Numbered from the stretch's first letter, positions 1 to 64,000 are shown. The stretch is DNA of 64,000 nucleotides from an uncultured delta proteobacterium (GCA_963847445.1 CAWJZV010000002.1:135127-199126); one strand, 5' to 3'. Notes: generated by a model not told the origin, from the letters alone. Translations and numbers: made by a program.

Positions 1-722
1 GCGTGAATTTGCAGCGTTTGCGATTCCGCGTCGTAGAGCGAGAGGCTGGCATATTCGTGCGGCACCAGGTGGCGCAGCGAATCGGACACCGCCTTGAGCA
101 GCTCGTGTAAATCGAGCACCGAAACCACCGTGTTGTTGACCTCGAGCAGCAGGCTCAGGCGATCGCGCTCTTCTTCGAGTTGCTTGTGAACCGATTGGGC
201 TTCGGCGTAATTATGCGCGTTATCTATGGCCACGGCGACCTGCCGGGCCACCTGCTGCAAAAAGACCACATCGGCTTCGGTGTAGGCGGCCTCATGCCTG
301 CTGCCAAAAGCGAGCGCCCCTAAATTTCTTAACGCCGTGGTCGCCGGGACGACGCAAAGCGATTGCACGCCCCGGTCGCTGAGCCAGCGCGAGAGTTCGG
401 GAAACTTGCTGTCTTCAGCCAGACGGGAAACGACCCACGGCTGTTGTGTCTGCCAGACCCAGCCGCCTGGAGTCTCCATCGGACACTCTCCGGGAGCGCA
501 CGCGTAAGCCGGATCGGGGGTCTCGAGAACATGGGACTTCAACGCCTTGCGCTCGGGGTCGTAGAGCAGCAAATTGGCAAAATCGAACTGCACGACGCGG
601 TGCAGCCGCGGCGCGAGTTCGCTAAAAAGCTGGTCCAGTTCCCGGTGCGACGCGATCGCTTCGGAAATTTCTAGCAGCGCTTGATACTGGCTGTGCAATC
701 GATCCATCGGCGGCGGTTCCAC
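1..722 (-). CDS. FhlA-like GAF-domain transcriptional regulator, 5' part only (runs off the window; probably a sigma-54 enhancer-binding protein)
   Basis: Not in the ORF track. Manual translation gives MDRLHSQYQALLEISEAIASHRELDQLF...FLQQVARQVAVAIDNA...LEEERDRLSLLLEVNNTVVSVLDLHELL, the tandem-GAF N-terminus typical of FhlA/HyfR. GTG at 722 follows a GAGGA RBS; alternative ATG at 707. Confidence 0.8.
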   Translation of the reverse strand, partial: MEPPPMDRLHSQYQALLEISEAIASHRELDQLFSELAPRLHRVVQFDFANLLLYDPERKALKSHVLETPDPAYACAPGECPMETPGGWVWQTQQPWVVSRLAEDSKFPELSRWLSDRGVQSLCVVPATTALRNLGALAFGSRHEAAYTEADVVFLQQVARQVAVAIDNAHNYAEAQSVHKQLEEERDRLSLLLEVNNTVVSVLDLHELLKAVSDSLRHLVPHEYASLSLYDAESQTLQIH

Positions 723-914
723 TGCATCGTCCTCGACATCGGCGAGATTATACGTCGATGGATCGCCAATCAAGATAAGCAGTCATCAGGTCCTATTCTC
801 GCGGCTTGTCGATTCCCAGGCCTTCGATTTTCGACTCGGCTATTGTTCCGTGTCCATCTTGATCGACAACAGTTCAGCATGTTCGACAATCGCGGAATAA
901 TGCTTGCCCGTGAA

Positions 915-2797
915 TCAAGGCAGGCTGTTTGCGTGCTCGATCAGGATGCGCTTCACTTCCTGAATCGTTTCTGGATTGCCCTGCATGGAATGCGCCGAAT
1001 GGACGATCTTTTCCGACGCGACGCCGTCGATATGCGCGCTCGAATATTTTACCACGCCGTCTCCTCCCAGCTGCCGGCGGGCCGCCGCCTTCGACGCCGA
1101 CGATGGAATGGGCGATCACTCCATCTGCGATGGGGATTGCCGATAAACCGAGGATGAAGCGATTGGTCGGGTTCATGTTATCGATACTGGTTGGGATGCC
1201 GGTCATGGAACCGAGGAGCAATCCCTTGCTCTGTAGCGTCAATAGGTCGAGACCCAACTTGGTAAAACGGCCCGGCAGAGTCACCAGCCAGGAGCCGATG
1301 CGTCCCAGCACGCCGAGAGCCTGATAACTGCCGCGATGCGGGGTCGCGATAAATATCACCCGGCGGACAAACGGCAAAGGCTTGATCAACAGCGCGTTGG
1401 TCAGAAGGTCGCGCGTTTCAACATCGATGTCCAACTCATCCGGCGGCACGCTGAAAGGCCAGAGGTGCATGCCGCTATCGATCACCGTCATCTTCGTCAA
1501 TAATCCGCCCTGACTGTGGCCCATGACGACCATCCGCTTGAGACCCGGCTCGTTCCCGTCGGGATCCAACTCTTTCACGACTTTGACCAAAGCATCGCGC
1601 AGGAGCATCGCCGAATAGGCGACGGGATTTCCCGTATTGTACATGAACAGCCAGATCTCATAATTTTCCCAAAACCTTGGATCGTTCGCCAATTCATTGA
1701 CAAGCTCGGCCCAGCGCGCCGGGCTCGAGGCGGTGCCGTGCACCAGCACGACCGGAATACGGCCGGGCTTGTGCGGTTGCATCATGAACAAACCTTCCTG
1801 CAAATTCGCGCCGCCGATGGCGAAGTCGCCGGAGCGAAAACCGGCGATCTCGAAATCCCAAACCGGCGCGCCTTCCAGAGTCATGGCAAGGGCGGAGGTT
1901 GTCTCGTATTCGATCGGCACGTCCACGCCTGCGATCTTGAGCGTTCTGGCGGAGTCCGGAGTGTAGAATTCCACCTCGCCGCGCAACTTTCCGGAAGCCA
2001 ATGCCGCGCGTGGATCGTCGAGCCGCAGAAACGCCGTGACCGGAATCTTCAGCCGCGGTGGAATACGCATGGACTGTTTGCCCGCCTCACCCTCGAGCGG
2101 CTCGATCGACGCCATGAGAGCCGCGCCGATCCCCGGGGTGCGGTAGCGATTGCGCAAACCGCGCACCTCAACGTCGGCGGCGGGAACAAAATCCTTCATG
2201 CGGAAGCCGCCCCATATGAGATCGCGTTCATTGAATGTGACCGTAAGCTCGCCGAAGGGCAGCTTGAACACGCCGCCCATGGGGATGGCGTACGCGCCTT
2301 CGTCTGACTTGGCCGCTTGCGTCAGCGATTGATTGTAGAGATCCGCCGCCCAGCGCAGTCGCGGGTCGATTCCCCGGGGCTGCGTGCCGCGCTGCCCGGG
2401 AAGAAGAAATGCGTAAGCATACACGGCAGCCGCCAGATAATAGGAGCGCTCGCCGCTGTTCTGGCCGTGAAGAAAAGAAAGCTCGGCCAAGGCGAAGATG
2501 CGATCCTCGTCGCCTTTGGGCGCCAAACCCGCGTGCAGATCGGCCAACGCCTTTTGCGGATTGTCTTCGAATTCCTGGTAAAGGTTAAAATTGATCAGCT
2601 CTCGCGACGAAAAAGAGCTTGCCCGCTCGGCCGATATCGCATTGGCGGTAAGCGAATGATATGCGACCGCGGCGATCCACGTGGTTTACGCCGATCGGCG
2701 TCGCGCACCCGGCTAAAAACCCTGCAAGCAAGTAAAGCGCGGTGAATCTAACGATTATTCCCTGGCTCAATTGTGTGAATTTCCCGAACCGACTCAT
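915..2797 (-). CDS. Alpha/beta-fold hydrolase (lipase/esterase-like) lipoprotein, frameshifted
   Basis: Lipobox FLAGC in ORF 2585-2797. VLVHG, GHSQGG nucleophile elbow and IATPHRGS in ORF 874-2547. The C-terminus GDGVVKYSSAH...AHSMQ is in another frame and stops at 915. Confidence 0.8.
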
Positions 2798-2931
2798 GTC
2801 ATCTCCCCTTCCACGTAAAGGTTTATTCTGCGGCCGCCAATGAAACTACTCGACGGCGATAGATTGTCTCAGTGTAACGCATCCCGACATCGACGATATT
2901 TACCGTGCAAATTTCCCATTCTGTCTCATTT

Positions 2932-5900
2932 TTATTCCGTCGCCGGCTTACTTGGAGTAAAAATTTGTAACGCCCCCAACGGCAACTTTAAGATACGCAA
3001 CGGTATGTTGACAATCTCGCCACCGAGAGCCGCCGGTGATAAGTATGAAACCTGGGGCTGGTCAAAAGTACCGCTAACTTCCAGCGGAATTCCGACCATC
3101 GAGGCGCTCACGATCGAGCCGACCAGAGGAATATTTTTTATGATCTGTTCGCCGGCAGAAGGACGGTGACGAGGCCCTTGGCGTCGATGGTCTTTTGCTC
3201 CAGATCGGCGTTTGCCTGCGCCGCGATGGCGTAGGGCGATGCCTCGACAATGATCTCCTTGGCGAAAATGCTTTGGCCTGCAACCGTTCCTTTGGCGCTG
3301 ATCAAGCGGTAAGGATACGCTTCACGATTCAAATCGGGAAATGCCACACTGAAGTCGCCGGTTTGGTTCAAGTAATCAAAAGTAGCATCCACTCCCACCG
3401 AACGTATGAACTTGCCGTCACGGGCGACAAAGTCAAATTCACCCGATAGGGTCCGTGCGAGCTGATCGCGGTTACCGCCGCCGGTCAAACGCGCATCCAG
3501 GGAGTAGGTGCCGCTGATGTCGGACTTTTCAGATGAGAGGCAGCGGCTGGTAGCGTCAAGGTCGCCATCTTGCACCGAAAGCCTGATGTCAAGTTTGATC
3601 TGATCGTTTTTCTGAACGGCGAAGGGTCCCGCCGTGCGGATGCCGCAGACAACGCTATTCTCGACTTCTCCGCTGATTCCGTTTGGCGTGAAATCCGCCG
3701 TAAGCTGGAGCGGCTTCCAGGACAAGCCACCGACGGCGAAGTCGTTCGTCTTCAATCGGATTACGCCCGCCAGCGGCGGCAGTCCAACTACCGCCTTGCC
3801 TCTATCTTTTTGACCATCGCCTGTGCCAAAAACCTCGCTCAACTCATCCCATACGAGGCGGTCGGCGGAAAGATCCATATCGACATTCACGGCATCCTTT
3901 GGCGCTGTCAGCTTACCCGAAGCTGAAATACGGCTGCGGCGCCACCGTAGGTCGGCAGATCGAATATTTAAACCGGCCGGATCGCCGTGCAAGACAAATT
4001 GTTCGATGAGCGCATCCTCGCCCTTCAAGGGCGGGACGATGTCCTTACCTGCCAGTGTTCCACGCGCCGACAATCGATAGGGCGGCTTGGCAAAAACATT
4101 CACGGCAAAATCACCTTGCAGCAGGCCGAGGGGCACCGGCGCGGTCAAAAACATTCTGTCCAAGGTCCGCTTATTCAGCGCGCCGGAGAAGCTAGCCCCC
4201 CACTTGTCTTGTTCCAACGCAAACATCCCGCGCGCAGATTGCCCGCCATCATCGATCGACAGCTCTTTGATCGTGAAGCTGCGGCCATTGCGCTCCATGT
4301 CAATGGAAAGTCGCGGCCCCTGGGCAACGGTCAGCTTGCCGGTGAATGAAAAATTGCCATCGTCGCGCCAAGCCACACGGCTGGAAGAAAACTCCAACGG
4401 TGATCGCAACATATAATCCGCCGGAATTTCGCTTTGAGCCCTGGCCCACTCCATTACCCGTTCGCCGGCTACCCCACTTGCCGTTGCTTCCACAAGGAAT
4501 GGTGCTTTGCGCCAGTTCTCGACAACCCCGCCAACCATCATGGATGCGTCGAGGAGATCCACCTTGGCTTTAGCAAACGCGACTTTATCATGCGATGCAA
4601 CAAAACTGCCTTGGGATACGGCAACAGGCGCGGGGAGCCCCGCATGCTTGAGCCGCAACCCCTCGACTTCCCCCGTGCCGGTAAAACTCCACTGACTTGG
4701 ATCACTGAGCGGACCGCTAAGCGCGATCGAAGCAAAGTCTATTTTCCCTGTTGCCGAACTCCCTGGGCCGAGCTTCGCATGAAGAGTTTCAACCTTGCGG
4801 ATCAAGAGTTCGGTCTGGGCCAAATCCAACTGCAAACTTGCCGACTTGATATTTACTTGCCCGGTCCCGTCAACCCGTACAGAACCGGTGAGTCCAGCGA
4901 AAGAGGAGCGGCCGACCGCGCCTGCCAGGGTCTGAGCCTCGATCCTGCCGCTGTCATAGGTGAGACGACCGGCGCTTAACGAAATCGGATAAGGCACCGG
5001 CTCATAGGAGGCGGTCAGTGCAGCCGGCACGGCCGAAACTTTCGCTGAAATCGTCTCAAGGGTTTCGCCGAGAACCAGTCTCCCCGAAAGTGCACCGTCG
5101 ATCTGGTGAATCCGAGAGATTTCCCTGCGAAAAACCTCGTCTTTGACATGAGACATGAGCAACGACTGCAGCTCCCGAGCCTCCGTCTCGACCATGATGT
5201 CAAGATGAAATGGTCGGTTAGCGCCGGTTAGACCTACACGCAGCATCCCGTCCCGCCCCTTTGCTTTACCCAGGGTTGCGGAACACTTCTTACACTCGAG
5301 AACTCCGGCAGAGACAATCATCGCTCCGGCCACATTTGCCAGATCGAGATCGCGGCCAGGGATATAAATCTTCACGCCGCGCAAGTCTGCCGTCATCACA
5401 GATTGCTTGCTCGCGAGCGCCTCGGCAATCGACCGGCCGCGCGCTTCGACACGGACCTCGGCGATGGCGCCGCCTTGAAGATAGAGGAATACGTCATGCA
5501 CACCGGTGAAGTCATCGGCCAACAGCAGCGCCGATTTTCTGATCATACCGACGTCAATATCGCGCCCGGTGAGCATTGCCGAGAACAAGGACGAGGATCG
5601 ATGGAAGATCAGTTCACCGGCGAGCTTGACAGGTGGCGACACCAGCGGCAAAGCCTCGATGGTAACGCGAAACACTTTCTCATCGCCGCTAACGATAGCT
5701 TTGAAATCCTTTGCCGCAATCAGCGCTTTTCGCGCTCCCCGGGCCAAAGTGAGCGATGGTAGCGATCCAGCGATTTCAGCGCGAAAAGTTTTAAATCCTT
5801 CGCCTCTAAGTTTAACACTCAGCGTTAGCGCGCCGTCGTCAACCCATCCGACCGAACCCGGAGAAAAAAACTCAAATGCCTTGCGCAGGCCGAGGTTTTC

Positions 5901-6552
5901 CACCGAGAGCCGCGCCTCTGACGCCAGCGTATCGGTCGCCACCTCACCCGTGAAACGAATTCCGTCGGCGACATTCGCGCCGGCGGAGATTGTCAAAGCC
6001 AATTTCTCCAGGGTGAAACCGAAGTTGGCATCGATATCGGCAATTTTTAGAGTAGGTCCGCCGGCGCGGCTAATATCCGCCGTGCCGCGGCGCACTCGCA
6101 AATTCATTCCCGGAAACACTAAGCCGAGATGTTTAACCAAGGCGCGGACTTTTTCCTCGTAATTCATCGAGATTGAACGGTGCGTCATCACGCGCCGGCA
6201 GGCGCACGATCCAAGCGGCGCCATCCGCCGTCACGCTGGAGAACGCTAAGCGCCCAGTCAGCATGTGACGAAGCGATAGATAGAGCGTCAGTTGCTCAAT
6301 CTTGCCGCCGATCTGCTGGTCGAACGAGATGGCCGTATCCTGAAACACCACGCCGGGTCGGGGAAACCATAAGAGCTCGATTTTTTCAAAACTCGCCAAG
6401 CTGCTGGTTTTTTCGGCGACGAAGGCGCGCGCTTTTGCTTTGACGGCTTCGCTGTCGACGATCATTGGCAGCAGCAGCACCAGGGCAAACAACGCCACCA
6501 GGAAGGTTCCCGCAAGGAGCGCAACCCATGTGATGACGCGCGGCTTGTTCAT
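2932..6552 (-). CDS. AsmA-like (AsmA_2/YhdP-type) envelope bridge protein, frameshifted
   Basis: N-terminal TM anchor (ORF 6133-6552), about 1000 aa of beta-rich body (ORF 3138-6224) and an AsmA-like C-terminus. Indels near 6170 and 3150. Confidence 0.75.
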
Positions 6553-7635
6553 TGATCGTAAGAAATCAGGAGAAGGTTTAAAGATTCCGCTAGCCGTGCT
6601 ACTTGCCCTTGGTCACTTCGCTGTGAAATGGACGCAGGCATAGGCAATCCTTGTCGAATCCGCTGCGAAAACGTCGCATCCTTGCCGGCGGCGTGAGCGC
6701 GCGCGTTCACATGTGAAAGTTTTTCCAGCTCGGCGAAGGGCCGTGACGTGTCGATCCGGCCAAGGTCATAAAGATAATCGGGCACATAGCCGCTGAACAG
6801 GACTTTCCAGGACATCGGCGGCGACTCCGGGTTCATCCGCGTGTGAAATAAAATACTGGTCGTGCAGTTGGTCGTCAGCGTGTTGTAATAGCTCGGTCGC
6901 TCGCGCAGCTCATTAATCGATTTTATGTAATCGAGAAAAATTCGCCGGACGTTGTGCAGCGGCCCCCTGGCGCGGTAAATATAAACGTCCTCCTGCGGTT
7001 GCCGGTAGGTGGTGCGCACGCCCACCACGTCGCGCTCGTCGGCGACGACGTAGTACAATTCGTACTGCCGAAAAAACCCGGCGAGGGTAGAATAACTCTC
7101 GTCTTTCTCCTTGCGAGTCTCGATCGACACCGCAAGATAATCTTTGCCGGCGAAACCGAAGCTCACCATGACGTGGGCGATCGCCTTGCCGGCCCAGTAC
7201 ACCGCGATGATATCCGCGGAATCGAGCTTACTGAGATCGTAAGTTCGGCTTTCCCAGCGCGGTGTCAAAGTCGGTTTCGGTGCGATAGTCGAAGTTGCGC
7301 ACGTTGTGAATCGTGATCAGGTCGCCGTTGATCGTCGCATAAGGCAGATTCGCGACTTCCGGTTGCCAATCACGAACATTCGACGCAGGAATTCGCAAGA
7401 ACAAAACCACGAGAATTCCGCAGACGGCGAGCGCTGCCACCGCGGTTCGGCCACGGCGCGGCAGAAAGATAAAAGCCAGCAGCGTGAGCAACGCAAAGGT
7501 GCCGCTGCCATAGGAGCGCCAAGCCTCGGGCAAGAGCGGCGAGAAATACAACATGCCCGCGCCCCAAAGAGTCGCGCCCGCAATCACTATTGCCAAAACA
7601 ACTTTACCTAGTGTTTTCACCACAAGCCCTCGCAT
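6549..7635 (-). CDS. DUF4105 (Lnb N-terminal-like) membrane protein, frameshifted
   Basis: Three TM helices, then TIHNVRNFDYRTETDF, AHVMVSFGF, SIETRKEK and YNTLTTNCTT motifs. Two ORFs join near 7265. Confidence 0.8.
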
Positions 7636-8004
7636 CTACCGTCCCATGCGCCGGTCGTACGCCCGCGAGACTCGACCAGCGAGACCAGGATCGGCGCCCT
7701 TCGGACCGCGCTGACTCATTTCCACGCGCACGCTGCCGTCCGCTTGGCCACGCATGTTAATCGTAAGTTCTTGATCGCCTCGTATGCCTTTAATGTTGCC
7801 ACTCGCGCGGTCTTCGCTGAGGACGTGAACGCCTTCGTCGCGCGCCGCGCCGAGGGCGGCGCTCCATGCCCGGTCGAAACTACTCGGGGCCGGCGCATAG
7901 ACCGGAACCGGTTCGCTCGCGCAACCCAAAAACAACGTTAAAGAAACAGCCAAAAAAAATATCAGGTTTCGGTACATCGCCAGACGATCGGATTCAAGTC
8001 TCAT
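7636..8004 (-). CDS. Small hypothetical lipoprotein (paralog of 24961-25335)
   Basis: Lipobox FLGC. Shares SFDRAWSAAL...SRAYDRRMGR with the paralog. AAGGAG RBS before the ATG at 8004. Confidence 0.75.
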   Translation of the reverse strand: MRLESDRLAMYRNLIFFLAVSLTLFLGCASEPVPVYAPAPSSFDRAWSAALGAARDEGVHVLSEDRASGNIKGIRGDQELTINMRGQADGSVRVEMSQRGPKGADPGLAGRVSRAYDRRMGR

Positions 8005-8137
8005 GGTCCAATAACTCCTTTTGCCCAGCTTGCGCACTGTCCAGGGGTAAAATTTTACGCATTGGAATATTCCTCCCGCCAAACCCGTCCTGTGTCCATC
8101 GAAGAAGCGCCAAGCTCGGAACGAAGAGACTCGCTGA

Positions 8138-9211
8138 TTAACCGGCCGGGATCGTCACCACCGGCGTTCCTTGCCTATCCCCCGTCTCGGTGAGAGTGAA
8201 AAGAAACATGATAAAAGAAAACAGCCTCTTCGACGCGAAATCTTTGTCGTCGATCCAATACCAGTCTTGACCATACGGCACGGCGGCAAAGGCGTCGTCG
8301 GGTTTTTGCGGCGAGCTGAGAATCCGCATGAGTGGCGGCACGGCAGCACCGTTGACGATCTCCGGCGCGGGGGTGGGAAACGTCCGCTTTTGCTCCACCT
8401 TGGCTGCCGGTACATCGATGTAAGAAGATAGATCGGTGATGATTTCGAGCACGGAACGGGTCAGCAGGGCGATCTCTTTGTCATTGGCGGGCACCGAGCC
8501 GTAGACCACGTCAAACTCGTCGGTCTGGGGATCGGCACCGAGGAGTTTGCGTACTTCATCGCGATCCGCCGCTATCGCTGGGTCTAACTTCTTACTAAAT
8601 ACCATTGCCGTCACCGTCTGGGCGCCGATTTTTTTCACCCGCAGGCCGATTTGTCCGGATTCCTGAATGGTGCGCAGCTTCTCGACCAGCGGAAAAAACT
8701 CCGGATCGGCCTCGCGCGCGCGTGCACCATAGCCGTAGCGGCTATGAATGCCATTGATGGTGTGCACGGCGAGCCGCAGCACCATATCGACCGGATAGCC
8801 GGCCTGGAGAAAACTTAGAATCGCCGCGGGTGGGATCGGAGTCATGAGACTGCGGGCGAATTTTTCCCCGCTAAGGGGCGAGTAAGTGACGGTCGGCCTT
8901 TCGCCAAAAGTCCCGGTGGCGGTAATACCCGCGGATGAAGTATAGGGAAGTTGCAAGAGATTTTGCCACCAAGAGCCGGAAACTCCGACAGTGCCCTGGT
9001 AGCCAGTCTGGGTGATCACCGAGACGACATCGAGAAACACGGGCGCATCCGCGTAGCGCAGCTTGACCACATTGAGCAGCATCTGCGCCTTCCAGGAATC
9101 AGAGATCGCCGAAATGTAATCAAACCGATCGCGCGCAACAGTCCTCGGGCCGATACTCGCGCAGCCGCTCAGCCCGGCCAGCAAAAATACACCTACAATT
9201 ATTGTTTTCAT
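8138..9211 (-). CDS. Conserved hypothetical lipoprotein
   Basis: 357 aa intact ORF. Lipobox LSGC; QMLLNVVKLRY, PTVTYSPLSG and WYWIDDKDFASK motifs. Confidence 0.75.
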   Translation of the reverse strand: MKTIIVGVFLLAGLSGCASIGPRTVARDRFDYISAISDSWKAQMLLNVVKLRYADAPVFLDVVSVITQTGYQGTVGVSGSWWQNLLQLPYTSSAGITATGTFGERPTVTYSPLSGEKFARSLMTPIPPAAILSFLQAGYPVDMVLRLAVHTINGIHSRYGYGARAREADPEFFPLVEKLRTIQESGQIGLRVKKIGAQTVTAMVFSKKLDPAIAADRDEVRKLLGADPQTDEFDVVYGSVPANDKEIALLTRSVLEIITDLSSYIDVPAAKVEQKRTFPTPAPEIVNGAAVPPLMRILSSPQKPDDAFAAVPYGQDWYWIDDKDFASKRLFSFIMFLFTLTETGDRQGTPVVTIPAG

Positions 9212-9345
9212 TCGCAGCCTTTCATCCTCCTATTATTTCGCGGCGGCGCGGTCGCGCTCTAGGAATTTTCTTCATTGCCACGTCACTAACCCAACAACTG
9301 AACTGAAACCTTTTTTCACGATTCACTCATTCCATTCTGATCTCG

Positions 9346-11952
9346 TTATAGAATCGCCTTGCCCAAACGCTTGAGAAAGTATTTCGCCAGTCGCGTTACT
9401 ACCTTAGCAAAACGCTGCGGATTTGGAGAACTCTTCTCGCTGGTCTCACTCTTTGCCGGCACATCGTCTTGTGGCTGCTCAGATGGGGCCAAACCAGCTG
9501 CGCGGCCGTCAGGCCCGTAGACGTGCAGATCGCGCTGCGGGAACGGGATCTGAATGTCGGCCTCCTTGAGAGCGTTATTGACCGCAATGGTCAACTCGCT
9601 ACGAACGCGAAAGAATTCGTCAATACCGGTCCAGCAAAGCAAGGTAAACTCCAGCGCACTGTCGCCAAAACGATTGAACACAGCCATAGGCGGCGGCACC
9701 GGCAAAACTTCCGGATGCGTTCGCGCAATATCCACCAGGATACCGATTACCCGGCCGGGATCGGTGCCGAACGCGACACCAACCGATATCTGAATCCTTC
9801 TTTGGCGCCGTGAAAGGGACCAGTTGACAACTCTCGATCCGACGAGCTCGCTGTTGGGAATGATGACGTCGGCGCCATCGACTGTGCGGACGATACTGGC
9901 GCGGAAACCGATGTTGCGAACCTCACCGATAATGGCGTTGACCTCGATGGAATCCCCCACCTGCACCGGGTGCTCAAAAACCAGGATGATACCCGACACG
10001 AAGTTGTTTACAATGCTTTGCAGACCAAACCCTATCCCCACTCCCAGGGCGCTGAAAACCAGCGTGAGCCGGCTCAACTCCACGCCGGCTGCCGCCAAAG
10101 CGAAGAAAAAGCCCAGGAGCAAAACACCGTAACGGGAGAGCAATTCTAAAACTCCCGGCACTCCTCTGGGCATCCGGATACGGGGGAATATCTCTTCTGC
10201 CATCACGAACCGGAGCATGCGAGAAACCAGGATCGCAACAAAAATGACCAAGAAAAAAGTCACCAGGTCTTGCAGCGCCAATTCCGTTGCGCCGATTTTC
10301 CACCGTACGGTGAGAAAATCTGCTCCTCCACTAAAGACGCCGCCGAGGAGACCGAACACGAAAAGGCTCAGGGCGACCCAGCCGGCGAACGCCGCCAGTC
10401 GGATAAACTTTCCGAAGCGCGCAGCTAACAAGTCGCCGTGTTGGCGAACCGAAAGCGATAAACGAGCCGCCTGGGTTTGCAGTCCGAGAGTCGTCACGGC
10501 CGTCAACTGGTGAGCGGCGATGAATAGGACTAGCGCCGCATATCCACTTCGGAGCGTGGCTGAGGTAAACAATTCGGCAAGCGAAAGGTTGCCGACAAGA
10601 TTAGCTCCTATGGACAGCGCCAGCAGCGCCGCCGCAAGGCGCAACAGAATCAGGACCGCACGACCTTTACGCGCCAAGAGCGCGATTTCGTCCGTCCAAA
10701 GGCGAGACAGCCAGACAATGCCGCCAAGGGCCGCTACAGTAATCGCCAAAAGTAGAAACCGCCTGAGCAGCCAATCCTCCGGCAATACTCCCCGCAAAAA
10801 CTCCACCAAGTGGAAGGCAACCATCAAGTAGGTTCCACCACGCCACCTAATCGGCGTCACGGTTGAAACCAGGCGGAGGACCGGAAAAACCGTCAGAATC
10901 GCCGCAGCTTGCAAAATAAAGGCTGCAGCTTTGGGATAGAGCCAAGGTGTCAAGAGAAGCACGAAAAGAAGCGCCGAGGAGATCGGACGCGCCAGGATCT
11001 GGAAAGCTGAGGAGATTTCTTTGCTTGCGATGATCTCCGGTGTCAGCACTCCTCGCAGGAGATACAGAACGGCTAGCGCCGCGAGAAATAGGATCCCATG
11101 GAAAAAGAGATGTTTTCTGTAATCCTTAAAAAATTCCTTGGCGCCGTCGAAAATTCTCGAACCGCTCTCCCTGAGTCCCGTGGCCCACGAAGTCGGGGAG
11201 CCGGCGCTGAACAGCGCCACCCAAAGGGGCGGACTATCCAAACCGAACAGGTCGTGCCCGAACTCCGCGCGCGCTTGCTCGATGCGCTTGCGAATATCGG
11301 CGAATACCTTGCGCCTTGCCGATACCTGATTCTGCAGTTTCAAGAGCCCTGTCGTCTGGTTGCGAATCAATCCGTCTACATCGGTCACTTCTTTTAAAAC
11401 CTCTGCCACCTTCTGAAGCACCGCTTGAGGCAGGACCTTGTTTTTCCCGGCGGCTTGGGTTTCCTTCCAGGTGGCCAGGCTTTGTTCAACTTCTCTCTGC
11501 AAGACGGAAAGCTCTTGCCACTTTCCGGCGATCTCTTCCTCCCATTGATCGATTTGCCTCTGCCCGTTCGCCCATTCGTTCAGAGCGCTGTGGAGCTCCC
11601 GGACGGAGTGTGTCTGAGCGATCGTCCCCGCTGTAGATTCCCACCACCGGTCGGATCTTTCGATCAATGAGAGCAAATCTTCCTGGATCGCCTTGATGGC
11701 ATTATCCGCCTGGATTTGAGCGCGAATTTCCTGAAGCCTAGTAAGGGCCTGCTGAGCGCGTGGACCGATCTCAGCGGCTGGTATGGCAACCGGGACCGCA
11801 GCGCTCTTTTGCTCTGGCGCCGGCGTGGCGGCGGGCTTCGCCGCGCTCCACGCTGGCATGGCAGAAAACCATAACAAGACGAGGACTAGCGATCCGCGTT
11901 CTAGAAGTTCTTGCCGCATGGGCCAACTCCCGCTTTGATCCCTGTTTTGCAT
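9346..11952 (-). CDS. Large MscS/MscK-like mechanosensitive channel
   Basis: Signal/coiled-coil N-terminus, many TM helices and the MscS motif ALGVGIGFGLQSIVNNFVSGIILVFEHPVQVGD. Confidence 0.9.
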   Translation of the reverse strand: MQNRDQSGSWPMRQELLERGSLVLVLLWFSAMPAWSAAKPAATPAPEQKSAAVPVAIPAAEIGPRAQQALTRLQEIRAQIQADNAIKAIQEDLLSLIERSDRWWESTAGTIAQTHSVRELHSALNEWANGQRQIDQWEEEIAGKWQELSVLQREVEQSLATWKETQAAGKNKVLPQAVLQKVAEVLKEVTDVDGLIRNQTTGLLKLQNQVSARRKVFADIRKRIEQARAEFGHDLFGLDSPPLWVALFSAGSPTSWATGLRESGSRIFDGAKEFFKDYRKHLFFHGILFLAALAVLYLLRGVLTPEIIASKEISSAFQILARPISSALLFVLLLTPWLYPKAAAFILQAAAILTVFPVLRLVSTVTPIRWRGGTYLMVAFHLVEFLRGVLPEDWLLRRFLLLAITVAALGGIVWLSRLWTDEIALLARKGRAVLILLRLAAALLALSIGANLVGNLSLAELFTSATLRSGYAALVLFIAAHQLTAVTTLGLQTQAARLSLSVRQHGDLLAARFGKFIRLAAFAGWVALSLFVFGLLGGVFSGGADFLTVRWKIGATELALQDLVTFFLVIFVAILVSRMLRFVMAEEIFPRIRMPRGVPGVLELLSRYGVLLLGFFFALAAAGVELSRLTLVFSALGVGIGFGLQSIVNNFVSGIILVFEHPVQVGDSIEVNAIIGEVRNIGFRASIVRTVDGADVIIPNSELVGSRVVNWSLSRRQRRIQISVGVAFGTDPGRVIGILVDIARTHPEVLPVPPPMAVFNRFGDSALEFTLLCWTGIDEFFRVRSELTIAVNNALKEADIQIPFPQRDLHVYGPDGRAAGLAPSEQPQDDVPAKSETSEKSSPNPQRFAKVVTRLAKYFLKRLGKAIL

Positions 11953-11968
11953 GGGTCAATTTCGCCGC

Positions 11969-12090
11969 GAGTATCGAGGGGAAGAGTGTCGAGTGTCGGG
12001 GGTCGAGTGTGGAGGGAAAATCCACCGGACCAGCTCCGCGTCCCTTGCTTTTCACTCTTCACTCGCCCTCACCTCGATCAACACTCACTT
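11969..12090. repeat. Heptamer tandem repeats (GAGTGTC / CACTCGN type) forming an inverted pair
   Basis: gagtgtc gagtgtc gggggtc gagtgtg, then ttcactc ttcactc gccctc acctcg. Confidence 0.65.
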
Positions 12091-12444
12091 TCTTCTCATC
12101 GTTCCTATCGAACTCGTCAAAATTCCGATGATCTCGTCGACCAGTTCTACTCGTTGCCTGACTATTTCAGAAGCGAGCCAGTGTCCAAACCGTTCGTATC
12201 GGCCTCTTGTTTCACGAGCAGAGCCTCGTGCGAAGTCAAGGAAGCGGACATACTCCGCTCGGCTCACCCTTCCGTAACCCTCTTCGATGTTGGCACAGAT
12301 CGAATCAGCGCTGCCTATTTACTGAGAGACCAGCCGGTAACATATTGGATTAGTCTTAAGCGCCTCCATGTCTGTCACTACCAGATCGAACAATTGCCGC
12401 GCTTTTTGATATGCGCCGAAGCTCTCCAGTCCGCTCTGGCTCAT
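12085..12444 (-). pseudogene. Four-helix-bundle (23S rRNA IVP-like) protein with an in-frame stop
   Basis: MSQSGLESFGAYQKARQLF...RLVSQ*IGSADSICANIEEGYGR...FLDFARGSARET. TAA at 12319-12321; GGAGG RBS. Confidence 0.8.
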
Positions 12445-12449
12445 TCCTC

Positions 12450-12480
12450 CCCTCGACACTCGTCACTCGTCACTCGACCT
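12450..12480. repeat. Heptamer tandem repeat CTCGACA/CTCGTCA
   Basis: cctcgacactcgtcactcgtcactcgacct; the same unit occurs at 19150 and 21258-21290. Confidence 0.7.
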
Positions 12481-12498
12481 AAAGCCCCATGATTCAAA

Positions 12499-12828
12499 CT
12501 AATCCGGCGACAATCCCCGCCGTGGATCTCTGAGTCTGCAACTGACGCCGGTGCTGAACCGTCCATCACCAGCGCCACGACTCCGATGATAATCAAAAAT
12601 CATCGAAAACTGGCGCGGCCCTATTACCTGAACAGACGCGAACCCCTTCCCCATGCCCTGCTCCATTTCGAAAAATTTGTAAATCGAAAAGCCGAAGGTG
12701 ATCAAGGACGACGCCGTTCTGACCCGCGCCATCAAAGTCCGTTCGTGGGCAAGAAACGTAGGCGCGTAGGCAAGCCTGGTGCTCACGCCCATCGGAGGCT
12801 TGGGCTGGTCCAGGGCCGAAACCGTCAT
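12499..12828 (-). CDS. YidH/DUF202 family inner-membrane protein, 3' end frameshifted or degraded
   Basis: STRLAY..TFLAHERTLMARVRTASSLITFGFSIYKFF signature. Confidence 0.7.
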   Translation of the reverse strand: MTVSALDQPKPPMGVSTRLAYAPTFLAHERTLMARVRTASSLITFGFSIYKFFEMEQGMGKGFASVQVIGPRQFSMIFDYHRSRGAGDGRFSTGVSCRLRDPRRGLSPD

Positions 12829-12967
12829 TCCAAATCATAGACGAATCCGATCAAGCAATGACTGACCACGCACCTAACATTGCTAATGTGCGATCTGGAT
12901 CTACAACATTCTTTATTTCTGGTTTAAGCCTTGAATCATCTCTATCGAAGAGAACAGACCCCGTATA

Positions 12968-12983
12968 TTGGACCTTGGTCCAA
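12968..12983 (-). promoter_or_regulatory. Palindromic TF box, copy 1 (TTGGAC-N4-GTCCAA), upstream of the YidH gene
   Basis: tattggaccttggtccaata. On the minus strand TAGAGA follows 23 nt downstream. Confidence 0.7.
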
Positions 12984-13509
12984 TAACTAACCAGCGCTAA
13001 GACAATCGAGTCGCCTGCCGTCAACGACCCGAAGAAAGCTAGACAGGCGCTAGGAGACTCACAACCGAACTAATCCGTGCGGAGAATCCAATCCGCACGA
13101 CCGAACTTTCACCTGCGCGTCAGACCCAAGCCATTCGCTTCAATATTTCAACGGTAAGAATCGACGAATTTTCGCCATCAAGGGCGACTATCCGCACGGC
13201 GAGAACCCAATGATCCGGGTAGAAAAATGACACTGCCGGGCGGCGCGAGGCTCGTCCGGCAGGTTGAGGGCAGGCGGAATTTGATTTACTTGGCGGCCAG
13301 GGCTACGAATCCAGTATTAAGTCGGCTTTGCGCAGTAGCTACAGGAGCGGCTTTTCAGCTTGCGCTTGGTCATTTTTGACCTGGAGGGCGCACTCGCGCT
13401 TCGTCACCGGACACTTTGCCGCCGACCCTTCCTAGCCCATCGTCCCTTGGTTTCCTCGTGTTCGTCTACTTGTGATATTTCGATGATGGCTCGCTGGTCG
13501 AACGGCAGT

Positions 13510-14629
13510 CTAATTTACATCCTTACCGGTTTCGTCATTAACCGGCGCGGCAGTGGCCTCGCCCCCGACCACCGTCTCGGGAGGGCCGCCCGCGATCCAA
13601 GCATTCAATAAGGTATAGGCCACCGCGAGCACTACCGGACCGACGAACAACCCAATCACGCCGAAGGCAAACAAGCCGCCGATCACGCCGGCGAAGATGA
13701 GCAAGAGCGGCAGATCGGCGCCGCGCCGAATCAGTATGGGGCGCAAAAAATTATCCATCGTGCCGACCACCGCGGTCCACACCAAAAGCACCGTGCCCAA
13801 GCCGGCATGGCCAGCCCAGTACAACCAGATCACCGCTGGAACCAGCACCGGCATCGGTCCGATCTGCGCGATCCCCGATAACAGCATGACTGCGGTCAGG
13901 ATCGCCGCGTAAGGAATGCCGACCAGCGCCAGGCCGATGCCCGCAAGGACCGACTGGGTCACCGCCGTTACCACGACGCCGAGTGCCACGCCGCGAATCG
14001 CTTGGCCGGCGAGACGAATCGCGTTCTCGCCCTGCGGCGCCGCCAAGGCGCGCGGCGAATCGACGCACGGAATTGGCCGCTACCTCGCCGTTAAAATATA
14101 GAATCCCAGAAATCAGCAGCGTCAATGCGAAATGGAAAAGCATCAGTCCCAATCCGCCAACCTGGCTGATGAACCAGCGGAGGATATTGTCGACATACGG
14201 CAGTCCGTGGTCCGCCAACCCCGCGGCGCCGCCGGCCGCAAGCCGGCGCCACTCTGATGCGATCTTGGCACCGACTACGGGCAGACGCTCGACCCAATCA
14301 GGAGGCGGAGCTTTGGCGAAGGACACCAGCGACTTTGATCCAGCAACGATATCCAACGAGTGATCGACGACGGTGACGACCGCAAGGGTGATCGGCGCGA
14401 TCAGAATCATCATCGCGGCGGCGATCATGACCGTTACGGCGAGCCACCGATGGCCGCCTAGCCGGGACTGAACCCCAAGCAACAGCGGCCAGGTCGCCAC
14501 GACGATCATAATTGCCCAGATCAGCGCCAATAGAAACGGCTTGAGAATCCAGAAGGTGCCGCCCATGAGCAAGCCGATAAACAGTAACAGCAAAGTGGTG
14601 TGAGTCAGGTCGCGCGAAGAATGATTCAT
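13510..14629 (-). CDS. ydiK: AI-2E family transporter (YdiK-like), frameshifted
   Basis: FWILKPFLLALIWA...ATWP and DNFLRPILIRRGADLPLLLIFAGVIGG...GLFVGPVVLA. Indel near 14045. Confidence 0.85.
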
Positions 14630-14740
14630 TCAGCCCCTCCGGTCGGTCGATCTATTTTTTGATCGAACCCGCTACCGGGTTCTTAACCGATGATCACGTC
14701 GGTGCTTGCCGGTTTACTGTGAAAATGTCTGCACCACGCT

Positions 14741-14805
14741 TCAACAGAAGCAAACAGAGTTCTTGGTTTTATCCATTGCTGTCGCTCCGTTACCTCCTGT
14801 TAAAA
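14741..14805. repeat. REP-like inverted element with 9-mer units (AACAGAAG/AACAGAG ... CTCCGTT/CTCCTGTT)
   Basis: The same family occurs at 19074-19135 and 21110-21182. Confidence 0.6.
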
Positions 14806-14913
14806 ATGTCCTCGCCTAATTTTCTTCTGTCAAAAAGTTTCAACCTCATCGTCTCGCGCCGCTCCACAAACACCCGGCCACGCTCCGCCTTGGGGCACCA
14901 ATGAGCTGCTCTT

Positions 14914-16029
14914 TCAGCTCTGAATCGACCGTCGCGTCCAGATGCGCCCATCGAGCCAATAATGACAGAAGAGTCCTCCCGTCCCCAGTGGCGCGAGCCA
15001 TTCGAGTTTAGACCAACTACCGACAATTGCGCCGATAAATCCGACAACCGGCCAGACAAGAAAAGAGCCGGCTTGCTCGATCTCACTGCGAAACCTGTCT
15101 CCCGCCCCAATTGCTGGCGGCGAATCGGAACCGTTCAGCGCCGGGTTAATCCCAGTCCGGCTCATAGCATGAAAACTGGCCGGGCGCCGTCTCATCGCGT
15201 AGGCGAAGTAAAGATATTGCACTTCATGATGCACCGCGAGAACCAACAAAAACGACGCATTCGATGCTCCGAGGGCGTAACCGCTGCCAAAGGCGACGGC
15301 ATGCGCGAGCACCACCCACCACTCGCCTGGATGAACCCGACCCGTGGTATTGACCGAGGCGAACGTCACGCGCTCGCCGCCGGCTCCTAAGAGCGTCCAG
15401 CTAAGATAGGCCGTCACCCAGGCCGCCGCGGTAAAACCGATGATCGAAGTAATATCCGCGCCGAGGTTCAAGGCAAAATACGGTTTTCCTTCGTAATCTG
15501 CCGGAGCCAAATGGCTGTAGGCAAGCACGGCAGCGAGCATCGGTAGATAGATGGCGCCGCGGAACAAAACATCGTGCGCGCGCGACACCGGCCCTCCTAC
15601 TCCGCGCTGATAAAAACGCGCCACGCCGAGACTCTGACGCCCTCTGTGCCATACGGCGGCGTACATAGCGATTGACGTGAGCAAGATCGTTTGGCCGCTC
15701 ATGGAAAGCGCGTAAGTCAGCACCAGGATGACCAGCGGAATCAGCAGCACGTCAACGCGGCGATGATGCCAGAGACGCCGGCGTATGATGGCATCGTAGG
15801 TCGCTCCTAGATGGAACTCCGACAGCACGAAGTCAATGGTATCGAGCTCACGGTCGCCGCGCAGGAGTATCAGAAGAATTGCCGCCAACAGCCCGACCGA
15901 AGCTCCGCCGCACGCCAGCCAGAAATCCGCGCGGCGGGAAAAAAGCCAGAGGCTCTGCTTTGGGTTTTTGTCTCTCGCAGGGGGTCGTGCTGAGACGGTC
16001 ACCCTACTGGTCTCGGTGGACTCACTCAT
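14914..16029 (-). CDS. Hypothetical polytopic membrane protein with His-rich motifs
   Basis: Starts MSESTETSR at 16029, overlapping the mscS stop. Motifs FHLGAT, WHRGRQ, HHEVQY and CHYWLDGRIW. Confidence 0.65.
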   Translation of the reverse strand: MSESTETSRVTVSARPPARDKNPKQSLWLFSRRADFWLACGGASVGLLAAILLILLRGDRELDTIDFVLSEFHLGATYDAIIRRRLWHHRRVDVLLIPLVILVLTYALSMSGQTILLTSIAMYAAVWHRGRQSLGVARFYQRGVGGPVSRAHDVLFRGAIYLPMLAAVLAYSHLAPADYEGKPYFALNLGADITSIIGFTAAAWVTAYLSWTLLGAGGERVTFASVNTTGRVHPGEWWVVLAHAVAFGSGYALGASNASFLLVLAVHHEVQYLYFAYAMRRRPASFHAMSRTGINPALNGSDSPPAIGAGDRFRSEIEQAGSFLVWPVVGFIGAIVGSWSKLEWLAPLGTGGLFCHYWLDGRIWTRRSIQS

Positions 16030-17721
16030 GGTTTGCGCCCCGCGTTGCCCGGCGAATCGGTTGGTTTGGCCGGCGCCTGGAACCATTCCTCCTTGGGAAC
16101 GACCTTGGGCGTTGGCGGATCGCCCTCGTAGGCCGGTGTCATGATCTGCACGCCGTGCTCGTTGAAAACGTCGAGGATATTCTGGTGCATCGCCGTGTAG
16201 AGCCGCCCCATGGCCTGAGGGTCGTCGCAGTAAGCGTTCAGCTCGTAAGTCACGGCGAAGTCGCCCAGGGACTTCTGCAACACGAATGGCGCGGGTTCCT
16301 TCAGGAGCCCAGCAGTACGCTCGCGCAGCCATGAGCAGCATCGCCTCCACCTGCCGCCAGGGCGTTTCGTAACCGATCCCGACGGTGGTGTGCAGAATCA
16401 GTCCGCGGCTGGCAGCCAGCGTGCTGTAGTTGATCACATGGCCGTTAATGATAGTTGAGTTCGGCACGACGATCTCCTCGTTCTTGACCGTGCGCAGGTG
16501 CGTCACCATGAGCCGCCTCTCGGTCACGTCACCGGTGAGATTGTCGATGCTGATGCGATCGCCGACCTTGAAGGCGCGCCGGTAGATCATGGTATAGCCC
16601 GCCATCAGGTTGCCGATGACCGACGAGGAGCCCAACGAAACGACCACGCCAAGAAAGATCGAGACGCCCTTGAACGCTTCCGAGTTCGAACCGGGGATAT
16701 AAGGATAGGCCACCACAACCGCAAAGGCGATGATGAGCAGACGCGCGATTTTATACGTCGGCAAGGCCCATTCGCGGTCAAAGCGGGCAAGCGTGACGGT
16801 GCCGCGATCGATGCTCTCGAAGTACAGCCGCGTCAGCCTCAGGACATAGCGCGTGACGATCACCACGACCGCGACAAACGCGAGACCCGGCAGGCTGTCG
16901 ATCAATCCCAGGCCCATGGCCTGCAGCGGATCCAAAAGGATCGCCAAGAGCCGCGCCGCAAGCGGCCGCGTCCACGGATAAAGACTAAGCACAAAGTGGA
17001 GATAGAGATAGCCGAGCACCAAGAGCGCCAAGACATACAGCCCTTTGAGAATGCCGCACAGCGCTTTACTCAGTTGCCGCGCCTGAACGAGTTGGTGCGA
17101 CTGGGCTTCCAAAGCTTCGATCCGGGCCTTGAAGCGCCGCTCGGCGAGCAGCATCCAGCTTGCGAAATGCGCGGCGAATCACGAGCAGCCCTAGCGCCAA
17201 TAAGCGCCGTCGCGCCGAGCGCGTATAACGTGTTGATCAGCAGGACACGCGGGCTGCGGTCATTGCGGTAAGCAGCGATCGCCGCCGTGATTTTTATCAG
17301 CGCCCTTTCCGCCAATAACTGTCGGGAGAACACCTTCGGCCGCGGCATCGGCATCGATAAAGCCCGCCACCAGGATTGCGCCGGCCATAATTCTGGTTCG
17401 GTCTTCCATCTCGACCACGCGCAGCGACCCGGCAGCCACGGATTGATCGGCGGCGATCGCTTCAATGCGCTTACTGATCGCCTGTGCGCGTTCTTTGGCC
17501 GGGTAGACCGGGAAACCGCGCACTTAAAATAGCACCTCGCCGTCCAGCGTGACCGCCGCGCGCTCATAGTCGCCCGCGAAATCGACGCCAGACGGGTCGG
17601 TCGCCGCGACATTTCTAGCTCCAGGGGTAGTTGCTGCACCAGCGTCGCAGACAACCAACCCCGTGGGCGCCCAGACCGATGTGGCAAAAATCACCACCAT
17701 CATTAAAATAAATCGCTGCAT
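16026..17721 (-). CDS. MscS family mechanosensitive channel with periplasmic N-domain, frameshifted
   Basis: YPYIPGSNSEAFKGVSIFLGVVVSLGSSS...RRAFKVGDRI and C-terminal LGDFAVTYELNAY...QIMTPAY, spread over four frames. Confidence 0.85.
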
Positions 17722-17832
17722 GATAATAAATCCCGCAAAATTTGCCTGACACCCTTTGTGGTTCGACTATGCTGCTCACCACCCTGAGTGCATCGACGGG
17801 CGCTTTTCGCGCCAGATTAGTTTGCTTCCATC

Positions 17833-19052
17833 CTAGAACAATATGCCGAACAGCTTTTTCAACAGCTCTTCGAGCGGCATCAGGGTGAGTAACAACGGCA
17901 CGATCGGCACCAATGTCGCGGCCGCGAGTCGGAGAATGGCATCTCTTGTTATCGGCGCGATTTGCATGGTCCGCACCACTTCGAAACTATTGCCCAGATC
18001 GGCGAGGGACTGGATGTCGCCGCTACCCACGAAAGGCTCATCGGCAGGCGCGCCGCCGCGCAGCCACTTGGCATCGAACTCGCGGACGTAACGCTCGGCC
18101 AGCGTGCCATATTCGCGATTGCCCGTCCGCTTCGCCTGCAGCCAGCTGCGGCGCGAACACCAAGAGCGGGCCGAGCACCATGCACAGTAAAAAGACCACG
18201 AGGACGGCGATCTCGACCTTGAAGTCAGGCAGCGCGGCGCCGAGATAGAAAATGCGATTGGCAATCATTCCGGCTAGCACTGCGCCATGCGCCACCGCCA
18301 GCGGCGTGAAGGCGTAGACCGTGTTGGCAAGAAATCCCAGGCCGCCGACCCGGTCCGGATGGGTGGGGACCAGGCTCAAGTCGATGCGCGACACCTGGCA
18401 GAGAAAGCGCATCCAGATGAACATCCGAAAGTACCAGCGCAGCATCAGGAACTGGAAGATCGGCAGGCTCACGTAGCCAAACCACATACCGCTGAGCGAG
18501 AGCTGCAAGCCCGCGGCGGTCGGCACCGCGTACCACGTAGCCGTGGCGAGCGCCGTGTAGTGGCGCCAGACAATCAGGACACCGACGCCATAGACGAAAG
18601 CGATCAGCAACACCTCGGCGAGGACTGAGTTGCGCAGCCGGAACGCCGATGCGATGACGGCATCGAACCGCGGCAAGGCGCTCTCGGGAATCAAATTGCG
18701 GTCGAGGAATTGCCGCACCACGAAACGCATGCGCTGGTGCACCACAAGCTCGGCAATGATAAACAGCGGCACCACCACCAGAAAGCGGACATGCACCTCC
18801 ATGTCCATCAGGAAGGGTACGGCCGCCTTCCCGCCCAGCGCCTGTCCTTCCAGAGCCGAGAGCACCAAGCAGCGGCAGCCAGGCGAACAGCGAGATGACG
18901 ATGATGCGTTGGCGCACTAGCTCCAGCGCGTCGCCGGACAGATGCGACCGACGGAAGAGCTGGTACAGCGGCCCACCCAGGACGAGGGAGAAGTCCGCCG
19001 GATGCCGGAGCAAATCGTCACTGGACTCTAATGTCGGGGATTTCATTTGCAA
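17833..19052 (-). CDS. Conserved hypothetical membrane protein, frameshifted
   Basis: DFSLVLGGPLYQL, HPDRVGGLGFL and GSGDIQSLADLGNSFEVV segments across three ORFs. Confidence 0.7.
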
Positions 19053-19073
19053 TCTCGCCTCCTCGTCGATTCT

Positions 19074-19170
19074 TTACAGGAGGCAACAGAGATTTTTTAA
19101 AAACACCTCCGTTAACTCAGTTCGCTCCTGTTAAATTGAATTTTCCTTCACTCGACCCTCGACACTCATT
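19074..19170. repeat. 9-mer inverted REP-like element plus heptamer repeat
   Basis: tacaggaggcaacagag...ctccgttaactcagttcgctcctgttaa, then cactcgaccctcgacactc. Confidence 0.6.
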
Positions 19171-19182
19171 GCCTCTTCCCCC

Positions 19183-19296
19183 CTACTGCCGCGCCATGAT
19201 CACGCGCAGGAGTTCCTCGTGATCGATGAAGTGGTCGGCGTCCCTGGCGTCCGCGCCCAGATCGATCTGCACCCAATTAATCTTGCCGTTGAATAT
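19183..19296 (-). pseudogene. Orphan 3' remnant of an arylsulfatase gene
   Basis: IFNGKINWVQIDLGADARDADHFIDHEELLRVIMARQ* matches from memory the typical C-terminal tail of long bacterial arylsulfatases. No upstream part is present. Confidence 0.6.
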
Positions 19297-19319
19297 CCTG
19301 CGTGGGCGCCACAAGCGGA

Positions 19320-20745
19320 CTAGGATTCAACGACCGCTTTGACCCGTCCGTCTCTGATCGCTTTGACGAACGCCTTGTGAGTCGCGCTCGGCCTGATCGG
19401 CATAGTCGACGGCAAAGTCGCAGATCGCCTCGTCAAAGGTGCGGCTCGAACCCATATAGCCCGCGATCATGGCAGCGTCGCCCGAGCGCGCGTGGGCTCG
19501 GGCCAGCGCCCACCCGCACGCTTCCGCGTATCGCTCGCAATGCATCATCGTCAAAGCCGTCAATGACCGCGGACAGTTTCATGTCGCGAAGCTGGCGCAC
19601 GTAGAAGTGGCGCCCTGCTTGTCCCGCGTCCATCCCAGGAAGCTGTCACTCGCCGCCTGCATCAGACGCTGGCCAACGACGACGCGCTGACCATGGTTCT
19701 CGTGCAGACTCTTCCCGGCATAGGGTTCGAGCACCGACGCATTCGCCTGCTTGATCTGCAGGAACAGCGGGTCGTCGTCCGCGGCCATGAACAGGGCGAT
19801 CACGCACATCGTACCGACGCTGCCTACGCCGACGACCTTCACCGCCATGTCGCACAGATGAAAGCGGTCAAAGAGCACGCGGATGTGCTCGGGCAGGGAG
19901 TCGTGGTAGAGCGCCCATGCTGCCTTGATGTCCCCGCTGCTCCACGTCTTCTGCAACTCTCGGGATGAAAGATCAGCGGAGGGTTGTCCTTGATGCGCGG
20001 CGTCGCGCCAACGTGCTCGGCGAGTTTCGGGAAATCATGTTCGGCAACACTGCGCCCGCGCGCCTGCTCGATTCTTTCTCAGATGCGCGCGCGCTCCTCT
20101 TCGTCGGGCACGCATCGAATCAGCCGCTTAACGTCGATCCTGTCGTACCAGATGTCCAGCGCCGTCATGAAGGCGTACTCCGCCATGTGTTCCCGGTAGG
20201 AGCGCACGGCGGCGCGGGCGGCGCGCGCCGGATCGCTCTGTTTGAGCTGGATATGACGCCCGGCCAGGACCACGCTGGCGGTCAAGCGCTTGACGTCCCA
20301 TTCCCATGGCGCGGGAAGCGTTTCATCCAGGTCATTGAGGTCGAAGATCACGCTGCGCTCGGGCGTGGCAAAGCCGCCGAAGTTCGAGAGGTGGGCGTCA
20401 CCACAGGCCTGCACCCTGAGGCCGGAGCTTGGCGTGTGGGCCAGGTCGGCGGCCATGATCGCGGCGGTGCCGCGATAAAAGGCGAAGGGCGACTGTGACA
20501 TCCGGCCGTGGCGAATCGGCACCAGGTCCAGCACCCTGCCCTCGTTTTGACGCAAGCACCACTTCGACCGGATCAGGTCGCTCCTTGGGCGGGTTCCATC
20601 CGCTATGCTCCGCGCGGGGCACGGCGTCGCGCAGCCTCTTGCCTTCAGCCCGGCGCTCGGCCTGAGAACGATACGGCGCTTCGTCGGGCCCGTTGGCGCG
20701 ACCACGCTTGCCAACTATGTGCAATCGCTTAGCTTCGCTCTTCAT
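19320..20745 (-). CDS. DUF2252 domain protein (kinase-like), frameshifted
   Basis: RHGRMSQSPFAFYRGTAAIMAADL, CGDAHLSNFG, FDLNDLDE, KVVGVGSVGT and FYVRQLRDMK. Confidence 0.85.
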
Positions 20746-20939
20746 TTATTGCCCTCATGTACTTTCTGTTCGCTATTTCAAAATCCGGAAGAATCCATTT
20801 CCCGTCGAAGTGCGCTTTATATGCGACCGACGCAAAAAATGATAGGGCGGCACACCCAGGACGAGCGAGAACTCCGTAGGCTTATCGAAGTTGATCGTCT
20901 TGTTCGAAGTAGTCACGAGAACTGCGTCACGGTAAAGGC

Positions 20940-21290
20940 ATCGCAATCCGAAAACAATCCAGAAAACTCAAAATCCCAGAAATCCTGGAATCCAAATCGA
21001 AACCAAGCTTGTTTGGCGGTTTGTGTTTTTTGTTTATGATCGTTGAGAATTGTTTCGATCCACGGGCCGCTTTGGATTTAGAATTTCGTGCTTTCTTTGT
21101 GTTTGGGATCTAACAGGAGCCAACAGAGAAAACAGAGTTTCTTTGTAACTTCATCTCCGTTCGCTCCGTTGTCTCCGGTAAACAGAATCCGTGAGTGTTC
21201 GAGGGTCGGGTGTCAGGGGACGACCGCTCATCAACCGCCACTCGGCACCGCAGTTTCCCTCGACACTCGTCACTCGACACTCGTCACTTC
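20940..21290. repeat. Composite cluster of short-unit inverted repeats (AAATCC-type, 9-mer and heptamer families)
   Basis: aatccgaaaacaatccagaaaactcaaaatccc ... ttggatttagaatttcg; aacaggagccaacagag...ctccgtt; cctcgacactcgtcactcgacactcgtcac. Confidence 0.6.
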
Positions 21291-21293
21291 TTT

Positions 21294-21739
21294 TTACTTC
21301 ATCTTGATCGTCAGTCCACTGGCGACCTAATTGGAGCTTGGCGCCTTTAGAAACCGAACGAATGTGCAGAACCACCCCATCCTGATTGCGCAGCACCATA
21401 CCGCCCACGCCTCCGGCCAGGGTAATCCCTGCTTCAGCCGCCACATAAGTTCCCGCCAACTTCGCGCTGTCCGTCAAATTGTAGTACGTCCCCAGTAGCG
21501 CTCGCTTTGCTGATGCCGAAATCTACCAGCGTCAAACCGTCGATGGAGAACGGATAATCTTTCCCTTTGAAGGTCAGTTTGCCATCGCCCCAGGTGATTC
21601 CAACGCCGGCAGCAATCGACTTGCTCTCCATCGTTAGCTTTCCCGAAGGTGTCGCCTTTTCCGCGGCGACGCCGTTGCTTGCTAGCGCCAGGACGACAAA
21701 GAATAGAGCGAGCCGGGAAACTGTTAGAACCTTTGACAT
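21294..21739 (-). CDS. Secreted DUF1134/EipA-like protein, frameshifted
   Basis: Signal peptide; SIAAGVGITWGDGKLTFKGKDYPFSIDGL and GTYVAAEAGITLAGG...LRNQDGVV. Confidence 0.65.
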
Positions 21740-22238
21740 ATAAATTTCTCCTTGTTTTCTGACATTTGTTCTAAGACCCTACAGCACAAATTCACAGTCC
21801 GATTTCATTTTCACATGGCGCCCTCCTTTTGTTGCGGCAGTTGACTGCTCACTTCCGCTCAGCCCGCCGGAATGGCGAAGAGCGTCCTCAACGCGAGTAC
21901 CGCGCCAACAGACTCATTGCCACCTAGATTCAGACCGTCATTCTCTGGCTTTGATCCGCAAATTGTTGCCATTTCGCTCTCGGCGAACTTTGTCCTTCGA
22001 CGTGCCACACAGGATTGAGCAATGAGATCCATCATCGCCGGCACAAGCTCTGGCGTGCGCGTCGCTCGGCCGAGAAAATGCTCATTTCTTATTCTAGCCG
22101 TCCGTTCAACATAGTTTTCCACGACGATGGATCGTCTCACGGCAGTTTTTCCAGCCTGAACACTTGTAGCGCCAAGACGCGATAGCCAGACAAACGCCGC
22201 GTGATTCGAGGTCGCTTCCATCCCGATCGTATTGCGCG

Positions 22239-23720
22239 TTACACTTTCGTCAGCGCAAAAACCCGCGCGCTCCAGGCGCGCTCATCGAGATATAAACCGC
22301 GCCCTTGCAAATCGTTGCCATGCCAATCGTACGTCGCATCACCGAGCAAGTCCTGCAGCCGCCACTGGCTGGTGCCGAGATCGGCAAACGGCAGGCGCAC
22401 ATGGCATTGGCTCTGGTTCGGCGCATAGTTGACCGTCACCAGCAGCCGCTCGTCACCGGAGCCTTGCCAGGCAAAAGCGACGAAGCAATCGGAGGTCCAG
22501 TTGCCATCCCAGGCGGGAACGCATTCGAGCAGTTGCCAGTGACCGTCGCGTACGACGTCGTGGCGCAGCACGGCCAGCAGCCGGTCGTAGAATGTCTTCA
22601 CCCGCTCATCGACCGGCTCTTCCGGCGCGCGCACCAGATGCGGTGAGATCCGCTTCTTTCGCGCCTCGAATTGTCCCTGATGAAAGAATCGTAGCCCAGG
22701 CGACAGGAACGTAATGACGGCCGCGGCTTCATGAATTTCCGGTGAAAAAGTCGCGGCCGCCCGCGGCTCGTCGTGGTTTTCCAGGAAGCGCGCCAGTTTG
22801 TTCTGGTAATCGAGTCCAGCGTGGAAATGCTCGCGCACCGGCCGGGCATGACCCTCGCGCAAACGGTCGTACAGCCGCTTGTCGTAGGCGTAATCGAATC
22901 CCTGCTGCTGCATCGTCCATTCCATGTCCCAGTAGACTTCGGCCATGAACTGGAAACTCTGGATGTTTCCGGCGCGCGGCATCGGTCGCCTTCGGCCAGA
23001 AGAGCTCAGCGCGGATGCCCCACGTGCGTTCGAACACCTCGGGCAAGACCAGCATCGCCATGTCGCAGCGCACGCCGTCGCACTGTCCGGCGATTCTCTC
23101 CAGTTCGCCGATCATCGCTTGCTGCAATTCCGGGTTGCCGTAGTTGAGCTGCAGCGTATCGGGCCAGCCGTCGAAGTACGGGTCGCGGCCGTAGGCGAGC
23201 ACCGCTGACCCGTTTTTGGTCAGCGCCCGGCAGTAGTTCTGCGGTGCGCGTGCCAAATCACTCTCACTGCCGTGGACAAAGTAGTCCGGATGCGTGTCGA
23301 CCCAGGGATGATCCGGCGCCATGTGGTTGGGGACAAAGTCGAGCATCAGCTTTAGTCCGCGTTGCTGCAGCCGCTGGCGCAAACGCGCCAGCGCCGCGCG
23401 CCGCCGAGATCGCGATGCACGGTGTAGTTTTGGATGGCGAATCCGGAGCCGGCGATGTCTGCTTCTTTGAGATCCGCCAGCGTTTCCTGAAACTCCTTGC
23501 GCCATCCGGCGTTGCTGCGCGACACCGCCTGCGCCGCCGGGCCGGTCTGCCAAACGCTTAGGAACCAGATCCAGTCAAAGCCCATTGCGGCCAAGCGGTC
23601 CAGTTCGGCGTCGGGAATATCGTCCAGAGTCGCTGCCCGGCGCAACTTGCGCGACAATTCCGTCAGCCAGATGCGGGTGTTGATCTGATAAAGGGAAGCG
23701 TAGCGGGGACTGTTGGTCAT
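22239..23720 (-). CDS. GH13 alpha-amylase family glycosidase, frameshifted
   Basis: LYQINTR, LMLDFVPNH, DGVRCDMAML, AEVYW and RFLENHDEPR conserved regions. Confidence 0.9.
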
Positions 23721-23847
23721 AGAATTTTACCGACTGGAATTTTGCAAATAGGATTCTAACACTCCGATTTCGCCAAGATCATCTGGCGGTCATGACCGGG
23801 CCACCTCGATGCTGCAGAGAGAACCAAGCGAAGCACCATACGCGCCT

Positions 23848-24771
23848 TTACTTCCGGGTTATTTTGTAACCCCGGCTGTCGAGAAAATTGAAAGTCTGGA
23901 TAACCTGATTGGTCGGCTCGTACCCGCGGTAGGGAAAATAGCTTTGGATGATCGAGCTTTTCCACTTGGGATGGCCAGTGGCTCTAAGCTGATCGGCCGA
24001 GTTTAGGATGGCCAGAACCAGATGTTGCATCTGCGCCGCGGAGTTTGCATCCCGCTTGTCCAACCCCATAATCGACGCCGGCACGGCATAGGTTTCGGTA
24101 TCGGTTGCAGACCAAGGATATTGAGATTTCCCCAGACTCGTTCGTGCATAGATTTGCTCGAGTCCCGGGTTGGCCGGCAGCCGGACAAAATGAACCTTGC
24201 CGTCCAACTTGCCGATAAAGGGGACCGGCGCCCCGCCGACAAACATCACGGCATCGAGATTGCCCTGCTCCAGCTTTTTCATGGCATCGTCGAAGCTGTC
24301 GAAGGAAACCGTGGCCTTGATATCGTAGACGGACAAGAGCACCGCGGCGGTAATCGCGGTCCCGCCTCCCTCGGTGCCCACCGACACGCGCTTGCCTTCG
24401 AGCTGATAGAAAGTCTGGATGTCGCTCTTGTTGCTGAGCACATGTATTTCTTCGGGGTAAAGATTCAATACAACCTTGATGCTGTCGAAAAGATCCAAAT
24501 TCTGCTGTTGTTTGAGCACTTCGGAGACAAACCGCAGAGCGTCCAGCTGAACGATCGCCAGGTCTACCTTGCCGGTGCCGAGCAGCTGGATGTTTTCGAG
24601 GGAGCCTTTGGTAGGTATCACTTGAATCTCCATGCCCTCCTTGCCCGCCACATTCTTGATGTCCTGGGCAATCTGAAAATAGCTGCCATCCTTCGGGCCT
24701 GTGGCTATCGTCGCCGCCGACGCCGCCGACGCAACCAAGCTCAGAACTAGCGCTAAAAATATTTTCTTCAT
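23848..24771 (-). CDS. TAXI-family TRAP solute-binding protein (orphan)
   Basis: Signal peptide; TIATGPKDGSY, TKGSLENI, DLAIVQLD and LYPEEIHV. Start MKKIF after a GGAG RBS. Confidence 0.85.
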   Translation of the reverse strand: MKKIFLALVLSLVASAASAATIATGPKDGSYFQIAQDIKNVAGKEGMEIQVIPTKGSLENIQLLGTGKVDLAIVQLDALRFVSEVLKQQQNLDLFDSIKVVLNLYPEEIHVLSNKSDIQTFYQLEGKRVSVGTEGGGTAITAAVLLSVYDIKATVSFDSFDDAMKKLEQGNLDAVMFVGGAPVPFIGKLDGKVHFVRLPANPGLEQIYARTSLGKSQYPWSATDTETYAVPASIMGLDKRDANSAAQMQHLVLAILNSADQLRATGHPKWKSSIIQSYFPYRGYEPTNQVIQTFNFLDSRGYKITRK

Positions 24772-24850
24772 AAGCCATCCCTCCTTAACAATAATAACGG
24801 TTATTGGGGTCTGCCCGGCAAATCCTATAAAAAGGAGGCGAACTTTTGTA

Positions 24851-24866
24851 TTGGACTTTAGTCCAA
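24851..24866 (-). promoter_or_regulatory. Palindromic TF box, copy 2, upstream of the TAXI gene
   Basis: ttggactttagtccaa. TAGGAT lies 23 nt downstream on the minus strand. Confidence 0.7.
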
Positions 24867-24960
24867 CACTGATTGAACGTTCCCGAGCTATTGAAACATC
24901 GGCGCCCGCCGCCACTAGGTTCGCAGTTCCCAACGCCGACCGTAGCAGCGGCTCGCCGGC

Positions 24961-25335
24961 TTATCTTCCCATCCGCCGCTCGTAGGCACGCGAAATATCG
25001 CTGGCTAAATTCGCATCCCCGCCTTGAGGCCCGCGCGCTGAGATCTCCACGCGAACTCTTCCATCCGCCTGGGTCGTGACTGTGATCGTCACATCGCGGC
25101 TATCGTTGGCGCCGGTGATGACTCCCCGCGCGCGATCTTCAGACTGGATGCGGATGCCAACATCTTGCGCCGCGGCTAGGGCAGCGTTCCATGACCGGTC
25201 AAAACCGCTCGCAGCCGGCGCGTAAGCAGGGACCGGCTCATAGACAACACAGCCAGTGGCGATAATTGAAACAGCTGCGACGGCCATTGCCAAACGCGCC
25301 ATCGCTACGATTACGCAAACTTTTTCTTTCACCAT
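24961..25335 (-). CDS. Small hypothetical lipoprotein (paralog of 7636-8004)
   Basis: Lipobox ATGC; EPVPAYAPA..FDRSWNAAL...SRAYERRMGR. Confidence 0.75.
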   Translation of the reverse strand: MVKEKVCVIVAMARLAMAVAAVSIIATGCVVYEPVPAYAPAASGFDRSWNAALAAAQDVGIRIQSEDRARGVITGANDSRDVTITVTTQADGRVRVEISARGPQGGDANLASDISRAYERRMGR

Positions 25336-25400
25336 GTTATTCTCCTAGTGTTGGCATTATCCCTGAGAGACTGCCAAGAAAATTTTACGGACAACGTTTC

Positions 25401-25539
25401 TTGCGCGTTTAGGCAAGTGTCCGCTTCATGCATAGGTGACGTCGGAAAAATGCTAGACGCTGGTCTGACGAAACCTCTTCGCCGTAAAAGCCAGCACGTC
25501 GTCGCGCCATTATTCATCGCTGACGGCGGCTATTCTTTC
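25401..25539 (-). pseudogene. Degraded 3' remnant of a SpoIIAA-like (STAS/SEC14) gene
   Basis: ERIAAVSDE*WRDDVLAFTAKRFRQT.. then FPTSPMHEADTCL; aligns with the remnant at 63536-63731. Confidence 0.55.
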
Positions 25540-25581
25540 CGTTCGGTAAGCAGCCCTATTCTGTTGGCTGAACCCCTCCGC

Positions 25582-25671
25582 CGTGGCGCGCCTGCCGAGA
25601 ACGCGAGACAACTCGGTCAGCCAGACACGAGTGTTGATTTGGTAAAGCGACGGATAGGGTGATGATGGCAA
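25582..25671 (-). pseudogene. 5' stub of a second GH13 alpha-amylase
   Basis: (TTG)PSSPYPSLYQINTRVWLTELSRVLGRRAT versus MTNSPRYASLYQINTRIWLTELSRKLRRAAT at 23720. GAGG RBS. Confidence 0.7.
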
Positions 25672-25763
25672 GATGGTATTCCTCAAAGATTTGCTACTCG
25701 TTCCCTGACCTGCCCGGGGAAGAACGAGTAGATAGTCGCCGGGCGGGCACTTTACTCAAATGC

Positions 25764-26150
25764 TTACTGCCTTTCTTTACGGGCGAAATATAGGTACGCC
25801 CCGACGTTCACGAAATTGATCACTACTCCGATCATGTTCCAAACGATCACCGGCCGCGAAGCAATCAACAAGCCGTAGTACACCCAGGCGATTTGAAAGA
25901 CGCCGATGATGCCTGCCATCCTCGGGTTCATCCCCGCGCTTGACCGCCGCGTGAGCATTGCGAGTAAGTCTGGTACGGCGGCAAAGGTCGTTCCAAATCC
26001 TGCCACAAAGCCAAGGATCTCAGACCGTTGAAACTTGGGGATGAGCAGGCTCGACGTGTCGCGTATAACCAGGTCCTCACAGCCATAAAGTGTAAGAAGG
26101 CTCGGCAAAAGAACACCGAGCGTCACTCTGTTGGAGCAATTCATATTCAT
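25764..26150 (-). CDS. SemiSWEET/PQ-loop-like small membrane protein
   Basis: EILGFVAGFGTTFAAVPDL...RRSSAGMN...WVYYGLLI.SRPVIVWN three-helix pattern. Confidence 0.7.
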   Translation of the reverse strand: MNMNCSNRVTLGVLLPSLLTLYGCEDLVIRDTSSLLIPKFQRSEILGFVAGFGTTFAAVPDLLAMLTRRSSAGMNPRMAGIIGVFQIAWVYYGLLIASRPVIVWNMIGVVINFVNVGAYLYFARKERQ

Positions 26151-26290
26151 TTCGGCAACCTCTATGCTGGTTATTAAGTACGTTTTGCTCCCAGGCTTCG
26201 CCTCGACATGAGTTGTCAAATAGTTTTGTACGATGAGCATCGATGTCGATCTGAAATAGGGCGGGATTTCACATCGCGCTTTGCTCCTCC

Positions 26291-29030
<2,740 letters not shown>

Positions 29031-29053
29031 TGCGCAACTCCTCCCACTCCGAC

Positions 29054-29350
29054 TTAGAGTGTTTTGATACTCTCGACCGGTTTGGCCTGCTTCGCTTTTG
29101 TTTTTGCGGCATTTTTGATCGGCGCTTTACGAGCTTTTTTGACCACCTCGGCTTCAAGCGACTGGGTTCTTTCTCTCGCTAGCTCCGCTTCCGCCTGCAG
29201 CCAATCCTCGGTCTCGTGGCCATCGTCACGCCCGCGTTGCTCGTAGAGTTCGTAGGCACGGCGGCTAATCTGTTCCTGGAGATCGACGGGGGATTCAAAA
29301 CTATTAGCGTTTGTGGTTCTTGTCGCGTTTTTTTTCACCGGAATCTTCAT
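29054..29350 (-). CDS. DUF2934 domain protein with Lys-rich tail
   Basis: [32 protein letters not shown]. Confidence 0.85.
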
Positions 29351-29477
29351 CTTAATCCTGCTCCTTGTGAGGTCGATGTACTATCAGTTTCTATTTTTCC
29401 TTTAAACCGCCGAGCCGAAACTAGAATTCATCCTCGCTGCATGCGCCGTGATTTGGTCGCAGTTGCCCCGACCAATG

Positions 29478-29493
29478 TGCACGCAACATGCCA
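29478..29493 (-). promoter_or_regulatory. Sigma-54 (-24/-12) promoter for DUF2934-GH63
   Basis: Minus strand TGGCATGTTGCGTGCA, with GG-N10-GC spacing. Confidence 0.6.
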
Positions 29494-29723
29494 TCGATTC
29501 GGCGGCGCAGAATCGATCGGTCGCCTAGGGGATGCAAAAAAATAGCCTGCCGCGATTGTCACGAATGATAAAACCGCTGGGCCAGTTCTTACAGATGAGA
29601 AGCAGCGCAAGTGTTATTATGAAAATCATTTGGCGAGGAAGAGAACAGCTCGCTGTCGGCGCGGAACTCTAAACCCATGCCGCGGATGGTCGCGACTTGC
29701 GCCCGAAACAGATTTCTCAGCAA

Positions 29724-31864
29724 CTAGTCTACCCAGTGGAGGACGTTGCGGATCACCGACCAGCGCGGTTGCTTATCTGCGGCGAATTGACCCAGGACCC
29801 AGTAGTTATAAAGTTTTTTAAAGGTGCCGTCGCCCTTTTTGAGTTCCACCAGGGCGTTGACGTAATCGACCAGTTCCCGGTCACCGCGCGCCATCGCATA
29901 GCTCACCGGTAGCGCGATCGGCGGTTGCGCCACCACCACCGCGTATTCCGGATAGAGCAGGCTCCAAGCCGATCCCCCCTCGGCGCTATAGACAAACCCA
30001 TCGACGGTTTTTCCCTTGGATTGAAAAAACTCTTCGGCGGAATTCACCATCACCAACTGTGCTTTGGGCAGGTGCTCGCGCACGAATGAGATAAAGTATG
30101 GGCACATCCAAAATGGCCAGCTTCGGCGCCTGGAGTTTTTGCCGGGCTTCACGGCTGCTAAATTCAGATCGGCGATAATCTTGGACCACCAAAGCCAGGG
30201 TCAGTTCCATGTATGGCGTCGACAGACTCGCGGCTTCGGCGCGTTCCGGAGTGACCACGATTCCCGACATGACGATGTCAAAGTAACCTTCATTGAGCTG
30301 CTGAAACATCTTGCTGCGATCGACCGCTACGAACTCGAGGCCGACGCCGAGAGCACGCGCCAGAATATGCGCCATTTCAACATCCAGGCCGACTAGTTCT
30401 CCCTTGCCATTAAAGAAAGTAGCGGGACGATTATCTTCGAGATAGCCGACTCGGATTGCACCCCGGGCACGGATTCTTTTCAGCCCCGATGGCGACGAAT
30501 CCATCGGCAATGGCGGCGGCGCTGATTTGTCAAGCTTGGCAGGGCCGGTGGCGAATAGAGGCTGCATTTGGCCGATGATCTTATCCTTGTCGTAGGCGTT
30601 CTGAACCGCCAATGAAAAATAGGCGCGCGCGCCAATTACCGCGGCCGCGACCAAGCCCACCGTAAGCGCTGTCACTGGAACCAAGCGCTTCCACTGAAAA
30701 TGCAGCGCCCCGGCCATGGCAAAGCCGCCGAGCACCGCGAGCGTAAATAGGTGCATCGCCGAGGCCAAAGTGCCAAATTGCGCAACGAAAATCCCCGAGG
30801 CGAGGTAAAGCTGCATCATGTCGGCGGGTAGGTGCAGCAGATCAAGCAAAAACGGCATGGCGGCAACCGGTTTGCCGAAAAAGCTTAACAGAGCGGAGAC
30901 AGTTAAATTGACATACCCCGAAAGGCTGATGACCGTCTTGCTGAACCAAGCGGCAAACAAGATGAAAAGAAGCTGGAGCAGCCTGCCGACATTAGGGAAA
31001 TTGAAGGAAATCGGCACGATCACGTCTACGCTACGCTCAGATTCGGCGCTCGCGCCCGCTGCCTTTTCGCAACAGTTCCTTGCCATGGTCAGTCAGCATC
31101 GGTATGACGATCAGCAAGTTGTCGGTCGCGAACGCCATTAACAGCGCGTCTTTCGTGGTCCAGACGATCTCCCGGTAACCGAGCGGCGTCAGCACCATGA
31201 TGAGCGCGGGGAGCACGCCAAAGGTCATCAACAAGGCGGCCAAAATATCGGCGACGATATAGACCTGCAAGCGGCTCAATTGCTCGATATCCATGGTGCC
31301 GGCCGTGCTCGCGGCAATCGCGAAAATACCGAGCGGGGTGAGTCGGGAGACAAATTTCGTGACCCGCTTGAGTGCGTCTTCCATGACATCGAAGGCGGCA
31401 ATCAGTGGAGCCTTGCTCTCGATCCCCATCAGCGCCAGGCCCACCGCAATGCTGAAAAGCACCACCGCCGGCACGATGTTGTTGGCCATCGAATAGAAAG
31501 GATTGCTGGGGATGAACTCTAGGAAATTGAATCGCTGCGGCGGCTCGATCATCGTCGAGCTAAAGAACGAGGCGGATTGCCAATTGGGAAAGCTGAGCGG
31601 AAAGATATACAAGACTGCGAAGGTCAACGCCCAGATCAGCACCAGCAGGCTGCCGACGCGCAACGAAAGCCGGACAGCCTCGCCGTATTTCAATTTGCCG
31701 ATCCCCGACATCAGAGTAATCATGATGTAGGGGAGCACGGCCATCTGCAGCAACTGGACATAGGCTGCGCCAACGGCCTTGAGCGGAGCCGTGATCTCGC
31801 CCAGGAAAATACCCGTCGCAATGCCCAGACCTAAGCCGAGAAATATTTTTGCCGATAAACTCAT
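29724..31864 (-). CDS. Cation:dicarboxylate symporter (DAACS/SDF) fused to a C-terminal SBP_bac_3 substrate-binding domain, frameshifted
   Basis: N-terminal SDF-type TM region (FIPSNPFYSMANNIVPAVVLFS), then IRARGAIRVGY...GELVGLDVEMA...FDIVMSG. Indels near 31060 and 30105. Confidence 0.8.
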
Positions 31865-31949
31865 GAGCAGTCTCAGTTAATGTTCAGTGGAGTTGAGGTA
31901 AAACGCCCGGCAATTGTCTTTACCCTAAACCGACAATAAAAAAAACCTT

Positions 31950-32135
31950 GAATCGCTGCGGGTTAATTCCCCGCAGCTTGCTGCGCTGTGATTCCGAGGT
32001 AGGATGGGTGGAGCATTCGCGATACCCATCATTCCGAACGGTGGGTATCGGCGCTCTGCGCCTCCACCCACCCGACAATTTTGCCCAAAGTGCGTTTGCT
32101 TCGATACCCCGCAGCTTGCTGCGGGGTAGTTCATT
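31950..32135. repeat. IS200/IS605-end-like palindromic element with a nested GTAG-type REP
   Basis: Two copies of ccccgcagcttgctgcg(gggtagttca) flank gtaggatgggtggagc...gatacccatc...ctccacccaccc. Confidence 0.6.
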
Positions 32136-32369
32136 TAGATTGATCGTCGTGAATAATTTACCGTACGGTCGGTGCAAAGCCGCACCGGTCGTGAGCAATT
32201 CCATGGACCGGAGAATGGCAGAACTACCATGGAAAGAGTCCAGGCAATTGCCAGATTAAGGTCGGCTTAGGGTTGAGACTAAGATAGTTCCGCTTAGATA
32301 ATTTACATTATGATTCACCCGTGCATTTGCCTTGTCGTACCTACGCTCCGCTCGAGACCTCGGATCAAA

Positions 32370-33107
32370 TCAATAAACCATGCGCGCCTTGCGCACCTGA
32401 TCTTGGCGAATCCAACCCTGCTTGGCGAAGAACTCCGAGAGATAGCGCGCTACTTGATCGCCGCTCGCCGCGGCCATCCGAGCGACATGCGAATTGTAGG
32501 TTTTCACGCCCGATACGGTAGCGTTGGCGGCCACCATGCCTGCGCTTACCCCGCCTTGAATTGCCGCTCCGGCGCCAAGCATGGGCGCCGCACCTGGCAT
32601 GCTACTGCTGTCGGATTGAGTGGTGAATTCCATTAGCATGCGCGCTTCCTTTCCTTGGTACACTTGAACCTGGCTCTGCACCGTGGAGGAGCCCGTGCCG
32701 AAACCGATCACTAAACGGCTCAGCGGATTCCCCTCATCGACGCTAAGGAACCGGCCGTCGATCACCAGATCACTACCGGAAGCCTTGCTCTCGCGCCCAA
32801 CGCGTTCGACAACGAAACCGAGCGGCGTCAAGCCGTCGACAACTTCCTCGGCCAAGGCGTCTTTCACTTCCTTGGCGAGCAAACGCTCGCGCTCCGCAGC
32901 GTCTTTGATGTTCGGCTGCTGACGCATGATGCCCTGGTATTCTTTGACCTCCTCCTCGCTAGCGGCGAAGTCATACAAAAGAATGCGCTTAGGTCGGGGA
33001 AGGTCGGTTTCAGCCACTAGGGCCGCGCGGCGAATACCCGTCTGGGCGCAGGCGCTAACCAAACCGCAGAGCACTGCGACGATAAAAATATGAATCTTGT
33101 TTGCCAT
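32370..33107 (-). CDS. DUF4410 domain lipoprotein
   Basis: Lipobox VSAC; RILLYDF and GRFLSVDEGNPLSRLVIGFGTGSS. Confidence 0.8.
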   Translation of the reverse strand: MANKIHIFIVAVLCGLVSACAQTGIRRAALVAETDLPRPKRILLYDFAASEEEVKEYQGIMRQQPNIKDAAERERLLAKEVKDALAEEVVDGLTPLGFVVERVGRESKASGSDLVIDGRFLSVDEGNPLSRLVIGFGTGSSTVQSQVQVYQGKEARMLMEFTTQSDSSSMPGAAPMLGAGAAIQGGVSAGMVAANATVSGVKTYNSHVARMAAASGDQVARYLSEFFAKQGWIRQDQVRKARMVY

Positions 33108-33241
33108 GAGGAAATCCCTCCTTTTAAAAACCCGGCTGTGAACGAACAACAAAGCGGTGCTCCATCAACCTCCTAGCGAGATCCGGGTACAACTTGCTAG
33201 GTTAAAGTTCGTCTCCTTTGATTCATACTGTTGTTTTGTTT

Positions 33242-33257
33242 TGCAGATGTTATGCCA
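33242..33257 (-). promoter_or_regulatory. Sigma-54 (-24/-12) promoter for DUF4410
   Basis: Minus strand TGGCATAACATCTGCA, with an AT-rich possible UAS region at 33270-33390. Confidence 0.65.
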
Positions 33258-33607
33258 CGTGATTACTGATCGAATCATTGGGAATAATCACAATTCTCCA
33301 GTGCGCTGGAGATAACCACTCTCAAGAATGAGAAAAGGGATTATCTGAATCGTCATTTGTGATTTTGCGCGGTGAGAATTTTCCGATAGCGATTGACTGT
33401 GCGATGCTGACGGGATCGTCGCCAGCCGATTGCGAGTGCCGCTGGACCTACAAAACGCGCTGGGCTTTCTCGGTCGCCAAATTTATCTAGCATCGCGCCA
33501 CGGCGGCTGCGGCGAGCGAATTCCGCATCAGCGCAAATTATTGCTCCGCTCAGTTGACCTCGTGAGCGCCGCTCCTGTGTCGCCTTGGCTTAGCCACGGT
33601 GTTGATT

Positions 33608-34387
33608 TCAATTCATGCTATTGCGCAGGTCGATCAACGCTTGATCGAAGGCGTCGATGCGGATCAGTCCCAGGCGCGGGTATTCGATATCGAGGATCAC
33701 ATAGACCACCACTGCCATAACCATCGCGAACCCGAGCATATGGAACCAGATGCGCACCCTGCTGCCGCTCATGCCGTGGCCCGCCAGCAGCGACGCGGCC
33801 AGCGCCAACCCGAAGAGCATGATAAATATGATTCTCGGCGGATGCATTTGCGTCGCCATGGTGCGCGTGGTCGTAATATCGAACATCGCGTTGAGCGCGG
33901 GCAAAAGCAGCATCGGTGCCGCCGCCGGAGCGCCAGGCGCCCGGCTGGCGGTAACCGCCTGCTGCCAAATCCGCCTTTGTAACTCACTGGCCTTTTCTAA
34001 ATACGCTTTCGCGGCGTCCACGTCCGGCAGTTTCCGGTATGCCTCTATGCGCGCATCCAAGTAGCGCCTAAAACTTTCACGCAACATTGGCTGCGCATCG
34101 GCCGGCAGCAAGTCGATGCGCAGGTAGGCGGTGCCAATGTCATTGGTCTCCTCGACGATCAACTGCCGCCGCGTGTCAAATCTTGCGGTCGCGCCGGAGA
34201 AGGTGAAAGCGATGAGCAGTCCCAACAAGGCGAATACCGCACCATCGACTGAACTAATACCCTCCGGCGGAGTTCCGGACTCTTCTGTCATCCGACGCAA
34301 GCGGGTTCGGCGGCCGATTTCGAGACAAAGCAGCATGCCGAAAAACAAACCGACGGAAAGTAAAAGCACCATAGTTGCGTGAGTCAT
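33608..34387 (-). CDS. DUF4239/bestrophin-like membrane protein
   Basis: GAVFALLGLLIAFTFSGA..RFD.RR..IVEETNDIGTAYLRIDLL and ILDIEYPRLGLIR. Confidence 0.75.
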   Translation of the reverse strand: MTHATMVLLLSVGLFFGMLLCLEIGRRTRLRRMTEESGTPPEGISSVDGAVFALLGLLIAFTFSGATARFDTRRQLIVEETNDIGTAYLRIDLLPADAQPMLRESFRRYLDARIEAYRKLPDVDAAKAYLEKASELQRRIWQQAVTASRAPGAPAAAPMLLLPALNAMFDITTTRTMATQMHPPRIIFIMLFGLALAASLLAGHGMSGSRVRIWFHMLGFAMVMAVVVYVILDIEYPRLGLIRIDAFDQALIDLRNSMN

Positions 34388-34539
34388 GTTGCATTCCGAA
34401 GGATTGGGTTTCGGCCATCATAGCCGGTGAAAAGAATTGAAATTTGGAATACTAAAATCCCGTTGCGATTTCCAGTCATTGCAGCCGACCGATCTGCCTA
34501 TATGCCGGCATTCCGGTCTCGCCGGCTGTTGCGCGCCGA

Positions 34540-35967
34540 TCAGCGCCAGCGCAAGGTCTGGCGGGCGCGCCGCACGACTGCGAAACGCGCATAGACGCCC
34601 TCGCGCGCATCGCTCGGGCTGATGCTCACCAGATCGAAGACTCCGCCGAATCGACCATCGCCGCCCACCAACGCACGCAAGCGGTTGCCGGCCATGACCT
34701 GATAGCCGTCGAAATGCGTCCAGTGCGGCCATTTTCCCAAACCCCGGTCGCGGCCAAAGCGCGCGTACAGATCGTACGGAATGCAGACCAGGCGAAACTC
34801 CAGAGGGTCCAGCCCCAATTGATTCTCCAGGATCTCTGTGCCGGAACGCATGAGCACGCTTTCGATTGCCGCCCTGGCGAGGCCGCTCCGTTTAAGCAAC
34901 CCCAAGGCAGACAGCAGCTTTGACGGCGCGTCAGCCGACTCGTTTTCGGCAAAATCTTCCAGCAGCACCGTTTCCGCGGATAGAGGAGGCAGGTAACGCG
35001 CTCCGCCGGAGTTGACAAAGATCTGCTGAATAAACTGTCCGGCGAGGGTTTGCGGTTCTTCGCTGTTGAGTTCGGCGGGAAGCTCAAGCTCCGCCTGCGC
35101 CCGGGCGCGCAGCACGCCTTCTTTTTCCATGTCCGGGTTGGATGGCACCGGCTGGTCGGCATGCGAGTAGATGACTTCACGCACGGTTTTTAATTCGTCG
35201 ACAGGAGCGCTGCGCACTTCAATCAGCCCGAGCTCGCGGGCGCGCTCGATCACCTGCGGCGGAAACGGCGCTGCGAGATCGACGGGGCATTCATAACGGC
35301 TGAACTGCATCGGGGCGTTTGCCGAGGCTGCCGCAGCGCCGCTTTCCTTCCACTCCTGCAGCTCTTTCGCCAACCGCTGCAGCGCGGCGGCGTCGCCGCG
35401 TTCTGCGGCTTCCATGGCCAACTGCTCGACTTGTGACCGGTCGCGCTGCGGACCCTTTCGCGAAGTGGCTGCGCTTTTCAGTTCCAGCGCGGTAAAATAG
35501 CCGCGCCGCTTTTCATAGAATGCGCTGGCAGCGCTGTCCAGTTTCGCCAGCGACGCAAAGGCGTTAGTCAACTGAGTGCGAAGTTCCGCTTGCCCTGCCC
35601 GTGCCTGATCTCCAAGGTGTTTACCAGGTGAGAACGGTTCAAAAACAATCGCATCCGCGTCGTAGACATCCTTTCCCATGACGGCCAGGTTGCGCATCTT
35701 CGCCAGCCATTGGCGCTGGCTTTCGATCCGCGCCGACAGCTCGGCCGCTTGCGTCCACTCGCGGTGCAACACCGCCGTGCGGCTGCGGCGCACCAGATCA
35801 TCGATCTCCTCACCCGTAGATCCAATGGCGCGATAGGCGGTTTCATCCAGGGTGGAGCTCAAAAATTCGCGCGCGCGCCGCAAATGAACATCGCGATAGA
35901 CAGTATCCAACTTGGCGACTTCCACCAACAGACCAACAATCTTGAGTGTATTTGCATCCTTTGCCAT
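34540..35967 (-). CDS. Conserved hypothetical cytoplasmic protein
   Basis: Long intact ORF. AGGAGG RBS before MAKDA; C-terminal WTHFDGYQV...LVGGDGRFGG. Confidence 0.7.
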   Translation of the reverse strand: MAKDANTLKIVGLLVEVAKLDTVYRDVHLRRAREFLSSTLDETAYRAIGSTGEEIDDLVRRSRTAVLHREWTQAAELSARIESQRQWLAKMRNLAVMGKDVYDADAIVFEPFSPGKHLGDQARAGQAELRTQLTNAFASLAKLDSAASAFYEKRRGYFTALELKSAATSRKGPQRDRSQVEQLAMEAAERGDAAALQRLAKELQEWKESGAAAASANAPMQFSRYECPVDLAAPFPPQVIERARELGLIEVRSAPVDELKTVREVIYSHADQPVPSNPDMEKEGVLRARAQAELELPAELNSEEPQTLAGQFIQQIFVNSGGARYLPPLSAETVLLEDFAENESADAPSKLLSALGLLKRSGLARAAIESVLMRSGTEILENQLGLDPLEFRLVCIPYDLYARFGRDRGLGKWPHWTHFDGYQVMAGNRLRALVGGDGRFGGVFDLVSISPSDAREGVYARFAVVRRARQTLRWR

Positions 35968-36409
35968 TAACGTTTCCTCCTGTTTAGTTGTCCGACTGAC
36001 ATGATCGAATAACCTTTTATCCTTTTGAGTCGCTTGCAGCGCGTTGGTGCCGAACTCGCTTGTCTTTGCATCTGTCGGATGCTGATTCATGCTCCCTGTT
36101 CCCAGTTGCTGGCGGATTCACGCGGGGCCAGGTGCTGCAGCGAGCTGCGGCGCCACGCGTGATTGTAGTCCCGTCGTCCTGGCTTGCCATTCGCTGCGCA
36201 CCCGGAAGTTGCACGTCGACGGAGAAGCGGCGGAATCTCGGAACCATAGTGTCAGGGCAACATCCTGAAGCGCGAAATGCCAAGGTCGGCTCCACCTCGG
36301 CGTTCCTCGGGATGACGGACCGCGACCGTCGCAGGGTAATCGGTTTTGCTCCACTCCTCCGTTTTCCGATTTGGTGGGTGCAGAACCAATTTGTGAATCA
36401 GAACCTGAC

Positions 36410-37665
36410 TCATGCGATTAGAATCCCGGCGCCTGCGGCGGCGAATAACAAGAGGGTGACCGCAATGATCGTGCGGCGCAGCGCGGGCGCGCCCATAGCC
36501 GCGGCCATCGCGCATTTCACCAGGGTATTCGAAATCACCGCGATGACGATTGTACGCTGGGCGATGGTCGTTATCTCCGGGCTGGTGCGGGCGAGGTTCG
36601 CCATCGAGAGCGAAATGGCATCCACATCGGTAAGACCCGCGACGGCGCCGGCAAGGTAGAGCCCCGCGGCGCCGAGATAGGCCTCGGCAGCCTTGGCCGC
36701 GACGGTCACAATGCCAAACAGCAAGCCGAACTTGATCGCTTCGCTGAGCTCGAAAGGATTCGCTCCCGCGGTCACCACTCCGGTTTCGCGCGATCGGCTG
36801 CGCCGCCACAGTAGCAACGAAACGATCAAACCCGCCAGCGCCATCCAGCCAAGCGCCAATGGCTAGGCCGCGGGCCAGCGCCCTGTTGACCAGGGCAACC
36901 ATAACGACGACGCGAATAAACATGATGGTCCAGGCGATCACGATCGCCAGCACGAACGGGCTCGACATCGCCGGTTCGCGCCGGCTGCGCTGGGAGAAAC
37001 TCAGCGTGACCGCGGTGCTCGACACCAGACCGCCAAGGATGCCCGTGACGACAAAGCCATGTTCGCTGCCGAACACTTTAACCAGCACGTAGCCGAGGAA
37101 ATTAAGCCCGGCGATGAGCACGACCATCAGCCAGATTTTGTAAGGATTGATGACGTCAATGGGCGGCGGGCCGAAGGTCTCATTGGGCAGGAGCGGCAAA
37201 ATGATCACGCTGATCACGGCAAACTGCAGTGTCGCTTCAACGTCGGCGAGTTCGACGCGGCGCGCCAGACCATGCAAAAAATCCTTGAGCGTGAGCAGCA
37301 ACAGACACACCACCGTCACGACGCTTGCCACACCGACGTTGTCCCAGCCGCACAGAGCACCGGCAATGAAAGCGAGCAGCGCGCTGATTTCAGTGGTGAT
37401 GCCCACCTCGCCTCGCCCCGCCGTCGTCGCGTAGGACATGAGCACCAGCGCGCTTACGGCGATAAACGCGGCGACGATGAGCCAGCTTTGGCCCAACTCC
37501 CGCTCCATAAAGGCGCCGAGCGCGCCCAATAGAGCAATCAGGGCGAAGGTCCGCACCCCGCCGAACAACAGCTCGGCATCGCGTTTTCGCTCCCGCTCCA
37601 AACCCAGCAGCAGGCCGAGACCGAGCGCCGCGCCCTAAGCGGATCGCCAACTCTAGATCAAACAT
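36410..37665 (-). CDS. MgtC/SapB family protein with DUF4010, frameshifted
   Basis: LGLERE..FGGVRTF, GITTE, NPYKIWLMVVLI, GGLVSSTAVT and AGLTDVDAI. Confidence 0.85.
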
Positions 37666-37800
37666 CTTGTCCGTCGCGCTTCGACTGATTCTCTGCCGGC
37701 CGGCCATTCCGTCCACAGCGAAATGTTCAGACGATGCCGCTGTGCGTTGCCATTACTCGCGCTACTCGACAGCGCTGGCGAGACTCCAGTCACTTGCCGC

Positions 37801-38700
37801 CTACAACGTCCGTTTTGCCGCCGCCAGCTCTTTCAACTTGCTCTCGCTGACTTTCGGATATTTGAGATCGAGCCCGGCCAGCGCGTCGATGACCGCGGCG
37901 GCAACGACCACCCGGGTAAACCACTTGTTGTCGGCGGGCACGACGTACCACGGCGCGGCTTTCGTCGCGGTGTTGCGGATCATGTCTTCGTAGGCGCTCA
38001 TGTAGTCGTCCCAGTGTTGGCGCTCCTTGGCGTCGTTGGCCGAGAACTTCCAGTTTTTCTCGGGCTCCTCAATGCGCTCGAGGAAGCGCTTCTTCTGTTC
38101 TTTGTTCGAGACATGCAGGAAGAACTTGCGAATGGCGACGCCGTTGCGGGTCAGGTAGCGCTCGTAACTGCGGATGTCCTGAAAGCGGTCCTTCCAGATA
38201 TCCTTTGTGACCAGTTCCGGCGGCAACTTCTGCTTGTCCAAAAACTCCCGATGCACCCGCACCACCAGGGTCTCCTCGTAATAGCTGCGATTGAAAATAC
38301 CGATGCGGCCGCGCTCGGGCAGACATTTCATGCAACGCCAGAGGTAATCGTGGTCGAGGTCTTCGCTGGTCGGCGCCTTGAAAGAAAAAACCTGGCAGCC
38401 CTGCGGGTTGACGCCGGACATGACATGCTTGATCGCGCCGTCTTTGCCCGCGGCGTCCATCGCCTGGAAGATCAGCAGCACCGCCCAGTTGTCCTGGGCA
38501 TAAAGCATGTCCTGAAGCTCGGCCAACACATCGACGCCCATGGCGAGCGCTTCCTTGGCGCGCGGTTTGTCCTCGGATGTCAAATCGAGGGTGTCGCCGG
38601 GGTCGATGTCCTTGAGGCGAAATTTGTCATCGGTCACGCGGAATGGCTTGGCAAACTTGCGCGCCTTCTTGATCAGATTTTTCATGTCTTTGTTGTTCAC
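37801..38700 (-). CDS. ppk2: Polyphosphate kinase 2 family protein (class III-like)
   Basis: QAMDAAGKDG Walker A, FKAPTSEDLDHDYLWR, IFNRSYYE, KNWKFS and APWYVVPADNKW. Confidence 0.93.
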   Translation of the reverse strand: MNNKDMKNLIKKARKFAKPFRVTDDKFRLKDIDPGDTLDLTSEDKPRAKEALAMGVDVLAELQDMLYAQDNWAVLLIFQAMDAAGKDGAIKHVMSGVNPQGCQVFSFKAPTSEDLDHDYLWRCMKCLPERGRIGIFNRSYYEETLVVRVHREFLDKQKLPPELVTKDIWKDRFQDIRSYERYLTRNGVAIRKFFLHVSNKEQKKRFLERIEEPEKNWKFSANDAKERQHWDDYMSAYEDMIRNTATKAAPWYVVPADNKWFTRVVVAAAVIDALAGLDLKYPKVSESKLKELAAAKRTL

Positions 38701-38745
38701 AGAGTTACCTCCTGGTTAATCATTCACGTTTTATCGTTTACCACT

Positions 38746-39726
38746 TCAGTGACGGCGGATAGCGTCGGGGTCGCATCGGTTTCGCTCGAACTCGCCATCT
38801 GATGATTCCGCCGCATGCTCGATCGCCAGGCGAAATATTTTCTCGACCTCGTTGGCCTGGCCGCTGCGCTCCTTCTCCAGTTCCGCCAAAAGTATTCGCA
38901 CCGCTGGCATCTCATTCAGTAAAACCTCCGCCCGCGCCAGCGCTTCGGCAACCGCTCGGTGGAACACTTGGCGGTCGTGCCAGACGCCAATGGCATCCTG
39001 CAAATCGGCCAGCGATTTGAGCTCGGCCTTGAGCGGCTTGGCGCCGATCTCGAAAAGCAGTTCGCTGCGGTAGCGCAAAACCTTGGTGGCGATGCGAAAG
39101 GCGTGCAGGTCAACCACCGCGCGAGTTTCCTGTGCGCGCGCCAAGGCGGATTGCCAAGCGATCCACGCTGCTTGCACGCTGGCGCCGAGCCGCTGCATCA
39201 GCACGTCCGGACTTTCATCGCTGGCTTGTCGCAAAACTTTTTCGGCTCGGGCGGCGTAATCGCCAAGATCCTCGCGCAGCAGCCTTTTTCCCGCGCGGGC
39301 GACCTCCTTAGCGCGTTTCTGCAACAGGTAGTCGCGGACAAACGCCCAGGCTTGCCGCTTGGCCTCGCTGCGCGTGCGCCGGTGCTGGCGCGCGACGATC
39401 TCGAGCAGGACATCGCAGTTGCGCCATTCACCGAGCGCGCGCCGAATCCGCCGCGGCGTCCGCCGCAAGCGCCGCACCTTGGCCGAACGCGGCTTGGGAA
39501 ACAAGGCATCGATCGCCTGTTGTAAACGCCGGCTCCAAACGCGCGCATCATGAATAATCTTCGGGTTCCCATCCGCGCGCACTTGCGGCGCTAACGCGAC
39601 AAATTTCTTCAACCGTTTTCGGACGAGACGCGTTAACGATCGACGAGCGTCCAAAGCAACAGCCGTTTGCGGTGCTTGAGTGTTGGTCTCGGCCGATTCA
39701 AGCGGTGGTTCATTCTCCTGTTCCAT
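38746..39726 (-). CDS. CHAD domain protein (polyphosphate-binding)
   Basis: IHDARVWSRRL, LGEWRNCDV, LHAFRIATKVLRY and LQDAIGVWHD. Confidence 0.88.
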   Translation of the reverse strand: MEQENEPPLESAETNTQAPQTAVALDARRSLTRLVRKRLKKFVALAPQVRADGNPKIIHDARVWSRRLQQAIDALFPKPRSAKVRRLRRTPRRIRRALGEWRNCDVLLEIVARQHRRTRSEAKRQAWAFVRDYLLQKRAKEVARAGKRLLREDLGDYAARAEKVLRQASDESPDVLMQRLGASVQAAWIAWQSALARAQETRAVVDLHAFRIATKVLRYRSELLFEIGAKPLKAELKSLADLQDAIGVWHDRQVFHRAVAEALARAEVLLNEMPAVRILLAELEKERSGQANEVEKIFRLAIEHAAESSDGEFERNRCDPDAIRRH

Positions 39727-39886
39727 GATTTTTTCTCAGACCGCGATGATCCCCAATAGCCGATCGATTCAACCGGCCATTTCGCGATCGGGGTATGAAC
39801 CCCGCTCGCGACCAAAGGGGATGTTCAACCCCCTTTGGAAACCCCAGCAATTTTGTGCCCGCAGCATGCTGCGGGGAATATTAGAT

Positions 39887-40394
39887 TCAATGCGCCAGGA
39901 GTCGTAATTGTCTGGGCGTCAACGCCCAGAGGAGAATCGCTGGCTTTTTTGCCGGAACACCGTCTACTTCGAGACAGCAAAGCCCGCCCTTTTTCAGCCG
40001 AATCTCCGCCCCTACCGTTCGCCGCCAATAAAAATGACACCGTCTTGCTCAATAGCGGTTCGTGACCGACCAAGAGGATTTCCTTATCGGTCGCGTAGCC
40101 AGCCAGGCCAGACAGCAGTTCTTGGACCGATTGATCGGCACCGAGTTGCGGGATTTCCTCTAAACGGTCCTCGATCTGCAGGGTCTGCGCCACGATCTTG
40201 GCGGTTTGGCGCGCGCGTTCAAAGGGGCTGGTGAGGATTCGATCAAACGACAGCGACAAAGCGACCAGCCCTTTGGCTTCCTTGTTGATTCGTTTAATCC
40301 CCTTCGGGGTCAACTGCCGATTCCGGTCATCGGACCGATGGCCGCTTTCGCCGCGCTCCACCGCGATGCCATGACGCATGAAGTATAAATTCAT
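39887..40394 (-). CDS. sixA: Phosphohistidine phosphatase SixA, 3' frameshift
   Basis: LYFMRHGIA, ILTSPFERARQTA and LLVGHEP. The true C-terminus LKKGGLCCLE...LTPRQLRLLAH* is in another frame. Confidence 0.88.
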
Positions 40395-40459
40395 AACCGG
40401 CTGGATCGCTGGCGGCTGCGCCGGGAGCGTACAAGATCCTTCAGCTCTTTGTTGTTCAT
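40391..40459 (-). pseudogene. 22-codon ORF whose start mirrors the ppk2 N-terminus (5' stub of a ppk2 paralog)
   Basis: MNNKELKDLVR versus ppk2 MNNKDMKNLIK. GAGGTG RBS; its stop overlaps the sixA ATG (ATGA). Confidence 0.45.
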
Positions 40460-40492
40460 GGGTTCACCTCTTTCCGCTTCATTGGAACTCCG

Positions 40493-41866
40493 TCAAGTCA
40501 ATTTTGCATCGAACCAGCCGCCATCCGGAGCCATCAACGCGCCCGCTTGTGACGGCCCCCATGTGCCCGGCTCGTACTCGTGAATCGGAGCGGCATCGAC
40601 CAATATTGGATCGACGATCCGCCATGCTTCTTCGACATAGTCCTGGCGCGCAAAGCGGCCGGAATTCCCGCACATCGCGTCATACAACAGTTCCTCGTAA
40701 GCCCCCATCTCGGCGGCATCGGATTGCTGGCTGATCACGAGTTCGACCTGTTGCCCTTCGAGCTGCTCGCCCGCCTTCTTTACCGAAGCGCCCACCGCAA
40801 TCATCAAATCGGGCGTCACGCGGAAGTGAAAATAGTTAGCCGGAGGGGAAAACCCGGCAAAGATTGCCGGGGGCTGGCGCAGCTTGACGATGACATCGGT
40901 CGCCGTCACGGGAAGACGCTTGCCCGCTCGAATGTAAAACGGCACCCCCTTCCAGCGCCACGAGTTGATCTCAAGGCGCAATGCCACAAAGGTTTCCGTC
41001 TGAGAGTCGGCCTTGACGCCTGGCTCGTCGCGATAACCGCGAAATTGACCGCGGATAACATCCCACGGCTGCAACGGACGAATCCCCTTGAGTACTTTTG
41101 CCTTTTCATCCCGCACCATCTCGGCATCCTGGCCGGGCGGAGGCTCCATGGCAATGTTTGACAGGACTTGCAGCAGATGGTTTTGCACGACGTCGCGCAA
41201 CGCGCCCGTGCGATCGTAAAAATTGCCGCGACCCTCGACGCCAAACTTTTCCGCCATCGTGATCTGCACGCTTTCAACGAACTGCCGATTCCACAAGGGT
41301 TCGAGAAATGAATTTGCGAAGCGGAAAAAAAGCAGGTTTTGCACGGTATTTTTGCCCAGGTAGTGGTCGATGCGAAACACGTCTGCTTCGCTGAAAATAC
41401 CGTGCACCACCGAGTTCAGCGTCTGCGCCGTGGCGAGGTTATGGCCGAAAGGTTTTTCGAGTACGATGCGCGCGCCCTCGGCGCAACCCGATTCGCCGAG
41501 CCGATGAATGACGGTCTCGAACAGGCTGGGCGGAATGGCGAGATAGTGCATCGGCTGCTTCGCGTTGCCCAGTTTCCGCCGTAACTCCTGAAAGGTCGCC
41601 GCCTCGCTATAGTCGCCGTCTACATACTCCATAAGGCCGCTCAAACGGCCGAATGCGTCCGTGTCCAAACCGCCATACCGTTCGACGCTGTCCCGCGCGC
41701 GCGCCTTGAGCTGGTCGAGGGTCCAGCCGGCTTTGGCGACACCGATCACCGGGATGTCGAGCTTGCCGCGTTTAGCCAGCGCTTGCAGGGCGGGAAATAT
41801 TTTTTTGTGGGCGAGATCCCCGGTTGCCCCAAAAAACACCAGCGCATCCGCTTCTGTCTGATTCAT
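40493..41866 (-). CDS. zwf: Glucose-6-phosphate 1-dehydrogenase
   Basis: [31 protein letters not shown] and RDVVQNHL. Start MNQTE after an AAGGAG RBS. Confidence 0.95.
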
Positions 41867-41924
41867 CGCATAGGCTCCTTTTGATGCCGGCTTAATAATT
41901 CGCTCCAGGGCGATGCCCGCTGGA

Positions 41925-43352
41925 CTACCGGCGTTTTTCGCCTGGCGCAGAGAGTACAGACAATTTCCCATCGCGCAGCACGATCTGCCCTTGGCGCGAG
42001 AAATCGATCGACTCGCCAAGAATCCGCGCAGCCTCCTGCGGCGCGTGGAAGCCGGTTGAGTTTTCGGCCTCGACAAAATCCAAGTAGAACTGCGCCTTGC
42101 GCTGGAATTCTTGCGCCTTCGCCAGCTCAGCATCCGTCTTGCCCGCCGTCTTGGCGGTTTTGAGATCTTTGATCAAATCGATCAGCGCATCCATCGCCAC
42201 GTTGCGCAACTTGTGGGTGCGTTGCTGAATGGTCTCGACCCGCGCCTTGAGCTCTTCCTCCGGCCATTTATGGCAAGTCTGGCAAGCGCGATTGATGTTG
42301 AGTATCGGGCTGCGCACGTGATGGTCGCTGATCTTGAGGGCGCCTTCGCGCTTGTAGGGCATATGGCAGTCGGCGCAGGTCACCCCCGAACGCGCGTGAA
42401 TGCCCTGGCTCCATAGCTCGAACTCCGGATGTTGCGCTTTGAGCACGGCGGCGCCGCTGTCGGCGTGAGTCCAGTCTTTGAATTTCGCCTCGTCATAGTA
42501 AGCCTGAATCTCTTCAACCTTGAGCCCTTTGGCCCAGGGATAGACGAGCCGCTTCTCCGGCCCTTTGAAATAATACTCGACATGACACTGGCCGCAGACG
42601 TACGCGCGCATCTCCTGGCGCGTCGCCTGCTTGTTGACGTCATAATTTTGCACGCCCTGCGAAGCTTTGAACGCGCGCATGCCTTCGATAAAACCGGGAC
42701 GCGTGACCCGCAGTTGCATGGTGCTCGAATCGTGACAATCGATGCAGGCCACCGGATGCGAAACCAGCTTGCGCGCTTCGGCGTACGGCATTTGGTTGAG
42801 CTTTTCAAAGCCCTTGATGAGGTCGCCGTTCCCCGCCTTCCTATAGGGCACATAGAGCGATGCGTGGCACTGCAAGCAGGTGCCGGGCTGTTTGGCCACT
42901 TGTTGGCGCTCGGTGAAGATCTGGTCGTCGAGCATAAAAGCGTGGCCGCGCTCCTCGCGAAAATCCTTGGCAAACGCGTAGCCGGCCCACATGATCTTCA
43001 AGCGCGGATCTTCTTCGATCTTCGATTGTGAGACGATTGAGCGCGGATCGGCCTTGGTCGGCGTGCGCGGCTCGGCTTCGCTGCCGCCGAAGCGGGTGCG
43101 CACCTGATCCACCGTCCGTTTGTAGTCATCGTATTGCAGTGGAAAGTTCTTGCCCCACACGGCGGGATCTTCAGTATCGTCGGTGAGCTCGACCACGCGA
43201 TAAAACGGATTACGCGCCTCCTGTTTGCGCTCGAAGATATTCATCAGCAAGGCGACACCAACAATGGTCACGAGCACAGCTCCGCCCATGATGATCAAGA
43301 AACGGCGGCGGCGACGGCGAACAAATGCGTCGTTATCGTTGTTCTCAGCCAT
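41925..43352 (-). CDS. nrfA: Ammonia-forming cytochrome c552 nitrite reductase NrfA (CxxCH heme-1 variant)
   Basis: [57 protein letters not shown] and [10 protein letters not shown]. Confidence 0.93.
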
Positions 43353-43393
43353 AGAAACTCCTCAAACGATTCTGCTCGTGATTCTTTTCATCA

Positions 43394-43552
43394 CTAACAG
43401 TTTACTGAAAAACCCGGATTGCAGGCTGATCAAAAAGATCTCAGAGGCGAGGCGCGCGAAAAATAGACGAGCGGAGGCGTACATCGGCGGTACGTTGACA
43501 CGAGGCGATTGAGCGCAACGAAGCATATGAGTCTTTTTCAGCGGCCTGCTAA
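43394..43552. mobile_element. About 160-bp MITE with imperfect terminal inverted repeats between nrfH and nrfA
   Basis: Left end ctaacagtttactgaaaaa; right end tttttcagcggcctgctaa. Confidence 0.6.
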
Positions 43553-44004
43553 AGATGTCCCACCGAGTCGTGGCAGCGCACGCAGGCGAGTTGCCCGCCG
43601 CTCGATGCCGGGTGTGCCGGCTCGATGGCGCCGACAATCTCTCCGTGGCAGTTGCGACAGGCTTGCTCGGTGATCTCGCGGCTGTGCGGTTTGATTTGAA
43701 TATTGTCCGGGTAGCCGCCGGTGGTGAAGAAAAATGAATGCCAGAAGCCGTTCGATGCCTTGGTTGCATACTTGCCGATCAGGTTTGCCGGGGTGTGGCA
43801 GGCATTGCAATTCGCAACGGCGCGGTGGGACGACTTGAGCCAGCCGTCGAATTGCTCGCGCATGACGTGGCAGTTGGCGCAGGCCGCCGGATTATCGGTC
43901 AAATAAGACCAACCCTGAGCATACGCAAAGGTGTAGAGGCCAATGCCCGTCGCGATACCGATAACCACGCCGAGCAGGATCCCTTGAATCGTGTGAAGCT
44001 TCAT
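43549..44004 (-). CDS. nrfH: Cytochrome c nitrite reductase small subunit NrfH
   Basis: TM anchor; SYLTDNPAACANCHVM, CNACH, CRNCH and CVRCHDSVGH. Confidence 0.93.
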   Translation of the reverse strand: MKLHTIQGILLGVVIGIATGIGLYTFAYAQGWSYLTDNPAACANCHVMREQFDGWLKSSHRAVANCNACHTPANLIGKYATKASNGFWHSFFFTTGGYPDNIQIKPHSREITEQACRNCHGEIVGAIEPAHPASSGGQLACVRCHDSVGHL

Positions 44005-44070
44005 CCGGATTATCTTGGTATCGCCAAGGGATCAAACTTTTCCCGAAGCCCCGAAAACTGCATTGAGTAC

Positions 44071-44745
44071 TTACGAGTTGTCTGTCTTTCCCCGCCCATA
44101 GAGGCTGACCAGTCGTGCCACCATTACAGCGAGAAAAAGCTGCCCCCCGACCCCCTCGACGATGGCCAGACCGCGCGCGACATCGGTGCGCGGTACGATA
44201 TCGCCGTAGCCAAGCGTCGCCAGCGTAACGAAGCTGAAATAAAAGGCGCTCATGCGCGAAAACACCCCATTGGTAATGAAAGTGCCTGGCCAAATTTGCT
44301 CGAGAACCCAGTAGAACAAACCGAAAAAAATCCCCGCGAGCAGGTAGGCGCTGAGCGCGGCATAGAGATGCTCGGCATCCACCGAAATGGCGCCCATTGC
44401 AAAGCGCAATGCGCCAGCTGCCGCGAACAGCCCGATCAGCGGCCAAATCGCCAGTGCCGTCGCCGACAGTGCCGGATGATCGAGCCAAGCTGTCGCTGCG
44501 CGCGCCAGCCATACCAAACCCATCATGATCAGCAGAACGCGGCGACCGTTTCTGACCCCGACGGGCATCACCGCGGCGAGCAGGTTGGCGGCGAGTAACA
44601 ACTCAATCAGAGCTCCAGGAAAATCCAATGCGGCGAAACCCGGCGCAGCCACCATGGTAATAAGCAGCGTATAGAACAGAAAGGCATAGCGCCGGCGCAA
44701 ATAAGCGCGCCCCAGATCGCGCACGCCGCCGGTTGCCGACAACAC
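44071..44745 (-). CDS. Potassium channel family protein (Ion_trans_2)
   Basis: YFSFVTLATLGYGDIVP selectivity filter. Confidence 0.88.
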   Translation of the reverse strand: MLSATGGVRDLGRAYLRRRYAFLFYTLLITMVAAPGFAALDFPGALIELLLAANLLAAVMPVGVRNGRRVLLIMMGLVWLARAATAWLDHPALSATALAIWPLIGLFAAAGALRFAMGAISVDAEHLYAALSAYLLAGIFFGLFYWVLEQIWPGTFITNGVFSRMSAFYFSFVTLATLGYGDIVPRTDVARGLAIVEGVGGQLFLAVMVARLVSLYGRGKTDNS

Positions 44746-44754
44746 CGGAATCGT

Positions 44755-45834
44755 TCATCGCGGCGTCGCCTCCGGCATGAAGTAAAATAAGAATGCCATG
44801 ATGACGTACACCGTGATCAGTTGCACGCCCTTGTACCAGTTCGCTCGCCCGTCCCCCGAAACAATCGCGCCGATCAAAACGGCGAGGAACAGCGAGCCAA
44901 TCTCCGCCCTGCCGAAGGAAAGCTCGAGCGGCTGCGGCCCCACCGCATAACTCATCAGCACCAGAGCAGGGGCGACAAATAGCGCGATCTGGATACTACT
45001 GCCGAGGGCGATGCCCACCGTGAGATCCATCTTGTTTTTTCGCGCCATGGCGATCGCCGATCCACTCTCGGCGGCGCCGCCGACGATAGCCAGAAAAACG
45101 ATGCCTATGAAGGTCTGCGACATACCCAGTGCCTTACCCGTCCCCTCGGCTGCGCCGACCAGGATCTCGCTCATCCACGCCGCCAAAACCGAGGCGACCA
45201 CCAGGCTCCCGACCGCTCTTGGTATTCCCCATTGCTCGCCCTCGCCATGGTGTTCTTCTTGACTGCCTGCAGCGGCGAAAAATTCCGGGTGAGTCTTGAG
45301 CATGAACAGGAGGTATAGCCCATAGGCGATCAAGAGGACGAACGCCATGCCCAGGTTTAGCAATTGCTCCTGGCGCATCGTCGCCTCTGACGAGAAAAAG
45401 CGGCTGAATGCGCTCGGCACCACCAGACTGATCACGGCGATGAGCATCATCGAGCTGTAGACCCGCGTGGCGCCGGGGTTGTATTCCTGATTGTGATAAC
45501 GCAGTCCGCCGAGCAAGAAGGCGACTCCCAGAGCGAGCAGAAGATTCGCCAGGATCGCGCCGATGAGCGAAGCCCGCACCATGTCGAACAGCCCGGCTTT
45601 TAGGGCAACCGTCGCGATGATCAGTTCAGGGGCGTTGCCGAAGGTTGCGTTCAGCAGTCCGCCAACCGCATCACCGGTTCGCGAGGCAATGTGCTCGGTC
45701 GCCTCGACGATCAGGCGTGCGATCGGAATGATGGCCACGCACGCGGCAAAAAATATCCATGTGTGGGCCTGCGGCGCCACGTGCTCGAGGACGACCACAA
45801 TCGGAATAAAGACGAGAAGCCAGTTGATGGTCAT
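44755..45834 (-). CDS. cax: Calcium/proton exchanger (CAX/ChaA family)
   Basis: GGLLNATFGNAPELII and ALGSSIQIALFVAP alpha-repeats. Confidence 0.9.
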   Translation of the reverse strand: MTINWLLVFIPIVVVLEHVAPQAHTWIFFAACVAIIPIARLIVEATEHIASRTGDAVGGLLNATFGNAPELIIATVALKAGLFDMVRASLIGAILANLLLALGVAFLLGGLRYHNQEYNPGATRVYSSMMLIAVISLVVPSAFSRFFSSEATMRQEQLLNLGMAFVLLIAYGLYLLFMLKTHPEFFAAAGSQEEHHGEGEQWGIPRAVGSLVVASVLAAWMSEILVGAAEGTGKALGMSQTFIGIVFLAIVGGAAESGSAIAMARKNKMDLTVGIALGSSIQIALFVAPALVLMSYAVGPQPLELSFGRAEIGSLFLAVLIGAIVSGDGRANWYKGVQLITVYVIMAFLFYFMPEATPR

Positions 45835-45886
45835 GGCAAAAGTCCCGAGGGAAACATGTGCGCGGCTCTAGAAAAAGAACGGATTG

Positions 45887-46030
45887 TTGGAGTACGGGAG
45901 TATCGGAGTATTGGGTTTTAAATCCACCATTCCATTACTCCATCACTCCACTTCTCCAACCTGTGCACCTTTAGCCAGGTTTCGTATTCCCCAACGGTTT
46001 GAACTTTTTGAACGACTGGAACGATTTGAA
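45887..46030. repeat. 8-mer inverted tandem repeats (GGAGTANN/ACTCCANN) followed by 9-mer TTGAAC repeats
   Basis: tggagtacgggagtatcggagtattggg...ccattccattactccatcactcca; aacggtttgaactttttgaacgactggaacgatttgaac. Confidence 0.65.
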
Positions 46031-46036
46031 CCTATT

Positions 46037-47434
46037 CTATGGCTGCCAGCCGCCGCCGAGCGCCCGGTAAAGTTGCACGACGGCAGTCAGCTGCGCGCCC
46101 CGCGCGCGTGCAAGCAACAGCTCCTGATCGAAGAGCTGCTGGTCCGCGATCAGAATTTCCAAATAATTTGCCAGCCCGGTGTCATAGCGCAGGCGCGACA
46201 GCCGCGCGGAATTGGTCAGGGCCTGAACGCTGATTTCCAACTCAGCGCGCACGTCTTTGAATTTCTCGACGCCCACAAGCGCGTCGGCAACCTCGCGGAA
46301 ACCGTTCTGTGCGGCTTTCTGATATTGCGCCACCGCCTGGTCGAATCGAGCTTTAGTCGCTTCGTAGTTGTAAAAGATGCGCCAGCCCTGAAAAACCGGC
46401 TGCAGTATGCCGCCGCCAATTGACCAAACGGCGGCGCGCCGGTCGATTAGGTTCGAGAGCTCGTGGCTGGCGCTGCCGAGCGCCGCAGTCAATGAAAAAT
46501 TTGGAAAGAACAGCGCTTTGGCGGCGCCGATATTGGCATTGGCCGCCAGCAGCAAATCCTCGGCGCCCTTGACATCGGGCCGACGCTCAAGCAATGCCGA
46601 GGGTAATCCTGCGGGTATGCTTGGCGGGTAATATTGATCCGTCAAAGCCGCGCCCCGAGGAACGGTTCCGGGGTTGCGACCGAGAAGAAAATTGATGAGA
46701 TTTTCCTGCGTCGCGATCTGGCGTTCCAGCTCCGGGATCGTCGACGCCGTGCGCGAACGGTTGGCAATCGACTGATCGAACTCCAGCCGGTTTGAGACAC
46801 CGCCGTCGAGCCGCCTACGGTAAAATGCCACAGTCTCGTCGTTAACCCGGAGCGTGCGCCGGGCTATCTCCAGTTCCAAATCGAGCTCGCGCAAAATGAA
46901 ATAAGACTGAGCGACGTCGGCGACCAAGGTGATAAACACGCCGCGCTGCGCTTGCTCCGTGGCAAGAAAAACTCCGGTCGCCGCTTCCGCTTCGCGGCGA
47001 ATGCGGCCGAAGACATCGAGCTCCCAGGCCATGCCAAATCCGAGCAGCCAGTTTTGAAAAGTACGGTTAGCGCCGAACGCCTGCGGCGGCTCGCTGAGCC
47101 GCGAGACTTGTTGCGCGCTGCCGCCGCCGCTCACGTTCACCTGAGGAAATAGAAACGAACGGGCAACACCGATTTGGAACCTTGCTTCTTCGACGCGCGC
47201 GGCAGCCGTCTGCAAATCATAATTGTTCCTCAATGCCTCTCTGGTCAGTTCCTGTAACGCCGGATCCTTGAAAACTTCCCACCAGGGAAGATCGGCGATG
47301 GACTCCGCCGCGGGCGCGCCGGCGACTCCACGGTGATTATCGGGAATTAGCAGTTTGGGCCGGAGATAATCCGGTCCCAGTGTGCAACCGGGAAGGAGCA
47401 ACATAACGATGGCGGTCAATGCGGTTCGCTTCAT
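46037..47434 (-). CDS. RND efflux outer-membrane lipoprotein (NodT/OprM family)
   Basis: Lipobox LPGC; WWEVFKDPAL, WELDVFGRIRR, LLERRPDV and LYRALGGGW. Confidence 0.93.
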   Translation of the reverse strand: MKRTALTAIVMLLLPGCTLGPDYLRPKLLIPDNHRGVAGAPAAESIADLPWWEVFKDPALQELTREALRNNYDLQTAAARVEEARFQIGVARSFLFPQVNVSGGGSAQQVSRLSEPPQAFGANRTFQNWLLGFGMAWELDVFGRIRREAEAATGVFLATEQAQRGVFITLVADVAQSYFILRELDLELEIARRTLRVNDETVAFYRRRLDGGVSNRLEFDQSIANRSRTASTIPELERQIATQENLINFLLGRNPGTVPRGAALTDQYYPPSIPAGLPSALLERRPDVKGAEDLLLAANANIGAAKALFFPNFSLTAALGSASHELSNLIDRRAAVWSIGGGILQPVFQGWRIFYNYEATKARFDQAVAQYQKAAQNGFREVADALVGVEKFKDVRAELEISVQALTNSARLSRLRYDTGLANYLEILIADQQLFDQELLLARARGAQLTAVVQLYRALGGGWQP

Positions 47435-47435
47435 C

Positions 47436-50400
47436 TCAATGCGCTCCCTCGGCTGATGGCGTGGCGGGAACCGCGCCTGGAACCGTTTTCTTTTTCCTTC
47501 TCAAGCCTTCGACAAATGCGAAGTTGCCCGGGATCAGGAACACTCCCAGAAAGGTCGCAACCAACATGCCCCAAAAGACCGCTGTGCCCATGACGTTCTG
47601 CGCGCCGGCGCCGGCGCCGCTGGCGATCATCAGCGGCACGACACCCAGGATGAACGCAAACGCGGTCATGAGAATCGGCCGGAAGCGCAGCCGCGCGGAT
47701 TCCAGGGCGGCCTCCTGCACCGCCATGCCTTCATCGTGTTTCGCTTTGGCGAATTCGACGATCAGAATCGCGTTTTTGGCGGCGAGGCCGATCAGCATGA
47801 TGTTGCCGACTTGGACGTAAACGTTGTTGTCGTAGCCCATCAGCCAGACGCCGAAGAACGAGCCCAGGACGACAAGCGGCGAGCCAAGCAAAACTGCCCA
47901 GGGCAGGCGCCAGCTCTCATACATAGCGGCCAGGAGGAGAAACACGAAAACGATCGCGAGGCCTAAGGTCGGTCCCGCCGGCGGCGCGATTTTTTCCTGA
48001 TAGGAAAGACTGGAATAGGCGAAGCCCAGCTCCTTTGGCATGGTCTGCTTGAAGACTTCCTCCAGTGCAGCCAGGGACTGGCCAGAGGTATAACCGCGGC
48101 CAGACACGCCGTTGATCTCGACCGAGCGAAACAGGTTGAAACGCACCGTGATCTCGGTGCCGCCTTCAGAGGATATGGTAACCAGGGTGGAAAGCGGGAT
48201 CATCGCGTTGGTGGTGCGGCTGCGCACATAAATATCACCGATGTCTTTGGGCTTGCGGCGGTAGTCGGCCTCGGACTGCACGTAGACCCGGAACAGACGG
48301 CCGAATCGGTTGAAGTCATTGACGTAGCTGCCGCCCATGCTTGCCGACAGCGCTTGAAACGCTTCGTTGATCGGCACCCCGAGCTTGCGCGCTTTCTCGC
48401 GGTCGAGATCGACTTTGACCTGGGGGTAGCGCGGATCGAAAGAGGTGAACAGGTTGCCGAGCTCAGGCCGCTTTCGCGCCGCGTCCATGAACTGACGGGT
48501 ATAGTCGCCGAGCTGCTGCACGGTGAGCGCGCCGCTACGATCCTGCAACAAAAAGTTAAAGCCGGCCGACGCGCCAAAGCCGGAGATCGTCGGAATGTTG
48601 AATGGAAAGACGATCGCCTCCGAAATATTCGCCACCTGCCGCTGCAAACTAGCCATGATGCCGCGCACATGGAGCGCATCGGAAGAGCGCTCATCCCACG
48701 GCTTCATCCGGACGAAAATCGTGCCGAAGTTGGGTTGATAGGTGCTAGTGACCACGCCGTAGCCGCCAATGGTCGAGAAAGAGTCGACGCCTTCGGTTTT
48801 GGCCAGGATCTGCTCGACCTGGGTTAGCACCCTGCCCGTGCGTTCGAGAGACGCCGCCGGCGGCAGCGTGACGTTGACACCGAAGATGCCTTGGTCTTCT
48901 TCGGGAATGAAGCCCGCGGGCAGCGCGGCGCCGAAAAGGCCGGCGCCGACCGCCACCGCGGCGACAATGACGATGGTAAGTATCGACCGTCGCACCAGCA
49001 GTTGTACGACGCCCATGTATGAGTTCGTGGTGCGATCGAATACGCGGTTGAACCAGCCGAAGAATTTTCCTAGCGGGCCTCTGGCCGGGCCGTGGTGCGG
49101 CTTGAGCAGCATGGCGCAGAGGGCCGGCGCGAGCGACAACGCGGCGAATGCCGAGAGCAACACCGATATGGCGATGGTCAAGGCGAATTGCTTGTACATC
49201 TGTCCGGTCAGGCCGCCCAGGAAAGCCACCGGGACGAAGACAGCCGATAGGATAAGCGCGATGCCGATAACCGGAGCTGAGACTTCCTTCATCGCCTGGA
49301 TGGTCGCTTCCTTCGGGTTCAGCCCATGCTCGATGTGATGCATCACCGCTTCGACCACGACGATGGCGTCGTCGACGACGATGCCGATGGCGAGCACCAG
49401 GCCGAACATCGAAAGCGTGTTCACCGAGAAACCGAGCATCGGGAAAAAAATGAACGTGCCGATCAGCGACACAGGCACGGTCAGGAGCGGGATGATCGTC
49501 GCGCGCAGGTTTTGCAGAAAAATAAAAACCACCAGCGTGACCAGGATGATCGCCTCGATGAAAGTATGGACGATGCCTTCGATGGAGGCATTGACCGCCG
49601 GCGTTGTGTCATAGACGATTTTGTAGTCCATGTCGGGCGGAAACAGCGCTTTAGACTGACGCAGCGTCTCATAGATCGCTTCGGAGGCCTTGAGCTGGTT
49701 TGCCCCCGGCAGCAGATAGATGGCCATCGTGCCGGATGGCTTGCCGTCGAGCCGTCCAAACGAGTCGTAGTTCTGCGAGCCGAGCTCGGCGCGCCCGACG
49801 TCCTTGACGCGGATCTGCGCGCCAGTCTCGGTCTGACGGAGAATGATGTTCTCAAACTCCTCAGGGTTGACGAGCCGCCCGGGGGCGCTCACCGTATAGG
49901 TAAACTCCTGGTCTTTCGGTGTCGGCGCGGCGCCGACGCGCCCGGCTGGCGCCTGCAAGTTCTGCTCTTTAATTGCCGAGATAACATCGGCAGGCGTGAG
50001 CGCAAGTTTGGCCAGCTTGTCGGGGCGCAGCCAAATGCGCATGCCATAATCGGCGCCGCCGAAAAGGTCGACCTGGGCGATGCCGGGGATGCGCAGCAGC
50101 TGATCGCGCAGATTGATGCCGCTATAGTTGGTCAAAAAGTTCGCATCGTAGCTCCCCTTGGGCGAGTGCACGGAGATCAGCATCAAAATGCTCGGGCTCT
50201 GTTTTTTGACCGTAACACCCTGCTGGACCACCTCCTGCGGCAGCCGTGCCTGCGCCGACGAGACCCGGTTTTGCGTCAGCACGTTTGCCGTGTCCTGGTC
50301 GACGCCGACTTCGAAGTTGACGTCGAGCTGCATGCGGCCGTCGCTGGTGTTCGACGACTTCATGTAAATCATCCTGTCGACGCCGTTGACTTCCTGCTCG

Positions 50401-50594
50401 ATCGGCGTCGCCACCGATTGCTCCACCGCCACCGCGGAAGCGCCCGGGTAGGTCGCCGTGACTCGAATCGACGGCGGCGCCAGGAAGGGATACTGCTCGA
50501 TGGAGAGACCGGTGAGACTGAACAGTCCCATTAGAACCATTAGGATCGAAATGACGATGGCGACGATGGGCCGGCGGATGAAAAAGTTTGCCAT
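47436..50594 (-). CDS. HAE1 family RND efflux permease
   Basis: FFIRRPIVA, LAIGIVVDDAIVVVE, GLAAKNAILIVEFA and RFRPILMT. Confidence 0.95.
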   Translation of the reverse strand: MANFFIRRPIVAIVISILMVLMGLFSLTGLSIEQYPFLAPPSIRVTATYPGASAVAVEQSVATPIEQEVNGVDRMIYMKSSNTSDGRMQLDVNFEVGVDQDTANVLTQNRVSSAQARLPQEVVQQGVTVKKQSPSILMLISVHSPKGSYDANFLTNYSGINLRDQLLRIPGIAQVDLFGGADYGMRIWLRPDKLAKLALTPADVISAIKEQNLQAPAGRVGAAPTPKDQEFTYTVSAPGRLVNPEEFENIILRQTETGAQIRVKDVGRAELGSQNYDSFGRLDGKPSGTMAIYLLPGANQLKASEAIYETLRQSKALFPPDMDYKIVYDTTPAVNASIEGIVHTFIEAIILVTLVVFIFLQNLRATIIPLLTVPVSLIGTFIFFPMLGFSVNTLSMFGLVLAIGIVVDDAIVVVEAVMHHIEHGLNPKEATIQAMKEVSAPVIGIALILSAVFVPVAFLGGLTGQMYKQFALTIAISVLLSAFAALSLAPALCAMLLKPHHGPARGPLGKFFGWFNRVFDRTTNSYMGVVQLLVRRSILTIVIVAAVAVGAGLFGAALPAGFIPEEDQGIFGVNVTLPPAASLERTGRVLTQVEQILAKTEGVDSFSTIGGYGVVTSTYQPNFGTIFVRMKPWDERSSDALHVRGIMASLQRQVANISEAIVFPFNIPTISGFGASAGFNFLLQDRSGALTVQQLGDYTRQFMDAARKRPELGNLFTSFDPRYPQVKVDLDREKARKLGVPINEAFQALSASMGGSYVNDFNRFGRLFRVYVQSEADYRRKPKDIGDIYVRSRTTNAMIPLSTLVTISSEGGTEITVRFNLFRSVEINGVSGRGYTSGQSLAALEEVFKQTMPKELGFAYSSLSYQEKIAPPAGPTLGLAIVFVFLLLAAMYESWRLPWAVLLGSPLVVLGSFFGVWLMGYDNNVYVQVGNIMLIGLAAKNAILIVEFAKAKHDEGMAVQEAALESARLRFRPILMTAFAFILGVVPLMIASGAGAGAQNVMGTAVFWGMLVATFLGVFLIPGNFAFVEGLRRKKKTVPGAVPATPSAEGAH

Positions 50595-50597
50595 GGC

Positions 50598-51836
50598 CTA
50601 TTTTCCCCCCGCTCCCTTGGCCTTGCTCTCGGCAGGCGGCGCACTTGCGGGAGGCGCACTTGCCGGCGGAGAAGGTGCTTCTTCGAGCTTCACCGTCTTG
50701 GCGCTGACCTGCACGCCGGGCTTCACCTTTTGCAGCCCTTCGACGATGACCTTTTCGCCCGGCTTCAGTCCTGAATCGATGACCCAGAGATTGCCGACCC
50801 GTTCGCCGGCTTTGACCATGCGCTGCTCCACCGTAGCATCCGGCTTCACCACCATGACGCTGTAGAGCCCTTGAATCTCCTGCACTGCGAGTTGGGGCAC
50901 CAACAGGGCGTCTTCTTTGAAATCGGTTACGAACCGGGCTTTCCCATACTGGCCTGGGCGGAGAACGCGCTGAGGATTGGGAAAGCTGAACTGCCCCGTC
51001 AGGGTGCCCGTGGCAGAGTCCACCGCCCGCTCAATCGCATCTAGCTTTCCTTTGTGCGAATGCACGGTTCCGTCCGCAAGGATCAGTTCGACGCCGAGAT
51101 TTTTCGCGCGGGAATTATCTTTACCGGCGCCGTCGCGCGCGAGTCTTAGATATTCCGCCTCGGCGATCGCGCAGCGGAACAAAATCGGATTGACCTGCGA
51201 GATGGTGTTGAGCAGCGTATTTTCACCGCGCCCGACCAAGGCGCCGACTTTCTTCTGCGTCGTGCCGATAAGCCCGTCAACCGGCGAAGTAACTGTCGTG
51301 TACGCGAGTTCGAGTTTGGCCTTGGCAACCAGGGCATCGTAAGCCGTGACCTGAAACCGCGCCGCCTCTTGAGCCGACAACGCATTGTCCAATTCCTGTT
51401 GACTTACCGCCTTCTGCTCGGCCAGCGGTTTGTATCGGGCAACATCGTTATTGGTCTTATCCAGGCGCGCCTGAGCCGTCGCCATGTTGGCCTGGGCTTG
51501 AGCCAATGCCGCCTCAAGCTGCTGCGGGTCGATCTTATAGAGGAGTTGGCCTTTTTTAACGAATGAACCCTCGGTGAAGTTGACGGAAGCAACGTAACCT
51601 TCCACGCGCGCACGGATCTCCACATCCTCCGAGCCCAGTGTGGCGCCGACCAGCTCGATATAAATGGGAACATCCTTCTGCACGACTTCGGTTACCTGGA
51701 CCTCAGGCGGCGGCGGTGGCGGCGGAGCCTCCTGCTTAGAACAGCCGACACCGACGGCTAGGAAAAGGCAGGGAACTAGCATCGACGATAACTTGACGGA
51801 CAGCCGTTGAATCAACTCGCAACTCTTAAAATTCAC
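50598..51836 (-). CDS. RND efflux periplasmic adaptor (MFP) lipoprotein
   Basis: GVGC lipobox; VEIRARVEG, VKKGQLLYKIDP, SPVDG and LRPGQY. Confidence 0.93.
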   Translation of the reverse strand: MNFKSCELIQRLSVKLSSMLVPCLFLAVGVGCSKQEAPPPPPPPEVQVTEVVQKDVPIYIELVGATLGSEDVEIRARVEGYVASVNFTEGSFVKKGQLLYKIDPQQLEAALAQAQANMATAQARLDKTNNDVARYKPLAEQKAVSQQELDNALSAQEAARFQVTAYDALVAKAKLELAYTTVTSPVDGLIGTTQKKVGALVGRGENTLLNTISQVNPILFRCAIAEAEYLRLARDGAGKDNSRAKNLGVELILADGTVHSHKGKLDAIERAVDSATGTLTGQFSFPNPQRVLRPGQYGKARFVTDFKEDALLVPQLAVQEIQGLYSVMVVKPDATVEQRMVKAGERVGNLWVIDSGLKPGEKVIVEGLQKVKPGVQVSAKTVKLEEAPSPPASAPPASAPPAESKAKGAGGK

Positions 51837-51909
51837 AATCGCCCTCCAAACTATGTCTGTGACCGCGATCTTAATTAGCGAATCTACCTAAGAACAGTAA
51901 GCTTTGCTA

Positions 51910-51925
51910 TTGGACTTTGGTCCAA
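51910..51925 (-). promoter_or_regulatory. Palindromic TF box, copy 3, upstream of the RND operon
   Basis: ttggactttggtccaa. TAGATT lies 23 nt downstream on the minus strand. Confidence 0.72.
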
Positions 51926-51938
51926 GCTTCGACAATTC

Positions 51939-52013
51939 TTAATAGCGCAGCCAAGTGCGCGCCTCGCTCAGACGCGACGCAGTGAAAAACTCGATCGCCA
52001 ATGGCAGATTGCC
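51939..52013 (-). pseudogene. 3' remnant of a SpoIIAA-like (STAS/SEC14) gene
   Basis: LAIEFFTASRLSEARTWLRY*; homologous at DNA level to 63536-63597. Confidence 0.55.
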
Positions 52014-52037
52014 TCCGAGGTCTAGATTTTAATTGCA

Positions 52038-53468
52038 TCACAGCAACGGGAAATCGTAGTTAAGAATAAATCGATAATCGTGCTGGCTGTTTTTGGGGCT
52101 TTGATACTGATGCACTCGGGAGTAACGGAATCGCCACGAGAATCCCTTGAGGAAACTCCATTTGGGCCGCCACTGAAGATCGGCGTTAAATTCGTTTTCA
52201 TCGGCGACGCCGGCCTTCGTCGATGGATTGACTCTACCCCAGCCATGAACGAAAAGTGCGTAGGCGGACACCCCTTCCAGCCCAAGACGAGAGAAGTCGT
52301 AAGATAATTTGGTGATAACGGCTTGTTCTTCCGCCCGATTGAAATCCTGTACCTGGACACTGGTGTAACCCGGATAGCCGCTCCACGGGCTTTGCATGTC
52401 ATCGCTGCGTAAAGTGTTGCTGTAACCGAGCGTGAAAACCGCGCCCCCATAACTCACATCGCCCTTCACGCCGACCTGATTGGTGGCGAACGAGCGACCA
52501 TTAAGGCGTTCCTTCCCGACACTGCGCTGATCGGAAATTTGGAAAGCCACCAACGCGCCGAGCTCCTTGGTGATGGGAAAGCTGTACTTGGTCTCGCTGT
52601 AGAAAATATTGATGATGTCGTTGGAATAGTAGTTGACAGCGCCGAGGGAAAACTTACCGTAGGTGAATGTGCCGCCCGCCACTGCGACGCCGCGCTCCAC
52701 GTCGGCGCCGGCGTCCTTCGACATCCAGACGAAGTCATCCGAGTTGCGCTCTTTGATCTTGGTGATGTAGCCGCCGCCGTAGCGGAATCCCGGTGCGCCG
52801 TCCTTGCCGCCAAAATTTCCCTGCAGTGTGTACCCTTCAAACGTGTTCGGCGTCATCCGGCTATCGTTCTTGCCGATGAATGGCGTGTTGTATTCGTACC
52901 GATACAGATTGACAACGTGATCTTCAAAAAGTTTTACCCGTCCATAGAGCTGGCCCAGCACGCTGTAACCATGCTGGCCCGGCTTGAGCAGCAGCGTGCC
53001 ATCCTTATCCTGCGGACCATAGAGGTTTTCCGACCAATAGAATGTCGTGCCAACCATCAGCCGATCAAGCAGCCAGCCGGACTGGTACGCCAGCGCGCCG
53101 CCCATCGCCCAGGCCGCGCTGACGCTGTCGTCGAACTTGTCGCGCTTGAAGTAGTAGCTGCGCAGATTGATGTCGAGCTTGGTATCGCGAAAAAACGCCG
53201 GCGTGTCCTTCAATTGGTCCTTGAGCCAGGGAAAAAATCCTGGCCGGGGAATTTTTTCAATGAAGGAGCGCTCGATGGGCGTGGAAATTTCATCGACCGA
53301 AGATGGCGTAGGTTCTTCCTGTGAGATCACCTCCTGCGCCCAACTCCGTGAAGCCGAGCCGAACAGCAGGAACAGGATCAGCGGCATCGTTAGAAATCCA
53401 AACATCGCGAGCGGCGCTAGCCGGCGCCCAATTGATAAAACCATCAATCGCCCTTTTTGCTCATTCAT
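52038..53468 (-). CDS. OprD-family outer-membrane porin
   Basis: Signal peptide; NLRSYYF, NDSRMTPNTFEG, DFNRAEE and C-terminal RFILNYDF beta-strand. Confidence 0.85.
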   Translation of the reverse strand: MNEQKGRLMVLSIGRRLAPLAMFGFLTMPLILFLLFGSASRSWAQEVISQEEPTPSSVDEISTPIERSFIEKIPRPGFFPWLKDQLKDTPAFFRDTKLDINLRSYYFKRDKFDDSVSAAWAMGGALAYQSGWLLDRLMVGTTFYWSENLYGPQDKDGTLLLKPGQHGYSVLGQLYGRVKLFEDHVVNLYRYEYNTPFIGKNDSRMTPNTFEGYTLQGNFGGKDGAPGFRYGGGYITKIKERNSDDFVWMSKDAGADVERGVAVAGGTFTYGKFSLGAVNYYSNDIINIFYSETKYSFPITKELGALVAFQISDQRSVGKERLNGRSFATNQVGVKGDVSYGGAVFTLGYSNTLRSDDMQSPWSGYPGYTSVQVQDFNRAEEQAVITKLSYDFSRLGLEGVSAYALFVHGWGRVNPSTKAGVADENEFNADLQWRPKWSFLKGFSWRFRYSRVHQYQSPKNSQHDYRFILNYDFPLL

Positions 53469-53505
53469 CGCACTCACCTCCAACAAATTTGGATTACTCG
53501 AACCT

Positions 53506-54312
53506 TTAACCACGTTCTTCCCAGACCAAAGGCGGGCTCTGCCAGTCGAATCGAATCGCTAAAACACGCAAAAAAAATGTCGTGGCAATCGCCACCAGCG
53601 CGGCGGTTTGAACCTCCATGCGCGGCCAAAAAACCAGTGAGACAAACAGTGCCGAGCCGACCGCCGCCGTCAGCGCATAGAACTGGCCAGGCTTGAATAA
53701 CAGTGGAACTTCCCGGGTGAGCACATCCCGCAACAACCCGCCGCCGACCGCGTTAACGACTCCAACGAGAATCGCCGAACCGATCGGCAGTCCCCGGTCG
53801 AGCGATTTCTGCGCGCCGACGACCGCGTAAATGCCCAAACCGAGGGCATCCACCAGAGATAAAATTAAACCGTAGGTCTTTGCCAGGTGCCGCTCTAAAT
53901 TGATTCGTTCGAAAATGCTCTTGCGACCGGACCCGGCTTGCGGACCGCTTGACAGCGGCTGCAGTTGGTCCAGCGATGCTGACGTTTCACTGTTAGGCCC
54001 CGGCACGACGCTAAGGATACGCCGGACCGCGGGCACGAAGCGGCCAGTCACAATAGTCAACAGAACCGCCAACGTGACCAGCGGCAAATAATAAACATTG
54101 GTGATCGCCACCGGCGGGCCGGACGAGATAAAAACTCCGTCCCGCACCAGGCCGCCGCCCAAGGCTGTGGCAAACGCCAGGGCGAAAACTCCTATGATAT
54201 CGTAACGGCGCCGCATGCCGGCTAACGCACCGGTAATTGCGAACAGGAATGTTGCCGTCAAATCGAAGGCAACCGCTAGATGAAATTCGCCGCTTAAAGT
54301 TATCGCGCCCAT
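53506..54312 (-). CDS. TRIC/UPF0126 (YadS-like, glycine transporter family) membrane protein
   Basis: Two repeats: FAITGAL...TALGGGLVRD and DALGLG...NAVGGGLLRDVL. Confidence 0.88.
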   Translation of the reverse strand: MGAITLSGEFHLAVAFDLTATFLFAITGALAGMRRRYDIIGVFALAFATALGGGLVRDGVFISSGPPVAITNVYYLPLVTLAVLLTIVTGRFVPAVRRILSVVPGPNSETSASLDQLQPLSSGPQAGSGRKSIFERINLERHLAKTYGLILSLVDALGLGIYAVVGAQKSLDRGLPIGSAILVGVVNAVGGGLLRDVLTREVPLLFKPGQFYALTAAVGSALFVSLVFWPRMEVQTAALVAIATTFFLRVLAIRFDWQSPPLVWEERG

Positions 54313-54316
54313 GGTT

Positions 54317-56020
54317 TCAGTTCCCCGCCGACATCAATGCGACGATGACCGGTCCCCAGGCCGTCAGCACAATGTTGCCGACAGCGTAAGGCACCGTGTA
54401 GCCCAACGCGGGCAGCTTGCTCTGCGCCTCGTCTTGGATCGCGCGCAGCGCGGCGGTCATCGTGCCGGCCCCGGAGCAGGCACCCAAGAGAATGAGCGGA
54501 TTCATCTTCAGCACATATCGACCAAAGAGAATCGCCACCGCGTGGGGCAGCACGGCCGCGACAAAACCGACGAACACCAGGCTGATGCCCGACTTCTGCA
54601 GGCCGGAAATAAAGCTCGGCCCCGCAGTCAAGCCGACCACGGCGATGAAGACGCTCAAGCCAACCATGTCGAAAACCCACATCGCCGCCTCGGGAATGCG
54701 GCCGACCGCGGGAAACACCGAGCGCAGCCAACCGAATACTAACCCCATGATGAGAGCGCCGCCGCTGGCGGTGAGCGTGATCGGCAGTCCGGCGATATTC
54801 ACGGTAAGCAGGCCAACCAACCCGCCGAGCACGATGCCGGTGCCGACGAATACCATGTCCGTCGCGCTACTCGGCCAGTCCGCATAACCGATCACAGCTA
54901 CGGCGCGATCGACATCGCGTTTGGCGCCCACCAGGCTCAACAAGTCGCCGCGTTCAACCTGCATCGTTGGACTAACGGGCATCTCCTGTCCGGCGCGCGT
55001 TAGCTTACGCAGAAAGACGCCGCGAAACTGCGTCCGCCAGGGTTCCGATTTGCTGAGTTCAGCAAGAGGTTTATCGACGAGAGCCTTATTCGTTACCACT
55101 ACATCCAAAAACTCAACTGGAAAATCGAGCAACTCTTTGTCGTCGACTTCGGGACCAACCACGCTGCTGCGCTCAACTAGAACCTCGGCCTTTGCCATCA
55201 CTACGATCACATCTCCCTGATGAACGATGGTGTTAGGCTCAGGATCGATGATCGTGTCGCCGCGACGGATGCGCTGAATGAACACTCTGAACTCTTGCGG
55301 CATCGCTTCGAGCTCTTTGACGGTCCTGTTGAAGATCTTTTCGTTGGTCACGCGGTAGGCGCGCACATCAAAAGAGCGTGAGGGAGACATGATTCCCGGC
55401 TGTGTCTCTGTTCCGCCGGACACCTGCGCCTGCATTTTCTTGGCCTCGTCCTTGAGATTGATGCCCATCAGCTTCGGTCCAATGTTCGGCAGGAACCAGA
55501 CAACCGCCGTGGTTCCGACCAGATAGGTTACGGCATAGGCAACCGGGATATTATTGAGCAGACGCGCTTTCTCTTCTGCCGAAATCGCCAGGCGGTTTAT
55601 CGCGTCGCCGGCCGTGCCGATCACGGTGGACTCGGTAAACGCTCCCGCCAGCAAGCCGGCTGCCGTGCCGATGTCGTAACCAAGGAGTTTCGCCGCGACG
55701 AACGCCGTAGCGAGACAAGTGGTGCAAAGAACCAACGTGAGCGCCATTTGCGACAGCGCATCTTTCTTGAGGCCGCGAAAAAATTGCGGTCCGACTTTGT
55801 AGCCGGTGGTAAACAGGAACAGATCGAAAAATACCGTCTTGACGAGCGCCGGGACTTTGATGTCGAGCTGGCCGATCAAGACGCCCGCGAAGAGAGTTCC
55901 AACGACGGTCCCTAGACTAAAGCCGCCGATCTTAATTTTACCGATAGAAAATCCGATGGCCAGCGCGAGGAAGATAGCCAGTTCCGGATTTTGCTGCAGG
56001 GCCTTAATAAAATAATCCAT
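54317..56020 (-). CDS. aspT: Aspartate:alanine antiporter family (AspT/YidE/YbjL) protein
   Basis: LFLFTTGYKVGPQFF, AYAVTYLVG, two TrkA-C domains and PALGYTVPYAVGN. Confidence 0.85.
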   Translation of the reverse strand: MDYFIKALQQNPELAIFLALAIGFSIGKIKIGGFSLGTVVGTLFAGVLIGQLDIKVPALVKTVFFDLFLFTTGYKVGPQFFRGLKKDALSQMALTLVLCTTCLATAFVAAKLLGYDIGTAAGLLAGAFTESTVIGTAGDAINRLAISAEEKARLLNNIPVAYAVTYLVGTTAVVWFLPNIGPKLMGINLKDEAKKMQAQVSGGTETQPGIMSPSRSFDVRAYRVTNEKIFNRTVKELEAMPQEFRVFIQRIRRGDTIIDPEPNTIVHQGDVIVVMAKAEVLVERSSVVGPEVDDKELLDFPVEFLDVVVTNKALVDKPLAELSKSEPWRTQFRGVFLRKLTRAGQEMPVSPTMQVERGDLLSLVGAKRDVDRAVAVIGYADWPSSATDMVFVGTGIVLGGLVGLLTVNIAGLPITLTASGGALIMGLVFGWLRSVFPAVGRIPEAAMWVFDMVGLSVFIAVVGLTAGPSFISGLQKSGISLVFVGFVAAVLPHAVAILFGRYVLKMNPLILLGACSGAGTMTAALRAIQDEAQSKLPALGYTVPYAVGNIVLTAWGPVIVALMSAGN

Positions 56021-56088
56021 AGTTGTTAGCTCCCGATGGTCATAGTCGCGTCATCAGCGTATGGCATATTTAGCAGTGCCAGTCGTCG

Positions 56089-57492
56089 TCACCTGGTGAC
56101 AAAAAGCACCCACGGCGTCCCGATCAGCAAGAACACCACCAGGAAGGCGAGCGTAGTGAAGAACCCCAACCGGTAGAGCTCGCCCTGGGTGAGGTAGCCG
56201 CTCGCCGCGAAGATGATGTTCTGGCTTCCACCCTGCGGGGTGATCACCGAGAAATAGCTGCTCGCGAACAATAGGCCGAAAGCCATCAGCGGCGCCGGCA
56301 CCCCGCCGCGAACGCCGACGTCGAGAAAGACGCCGAGCAGCGCCAGCACCTGTGAAGTCTGGCTCACGAACAGGTAATGGATGCCGACATAGAGGCTGAT
56401 CAGGGTGACGTACAAGGCCGGCCAGGACAGGCCGCCGAGGCGCGAGGCGAGGCGCTCGCCCACGTAGCCCATGAAGCCAAGCTCGTTCAACTGGCCGCTC
56501 AGGGCGAAAAGGACCGCGAGCCAAAGGAAGGTTGCCAGCGTGTCCCCCTGGGTGGCGATGTCATCGAGCGTAAGCACGTTCGCCAACAACAGCGCGCCGA
56601 AACCTAGGAACGCGACGCTGGTCACGTTGAGCTTCAAACTATCCGCCAACACCCAGCCAGTGACCATCACCACGAAGGTCACGGCGGTGATCCACTCGTC
56701 TCGCGACAACGGCCCCATGCGGGCGAGTGCAGCGCGTGCCGCTGCGGGGGCTTCGGGCGTCGCGCCGACGCCGGGCGGAAAGAGCTTCGAAACCAGCACA
56801 GGCAACATCCCGATTGCGATGAGTGCCGGCACCGAGGAGGCAAGGAACCAGCTGCCGAAGCCGATCTCAAGCCCGAACTTCTGCGCGATCTGCACGCCGA
56901 TCGGATTGGCTGAGGTGGCCGTCATCCAGAGGGCGGAAGAGACCGCTAGACTCGCCATCGCGCAGAACATGAGGTAGCCGCCGAGCCGCCGTCCCTCGGG
57001 GTCGTCGGGGTTGGAGCCCGCTCCCTTGGACACCGACAGCACGATCGGGAAGAGCACGCCGCCGCGCGCCGTGTTGCTGGGAAACGCCGGCGCGATGGCT
57101 GCGTCGGTGAGCACGATGCTGTAGGCAAGGCCGCGGGAGGAGCCGCCGAAGTGGCTCACCATGAACAGGCTGATGCGCTGGCCGAGCCCCGACTTCACCA
57201 CCGCCTGCGCGACTATGAACGCGACCACCACGAGCAGCACGCTGGTATTGGCGAAACCCGCAAACGCCTGCGCCGGCGTGATCGTCCCGGTAAGGACGAC
57301 GGTCCCCACGGCAATCATCGAGGCCGTGAGGAGCGGGAAGGCGCCGATGAGCACGGACACGATGGCCGCGACGAATACCGCGAACAGATGCCATGCCGGA
57401 GCGGTGAGGCCTGCCGGCACCGGGGCGAACCAGATGCCAATGGCGATCGCGAAGGGCACCGCGCGCTTCAGGAGCAATCCGGGTGCGATCAT
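56089..57492 (-). CDS. DASS family anion symporter/antiporter
   Basis: APAFPSNTARGG, LWMTATSANP and HYLFVSQT. Confidence 0.88.
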   Translation of the reverse strand: MIAPGLLLKRAVPFAIAIGIWFAPVPAGLTAPAWHLFAVFVAAIVSVLIGAFPLLTASMIAVGTVVLTGTITPAQAFAGFANTSVLLVVVAFIVAQAVVKSGLGQRISLFMVSHFGGSSRGLAYSIVLTDAAIAPAFPSNTARGGVLFPIVLSVSKGAGSNPDDPEGRRLGGYLMFCAMASLAVSSALWMTATSANPIGVQIAQKFGLEIGFGSWFLASSVPALIAIGMLPVLVSKLFPPGVGATPEAPAAARAALARMGPLSRDEWITAVTFVVMVTGWVLADSLKLNVTSVAFLGFGALLLANVLTLDDIATQGDTLATFLWLAVLFALSGQLNELGFMGYVGERLASRLGGLSWPALYVTLISLYVGIHYLFVSQTSQVLALLGVFLDVGVRGGVPAPLMAFGLLFASSYFSVITPQGGSQNIIFAASGYLTQGELYRLGFFTTLAFLVVFLLIGTPWVLFVTR

Positions 57493-58052
57493 GGCCGCGA
57501 GCTTCCTGGGTTTGGTTGGGGCCGAACGCGGCCTTTGAGGCCGACCGCGCGTCCTTGGATCGACCCGTCCTCCGCTTCGATTACAAACTGCCAGGAGAAC
57601 TCATAGCTGCCTGTCGCGCCGGCATACCGGCCCGTGCCGCCCAGGATCGTCCCCGCGATGCGGTTTCGCGCCGCGGTGCCTTCGCCCTTGATCTCGCTGA
57701 ATACCTGCTCGCCACGCTCGTCCGTCCAGACGCTTCGGCCGAGCAGGCCGGTTTCGCTGTCGACGAGGGCAATCACCTCCGAGCGAAAACCGACGCCGGG
57801 ACGCCCCTGCCCTGCGAGTAACATCGTTCCCCGGAGGTCAATGATCGAGCCCTTTCGATCGCTACCCAGCGGAATGGTGCGGCGGCTGCCGGCGGCGTTC
57901 CAGGAGCCCTCGAACTCACGCCATTCACCGGATGCAGCGGCGGGCTTTGTCGGCTCCGCCGCCGGCTCGCAGGCGGCCATCGCAAGCGCCAGGGCGCCGA
58001 CAATGGCACGCCAGATCACTCGGTCCGCGAGGCGGCGTGCAAACGTTTTCAT
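57489..58052 (-). CDS. Hypothetical lipoprotein (beta-rich)
   Basis: MAAC lipobox; GTILGGTGRYAGATGSYEF motif. Stop overlaps the DASS start. Confidence 0.7.
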   Translation of the reverse strand: MKTFARRLADRVIWRAIVGALALAMAACEPAAEPTKPAAASGEWREFEGSWNAAGSRRTIPLGSDRKGSIIDLRGTMLLAGQGRPGVGFRSEVIALVDSETGLLGRSVWTDERGEQVFSEIKGEGTAARNRIAGTILGGTGRYAGATGSYEFSWQFVIEAEDGSIQGRAVGLKGRVRPQPNPGSSRP

Positions 58053-58112
58053 GACGCACTCATCTTACGTTACGCGTGATCAAGCCCGTGCCGGCGTAGA
58101 TAGTAGTACACG

Positions 58113-58140
58113 CTTTTCCCCAGACTTCGCTGGGGAAAAG
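58113..58140. other. Perfect 11-bp hairpin
   Basis: cttttccccag-acttcg-ctggggaaaag. Confidence 0.5.
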
Positions 58141-58266
58141 AGTTTCGCCTGTCGGCGAACAGCCGCAAACGAACCTCGGAATATCTCTCGCAAAGTAATT
58201 CATGTACCAATCGGTACAACACAGCAAATGAAAATGAGCTGCGCCACGTTCAAAGCAACGACGGAA

Positions 58267-58500
58267 AATCCCCCAGTGGCCCCCTTTGCCAAAGGGGGCG
58301 GGCCGAAGGACCGGGGGATTTTTGCCTCTAGTCGGCATTTTCATAAGAGGCGCTAAGCTCGCAAAGGTGACGGGCGATGCCCGTCATCCCGAGGAAACAC
58401 GAGGGATCTAAGATAGATTTCTCCCAAGGGTCGAAATGACAACAAATTCCGAACTTGGCGTCTTTGCGCCTTGGCGAGATGAATTTCCGAATCCGAGAAT
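58267..58500. repeat. Composite REP cluster
   Basis: aatccccc..ccccctttgccaaaggggg..gggggatt; gtcatcccgagg...gaaatgac (related copy at 36260-36320); cttggcgtctttgcgccttggcg. Confidence 0.6.
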
Positions 58501-58689
58501 TTTCGACTCCCGGATTATTAAAGCCACACGCTATGACAAACATGTTGGTGTTAGTTTTTGGATAGCAGTCCATAGTAGTACGTCCTGATCCTCATGGCTT
58601 GCGCGGGGACCTGTCATTGCTCAGCGGTCGGTTTCGTAAGCGAATAAATTTCCCCTTTATTCAAATCTGTCGCCGCTAAAGTTCTCCTG

Positions 58690-60387
58690 CTAGAGGATCA
58701 TGGCGAAATAACCAAATACAGTCAGCAAAACGCCAGAGACCGCATAACCGACCGGGAAACCGACCCACGGCACCGAGCTGTTGATTTCCTTGGCAGCCTC
58801 ACGACAGGGTCCAGAGTGCGACCGGGCGCCAGCGACACCGCCCATCAGAACCGCCGGGTTGACCTTAAAAACATGATAGCCAAGCGCCCAGGTGATAAAA
58901 GGTGGAATCGTGCTGGCAAGAAATCCGACGAGGAAAATCTTCAGTGCCACGGCCCCGGTGAGCTGTGCCAAAAGCGAGGCGCCGGCATTGATGCCGACGA
59001 TACCGACGAACGTGACCAGGCCCAAGTCCTCAAGGATGTTGCGCGCGGCATTGGGCGTGCTGCCGAAGAAGCGTAAGCGGGACACCGCCGACGACACGAA
59101 GATCCCCGATAGCAGCAGTCCGCCGGCGTTGCCCAACCCGACCGAGAAACCGCCCACCGGCACGTTGATGCCGCCAATAAGGAGTCCCAAAATCATGCCC
59201 ACCGACAGCGTGAGCAGATCGGTGCCCGTGCTCGGCCGCGCCACCTTTCCCATCACCGCGGCCACGTTCTCCACCGCGCTCTTGAGCCCGGCGACAAACA
59301 GCACGTCGAATCGTTGCAGCTGGGTGTCGGCGCCCATGGGGATCGGCACGCCGCCGCGCTCCATGCGCAGCAATTGAATCTGCCCGGCGAACTCCTCATG
59401 TCGGAACTCCTTGAGCGCCCGGCCTTCCAGGCTCTTCTCGGTGACCAGGATCTCCGCCTGGTCGAGCGGGATAGCCAGGGCCTTGGCGTCGGCTACCTCA
59501 GGGCCCAACAAACCCATGTTGGCCGTGAGATCCTCAAGCTTGCCGCCGAGAGCCACTACGTCACCTACCTGCATCGCCAGATCGGCGCTTGCGCCGAGTG
59601 CTTCTCCGCCACGCACGACATTGAGGATACGGTACTGCGGATAGCTTTGACGCAGTTGGGCGATCGTCTTGCCGGCGGTCTGTTGGTTCTCCAGGCGGTA
59701 GGCGCGCAGCCCGGCAGGTCGATAACCGGTGATGCCGGCGTCGTCGAGGTTCGGCACGCCGTGTTCCTCCTCATACTCCTTTGCGGCCTTGCGGGCATCC
59801 ACGCCCCACCACTTCGGTAGGTATTTGCAGACCAGGATTATGCCGACCGTCCCCCAGATGTAGGTGATGCCATAGCCGAGGGCGATCATCGCCGTCACAG
59901 CCTCGGCGGTGGATCCCGCCGGCACCTGGTATGCCCCCTGGGTTAGAGCCATCTCAGCCGTGCCGATGGCCGCCGACATGGTCTGGGAGCCGGCGAGGAC
60001 TCCCCCCACTGCGCCCGCCGGCAGGTCGAACAGGCGGCTCAGCACAACGGTGAGACCCAAGCCGAGGACGCTGCAGACCACCGCGAGGATGGTGAAGGTC
60101 AGGCCGTCCTTTTTCAGGCTGTTGAAGAACGATGGACCCACCCGCAATCCCACGCCGTACATGAACAGGTAGTACATCAGCGACTTGGCAAAGTTGTCGA
60201 GCTGCAGCTTGACGCCGTAGGTCGAAGCCCAAGTCGCCAGGACGACCCCAACGACGACCGCTGCCGCCACCATGCCCAAGCCGTACCCTTTGATCGTGAA
60301 CCGCCCGATCCAAACGGCCAAACCTACGGTGACAAACAAAAGGAGAAACGGATTGGTTCTGAGAAATTCAAAAAATGCTTCCATCAC
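58690..60387 (-). CDS. Second AspT/YidE/YbjL-family antiporter
   Basis: YLFMYGVGLRVGPSFF, GSQTMSAAIG, GYGITYIWG, TrkA-C domains and PWVGFPVGYAVS. Confidence 0.85.
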   Translation of the reverse strand: MMEAFFEFLRTNPFLLLFVTVGLAVWIGRFTIKGYGLGMVAAAVVVGVVLATWASTYGVKLQLDNFAKSLMYYLFMYGVGLRVGPSFFNSLKKDGLTFTILAVVCSVLGLGLTVVLSRLFDLPAGAVGGVLAGSQTMSAAIGTAEMALTQGAYQVPAGSTAEAVTAMIALGYGITYIWGTVGIILVCKYLPKWWGVDARKAAKEYEEEHGVPNLDDAGITGYRPAGLRAYRLENQQTAGKTIAQLRQSYPQYRILNVVRGGEALGASADLAMQVGDVVALGGKLEDLTANMGLLGPEVADAKALAIPLDQAEILVTEKSLEGRALKEFRHEEFAGQIQLLRMERGGVPIPMGADTQLQRFDVLFVAGLKSAVENVAAVMGKVARPSTGTDLLTLSVGMILGLLIGGINVPVGGFSVGLGNAGGLLLSGIFVSSAVSRLRFFGSTPNAARNILEDLGLVTFVGIVGINAGASLLAQLTGAVALKIFLVGFLASTIPPFITWALGYHVFKVNPAVLMGGVAGARSHSGPCREAAKEINSSVPWVGFPVGYAVSGVLLTVFGYFAMIL

Positions 60388-60461
60388 AAACTCCTATTTA
60401 CTCAGGGCCAAAGCCTTAGCCCTATCGCGGCAGCGCGAGAAACGGCTATGGCAATAGATCT

Positions 60462-63202
60462 TTAAATGTCGCCTTGTTTGCCTTTCCTCTTAGCCAGCAC
60501 TGCCGGCTTCAACAGCTTCAAACCGTGGGCGGCGTGATAACCGTGAATCTCTTTCACATCGAGCTTGCGCATGAACGTGATCGTATCGGCGGTGATGACC
60601 TGGCCCGGCACCATGATCGGAAATCCCGGCGGGTACGGAATCACGAAATTCGCCGACACCATCTCAGGGCCTTTCTTCAGCCGGTCGTCAATTTCTTTAC
60701 TGGCGAGCTTGATGAATTCGCAATTGGCGTCGTCGTAGGCCATGTAGAACGCCGGCCGCATATGGCCCTCGTTGCTCGCGCTCTTGGGTTTTTCCCGGAA
60801 AACATCGTGGAAGCGGCTGAAGTTCGGCAGGTCCGGCACATCGGTCATCAGCGATTTCACCCGCGCGGCAAAATCCGCCTGCTCTTCGCGGCCCAATTGG
60901 GCGAGGCGCAGCTCGATCTCGCGCGCTAGATCGGCGAGCACTTTGATCAGCAGCGCGCCGTCACTGCGCGTGTTGTTGATGTTAGTCTGGATCAGAATGC
61001 TGTTGCGCGAAGTTTTATTGATTTGAATATCGAAACGCTCCGCCAACAAGTTCTTGAATGCCGTGCCGTCGAAGCCTGCCGTGCCGCAGATCAGCGTCAG
61101 CCGGGTTGGGTCGAGAGCGAACTCGTCGTTGTTCCAGGCCTCGACGACGTCCCTCCAGTTGGAATTAGGCGGTCCATAGTCTTTGATCCCTGAAGCGCGG
61201 TACTCGGCCGGGACCATCTCAGCCGGGGTCGCGATATGAAAGTACTTGGAGATGAGCGGATGGTTGTTCACCTCGCGGCGAATTTTAAACGCCAGCTCGG
61301 TGGCTTTCATCGTCAGCTCGTAGCCCTCCAGCTCCATTTGCCGCCGGGCGATGTCCAGCGATGCGATAATCTGCTGGTTCGGCGAGGTCGAGGTATGCGT
61401 GAAGAAGGCTTCTTCGAATGGACCTTCGACGTGATGGAAGTCCTCGTCCCACACCAGAATGATCGAGCCCTGACGCAGCGCCGACATCGATTTGTGCACG
61501 GAGTTAGTCTGGTAGACGCGGATGCGCACTTTATCGGGGTCCGGCAGCAGGTGCATGTCGAGCAGCTTCGGGCTTTTTGGGTCGAGCTTGCCGGCCTTCG
61601 CGACAAACGCCTTGTACTCTTCACGATAGGCGGGATCGCGGTAGCGCTCCGTTAGCGCGGCCGCCGCGCCCATGGCCGTGCGCCGGCGGTGAAACGCGTT
61701 GAAGCGGGCGAAACCAAACCATGCTTCGTCCCAGAGGAAAATCAGGTCCGGCTTGATCGCGAGGCATTCCTCCATCACGCGCCTGGGATTGTACATGTGG
61801 CCGTCAAAGGTGCAGTTGGTCATGTCCACCGCCCTGACGCGATCGAGCGTGCCTTCGGCCTTGCAATCGAGCAGCGCTTTTTTGATCGTGCGCAGCGGCA
61901 CGGCGCCATACATCGAGTATTCGGTCAGCGGATAGGCTTCGACATAATAAGGCTGCGCGCCCGCCAGCACGAAACCATAGTGGTGCGATTTGTGGCAGTT
62001 GCGGTCGACGATCACGATATCGCCGGGCTTGCAGATCGCCTGCACGACGATCTTGTTGGATGTCGACGTGCCGTTGGTGCCGAAGTAGGCGCGCTTGGCG
62101 CCGAACGCCCGCGCCGCGTACTCATGGGCTTTCTTGATGTTGCCGGTGGGTTCGAGCAGACTGTCCAAGCCGCCGCTGGTCGCCGACGACTCGGCGAGAA
62201 ACAGATTCATGCCGTAGAATTGGCCCATGTCGCGGATCCAGTTGGAGCGGAAGATCGACTTGCCGCGCGCCACCGGCAGCGCATGAAACGTGCCGATCGG
62301 CCGTTGCGCATAGCGTTTGAGATTGGAAAAAAACGGCGTGTCGTAGCGATCATTGACGCCATCGAGGACCGAGAGGTGGACCTCCATGATCTCTTCAACG
62401 CTATGGAAGATGCGCCGGATCGGCGCGACCATGTCACTGCCGGCGATTTTCTCAGCGCCTCGATCAGTGAGCAGATAGATGTCCAACTCGGGGCGATAGT
62501 TCTTAATTAACCGGGCGAGCGTCGTCGCCAGCGCCCCAGGCGCAATGGCGGCCGGATCGACATTCGCATTGCGCACTAGAAAGTCGCGCATCATCGGCAG
62601 CTCATGGTGCGAACGGAACTGGAAGCCGTCGTAAATGACGACGGCTTGGACATTGTGGTTGAAGATCGTGCCGATGACGCCGTCTTCGAAGCTGCCGACC
62701 TGGACGATCTCGTAATGAAAAATATCTTCCGGGCGGCGCAGGCGCTTCAGATCGTTACGCGCCCGTTCCCAGGTGCTCGGGTCGTTGGGCGTCACCACCA
62801 GCACTTCGAAGTACGGCTTGCGGCTCTCGCCCGTCTGGCCGTCCGGCGGCAAGACATCGAGCGGGCGGGCCTCGCTTTCTTGCAGCGGGTCCCAAGCACC
62901 GCTGTCGTGGCGGTAACCGCCGGTCAGCAGCGAATTGGAAATCTTTTGCACGAGCCGCGCGAACACGCCGGCGTTGGCCTCGCCGAGCGATTCCCGAACA
63001 GTCGCCATCAGACGCGGTCCGGGTAGGCCCAATAGCTCTCCAGCGGGCTGATTTCTCGCCAGGAGCTGTGCCGCCTCGGCGAGCAATTTGTCCGCAGGCT
63101 GCCCTTGAGCAATTGCAGATTCCCAGGCTCGCCCTACGTGTTCATCTCGCACCAGCGATCGATTCTCGCCTCAGCCGCCGAAAAGAAATCTTTGAGATCC
63201 AT
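60462..63202 (-). CDS. Large Orn/Lys/Arg-type PLP-dependent decarboxylase, 5' frameshift
   Basis: FHALP, GGLDSLLEPTG, TNGTSTSNK, DRNCHKSHHY, WDEAWF, PLP lysine in TNSVHKS, HTSTSP and IPYPPGFP. Start MDLKDFF after an AGGAG RBS; indel near 63135. Confidence 0.9.
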
Positions 63203-63508
63203 GATTGTTTCTCCTACTTGGTAGATTTAACGCACACGCTTTGCTCTTTTGTCTTATTTCTTAATAAGGCCAAACCAACCATTCGTCGCGCCGTGCCGCA
63301 CCAGCGAAACTCTCGAGGTCAATAACAAACTCCCAACGATGATTAATTGAGACCTGCACGAACCATTTGTTTCCTCTCCTTCGAGTACTCACCACCAGTT
63401 TTTTCAGCGAGCCGGAAAATACCTTTGGTTGCCGAGCCGGATGGCATTCGAATCTCGTCGACACACAGTAAGTGAAATTGTCTTAGCGAATTTCGAAAAG
63501 AGTTGATA

Positions 63509-63524
63509 TTGGACTTTGGTCCAA
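63509..63524 (-). promoter_or_regulatory. Palindromic TF box, copy 4, upstream of the decarboxylase operon
   Basis: attggactttggtccaat. TAAGAC lies 23 nt downstream on the minus strand. Confidence 0.72.
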
Positions 63525-63535
63525 TCTGCCGCATT

Positions 63536-63731
63536 CTAAGAACGCAGCCAGGTTAGCGCTTCGTGGAGGCGCGGCGGAGTGAAAAACTCGATGGCCTTGG
63601 CGCAATATCCCTTGGCGGTAAAAGCAAGCGCGTCGTCCTGCCATTTTTCATCGCCGACCATAGCCATTTTCTCGATGTCTCGACCCTACTCGATCATGAG
63701 GCTCACGTTGCCCCAGTCTTCGCGGCGTTCC
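63536..63731 (-). pseudogene. Truncated SpoIIAA-like (STAS/SEC14) gene with an internal TAG
   Basis: ERREDWGNVSLMIE*GRDIEKMAMVGDEKWQDDALAFTAKGYCAKAIEFFTPPRLHEALTWLRS*. Confidence 0.65.
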
Positions 63732-63755
63732 TGCCTCGACACTCGGCGCGCGCCG

Positions 63756-64000
63756 CTAGGGCTTCACCGCCGTCCAAGTCTTGTCTGGATTGTATTCCTT
63801 CATCGCCGCGGCGACGGCCGCAGTGTTTTTTCCCAAGTCTTTTTGAAAGACCTTGCCGTCATGATTGACGATGAAACTCATGATGCCGGAGTTTTCATAG
63901 GTCGCGGGGTATGCCACCAGCGCAAAACCGCCGATCATTTTTCCTTTGACCATATAGCTGTAAGCGCCGCCGGCAGCGTCTTTTCCTTGCGCCGTGAGAA
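63756..64000 (-). CDS. DUF2950 family protein, 3' end
   Basis: GKDAAGGAYSYMVKGKMIGGFALVAYPATYENSGIMSFIVNHDGKVFQKDLG. Confidence 0.85.
   Translation of the reverse strand, partial: LTAQGKDAAGGAYSYMVKGKMIGGFALVAYPATYENSGIMSFIVNHDGKVFQKDLGKNTAAVAAAMKEYNPDKTWTAVKP

Follow-up and report, generated by a model that had tools for sequence, protein, structure and literature searches.

EL222 from Erythrobacter litoralis is a one-component LOV photoreceptor of the LOV-HTH type, for which the available part of one report gives a 12-bp consensus, RGNCYWWRGNCY (PMC10521638). The portion available of a second report describes sigma-70-dependent activation in E. coli from an EL222 site overlapping the -35 element, with activation from a site that abuts or overlaps -35 from upstream and repression from a site between -35 and -10; it also describes the lux box at luxI as a 20-bp inverted repeat that overlaps the sigma-70 -35 element, where the bound dimer contacts RNA polymerase (PMC5001607). 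For DosR/DevR of Mycobacterium tuberculosis, the sections consulted give a 20-bp palindrome, TTSGGGACTWWAGTCCCSAA (PMC2275270), and a promoter-proximal site overlapping -35, from which this NarL-subfamily response regulator activates (PMC3029386).

We analysed a 64,000-nt stretch of DNA (the window) in which a first-pass annotation had pointed to a palindrome, TTGGAC-N4-GTCCAA, at a fixed spacing in four promoters. A pattern search of the window with TTGGACNNNNGTCCAA gave exactly four exact matches (Table 1), against a mean of 0.00 and no match at all in 100 dinucleotide-preserving shuffles, which confirmed the palindrome at each of its four positions. Read on the minus strand, the sites consist of TTGGAC, a centre of CAAG, TAAA, CAAA and CAAA, respectively, and GTCCAA, followed by TA, giving the consensus TTGGACYAARGTCCAATA. 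As had been claimed, all four boxes lie ahead of minus-strand units and in intergenic gaps of a rough gene list; 12.5% of the window is non-coding, so that this placement would arise by chance with a probability of about 2.5e-4. A TA-starting hexamer begins exactly 23 nt after the box at every site, again as annotated. In two of the four hexamers, TAGAGA and TAAGAC, position 6 is not the T of a -10 element. The box abuts a weak -35 element 17 bp from the -10, and its geometry relative to the -10 agrees with the activator-type position proposed earlier, the starts themselves being predicted. Neither a sigma-70 consensus promoter nor a terminator was found in 51700-52100, around site 3.

The window yielded no further convincing copy. 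Allowing up to three mismatches to ATTGGACNNNNGTCCAAT added one match, at 40481-40498, and the total of five was equalled or exceeded in 6 of 100 shuffles, which is within chance. A 12-position scan of the window gave a weak candidate at 58558, rejected because its centre does not fit, and was otherwise unconvincing. Literature searches with exact strings of 16 and 14 nt from the box, and with two written forms of the motif, returned nothing relevant (one unrelated yeast primer paper), and those pairing both half-sites with response regulators gave none relevant by title or start of the abstract, among the matches listed.

Table 1. Boxes, putative promoter elements and neighbouring genes in the window
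Feature	Position	Strand	Description
Box 1	12966..12985	-	perfect 20-bp palindrome TATTGGACCTTGGTCCAATA; 16-bp core 12968-12983
Putative -10 hexamer TAGAGA	12939..12944	-	23 nt after box 1; predicted start ~12932
Unit downstream of box 1	9346..12828	-	DUF202 (YidH-type) 12499-12828, 546-nt gap, MscS-type channel 9346-11952
Box 2	24851..24866	-	exact pattern match
Putative -10 hexamer TAGGAT	24822..24827	-	23 nt after box 2; predicted start ~24815, 44 nt before ATG at 24771
NMT1_3 (TAXI-like) solute-binding protein gene, site 2	23848..24771	-	signal peptide
Box 3	51910..51925	-	exact pattern match; orthologous box upstream of HlyD gene in L051 and L023
Putative -10 hexamer TAGATT	51881..51886	-	23 nt after box 3; predicted start ~51874
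RND efflux operon, site 3	46037..51836	-	HlyD-type adaptor 50598-51836, AcrB-type pump 47436-50594, outer-membrane factor (OEP) 46037-47434
SpoIIAA-like (STAS) gene, 3'-end remnant	51940..51999	-	ends 13 nt before box 3; repeat family D7, 78% identical to 63537-63596
Box 4	63509..63524	-	exact pattern match; 357 nt upstream of decarboxylase gene
Putative -10 hexamer TAAGAC	63480..63485	-	23 nt after box 4; predicted start ~63473
Unit downstream of box 4	58690..63152	-	Orn/Lys/Arg-type decarboxylase 60462-63152 (896 aa), then Asp-Al_Ex/TrkA_C exchanger 58690-60387
43-codon ORF, C-terminal part of SpoIIAA-like (STAS) gene	63536..63667	-	ends 11 nt before box 4

The genes downstream of the boxes are given in Table 1. 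Past the exchanger at site 4 there are more transporter genes on the minus strand, as far as OprD at 52038. An RNA element in the 328-nt leader ahead of the decarboxylase was considered and rejected, as this leader folds no better than shuffles (z = +1.25). In relatives with 76-83% identity the box is kept at orthologous genes, namely upstream of HlyD in loci L051 and L023, likewise at HlyD in L053 and L078, and at DUF202 in L079. At the place matching the box 3 remnant, L051 has an intact SpoIIAA-like gene, and in L069 and L070 SpoIIAA-like genes lie downstream of the box. The boxes that relatives carry upstream of the EipA-like and Asp-Al_Ex orthologues have no counterpart at the matching places of the window, and L056, a collinear relative, lacks the 1.9-kb segment (23698-25614) holding the TAXI-like gene and box 2. 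Sites 3 and 4 have a 60-nt repeat beside the box in common and are therefore not fully independent; their spacers after the box have diverged, with the box intact. Beyond the box and its geometry, the flanks of sites 1 and 2 past 20 bp are unrelated. The region had also been called an island, which was not borne out: G+C stays at 0.55-0.65 across it with no step, no integrase occurs among the Pfam matches of the window, and the only tRNA call in the region, inside a 1028-aa ORF, is not credible. Many segments of the window are collinear with relatives.

Species genomes were scanned for the box with TA on one side, which gave at least 124 loci in many phyla, the source genome not being among the loci listed. 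Record labels of the loci listed include Binatia and other 'delta proteobacteria', Acidobacteriota, Verrucomicrobiota, Rokubacteria, Bacillota, and Alpha-, Beta- and Gammaproteobacteria, Paraburkholderia among them. These loci were ascertained with the exact core, so that they inform on the flanks, and neither variation of the core nor sequence conservation as opposed to mere complementarity can be judged from them. Among the matches listed, 97 of 124 ascertained sites have A as the free-flank base adjoining TTGGAC, and 44 of 127 have the full 20-bp palindrome. In the flank left free by the search the symmetry continues, which shows the full motif to be the longer palindrome (T)ATTGGAC-N4-GTCCAAT(A). 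Together, the free-flank A and the full palindromes indicate that most matches represent one conserved element and not chance.

The 23-nt spacing was likewise found at other genomic sites, where it is the dominant feature around the box in the at least 124 loci. Among the matches listed, TA starts at offset 23 in 73 of 253 flanking arms and at offset 24 in 25, compared with about 9 at other offsets; TAnnnT occurs at offset 23 in 41 arms, at 24 in 18, and elsewhere in 0-7, except at offset 0, where TA abuts the box. A TA 23 or 24 nt from the box is present on at least one side of 92 of the 127 sites listed and absent in 35. Past the box, towards the -10, the matches listed begin with the five bases T, A, G/T, A/C and C. 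A gene start lies within 350 nt ahead in 30 of 41 listed arms with TAnnnT, against 34 of 99 without. Of 85 sites listed, only 6 fall deeper than 90 nt into an ORF of at least 150 aa, the other 79 not being deep within a gene.

The first-pass annotation had proposed a regulator of the LuxR/NarL family. Pfam searches show that proteins with a receiver domain (REC) and GerE, the LuxR-type HTH, adjoin the box in other genomes. With a profile of the regulator HTH, 17 of the 124 loci listed gave scores of 100 bits or more, each from a REC-HTH protein of the FixJ/StyR subfamily; the 3' end of the gene lies within 200 nt of the box in 14 of these 17, and a gene for a PAS-HisKA-HATPase kinase usually precedes it. 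The proposed family is supported by this neighbourhood, and also by a likeness to the EL222 HTH. No regulator was found in the other 107 of the 124 loci listed within the flanks examined, which for 44 of them are 300 nt per side. Ten of the close-regulator loci listed have 2-kb flanks, and in 9 of them the -10 is oriented away from the regulator gene. Eleven aligned regulators from several phyla are 43-56% identical and have an invariant E-K-T-x-K-V-H-R recognition helix. In about 20 of the loci listed, the gene immediately downstream of the box encodes a single receiver domain. The window itself contains no REC/GerE regulator of the box-adjacent kind, either by Pfam on 62 ORFs or by REC and HTH profiles in six frames; thus the suggestion that the regulator is encoded outside the window stands. 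A GAF protein at 3-773 was considered as a DosS-type kinase and rejected, since it resembles the N-terminus of a sigma-54 activator (FlhA/NifA models).

Comparison of the box-adjacent regulators with known proteins shows that their closest relatives are StyR (1yio, E = 4.7e-57) and FixJ (5xso, 1.6e-41). FixL/FixJ of rhizobia and StyS/StyR of Pseudomonas, whose regulators form the FixJ subfamily within the NarL type, have the same architecture as the box loci, a PAS kinase followed by a REC-HTH regulator. FixJ is the best NCBIfam model for the regulators; for the kinase cores, the best match is FixL or AtoS. The 11 regulators score 163.7-230.0 bits against a cut-off of 255 for the FixJ model NF006900, and so do not qualify as FixJ equivalogs. 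Their recognition helix is EKTxKVHR, against PRTVEVHR in Sinorhizobium meliloti FixJ and EVTVKVHR in StyR. No operator of FixJ or StyR is known to us that has the sequence of the box.

In EL222 the recognition helix, SEKTVKMHRGLVMEKL, is near-identical to SEKTIKVHRAKVMQKM in the regulator of locus L062. The box core GGACYWWRGTCC meets the EL222 consensus RGNCYWWRGNCY at 10 of 10 specified positions, and the right half of the EL222 C120 operator, TTTAGTCCA, is identical to box 2, going by the part of the report available (PMC10521638). The box, ATTGGAC-N4-GTCCAAT, is longer and more symmetric than that consensus. EL222 has a LOV sensor in the same polypeptide, whereas the box-adjacent proteins have a receiver domain and are preceded by a PAS histidine kinase. 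With LuxR-type class II promoters the box shares the inverted repeat at -35, but the sequence of the lux box is unrelated, and LuxR is an autoinducer-binding one-component regulator, unlike the box-adjacent regulators.

A resemblance to the DosR box, also noted in the first-pass annotation, held for the DNA motif and failed for the proteins. DosS and DosT are GAF-containing kinases, and the kinases by the box are unlike them in being PAS-HisKA proteins. The box-adjacent regulators match DevR weakly (HTH 30-33 bits, against 67 bits to FixJ), and no member of the universal-stress-protein family occurs among the 259 flanking proteins scanned. In the DNA, 10 of the central 12 bp of the DosR palindrome, GGACTWWAGTCC, agree with the box, the other two falling within the Y and R of the box and being identical to box 2; at the outer positions, the SG and CS of DosR are replaced in the box by TT and AA (TATT/AATA against TTSG/CSAA), as far as the portion available of the source gives the palindrome (PMC2275270). 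Membership of the DosR/DevR regulon was rejected on the misfit of the outer positions to that published form of the Dev box, the FixJ/StyR-like regulators and the lack of universal stress proteins among those scanned.

The recurrence of the box-plus-promoter design beside a FixJ-type gene in many phyla makes it most likely that the box is the docking site of one activator. Given the observed sites, their geometry, its conservation across phyla and the regulator neighbourhood, we consider it likely that the box serves as a class II-type activator site for a FixJ-like two-component regulator, so far uncharacterised, which we assume to be present in this organism; binding, activation and transcription starts are predictions of this model. 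Each box would be the operator for a dimer of a LuxR-type HTH protein, most probably a response regulator from the FixJ/StyR subfamily in its phosphorylated state, which would have a PAS histidine kinase as partner and be encoded elsewhere in the genome. A poor -35 hexamer (TA K M C n) immediately adjoins the 16-bp core and is followed after a 17-bp spacer by a putative -10 of the TAnnnT type, which would place the centre of the box about 43 bp upstream of the predicted start. The bound dimer may then recruit sigma-70 RNA polymerase, in class II fashion, to promoters too weak alone, and so jointly switch on the four units, DUF202 with MscS, the TAXI-like binding protein, RND efflux, and the decarboxylase with amino-acid exchangers.

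The same protein family could instead bind the same site as a repressor or dual regulator, its dimer on -35 blocking RNA polymerase until a signal removes it. We regard this as unlikely. The box does touch the -35 position, and EL222 represses with a site inside the promoter core; in the available part of that report, however, repression comes from a site between -35 and -10, and a site at -35 from upstream activated (PMC5001607). DevR promoters with the same overlap are activated, according to the sections consulted (PMC3029386), and the poor -35 elements, together with the missing sigma-70 consensus call at site 3, are the signature of dependence on an activator.

Equally improbable is a different LuxR-type HTH reader in this organism, outside any two-component system, such as a LOV-HTH-like one-component sensor or an orphan regulator. 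EL222 combines a nearly identical recognition helix with the same class of motif, and the window shows no regulator gene; among the matches listed, however, all 17 HTH-bearing neighbours carry a FixJ-type receiver, no LOV-HTH neighbour of the box was seen, and the single receiver genes directly downstream suggest control by phosphorelay.

We give very little weight to the palindrome being an RNA or DNA hairpin, acting as a terminator, as a processing site for the upstream gene or as a REP/MITE-like repeat. The boxes form hairpins of 6-10 bp (-8 to -12.4 kcal/mol), and at sites 3 and 4 they follow a gene remnant closely; but there is no T-run, no terminator was called, no Rfam family matches in the window, and the flanks of sites 1 and 2 are unrelated. 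Moreover, the free flank keeps specific bases and not complementarity alone, and the fixed 23 nt to the -10 and the gene 5' ends in many phyla are unlike a terminator or a mobile repeat. That the four copies are functionless leftovers of segmental duplication, as the repeat shared by sites 3 and 4 might suggest, is already largely refuted and barely credible, since sites 1 and 2 share only box and geometry, the box has outlasted its spacers at sites 3 and 4, and the same box and spacing occur in unrelated phyla.

An activator site for a FixJ-like regulator is not a mechanism of a new kind. The putative targets that recur across lineages are RND efflux, Asp/Ala-type exchangers and decarboxylase, HdeA, DUF202, a Na+/H+ antiporter, OmpA/EipA envelope proteins and G6PD. 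More tentatively, with the case for and against close to balance and leaning slightly against, the boxes may mark an undescribed cross-phylum regulon under one orthologous FixL/FixJ-like system with an EL222-type helix, with the single-domain receiver gene as first target and maybe feedback. Together its targets would make up a stress programme for the envelope and for pH homeostasis, which in this Binatia-like genome would be concentrated within a single 50-kb stretch.

If this is true, the predicted regulon, the promoter design and the candidate regulator would be testable in cultured carriers, among them strain NaphS2, Mesorhizobium sp. YM1C-6-2 and Paraburkholderia species. The specificity of EL222 for DNA, of interest because this protein is in wide use as an optogenetic tool, would gain a natural context, and a portable, ready-made pair of activator and promoter would become available. 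One short DNA word would also tie many unstudied soil and sediment bacteria to one sensory system, including Candidatus Binatia, which to our knowledge has no cultured member.

Searching the 64-kb window with the pattern TTGGACNNNNGTCCAA revealed exactly four matches, boxes 1 to 4, which read TTGGAC-N4-GTCCAA followed by TA on the minus strand. The pattern was matched in none of 100 dinucleotide-preserving shuffles of the window. Allowing two mismatches added just two poor matches, and the resulting total was reached or exceeded by 3 of the 100 shuffles. All four boxes lie in intergenic gaps of a rough gene list of the window, which at the non-coding share of 12.5% given by that list would occur by chance with a probability of about 2.5e-4. 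Box 1 is a perfect 20-bp palindrome. At each site a hexamer starting with TA (the candidate -10) begins 23 nt after the box. The first-pass annotation had described the positions, hexamers, spacing, intergenic placement and minus-strand genes of these sites, and was accurate in each detail checked. No sigma-70 consensus promoter or terminator was called around box 3.

Positions of the boxes and of other features in the window
Position	Strand of gene or call	Feature	Details
3-773		GAF-domain protein	Continues beyond the left end of the window; N-terminal part like FlhA/NifA-type sigma-54 activators
3138-6224	minus	1028-aa ORF	
3996-4077	plus	ARAGORN tRNA-SeC call	Within the 1028-aa ORF; probably a false positive
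11968-12016		Array of 7-nt unit	Inverted 29-nt arm
12442-12479		Array of 7-nt unit	Inverted 29-nt arm
12968	minus	Box 1	Spacer CAAG; hexamer TAGAGA; DUF202, then MscS-type channel
13510-14629		Split gene	AI-2E transporter
18038-19052		Split gene	Unnamed protein
21256-21288		Array of 7-nt unit	Downstream of EipA-like gene
22239-23720		Split gene	Alpha-amylase/GlgE-like enzyme
23698-25614		1.9-kb segment	TAXI-like gene, box 2, DUF3568 gene
24851	minus	Box 2	Spacer TAAA; hexamer TAGGAT; NMT1_3 (TAXI-like) binding protein with signal peptide
26291-28460		Split gene	GH63/MGH1-like hydrolase
29986-31864		Split gene	SDF symporter-SBP_bac_3 fusion
51910	minus	Box 3	Spacer CAAA; hexamer TAGATT; HlyD-AcrB-OEP efflux operon
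54317		Asp-Al_Ex gene	
63200-63132		22-codon ORF	ATG at 63200; good ribosome-binding site
63509	minus	Box 4	Spacer CAAA; hexamer TAAGAC; 896-aa Orn/Lys/Arg-type decarboxylase, then Asp-Al_Ex exchangers and other transporters

The 60-nt stretches just upstream of boxes 3 and 4 are 78% identical (repeat family D7) and correspond to the 3' end of a SpoIIAA-like (STAS) gene, of which a 43-codon ORF is left at site 4 and the last part alone at site 3. Because an intact SpoIIAA-like gene stands between an OprD gene and the box in the related locus L051, the window copies are remnants. The spacers downstream of boxes 3 and 4 are unrelated to each other, and for sites 1 and 2 the box and its spacing are the sole likeness to the other sites. 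The 1.9-kb segment around box 2 is absent from the otherwise collinear relative L056, so the TAXI-like target and box 2 reflect either a gain in one of the two lineages or a loss in the other.

Several other features of the window were noted. A 7-nt unit, CTCGTCA or CTCGACA, and its complement form short arrays, two of which, separated by 433 nt, provide inverted arms (83% complementary) between the DUF202 and MscS genes. The third is 96% identical over 27 nt. The arrays may represent either a small mobile insertion or a regulatory repeat of another kind. Five genes are broken up into overlapping ORFs that occupy different frames, the result of either pseudogenization or assembly indel errors. 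The SDF symporter-SBP_bac_3 fusion is one ORF in the loci L023 and L078 (647 aa visible, cut by the locus edge). The 22-codon ORF is in a different frame from the decarboxylase gene and ends within its annotated GTG start region; it is either a leader peptide or the frameshifted true N-terminus.

To examine the occurrence of the box in other genomes, a genome collection was scanned with the pattern TTGGACYWWRGTCCAATA, returning at least 124 loci (2-kb flanks in 80, about 300 nt on each side in the rest); all counts are lower bounds, and the source genome of the window is not among the loci listed. Record labels include Binatia, 'delta proteobacterium', Syntrophobacteraceae, Acidobacteriota, Verrucomicrobia, Rokubacteria, Gemmataceae, Bacillota, and Alpha-, Beta- and Gammaproteobacteria, with several Paraburkholderia, Burkholderia and Caballeronia. 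The bases on the side left free by TTGGACYWWRGTCCAATA served as an internal control for real versus chance matches. The base adjoining TTGGAC on this side was A in 97 of 124 ascertained sites among the matches listed; because A is expected by chance in about one quarter, roughly three quarters of these matches are one conserved element. The complete TATTGGAC-N4-GTCCAATA palindrome was present at 44 of 127 sites among the matches listed. The closest relatives of the window among the loci listed (L051, L075, L046, L022/L023, L056 and L036; 76-83% identical by blastn) come from Binatia and 'delta proteobacterium' assemblies.

Promoter geometry was counted on both flanks of each site (253 arms among the matches listed). 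TA starts numbered 73 at offset 23 from the box and 25 at offset 24, against about 9 at other offsets; for TAnnnT the counts were 41 and 18, with 0-7 elsewhere except at offset 0, where TA abuts the box. Since this offset preference recurs at the loci listed, the 23-nt spacing first noted in the window is a property of the element across phyla. TA at offset 23 or 24 occurred on at least one side of 92 of the 127 sites listed, and on neither side of 35. On the hexamer side, the box is followed by the five bases T, A, G/T, A/C, C, which belong to a poor -35 hexamer with a 17-bp spacer to the -10. The box centre is about 31.5 bp ahead of the -10, which would place it about 43 bp ahead of the predicted transcription start. 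Among the matches listed, a gene start lay within 350 nt in 30 of 41 TAnnnT arms and in 34 of 99 arms without TAnnnT. Of the 85 sites in the long loci listed, only 6 are located over 90 nt within an ORF of 150 aa or more.

Pfam searches of the 259 ORFs around the sites repeatedly turned up a protein that combines a receiver domain with a GerE/LuxR-type HTH. The gene of this regulator follows that of a PAS-HisKA-HATPase kinase and ends beside the box. An HTH profile built from 11 of these box-adjacent proteins was searched against all six frames of each locus. At a threshold of at least 100 bits it matched 17 of the 124 loci listed (L002, L020, L026, L027, L030, L033, L040, L049, L055, L059, L062, L068, L083, L090, L105, L111, L112), with the regulator 3' end at most 200 nt from the box in 14 of the 17; the other 107 gave no match within their 2-kb or ~300-nt flanks. 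Three of the 17, L020, L027 and L030, are orthologous to one another and represent a single Bacillota lineage. L062 belongs to strain NaphS2 and L105 to Mesorhizobium sp. YM1C-6-2. In 9 of 10 regulator-adjacent long-flank loci among the matches listed, the -10 is directed away from the regulator gene to the next gene, which in about 20 of the loci listed encodes a single receiver domain. The gene immediately downstream of a box in L033 is that of a sigma-54 activator. The same regulator profiles gave no match in the window, and the earlier proposal that the regulator is encoded outside it holds.

The box-adjacent regulators share 43-56% identity across phyla and an invariant E-K-T-x-K-V-H-R recognition helix. 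Among solved structures they match StyR (E = 4.7e-57) and FixJ best. Among NCBIfam models they match FixJ best, scoring 164-230 bits against a cut-off of 255; they resemble FixJ without being FixJ itself. The REC-HTH genes beside the box support the LuxR/NarL family proposed initially, with a FixJ/StyR-like placement and a far weaker match to DevR. For the HTH alone, FixJ is the best match and EL222 the next. The recognition helix of EL222, SEKTVKMHRGLVMEKL, differs little from those of the box-adjacent regulators, such as SEKTIKVHRAKVMQKM in L062. In excerpts of PMC10521638, the EL222 consensus is RGNCYWWRGNCY and the C120 operator TAGGTAGCCTTTAGTCCATG; the box core GGACYWWRGTCC fits this consensus at 10 of 10 specified positions, and TTTAGTCCA is common to the C120 operator and box 2. 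According to excerpts of PMC5001607, an EL222 site replacing the lux box and overlapping the -35 gives a light-activated sigma-70 promoter in E. coli, and the same site between -35 and -10 gives repression.

The first-pass annotation had also likened the box to that of DosR. The DosR consensus in the excerpted text of PMC2275270, TTSGGGACTWWAGTCCCSAA, has the central 12 bp in common with the box and differs at the outer positions, and at DevR-activated promoters the proximal site overlaps the -35 (excerpt of PMC3029386). The resemblance is in mechanism and motif class. Membership of the DosR regulon is rejected: besides the outer positions and the weak DevR match, the box-adjacent regulators have kinases with PAS and HisKA domains, and no universal-stress-protein family occurs beside the box among the 259 ORFs scanned.

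Among the matches listed, certain genes recur in different lineages immediately downstream of the side that bears the -10. They encode HlyD/RND (L023, L051, L053, L078), single receiver domains (L020/L027/L030, L047, L049, L071), SBP_bac_3 (L005, L018), HdeA (L019; second gene in L009), Asp-Al_Ex (L075; second gene in L022), DUF3300 (L039, L040), pyridine-nucleotide disulphide reductase with rhodanese (L016, L031) and OmpA (L034), with single-locus targets DUF202 (L079), G6PD (L046), EipA (L060), NhaA (L006), phospholipase D (L021), aquaporin (L042), sulfatase (L026) and SpoIIAA-like (L069). In the decarboxylase locus L008 the best -10 is two bases further out, and no TAXI gene stands behind a box in relatives among the matches listed. 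The EipA-like, Asp-Al_Ex (54317) and G6PD orthologues in the window have no box there; therefore, the regulon is wired differently in close relatives. By predicted gene function, these targets are suggestive of envelope and pH homeostasis. The Bacillota loci, with the order PAS kinase, FixJ-like regulator, box, single receiver domain, desulfoferrodoxin, pyruvate:ferredoxin oxidoreductase, carry the last two genes instead, a target set unlike that of the proteobacterial and Binatia loci.

Judged from sequence, the four boxes are probably operators of a response regulator of the FixJ/StyR subfamily, encoded outside the window, that would activate from a position abutting a weak -35. No report of the box motif was found in the open full-text literature. 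This kind of system is already well known, and the predicted member is new; what is unusual about it is how widely the operator and the promoter geometry are both conserved.
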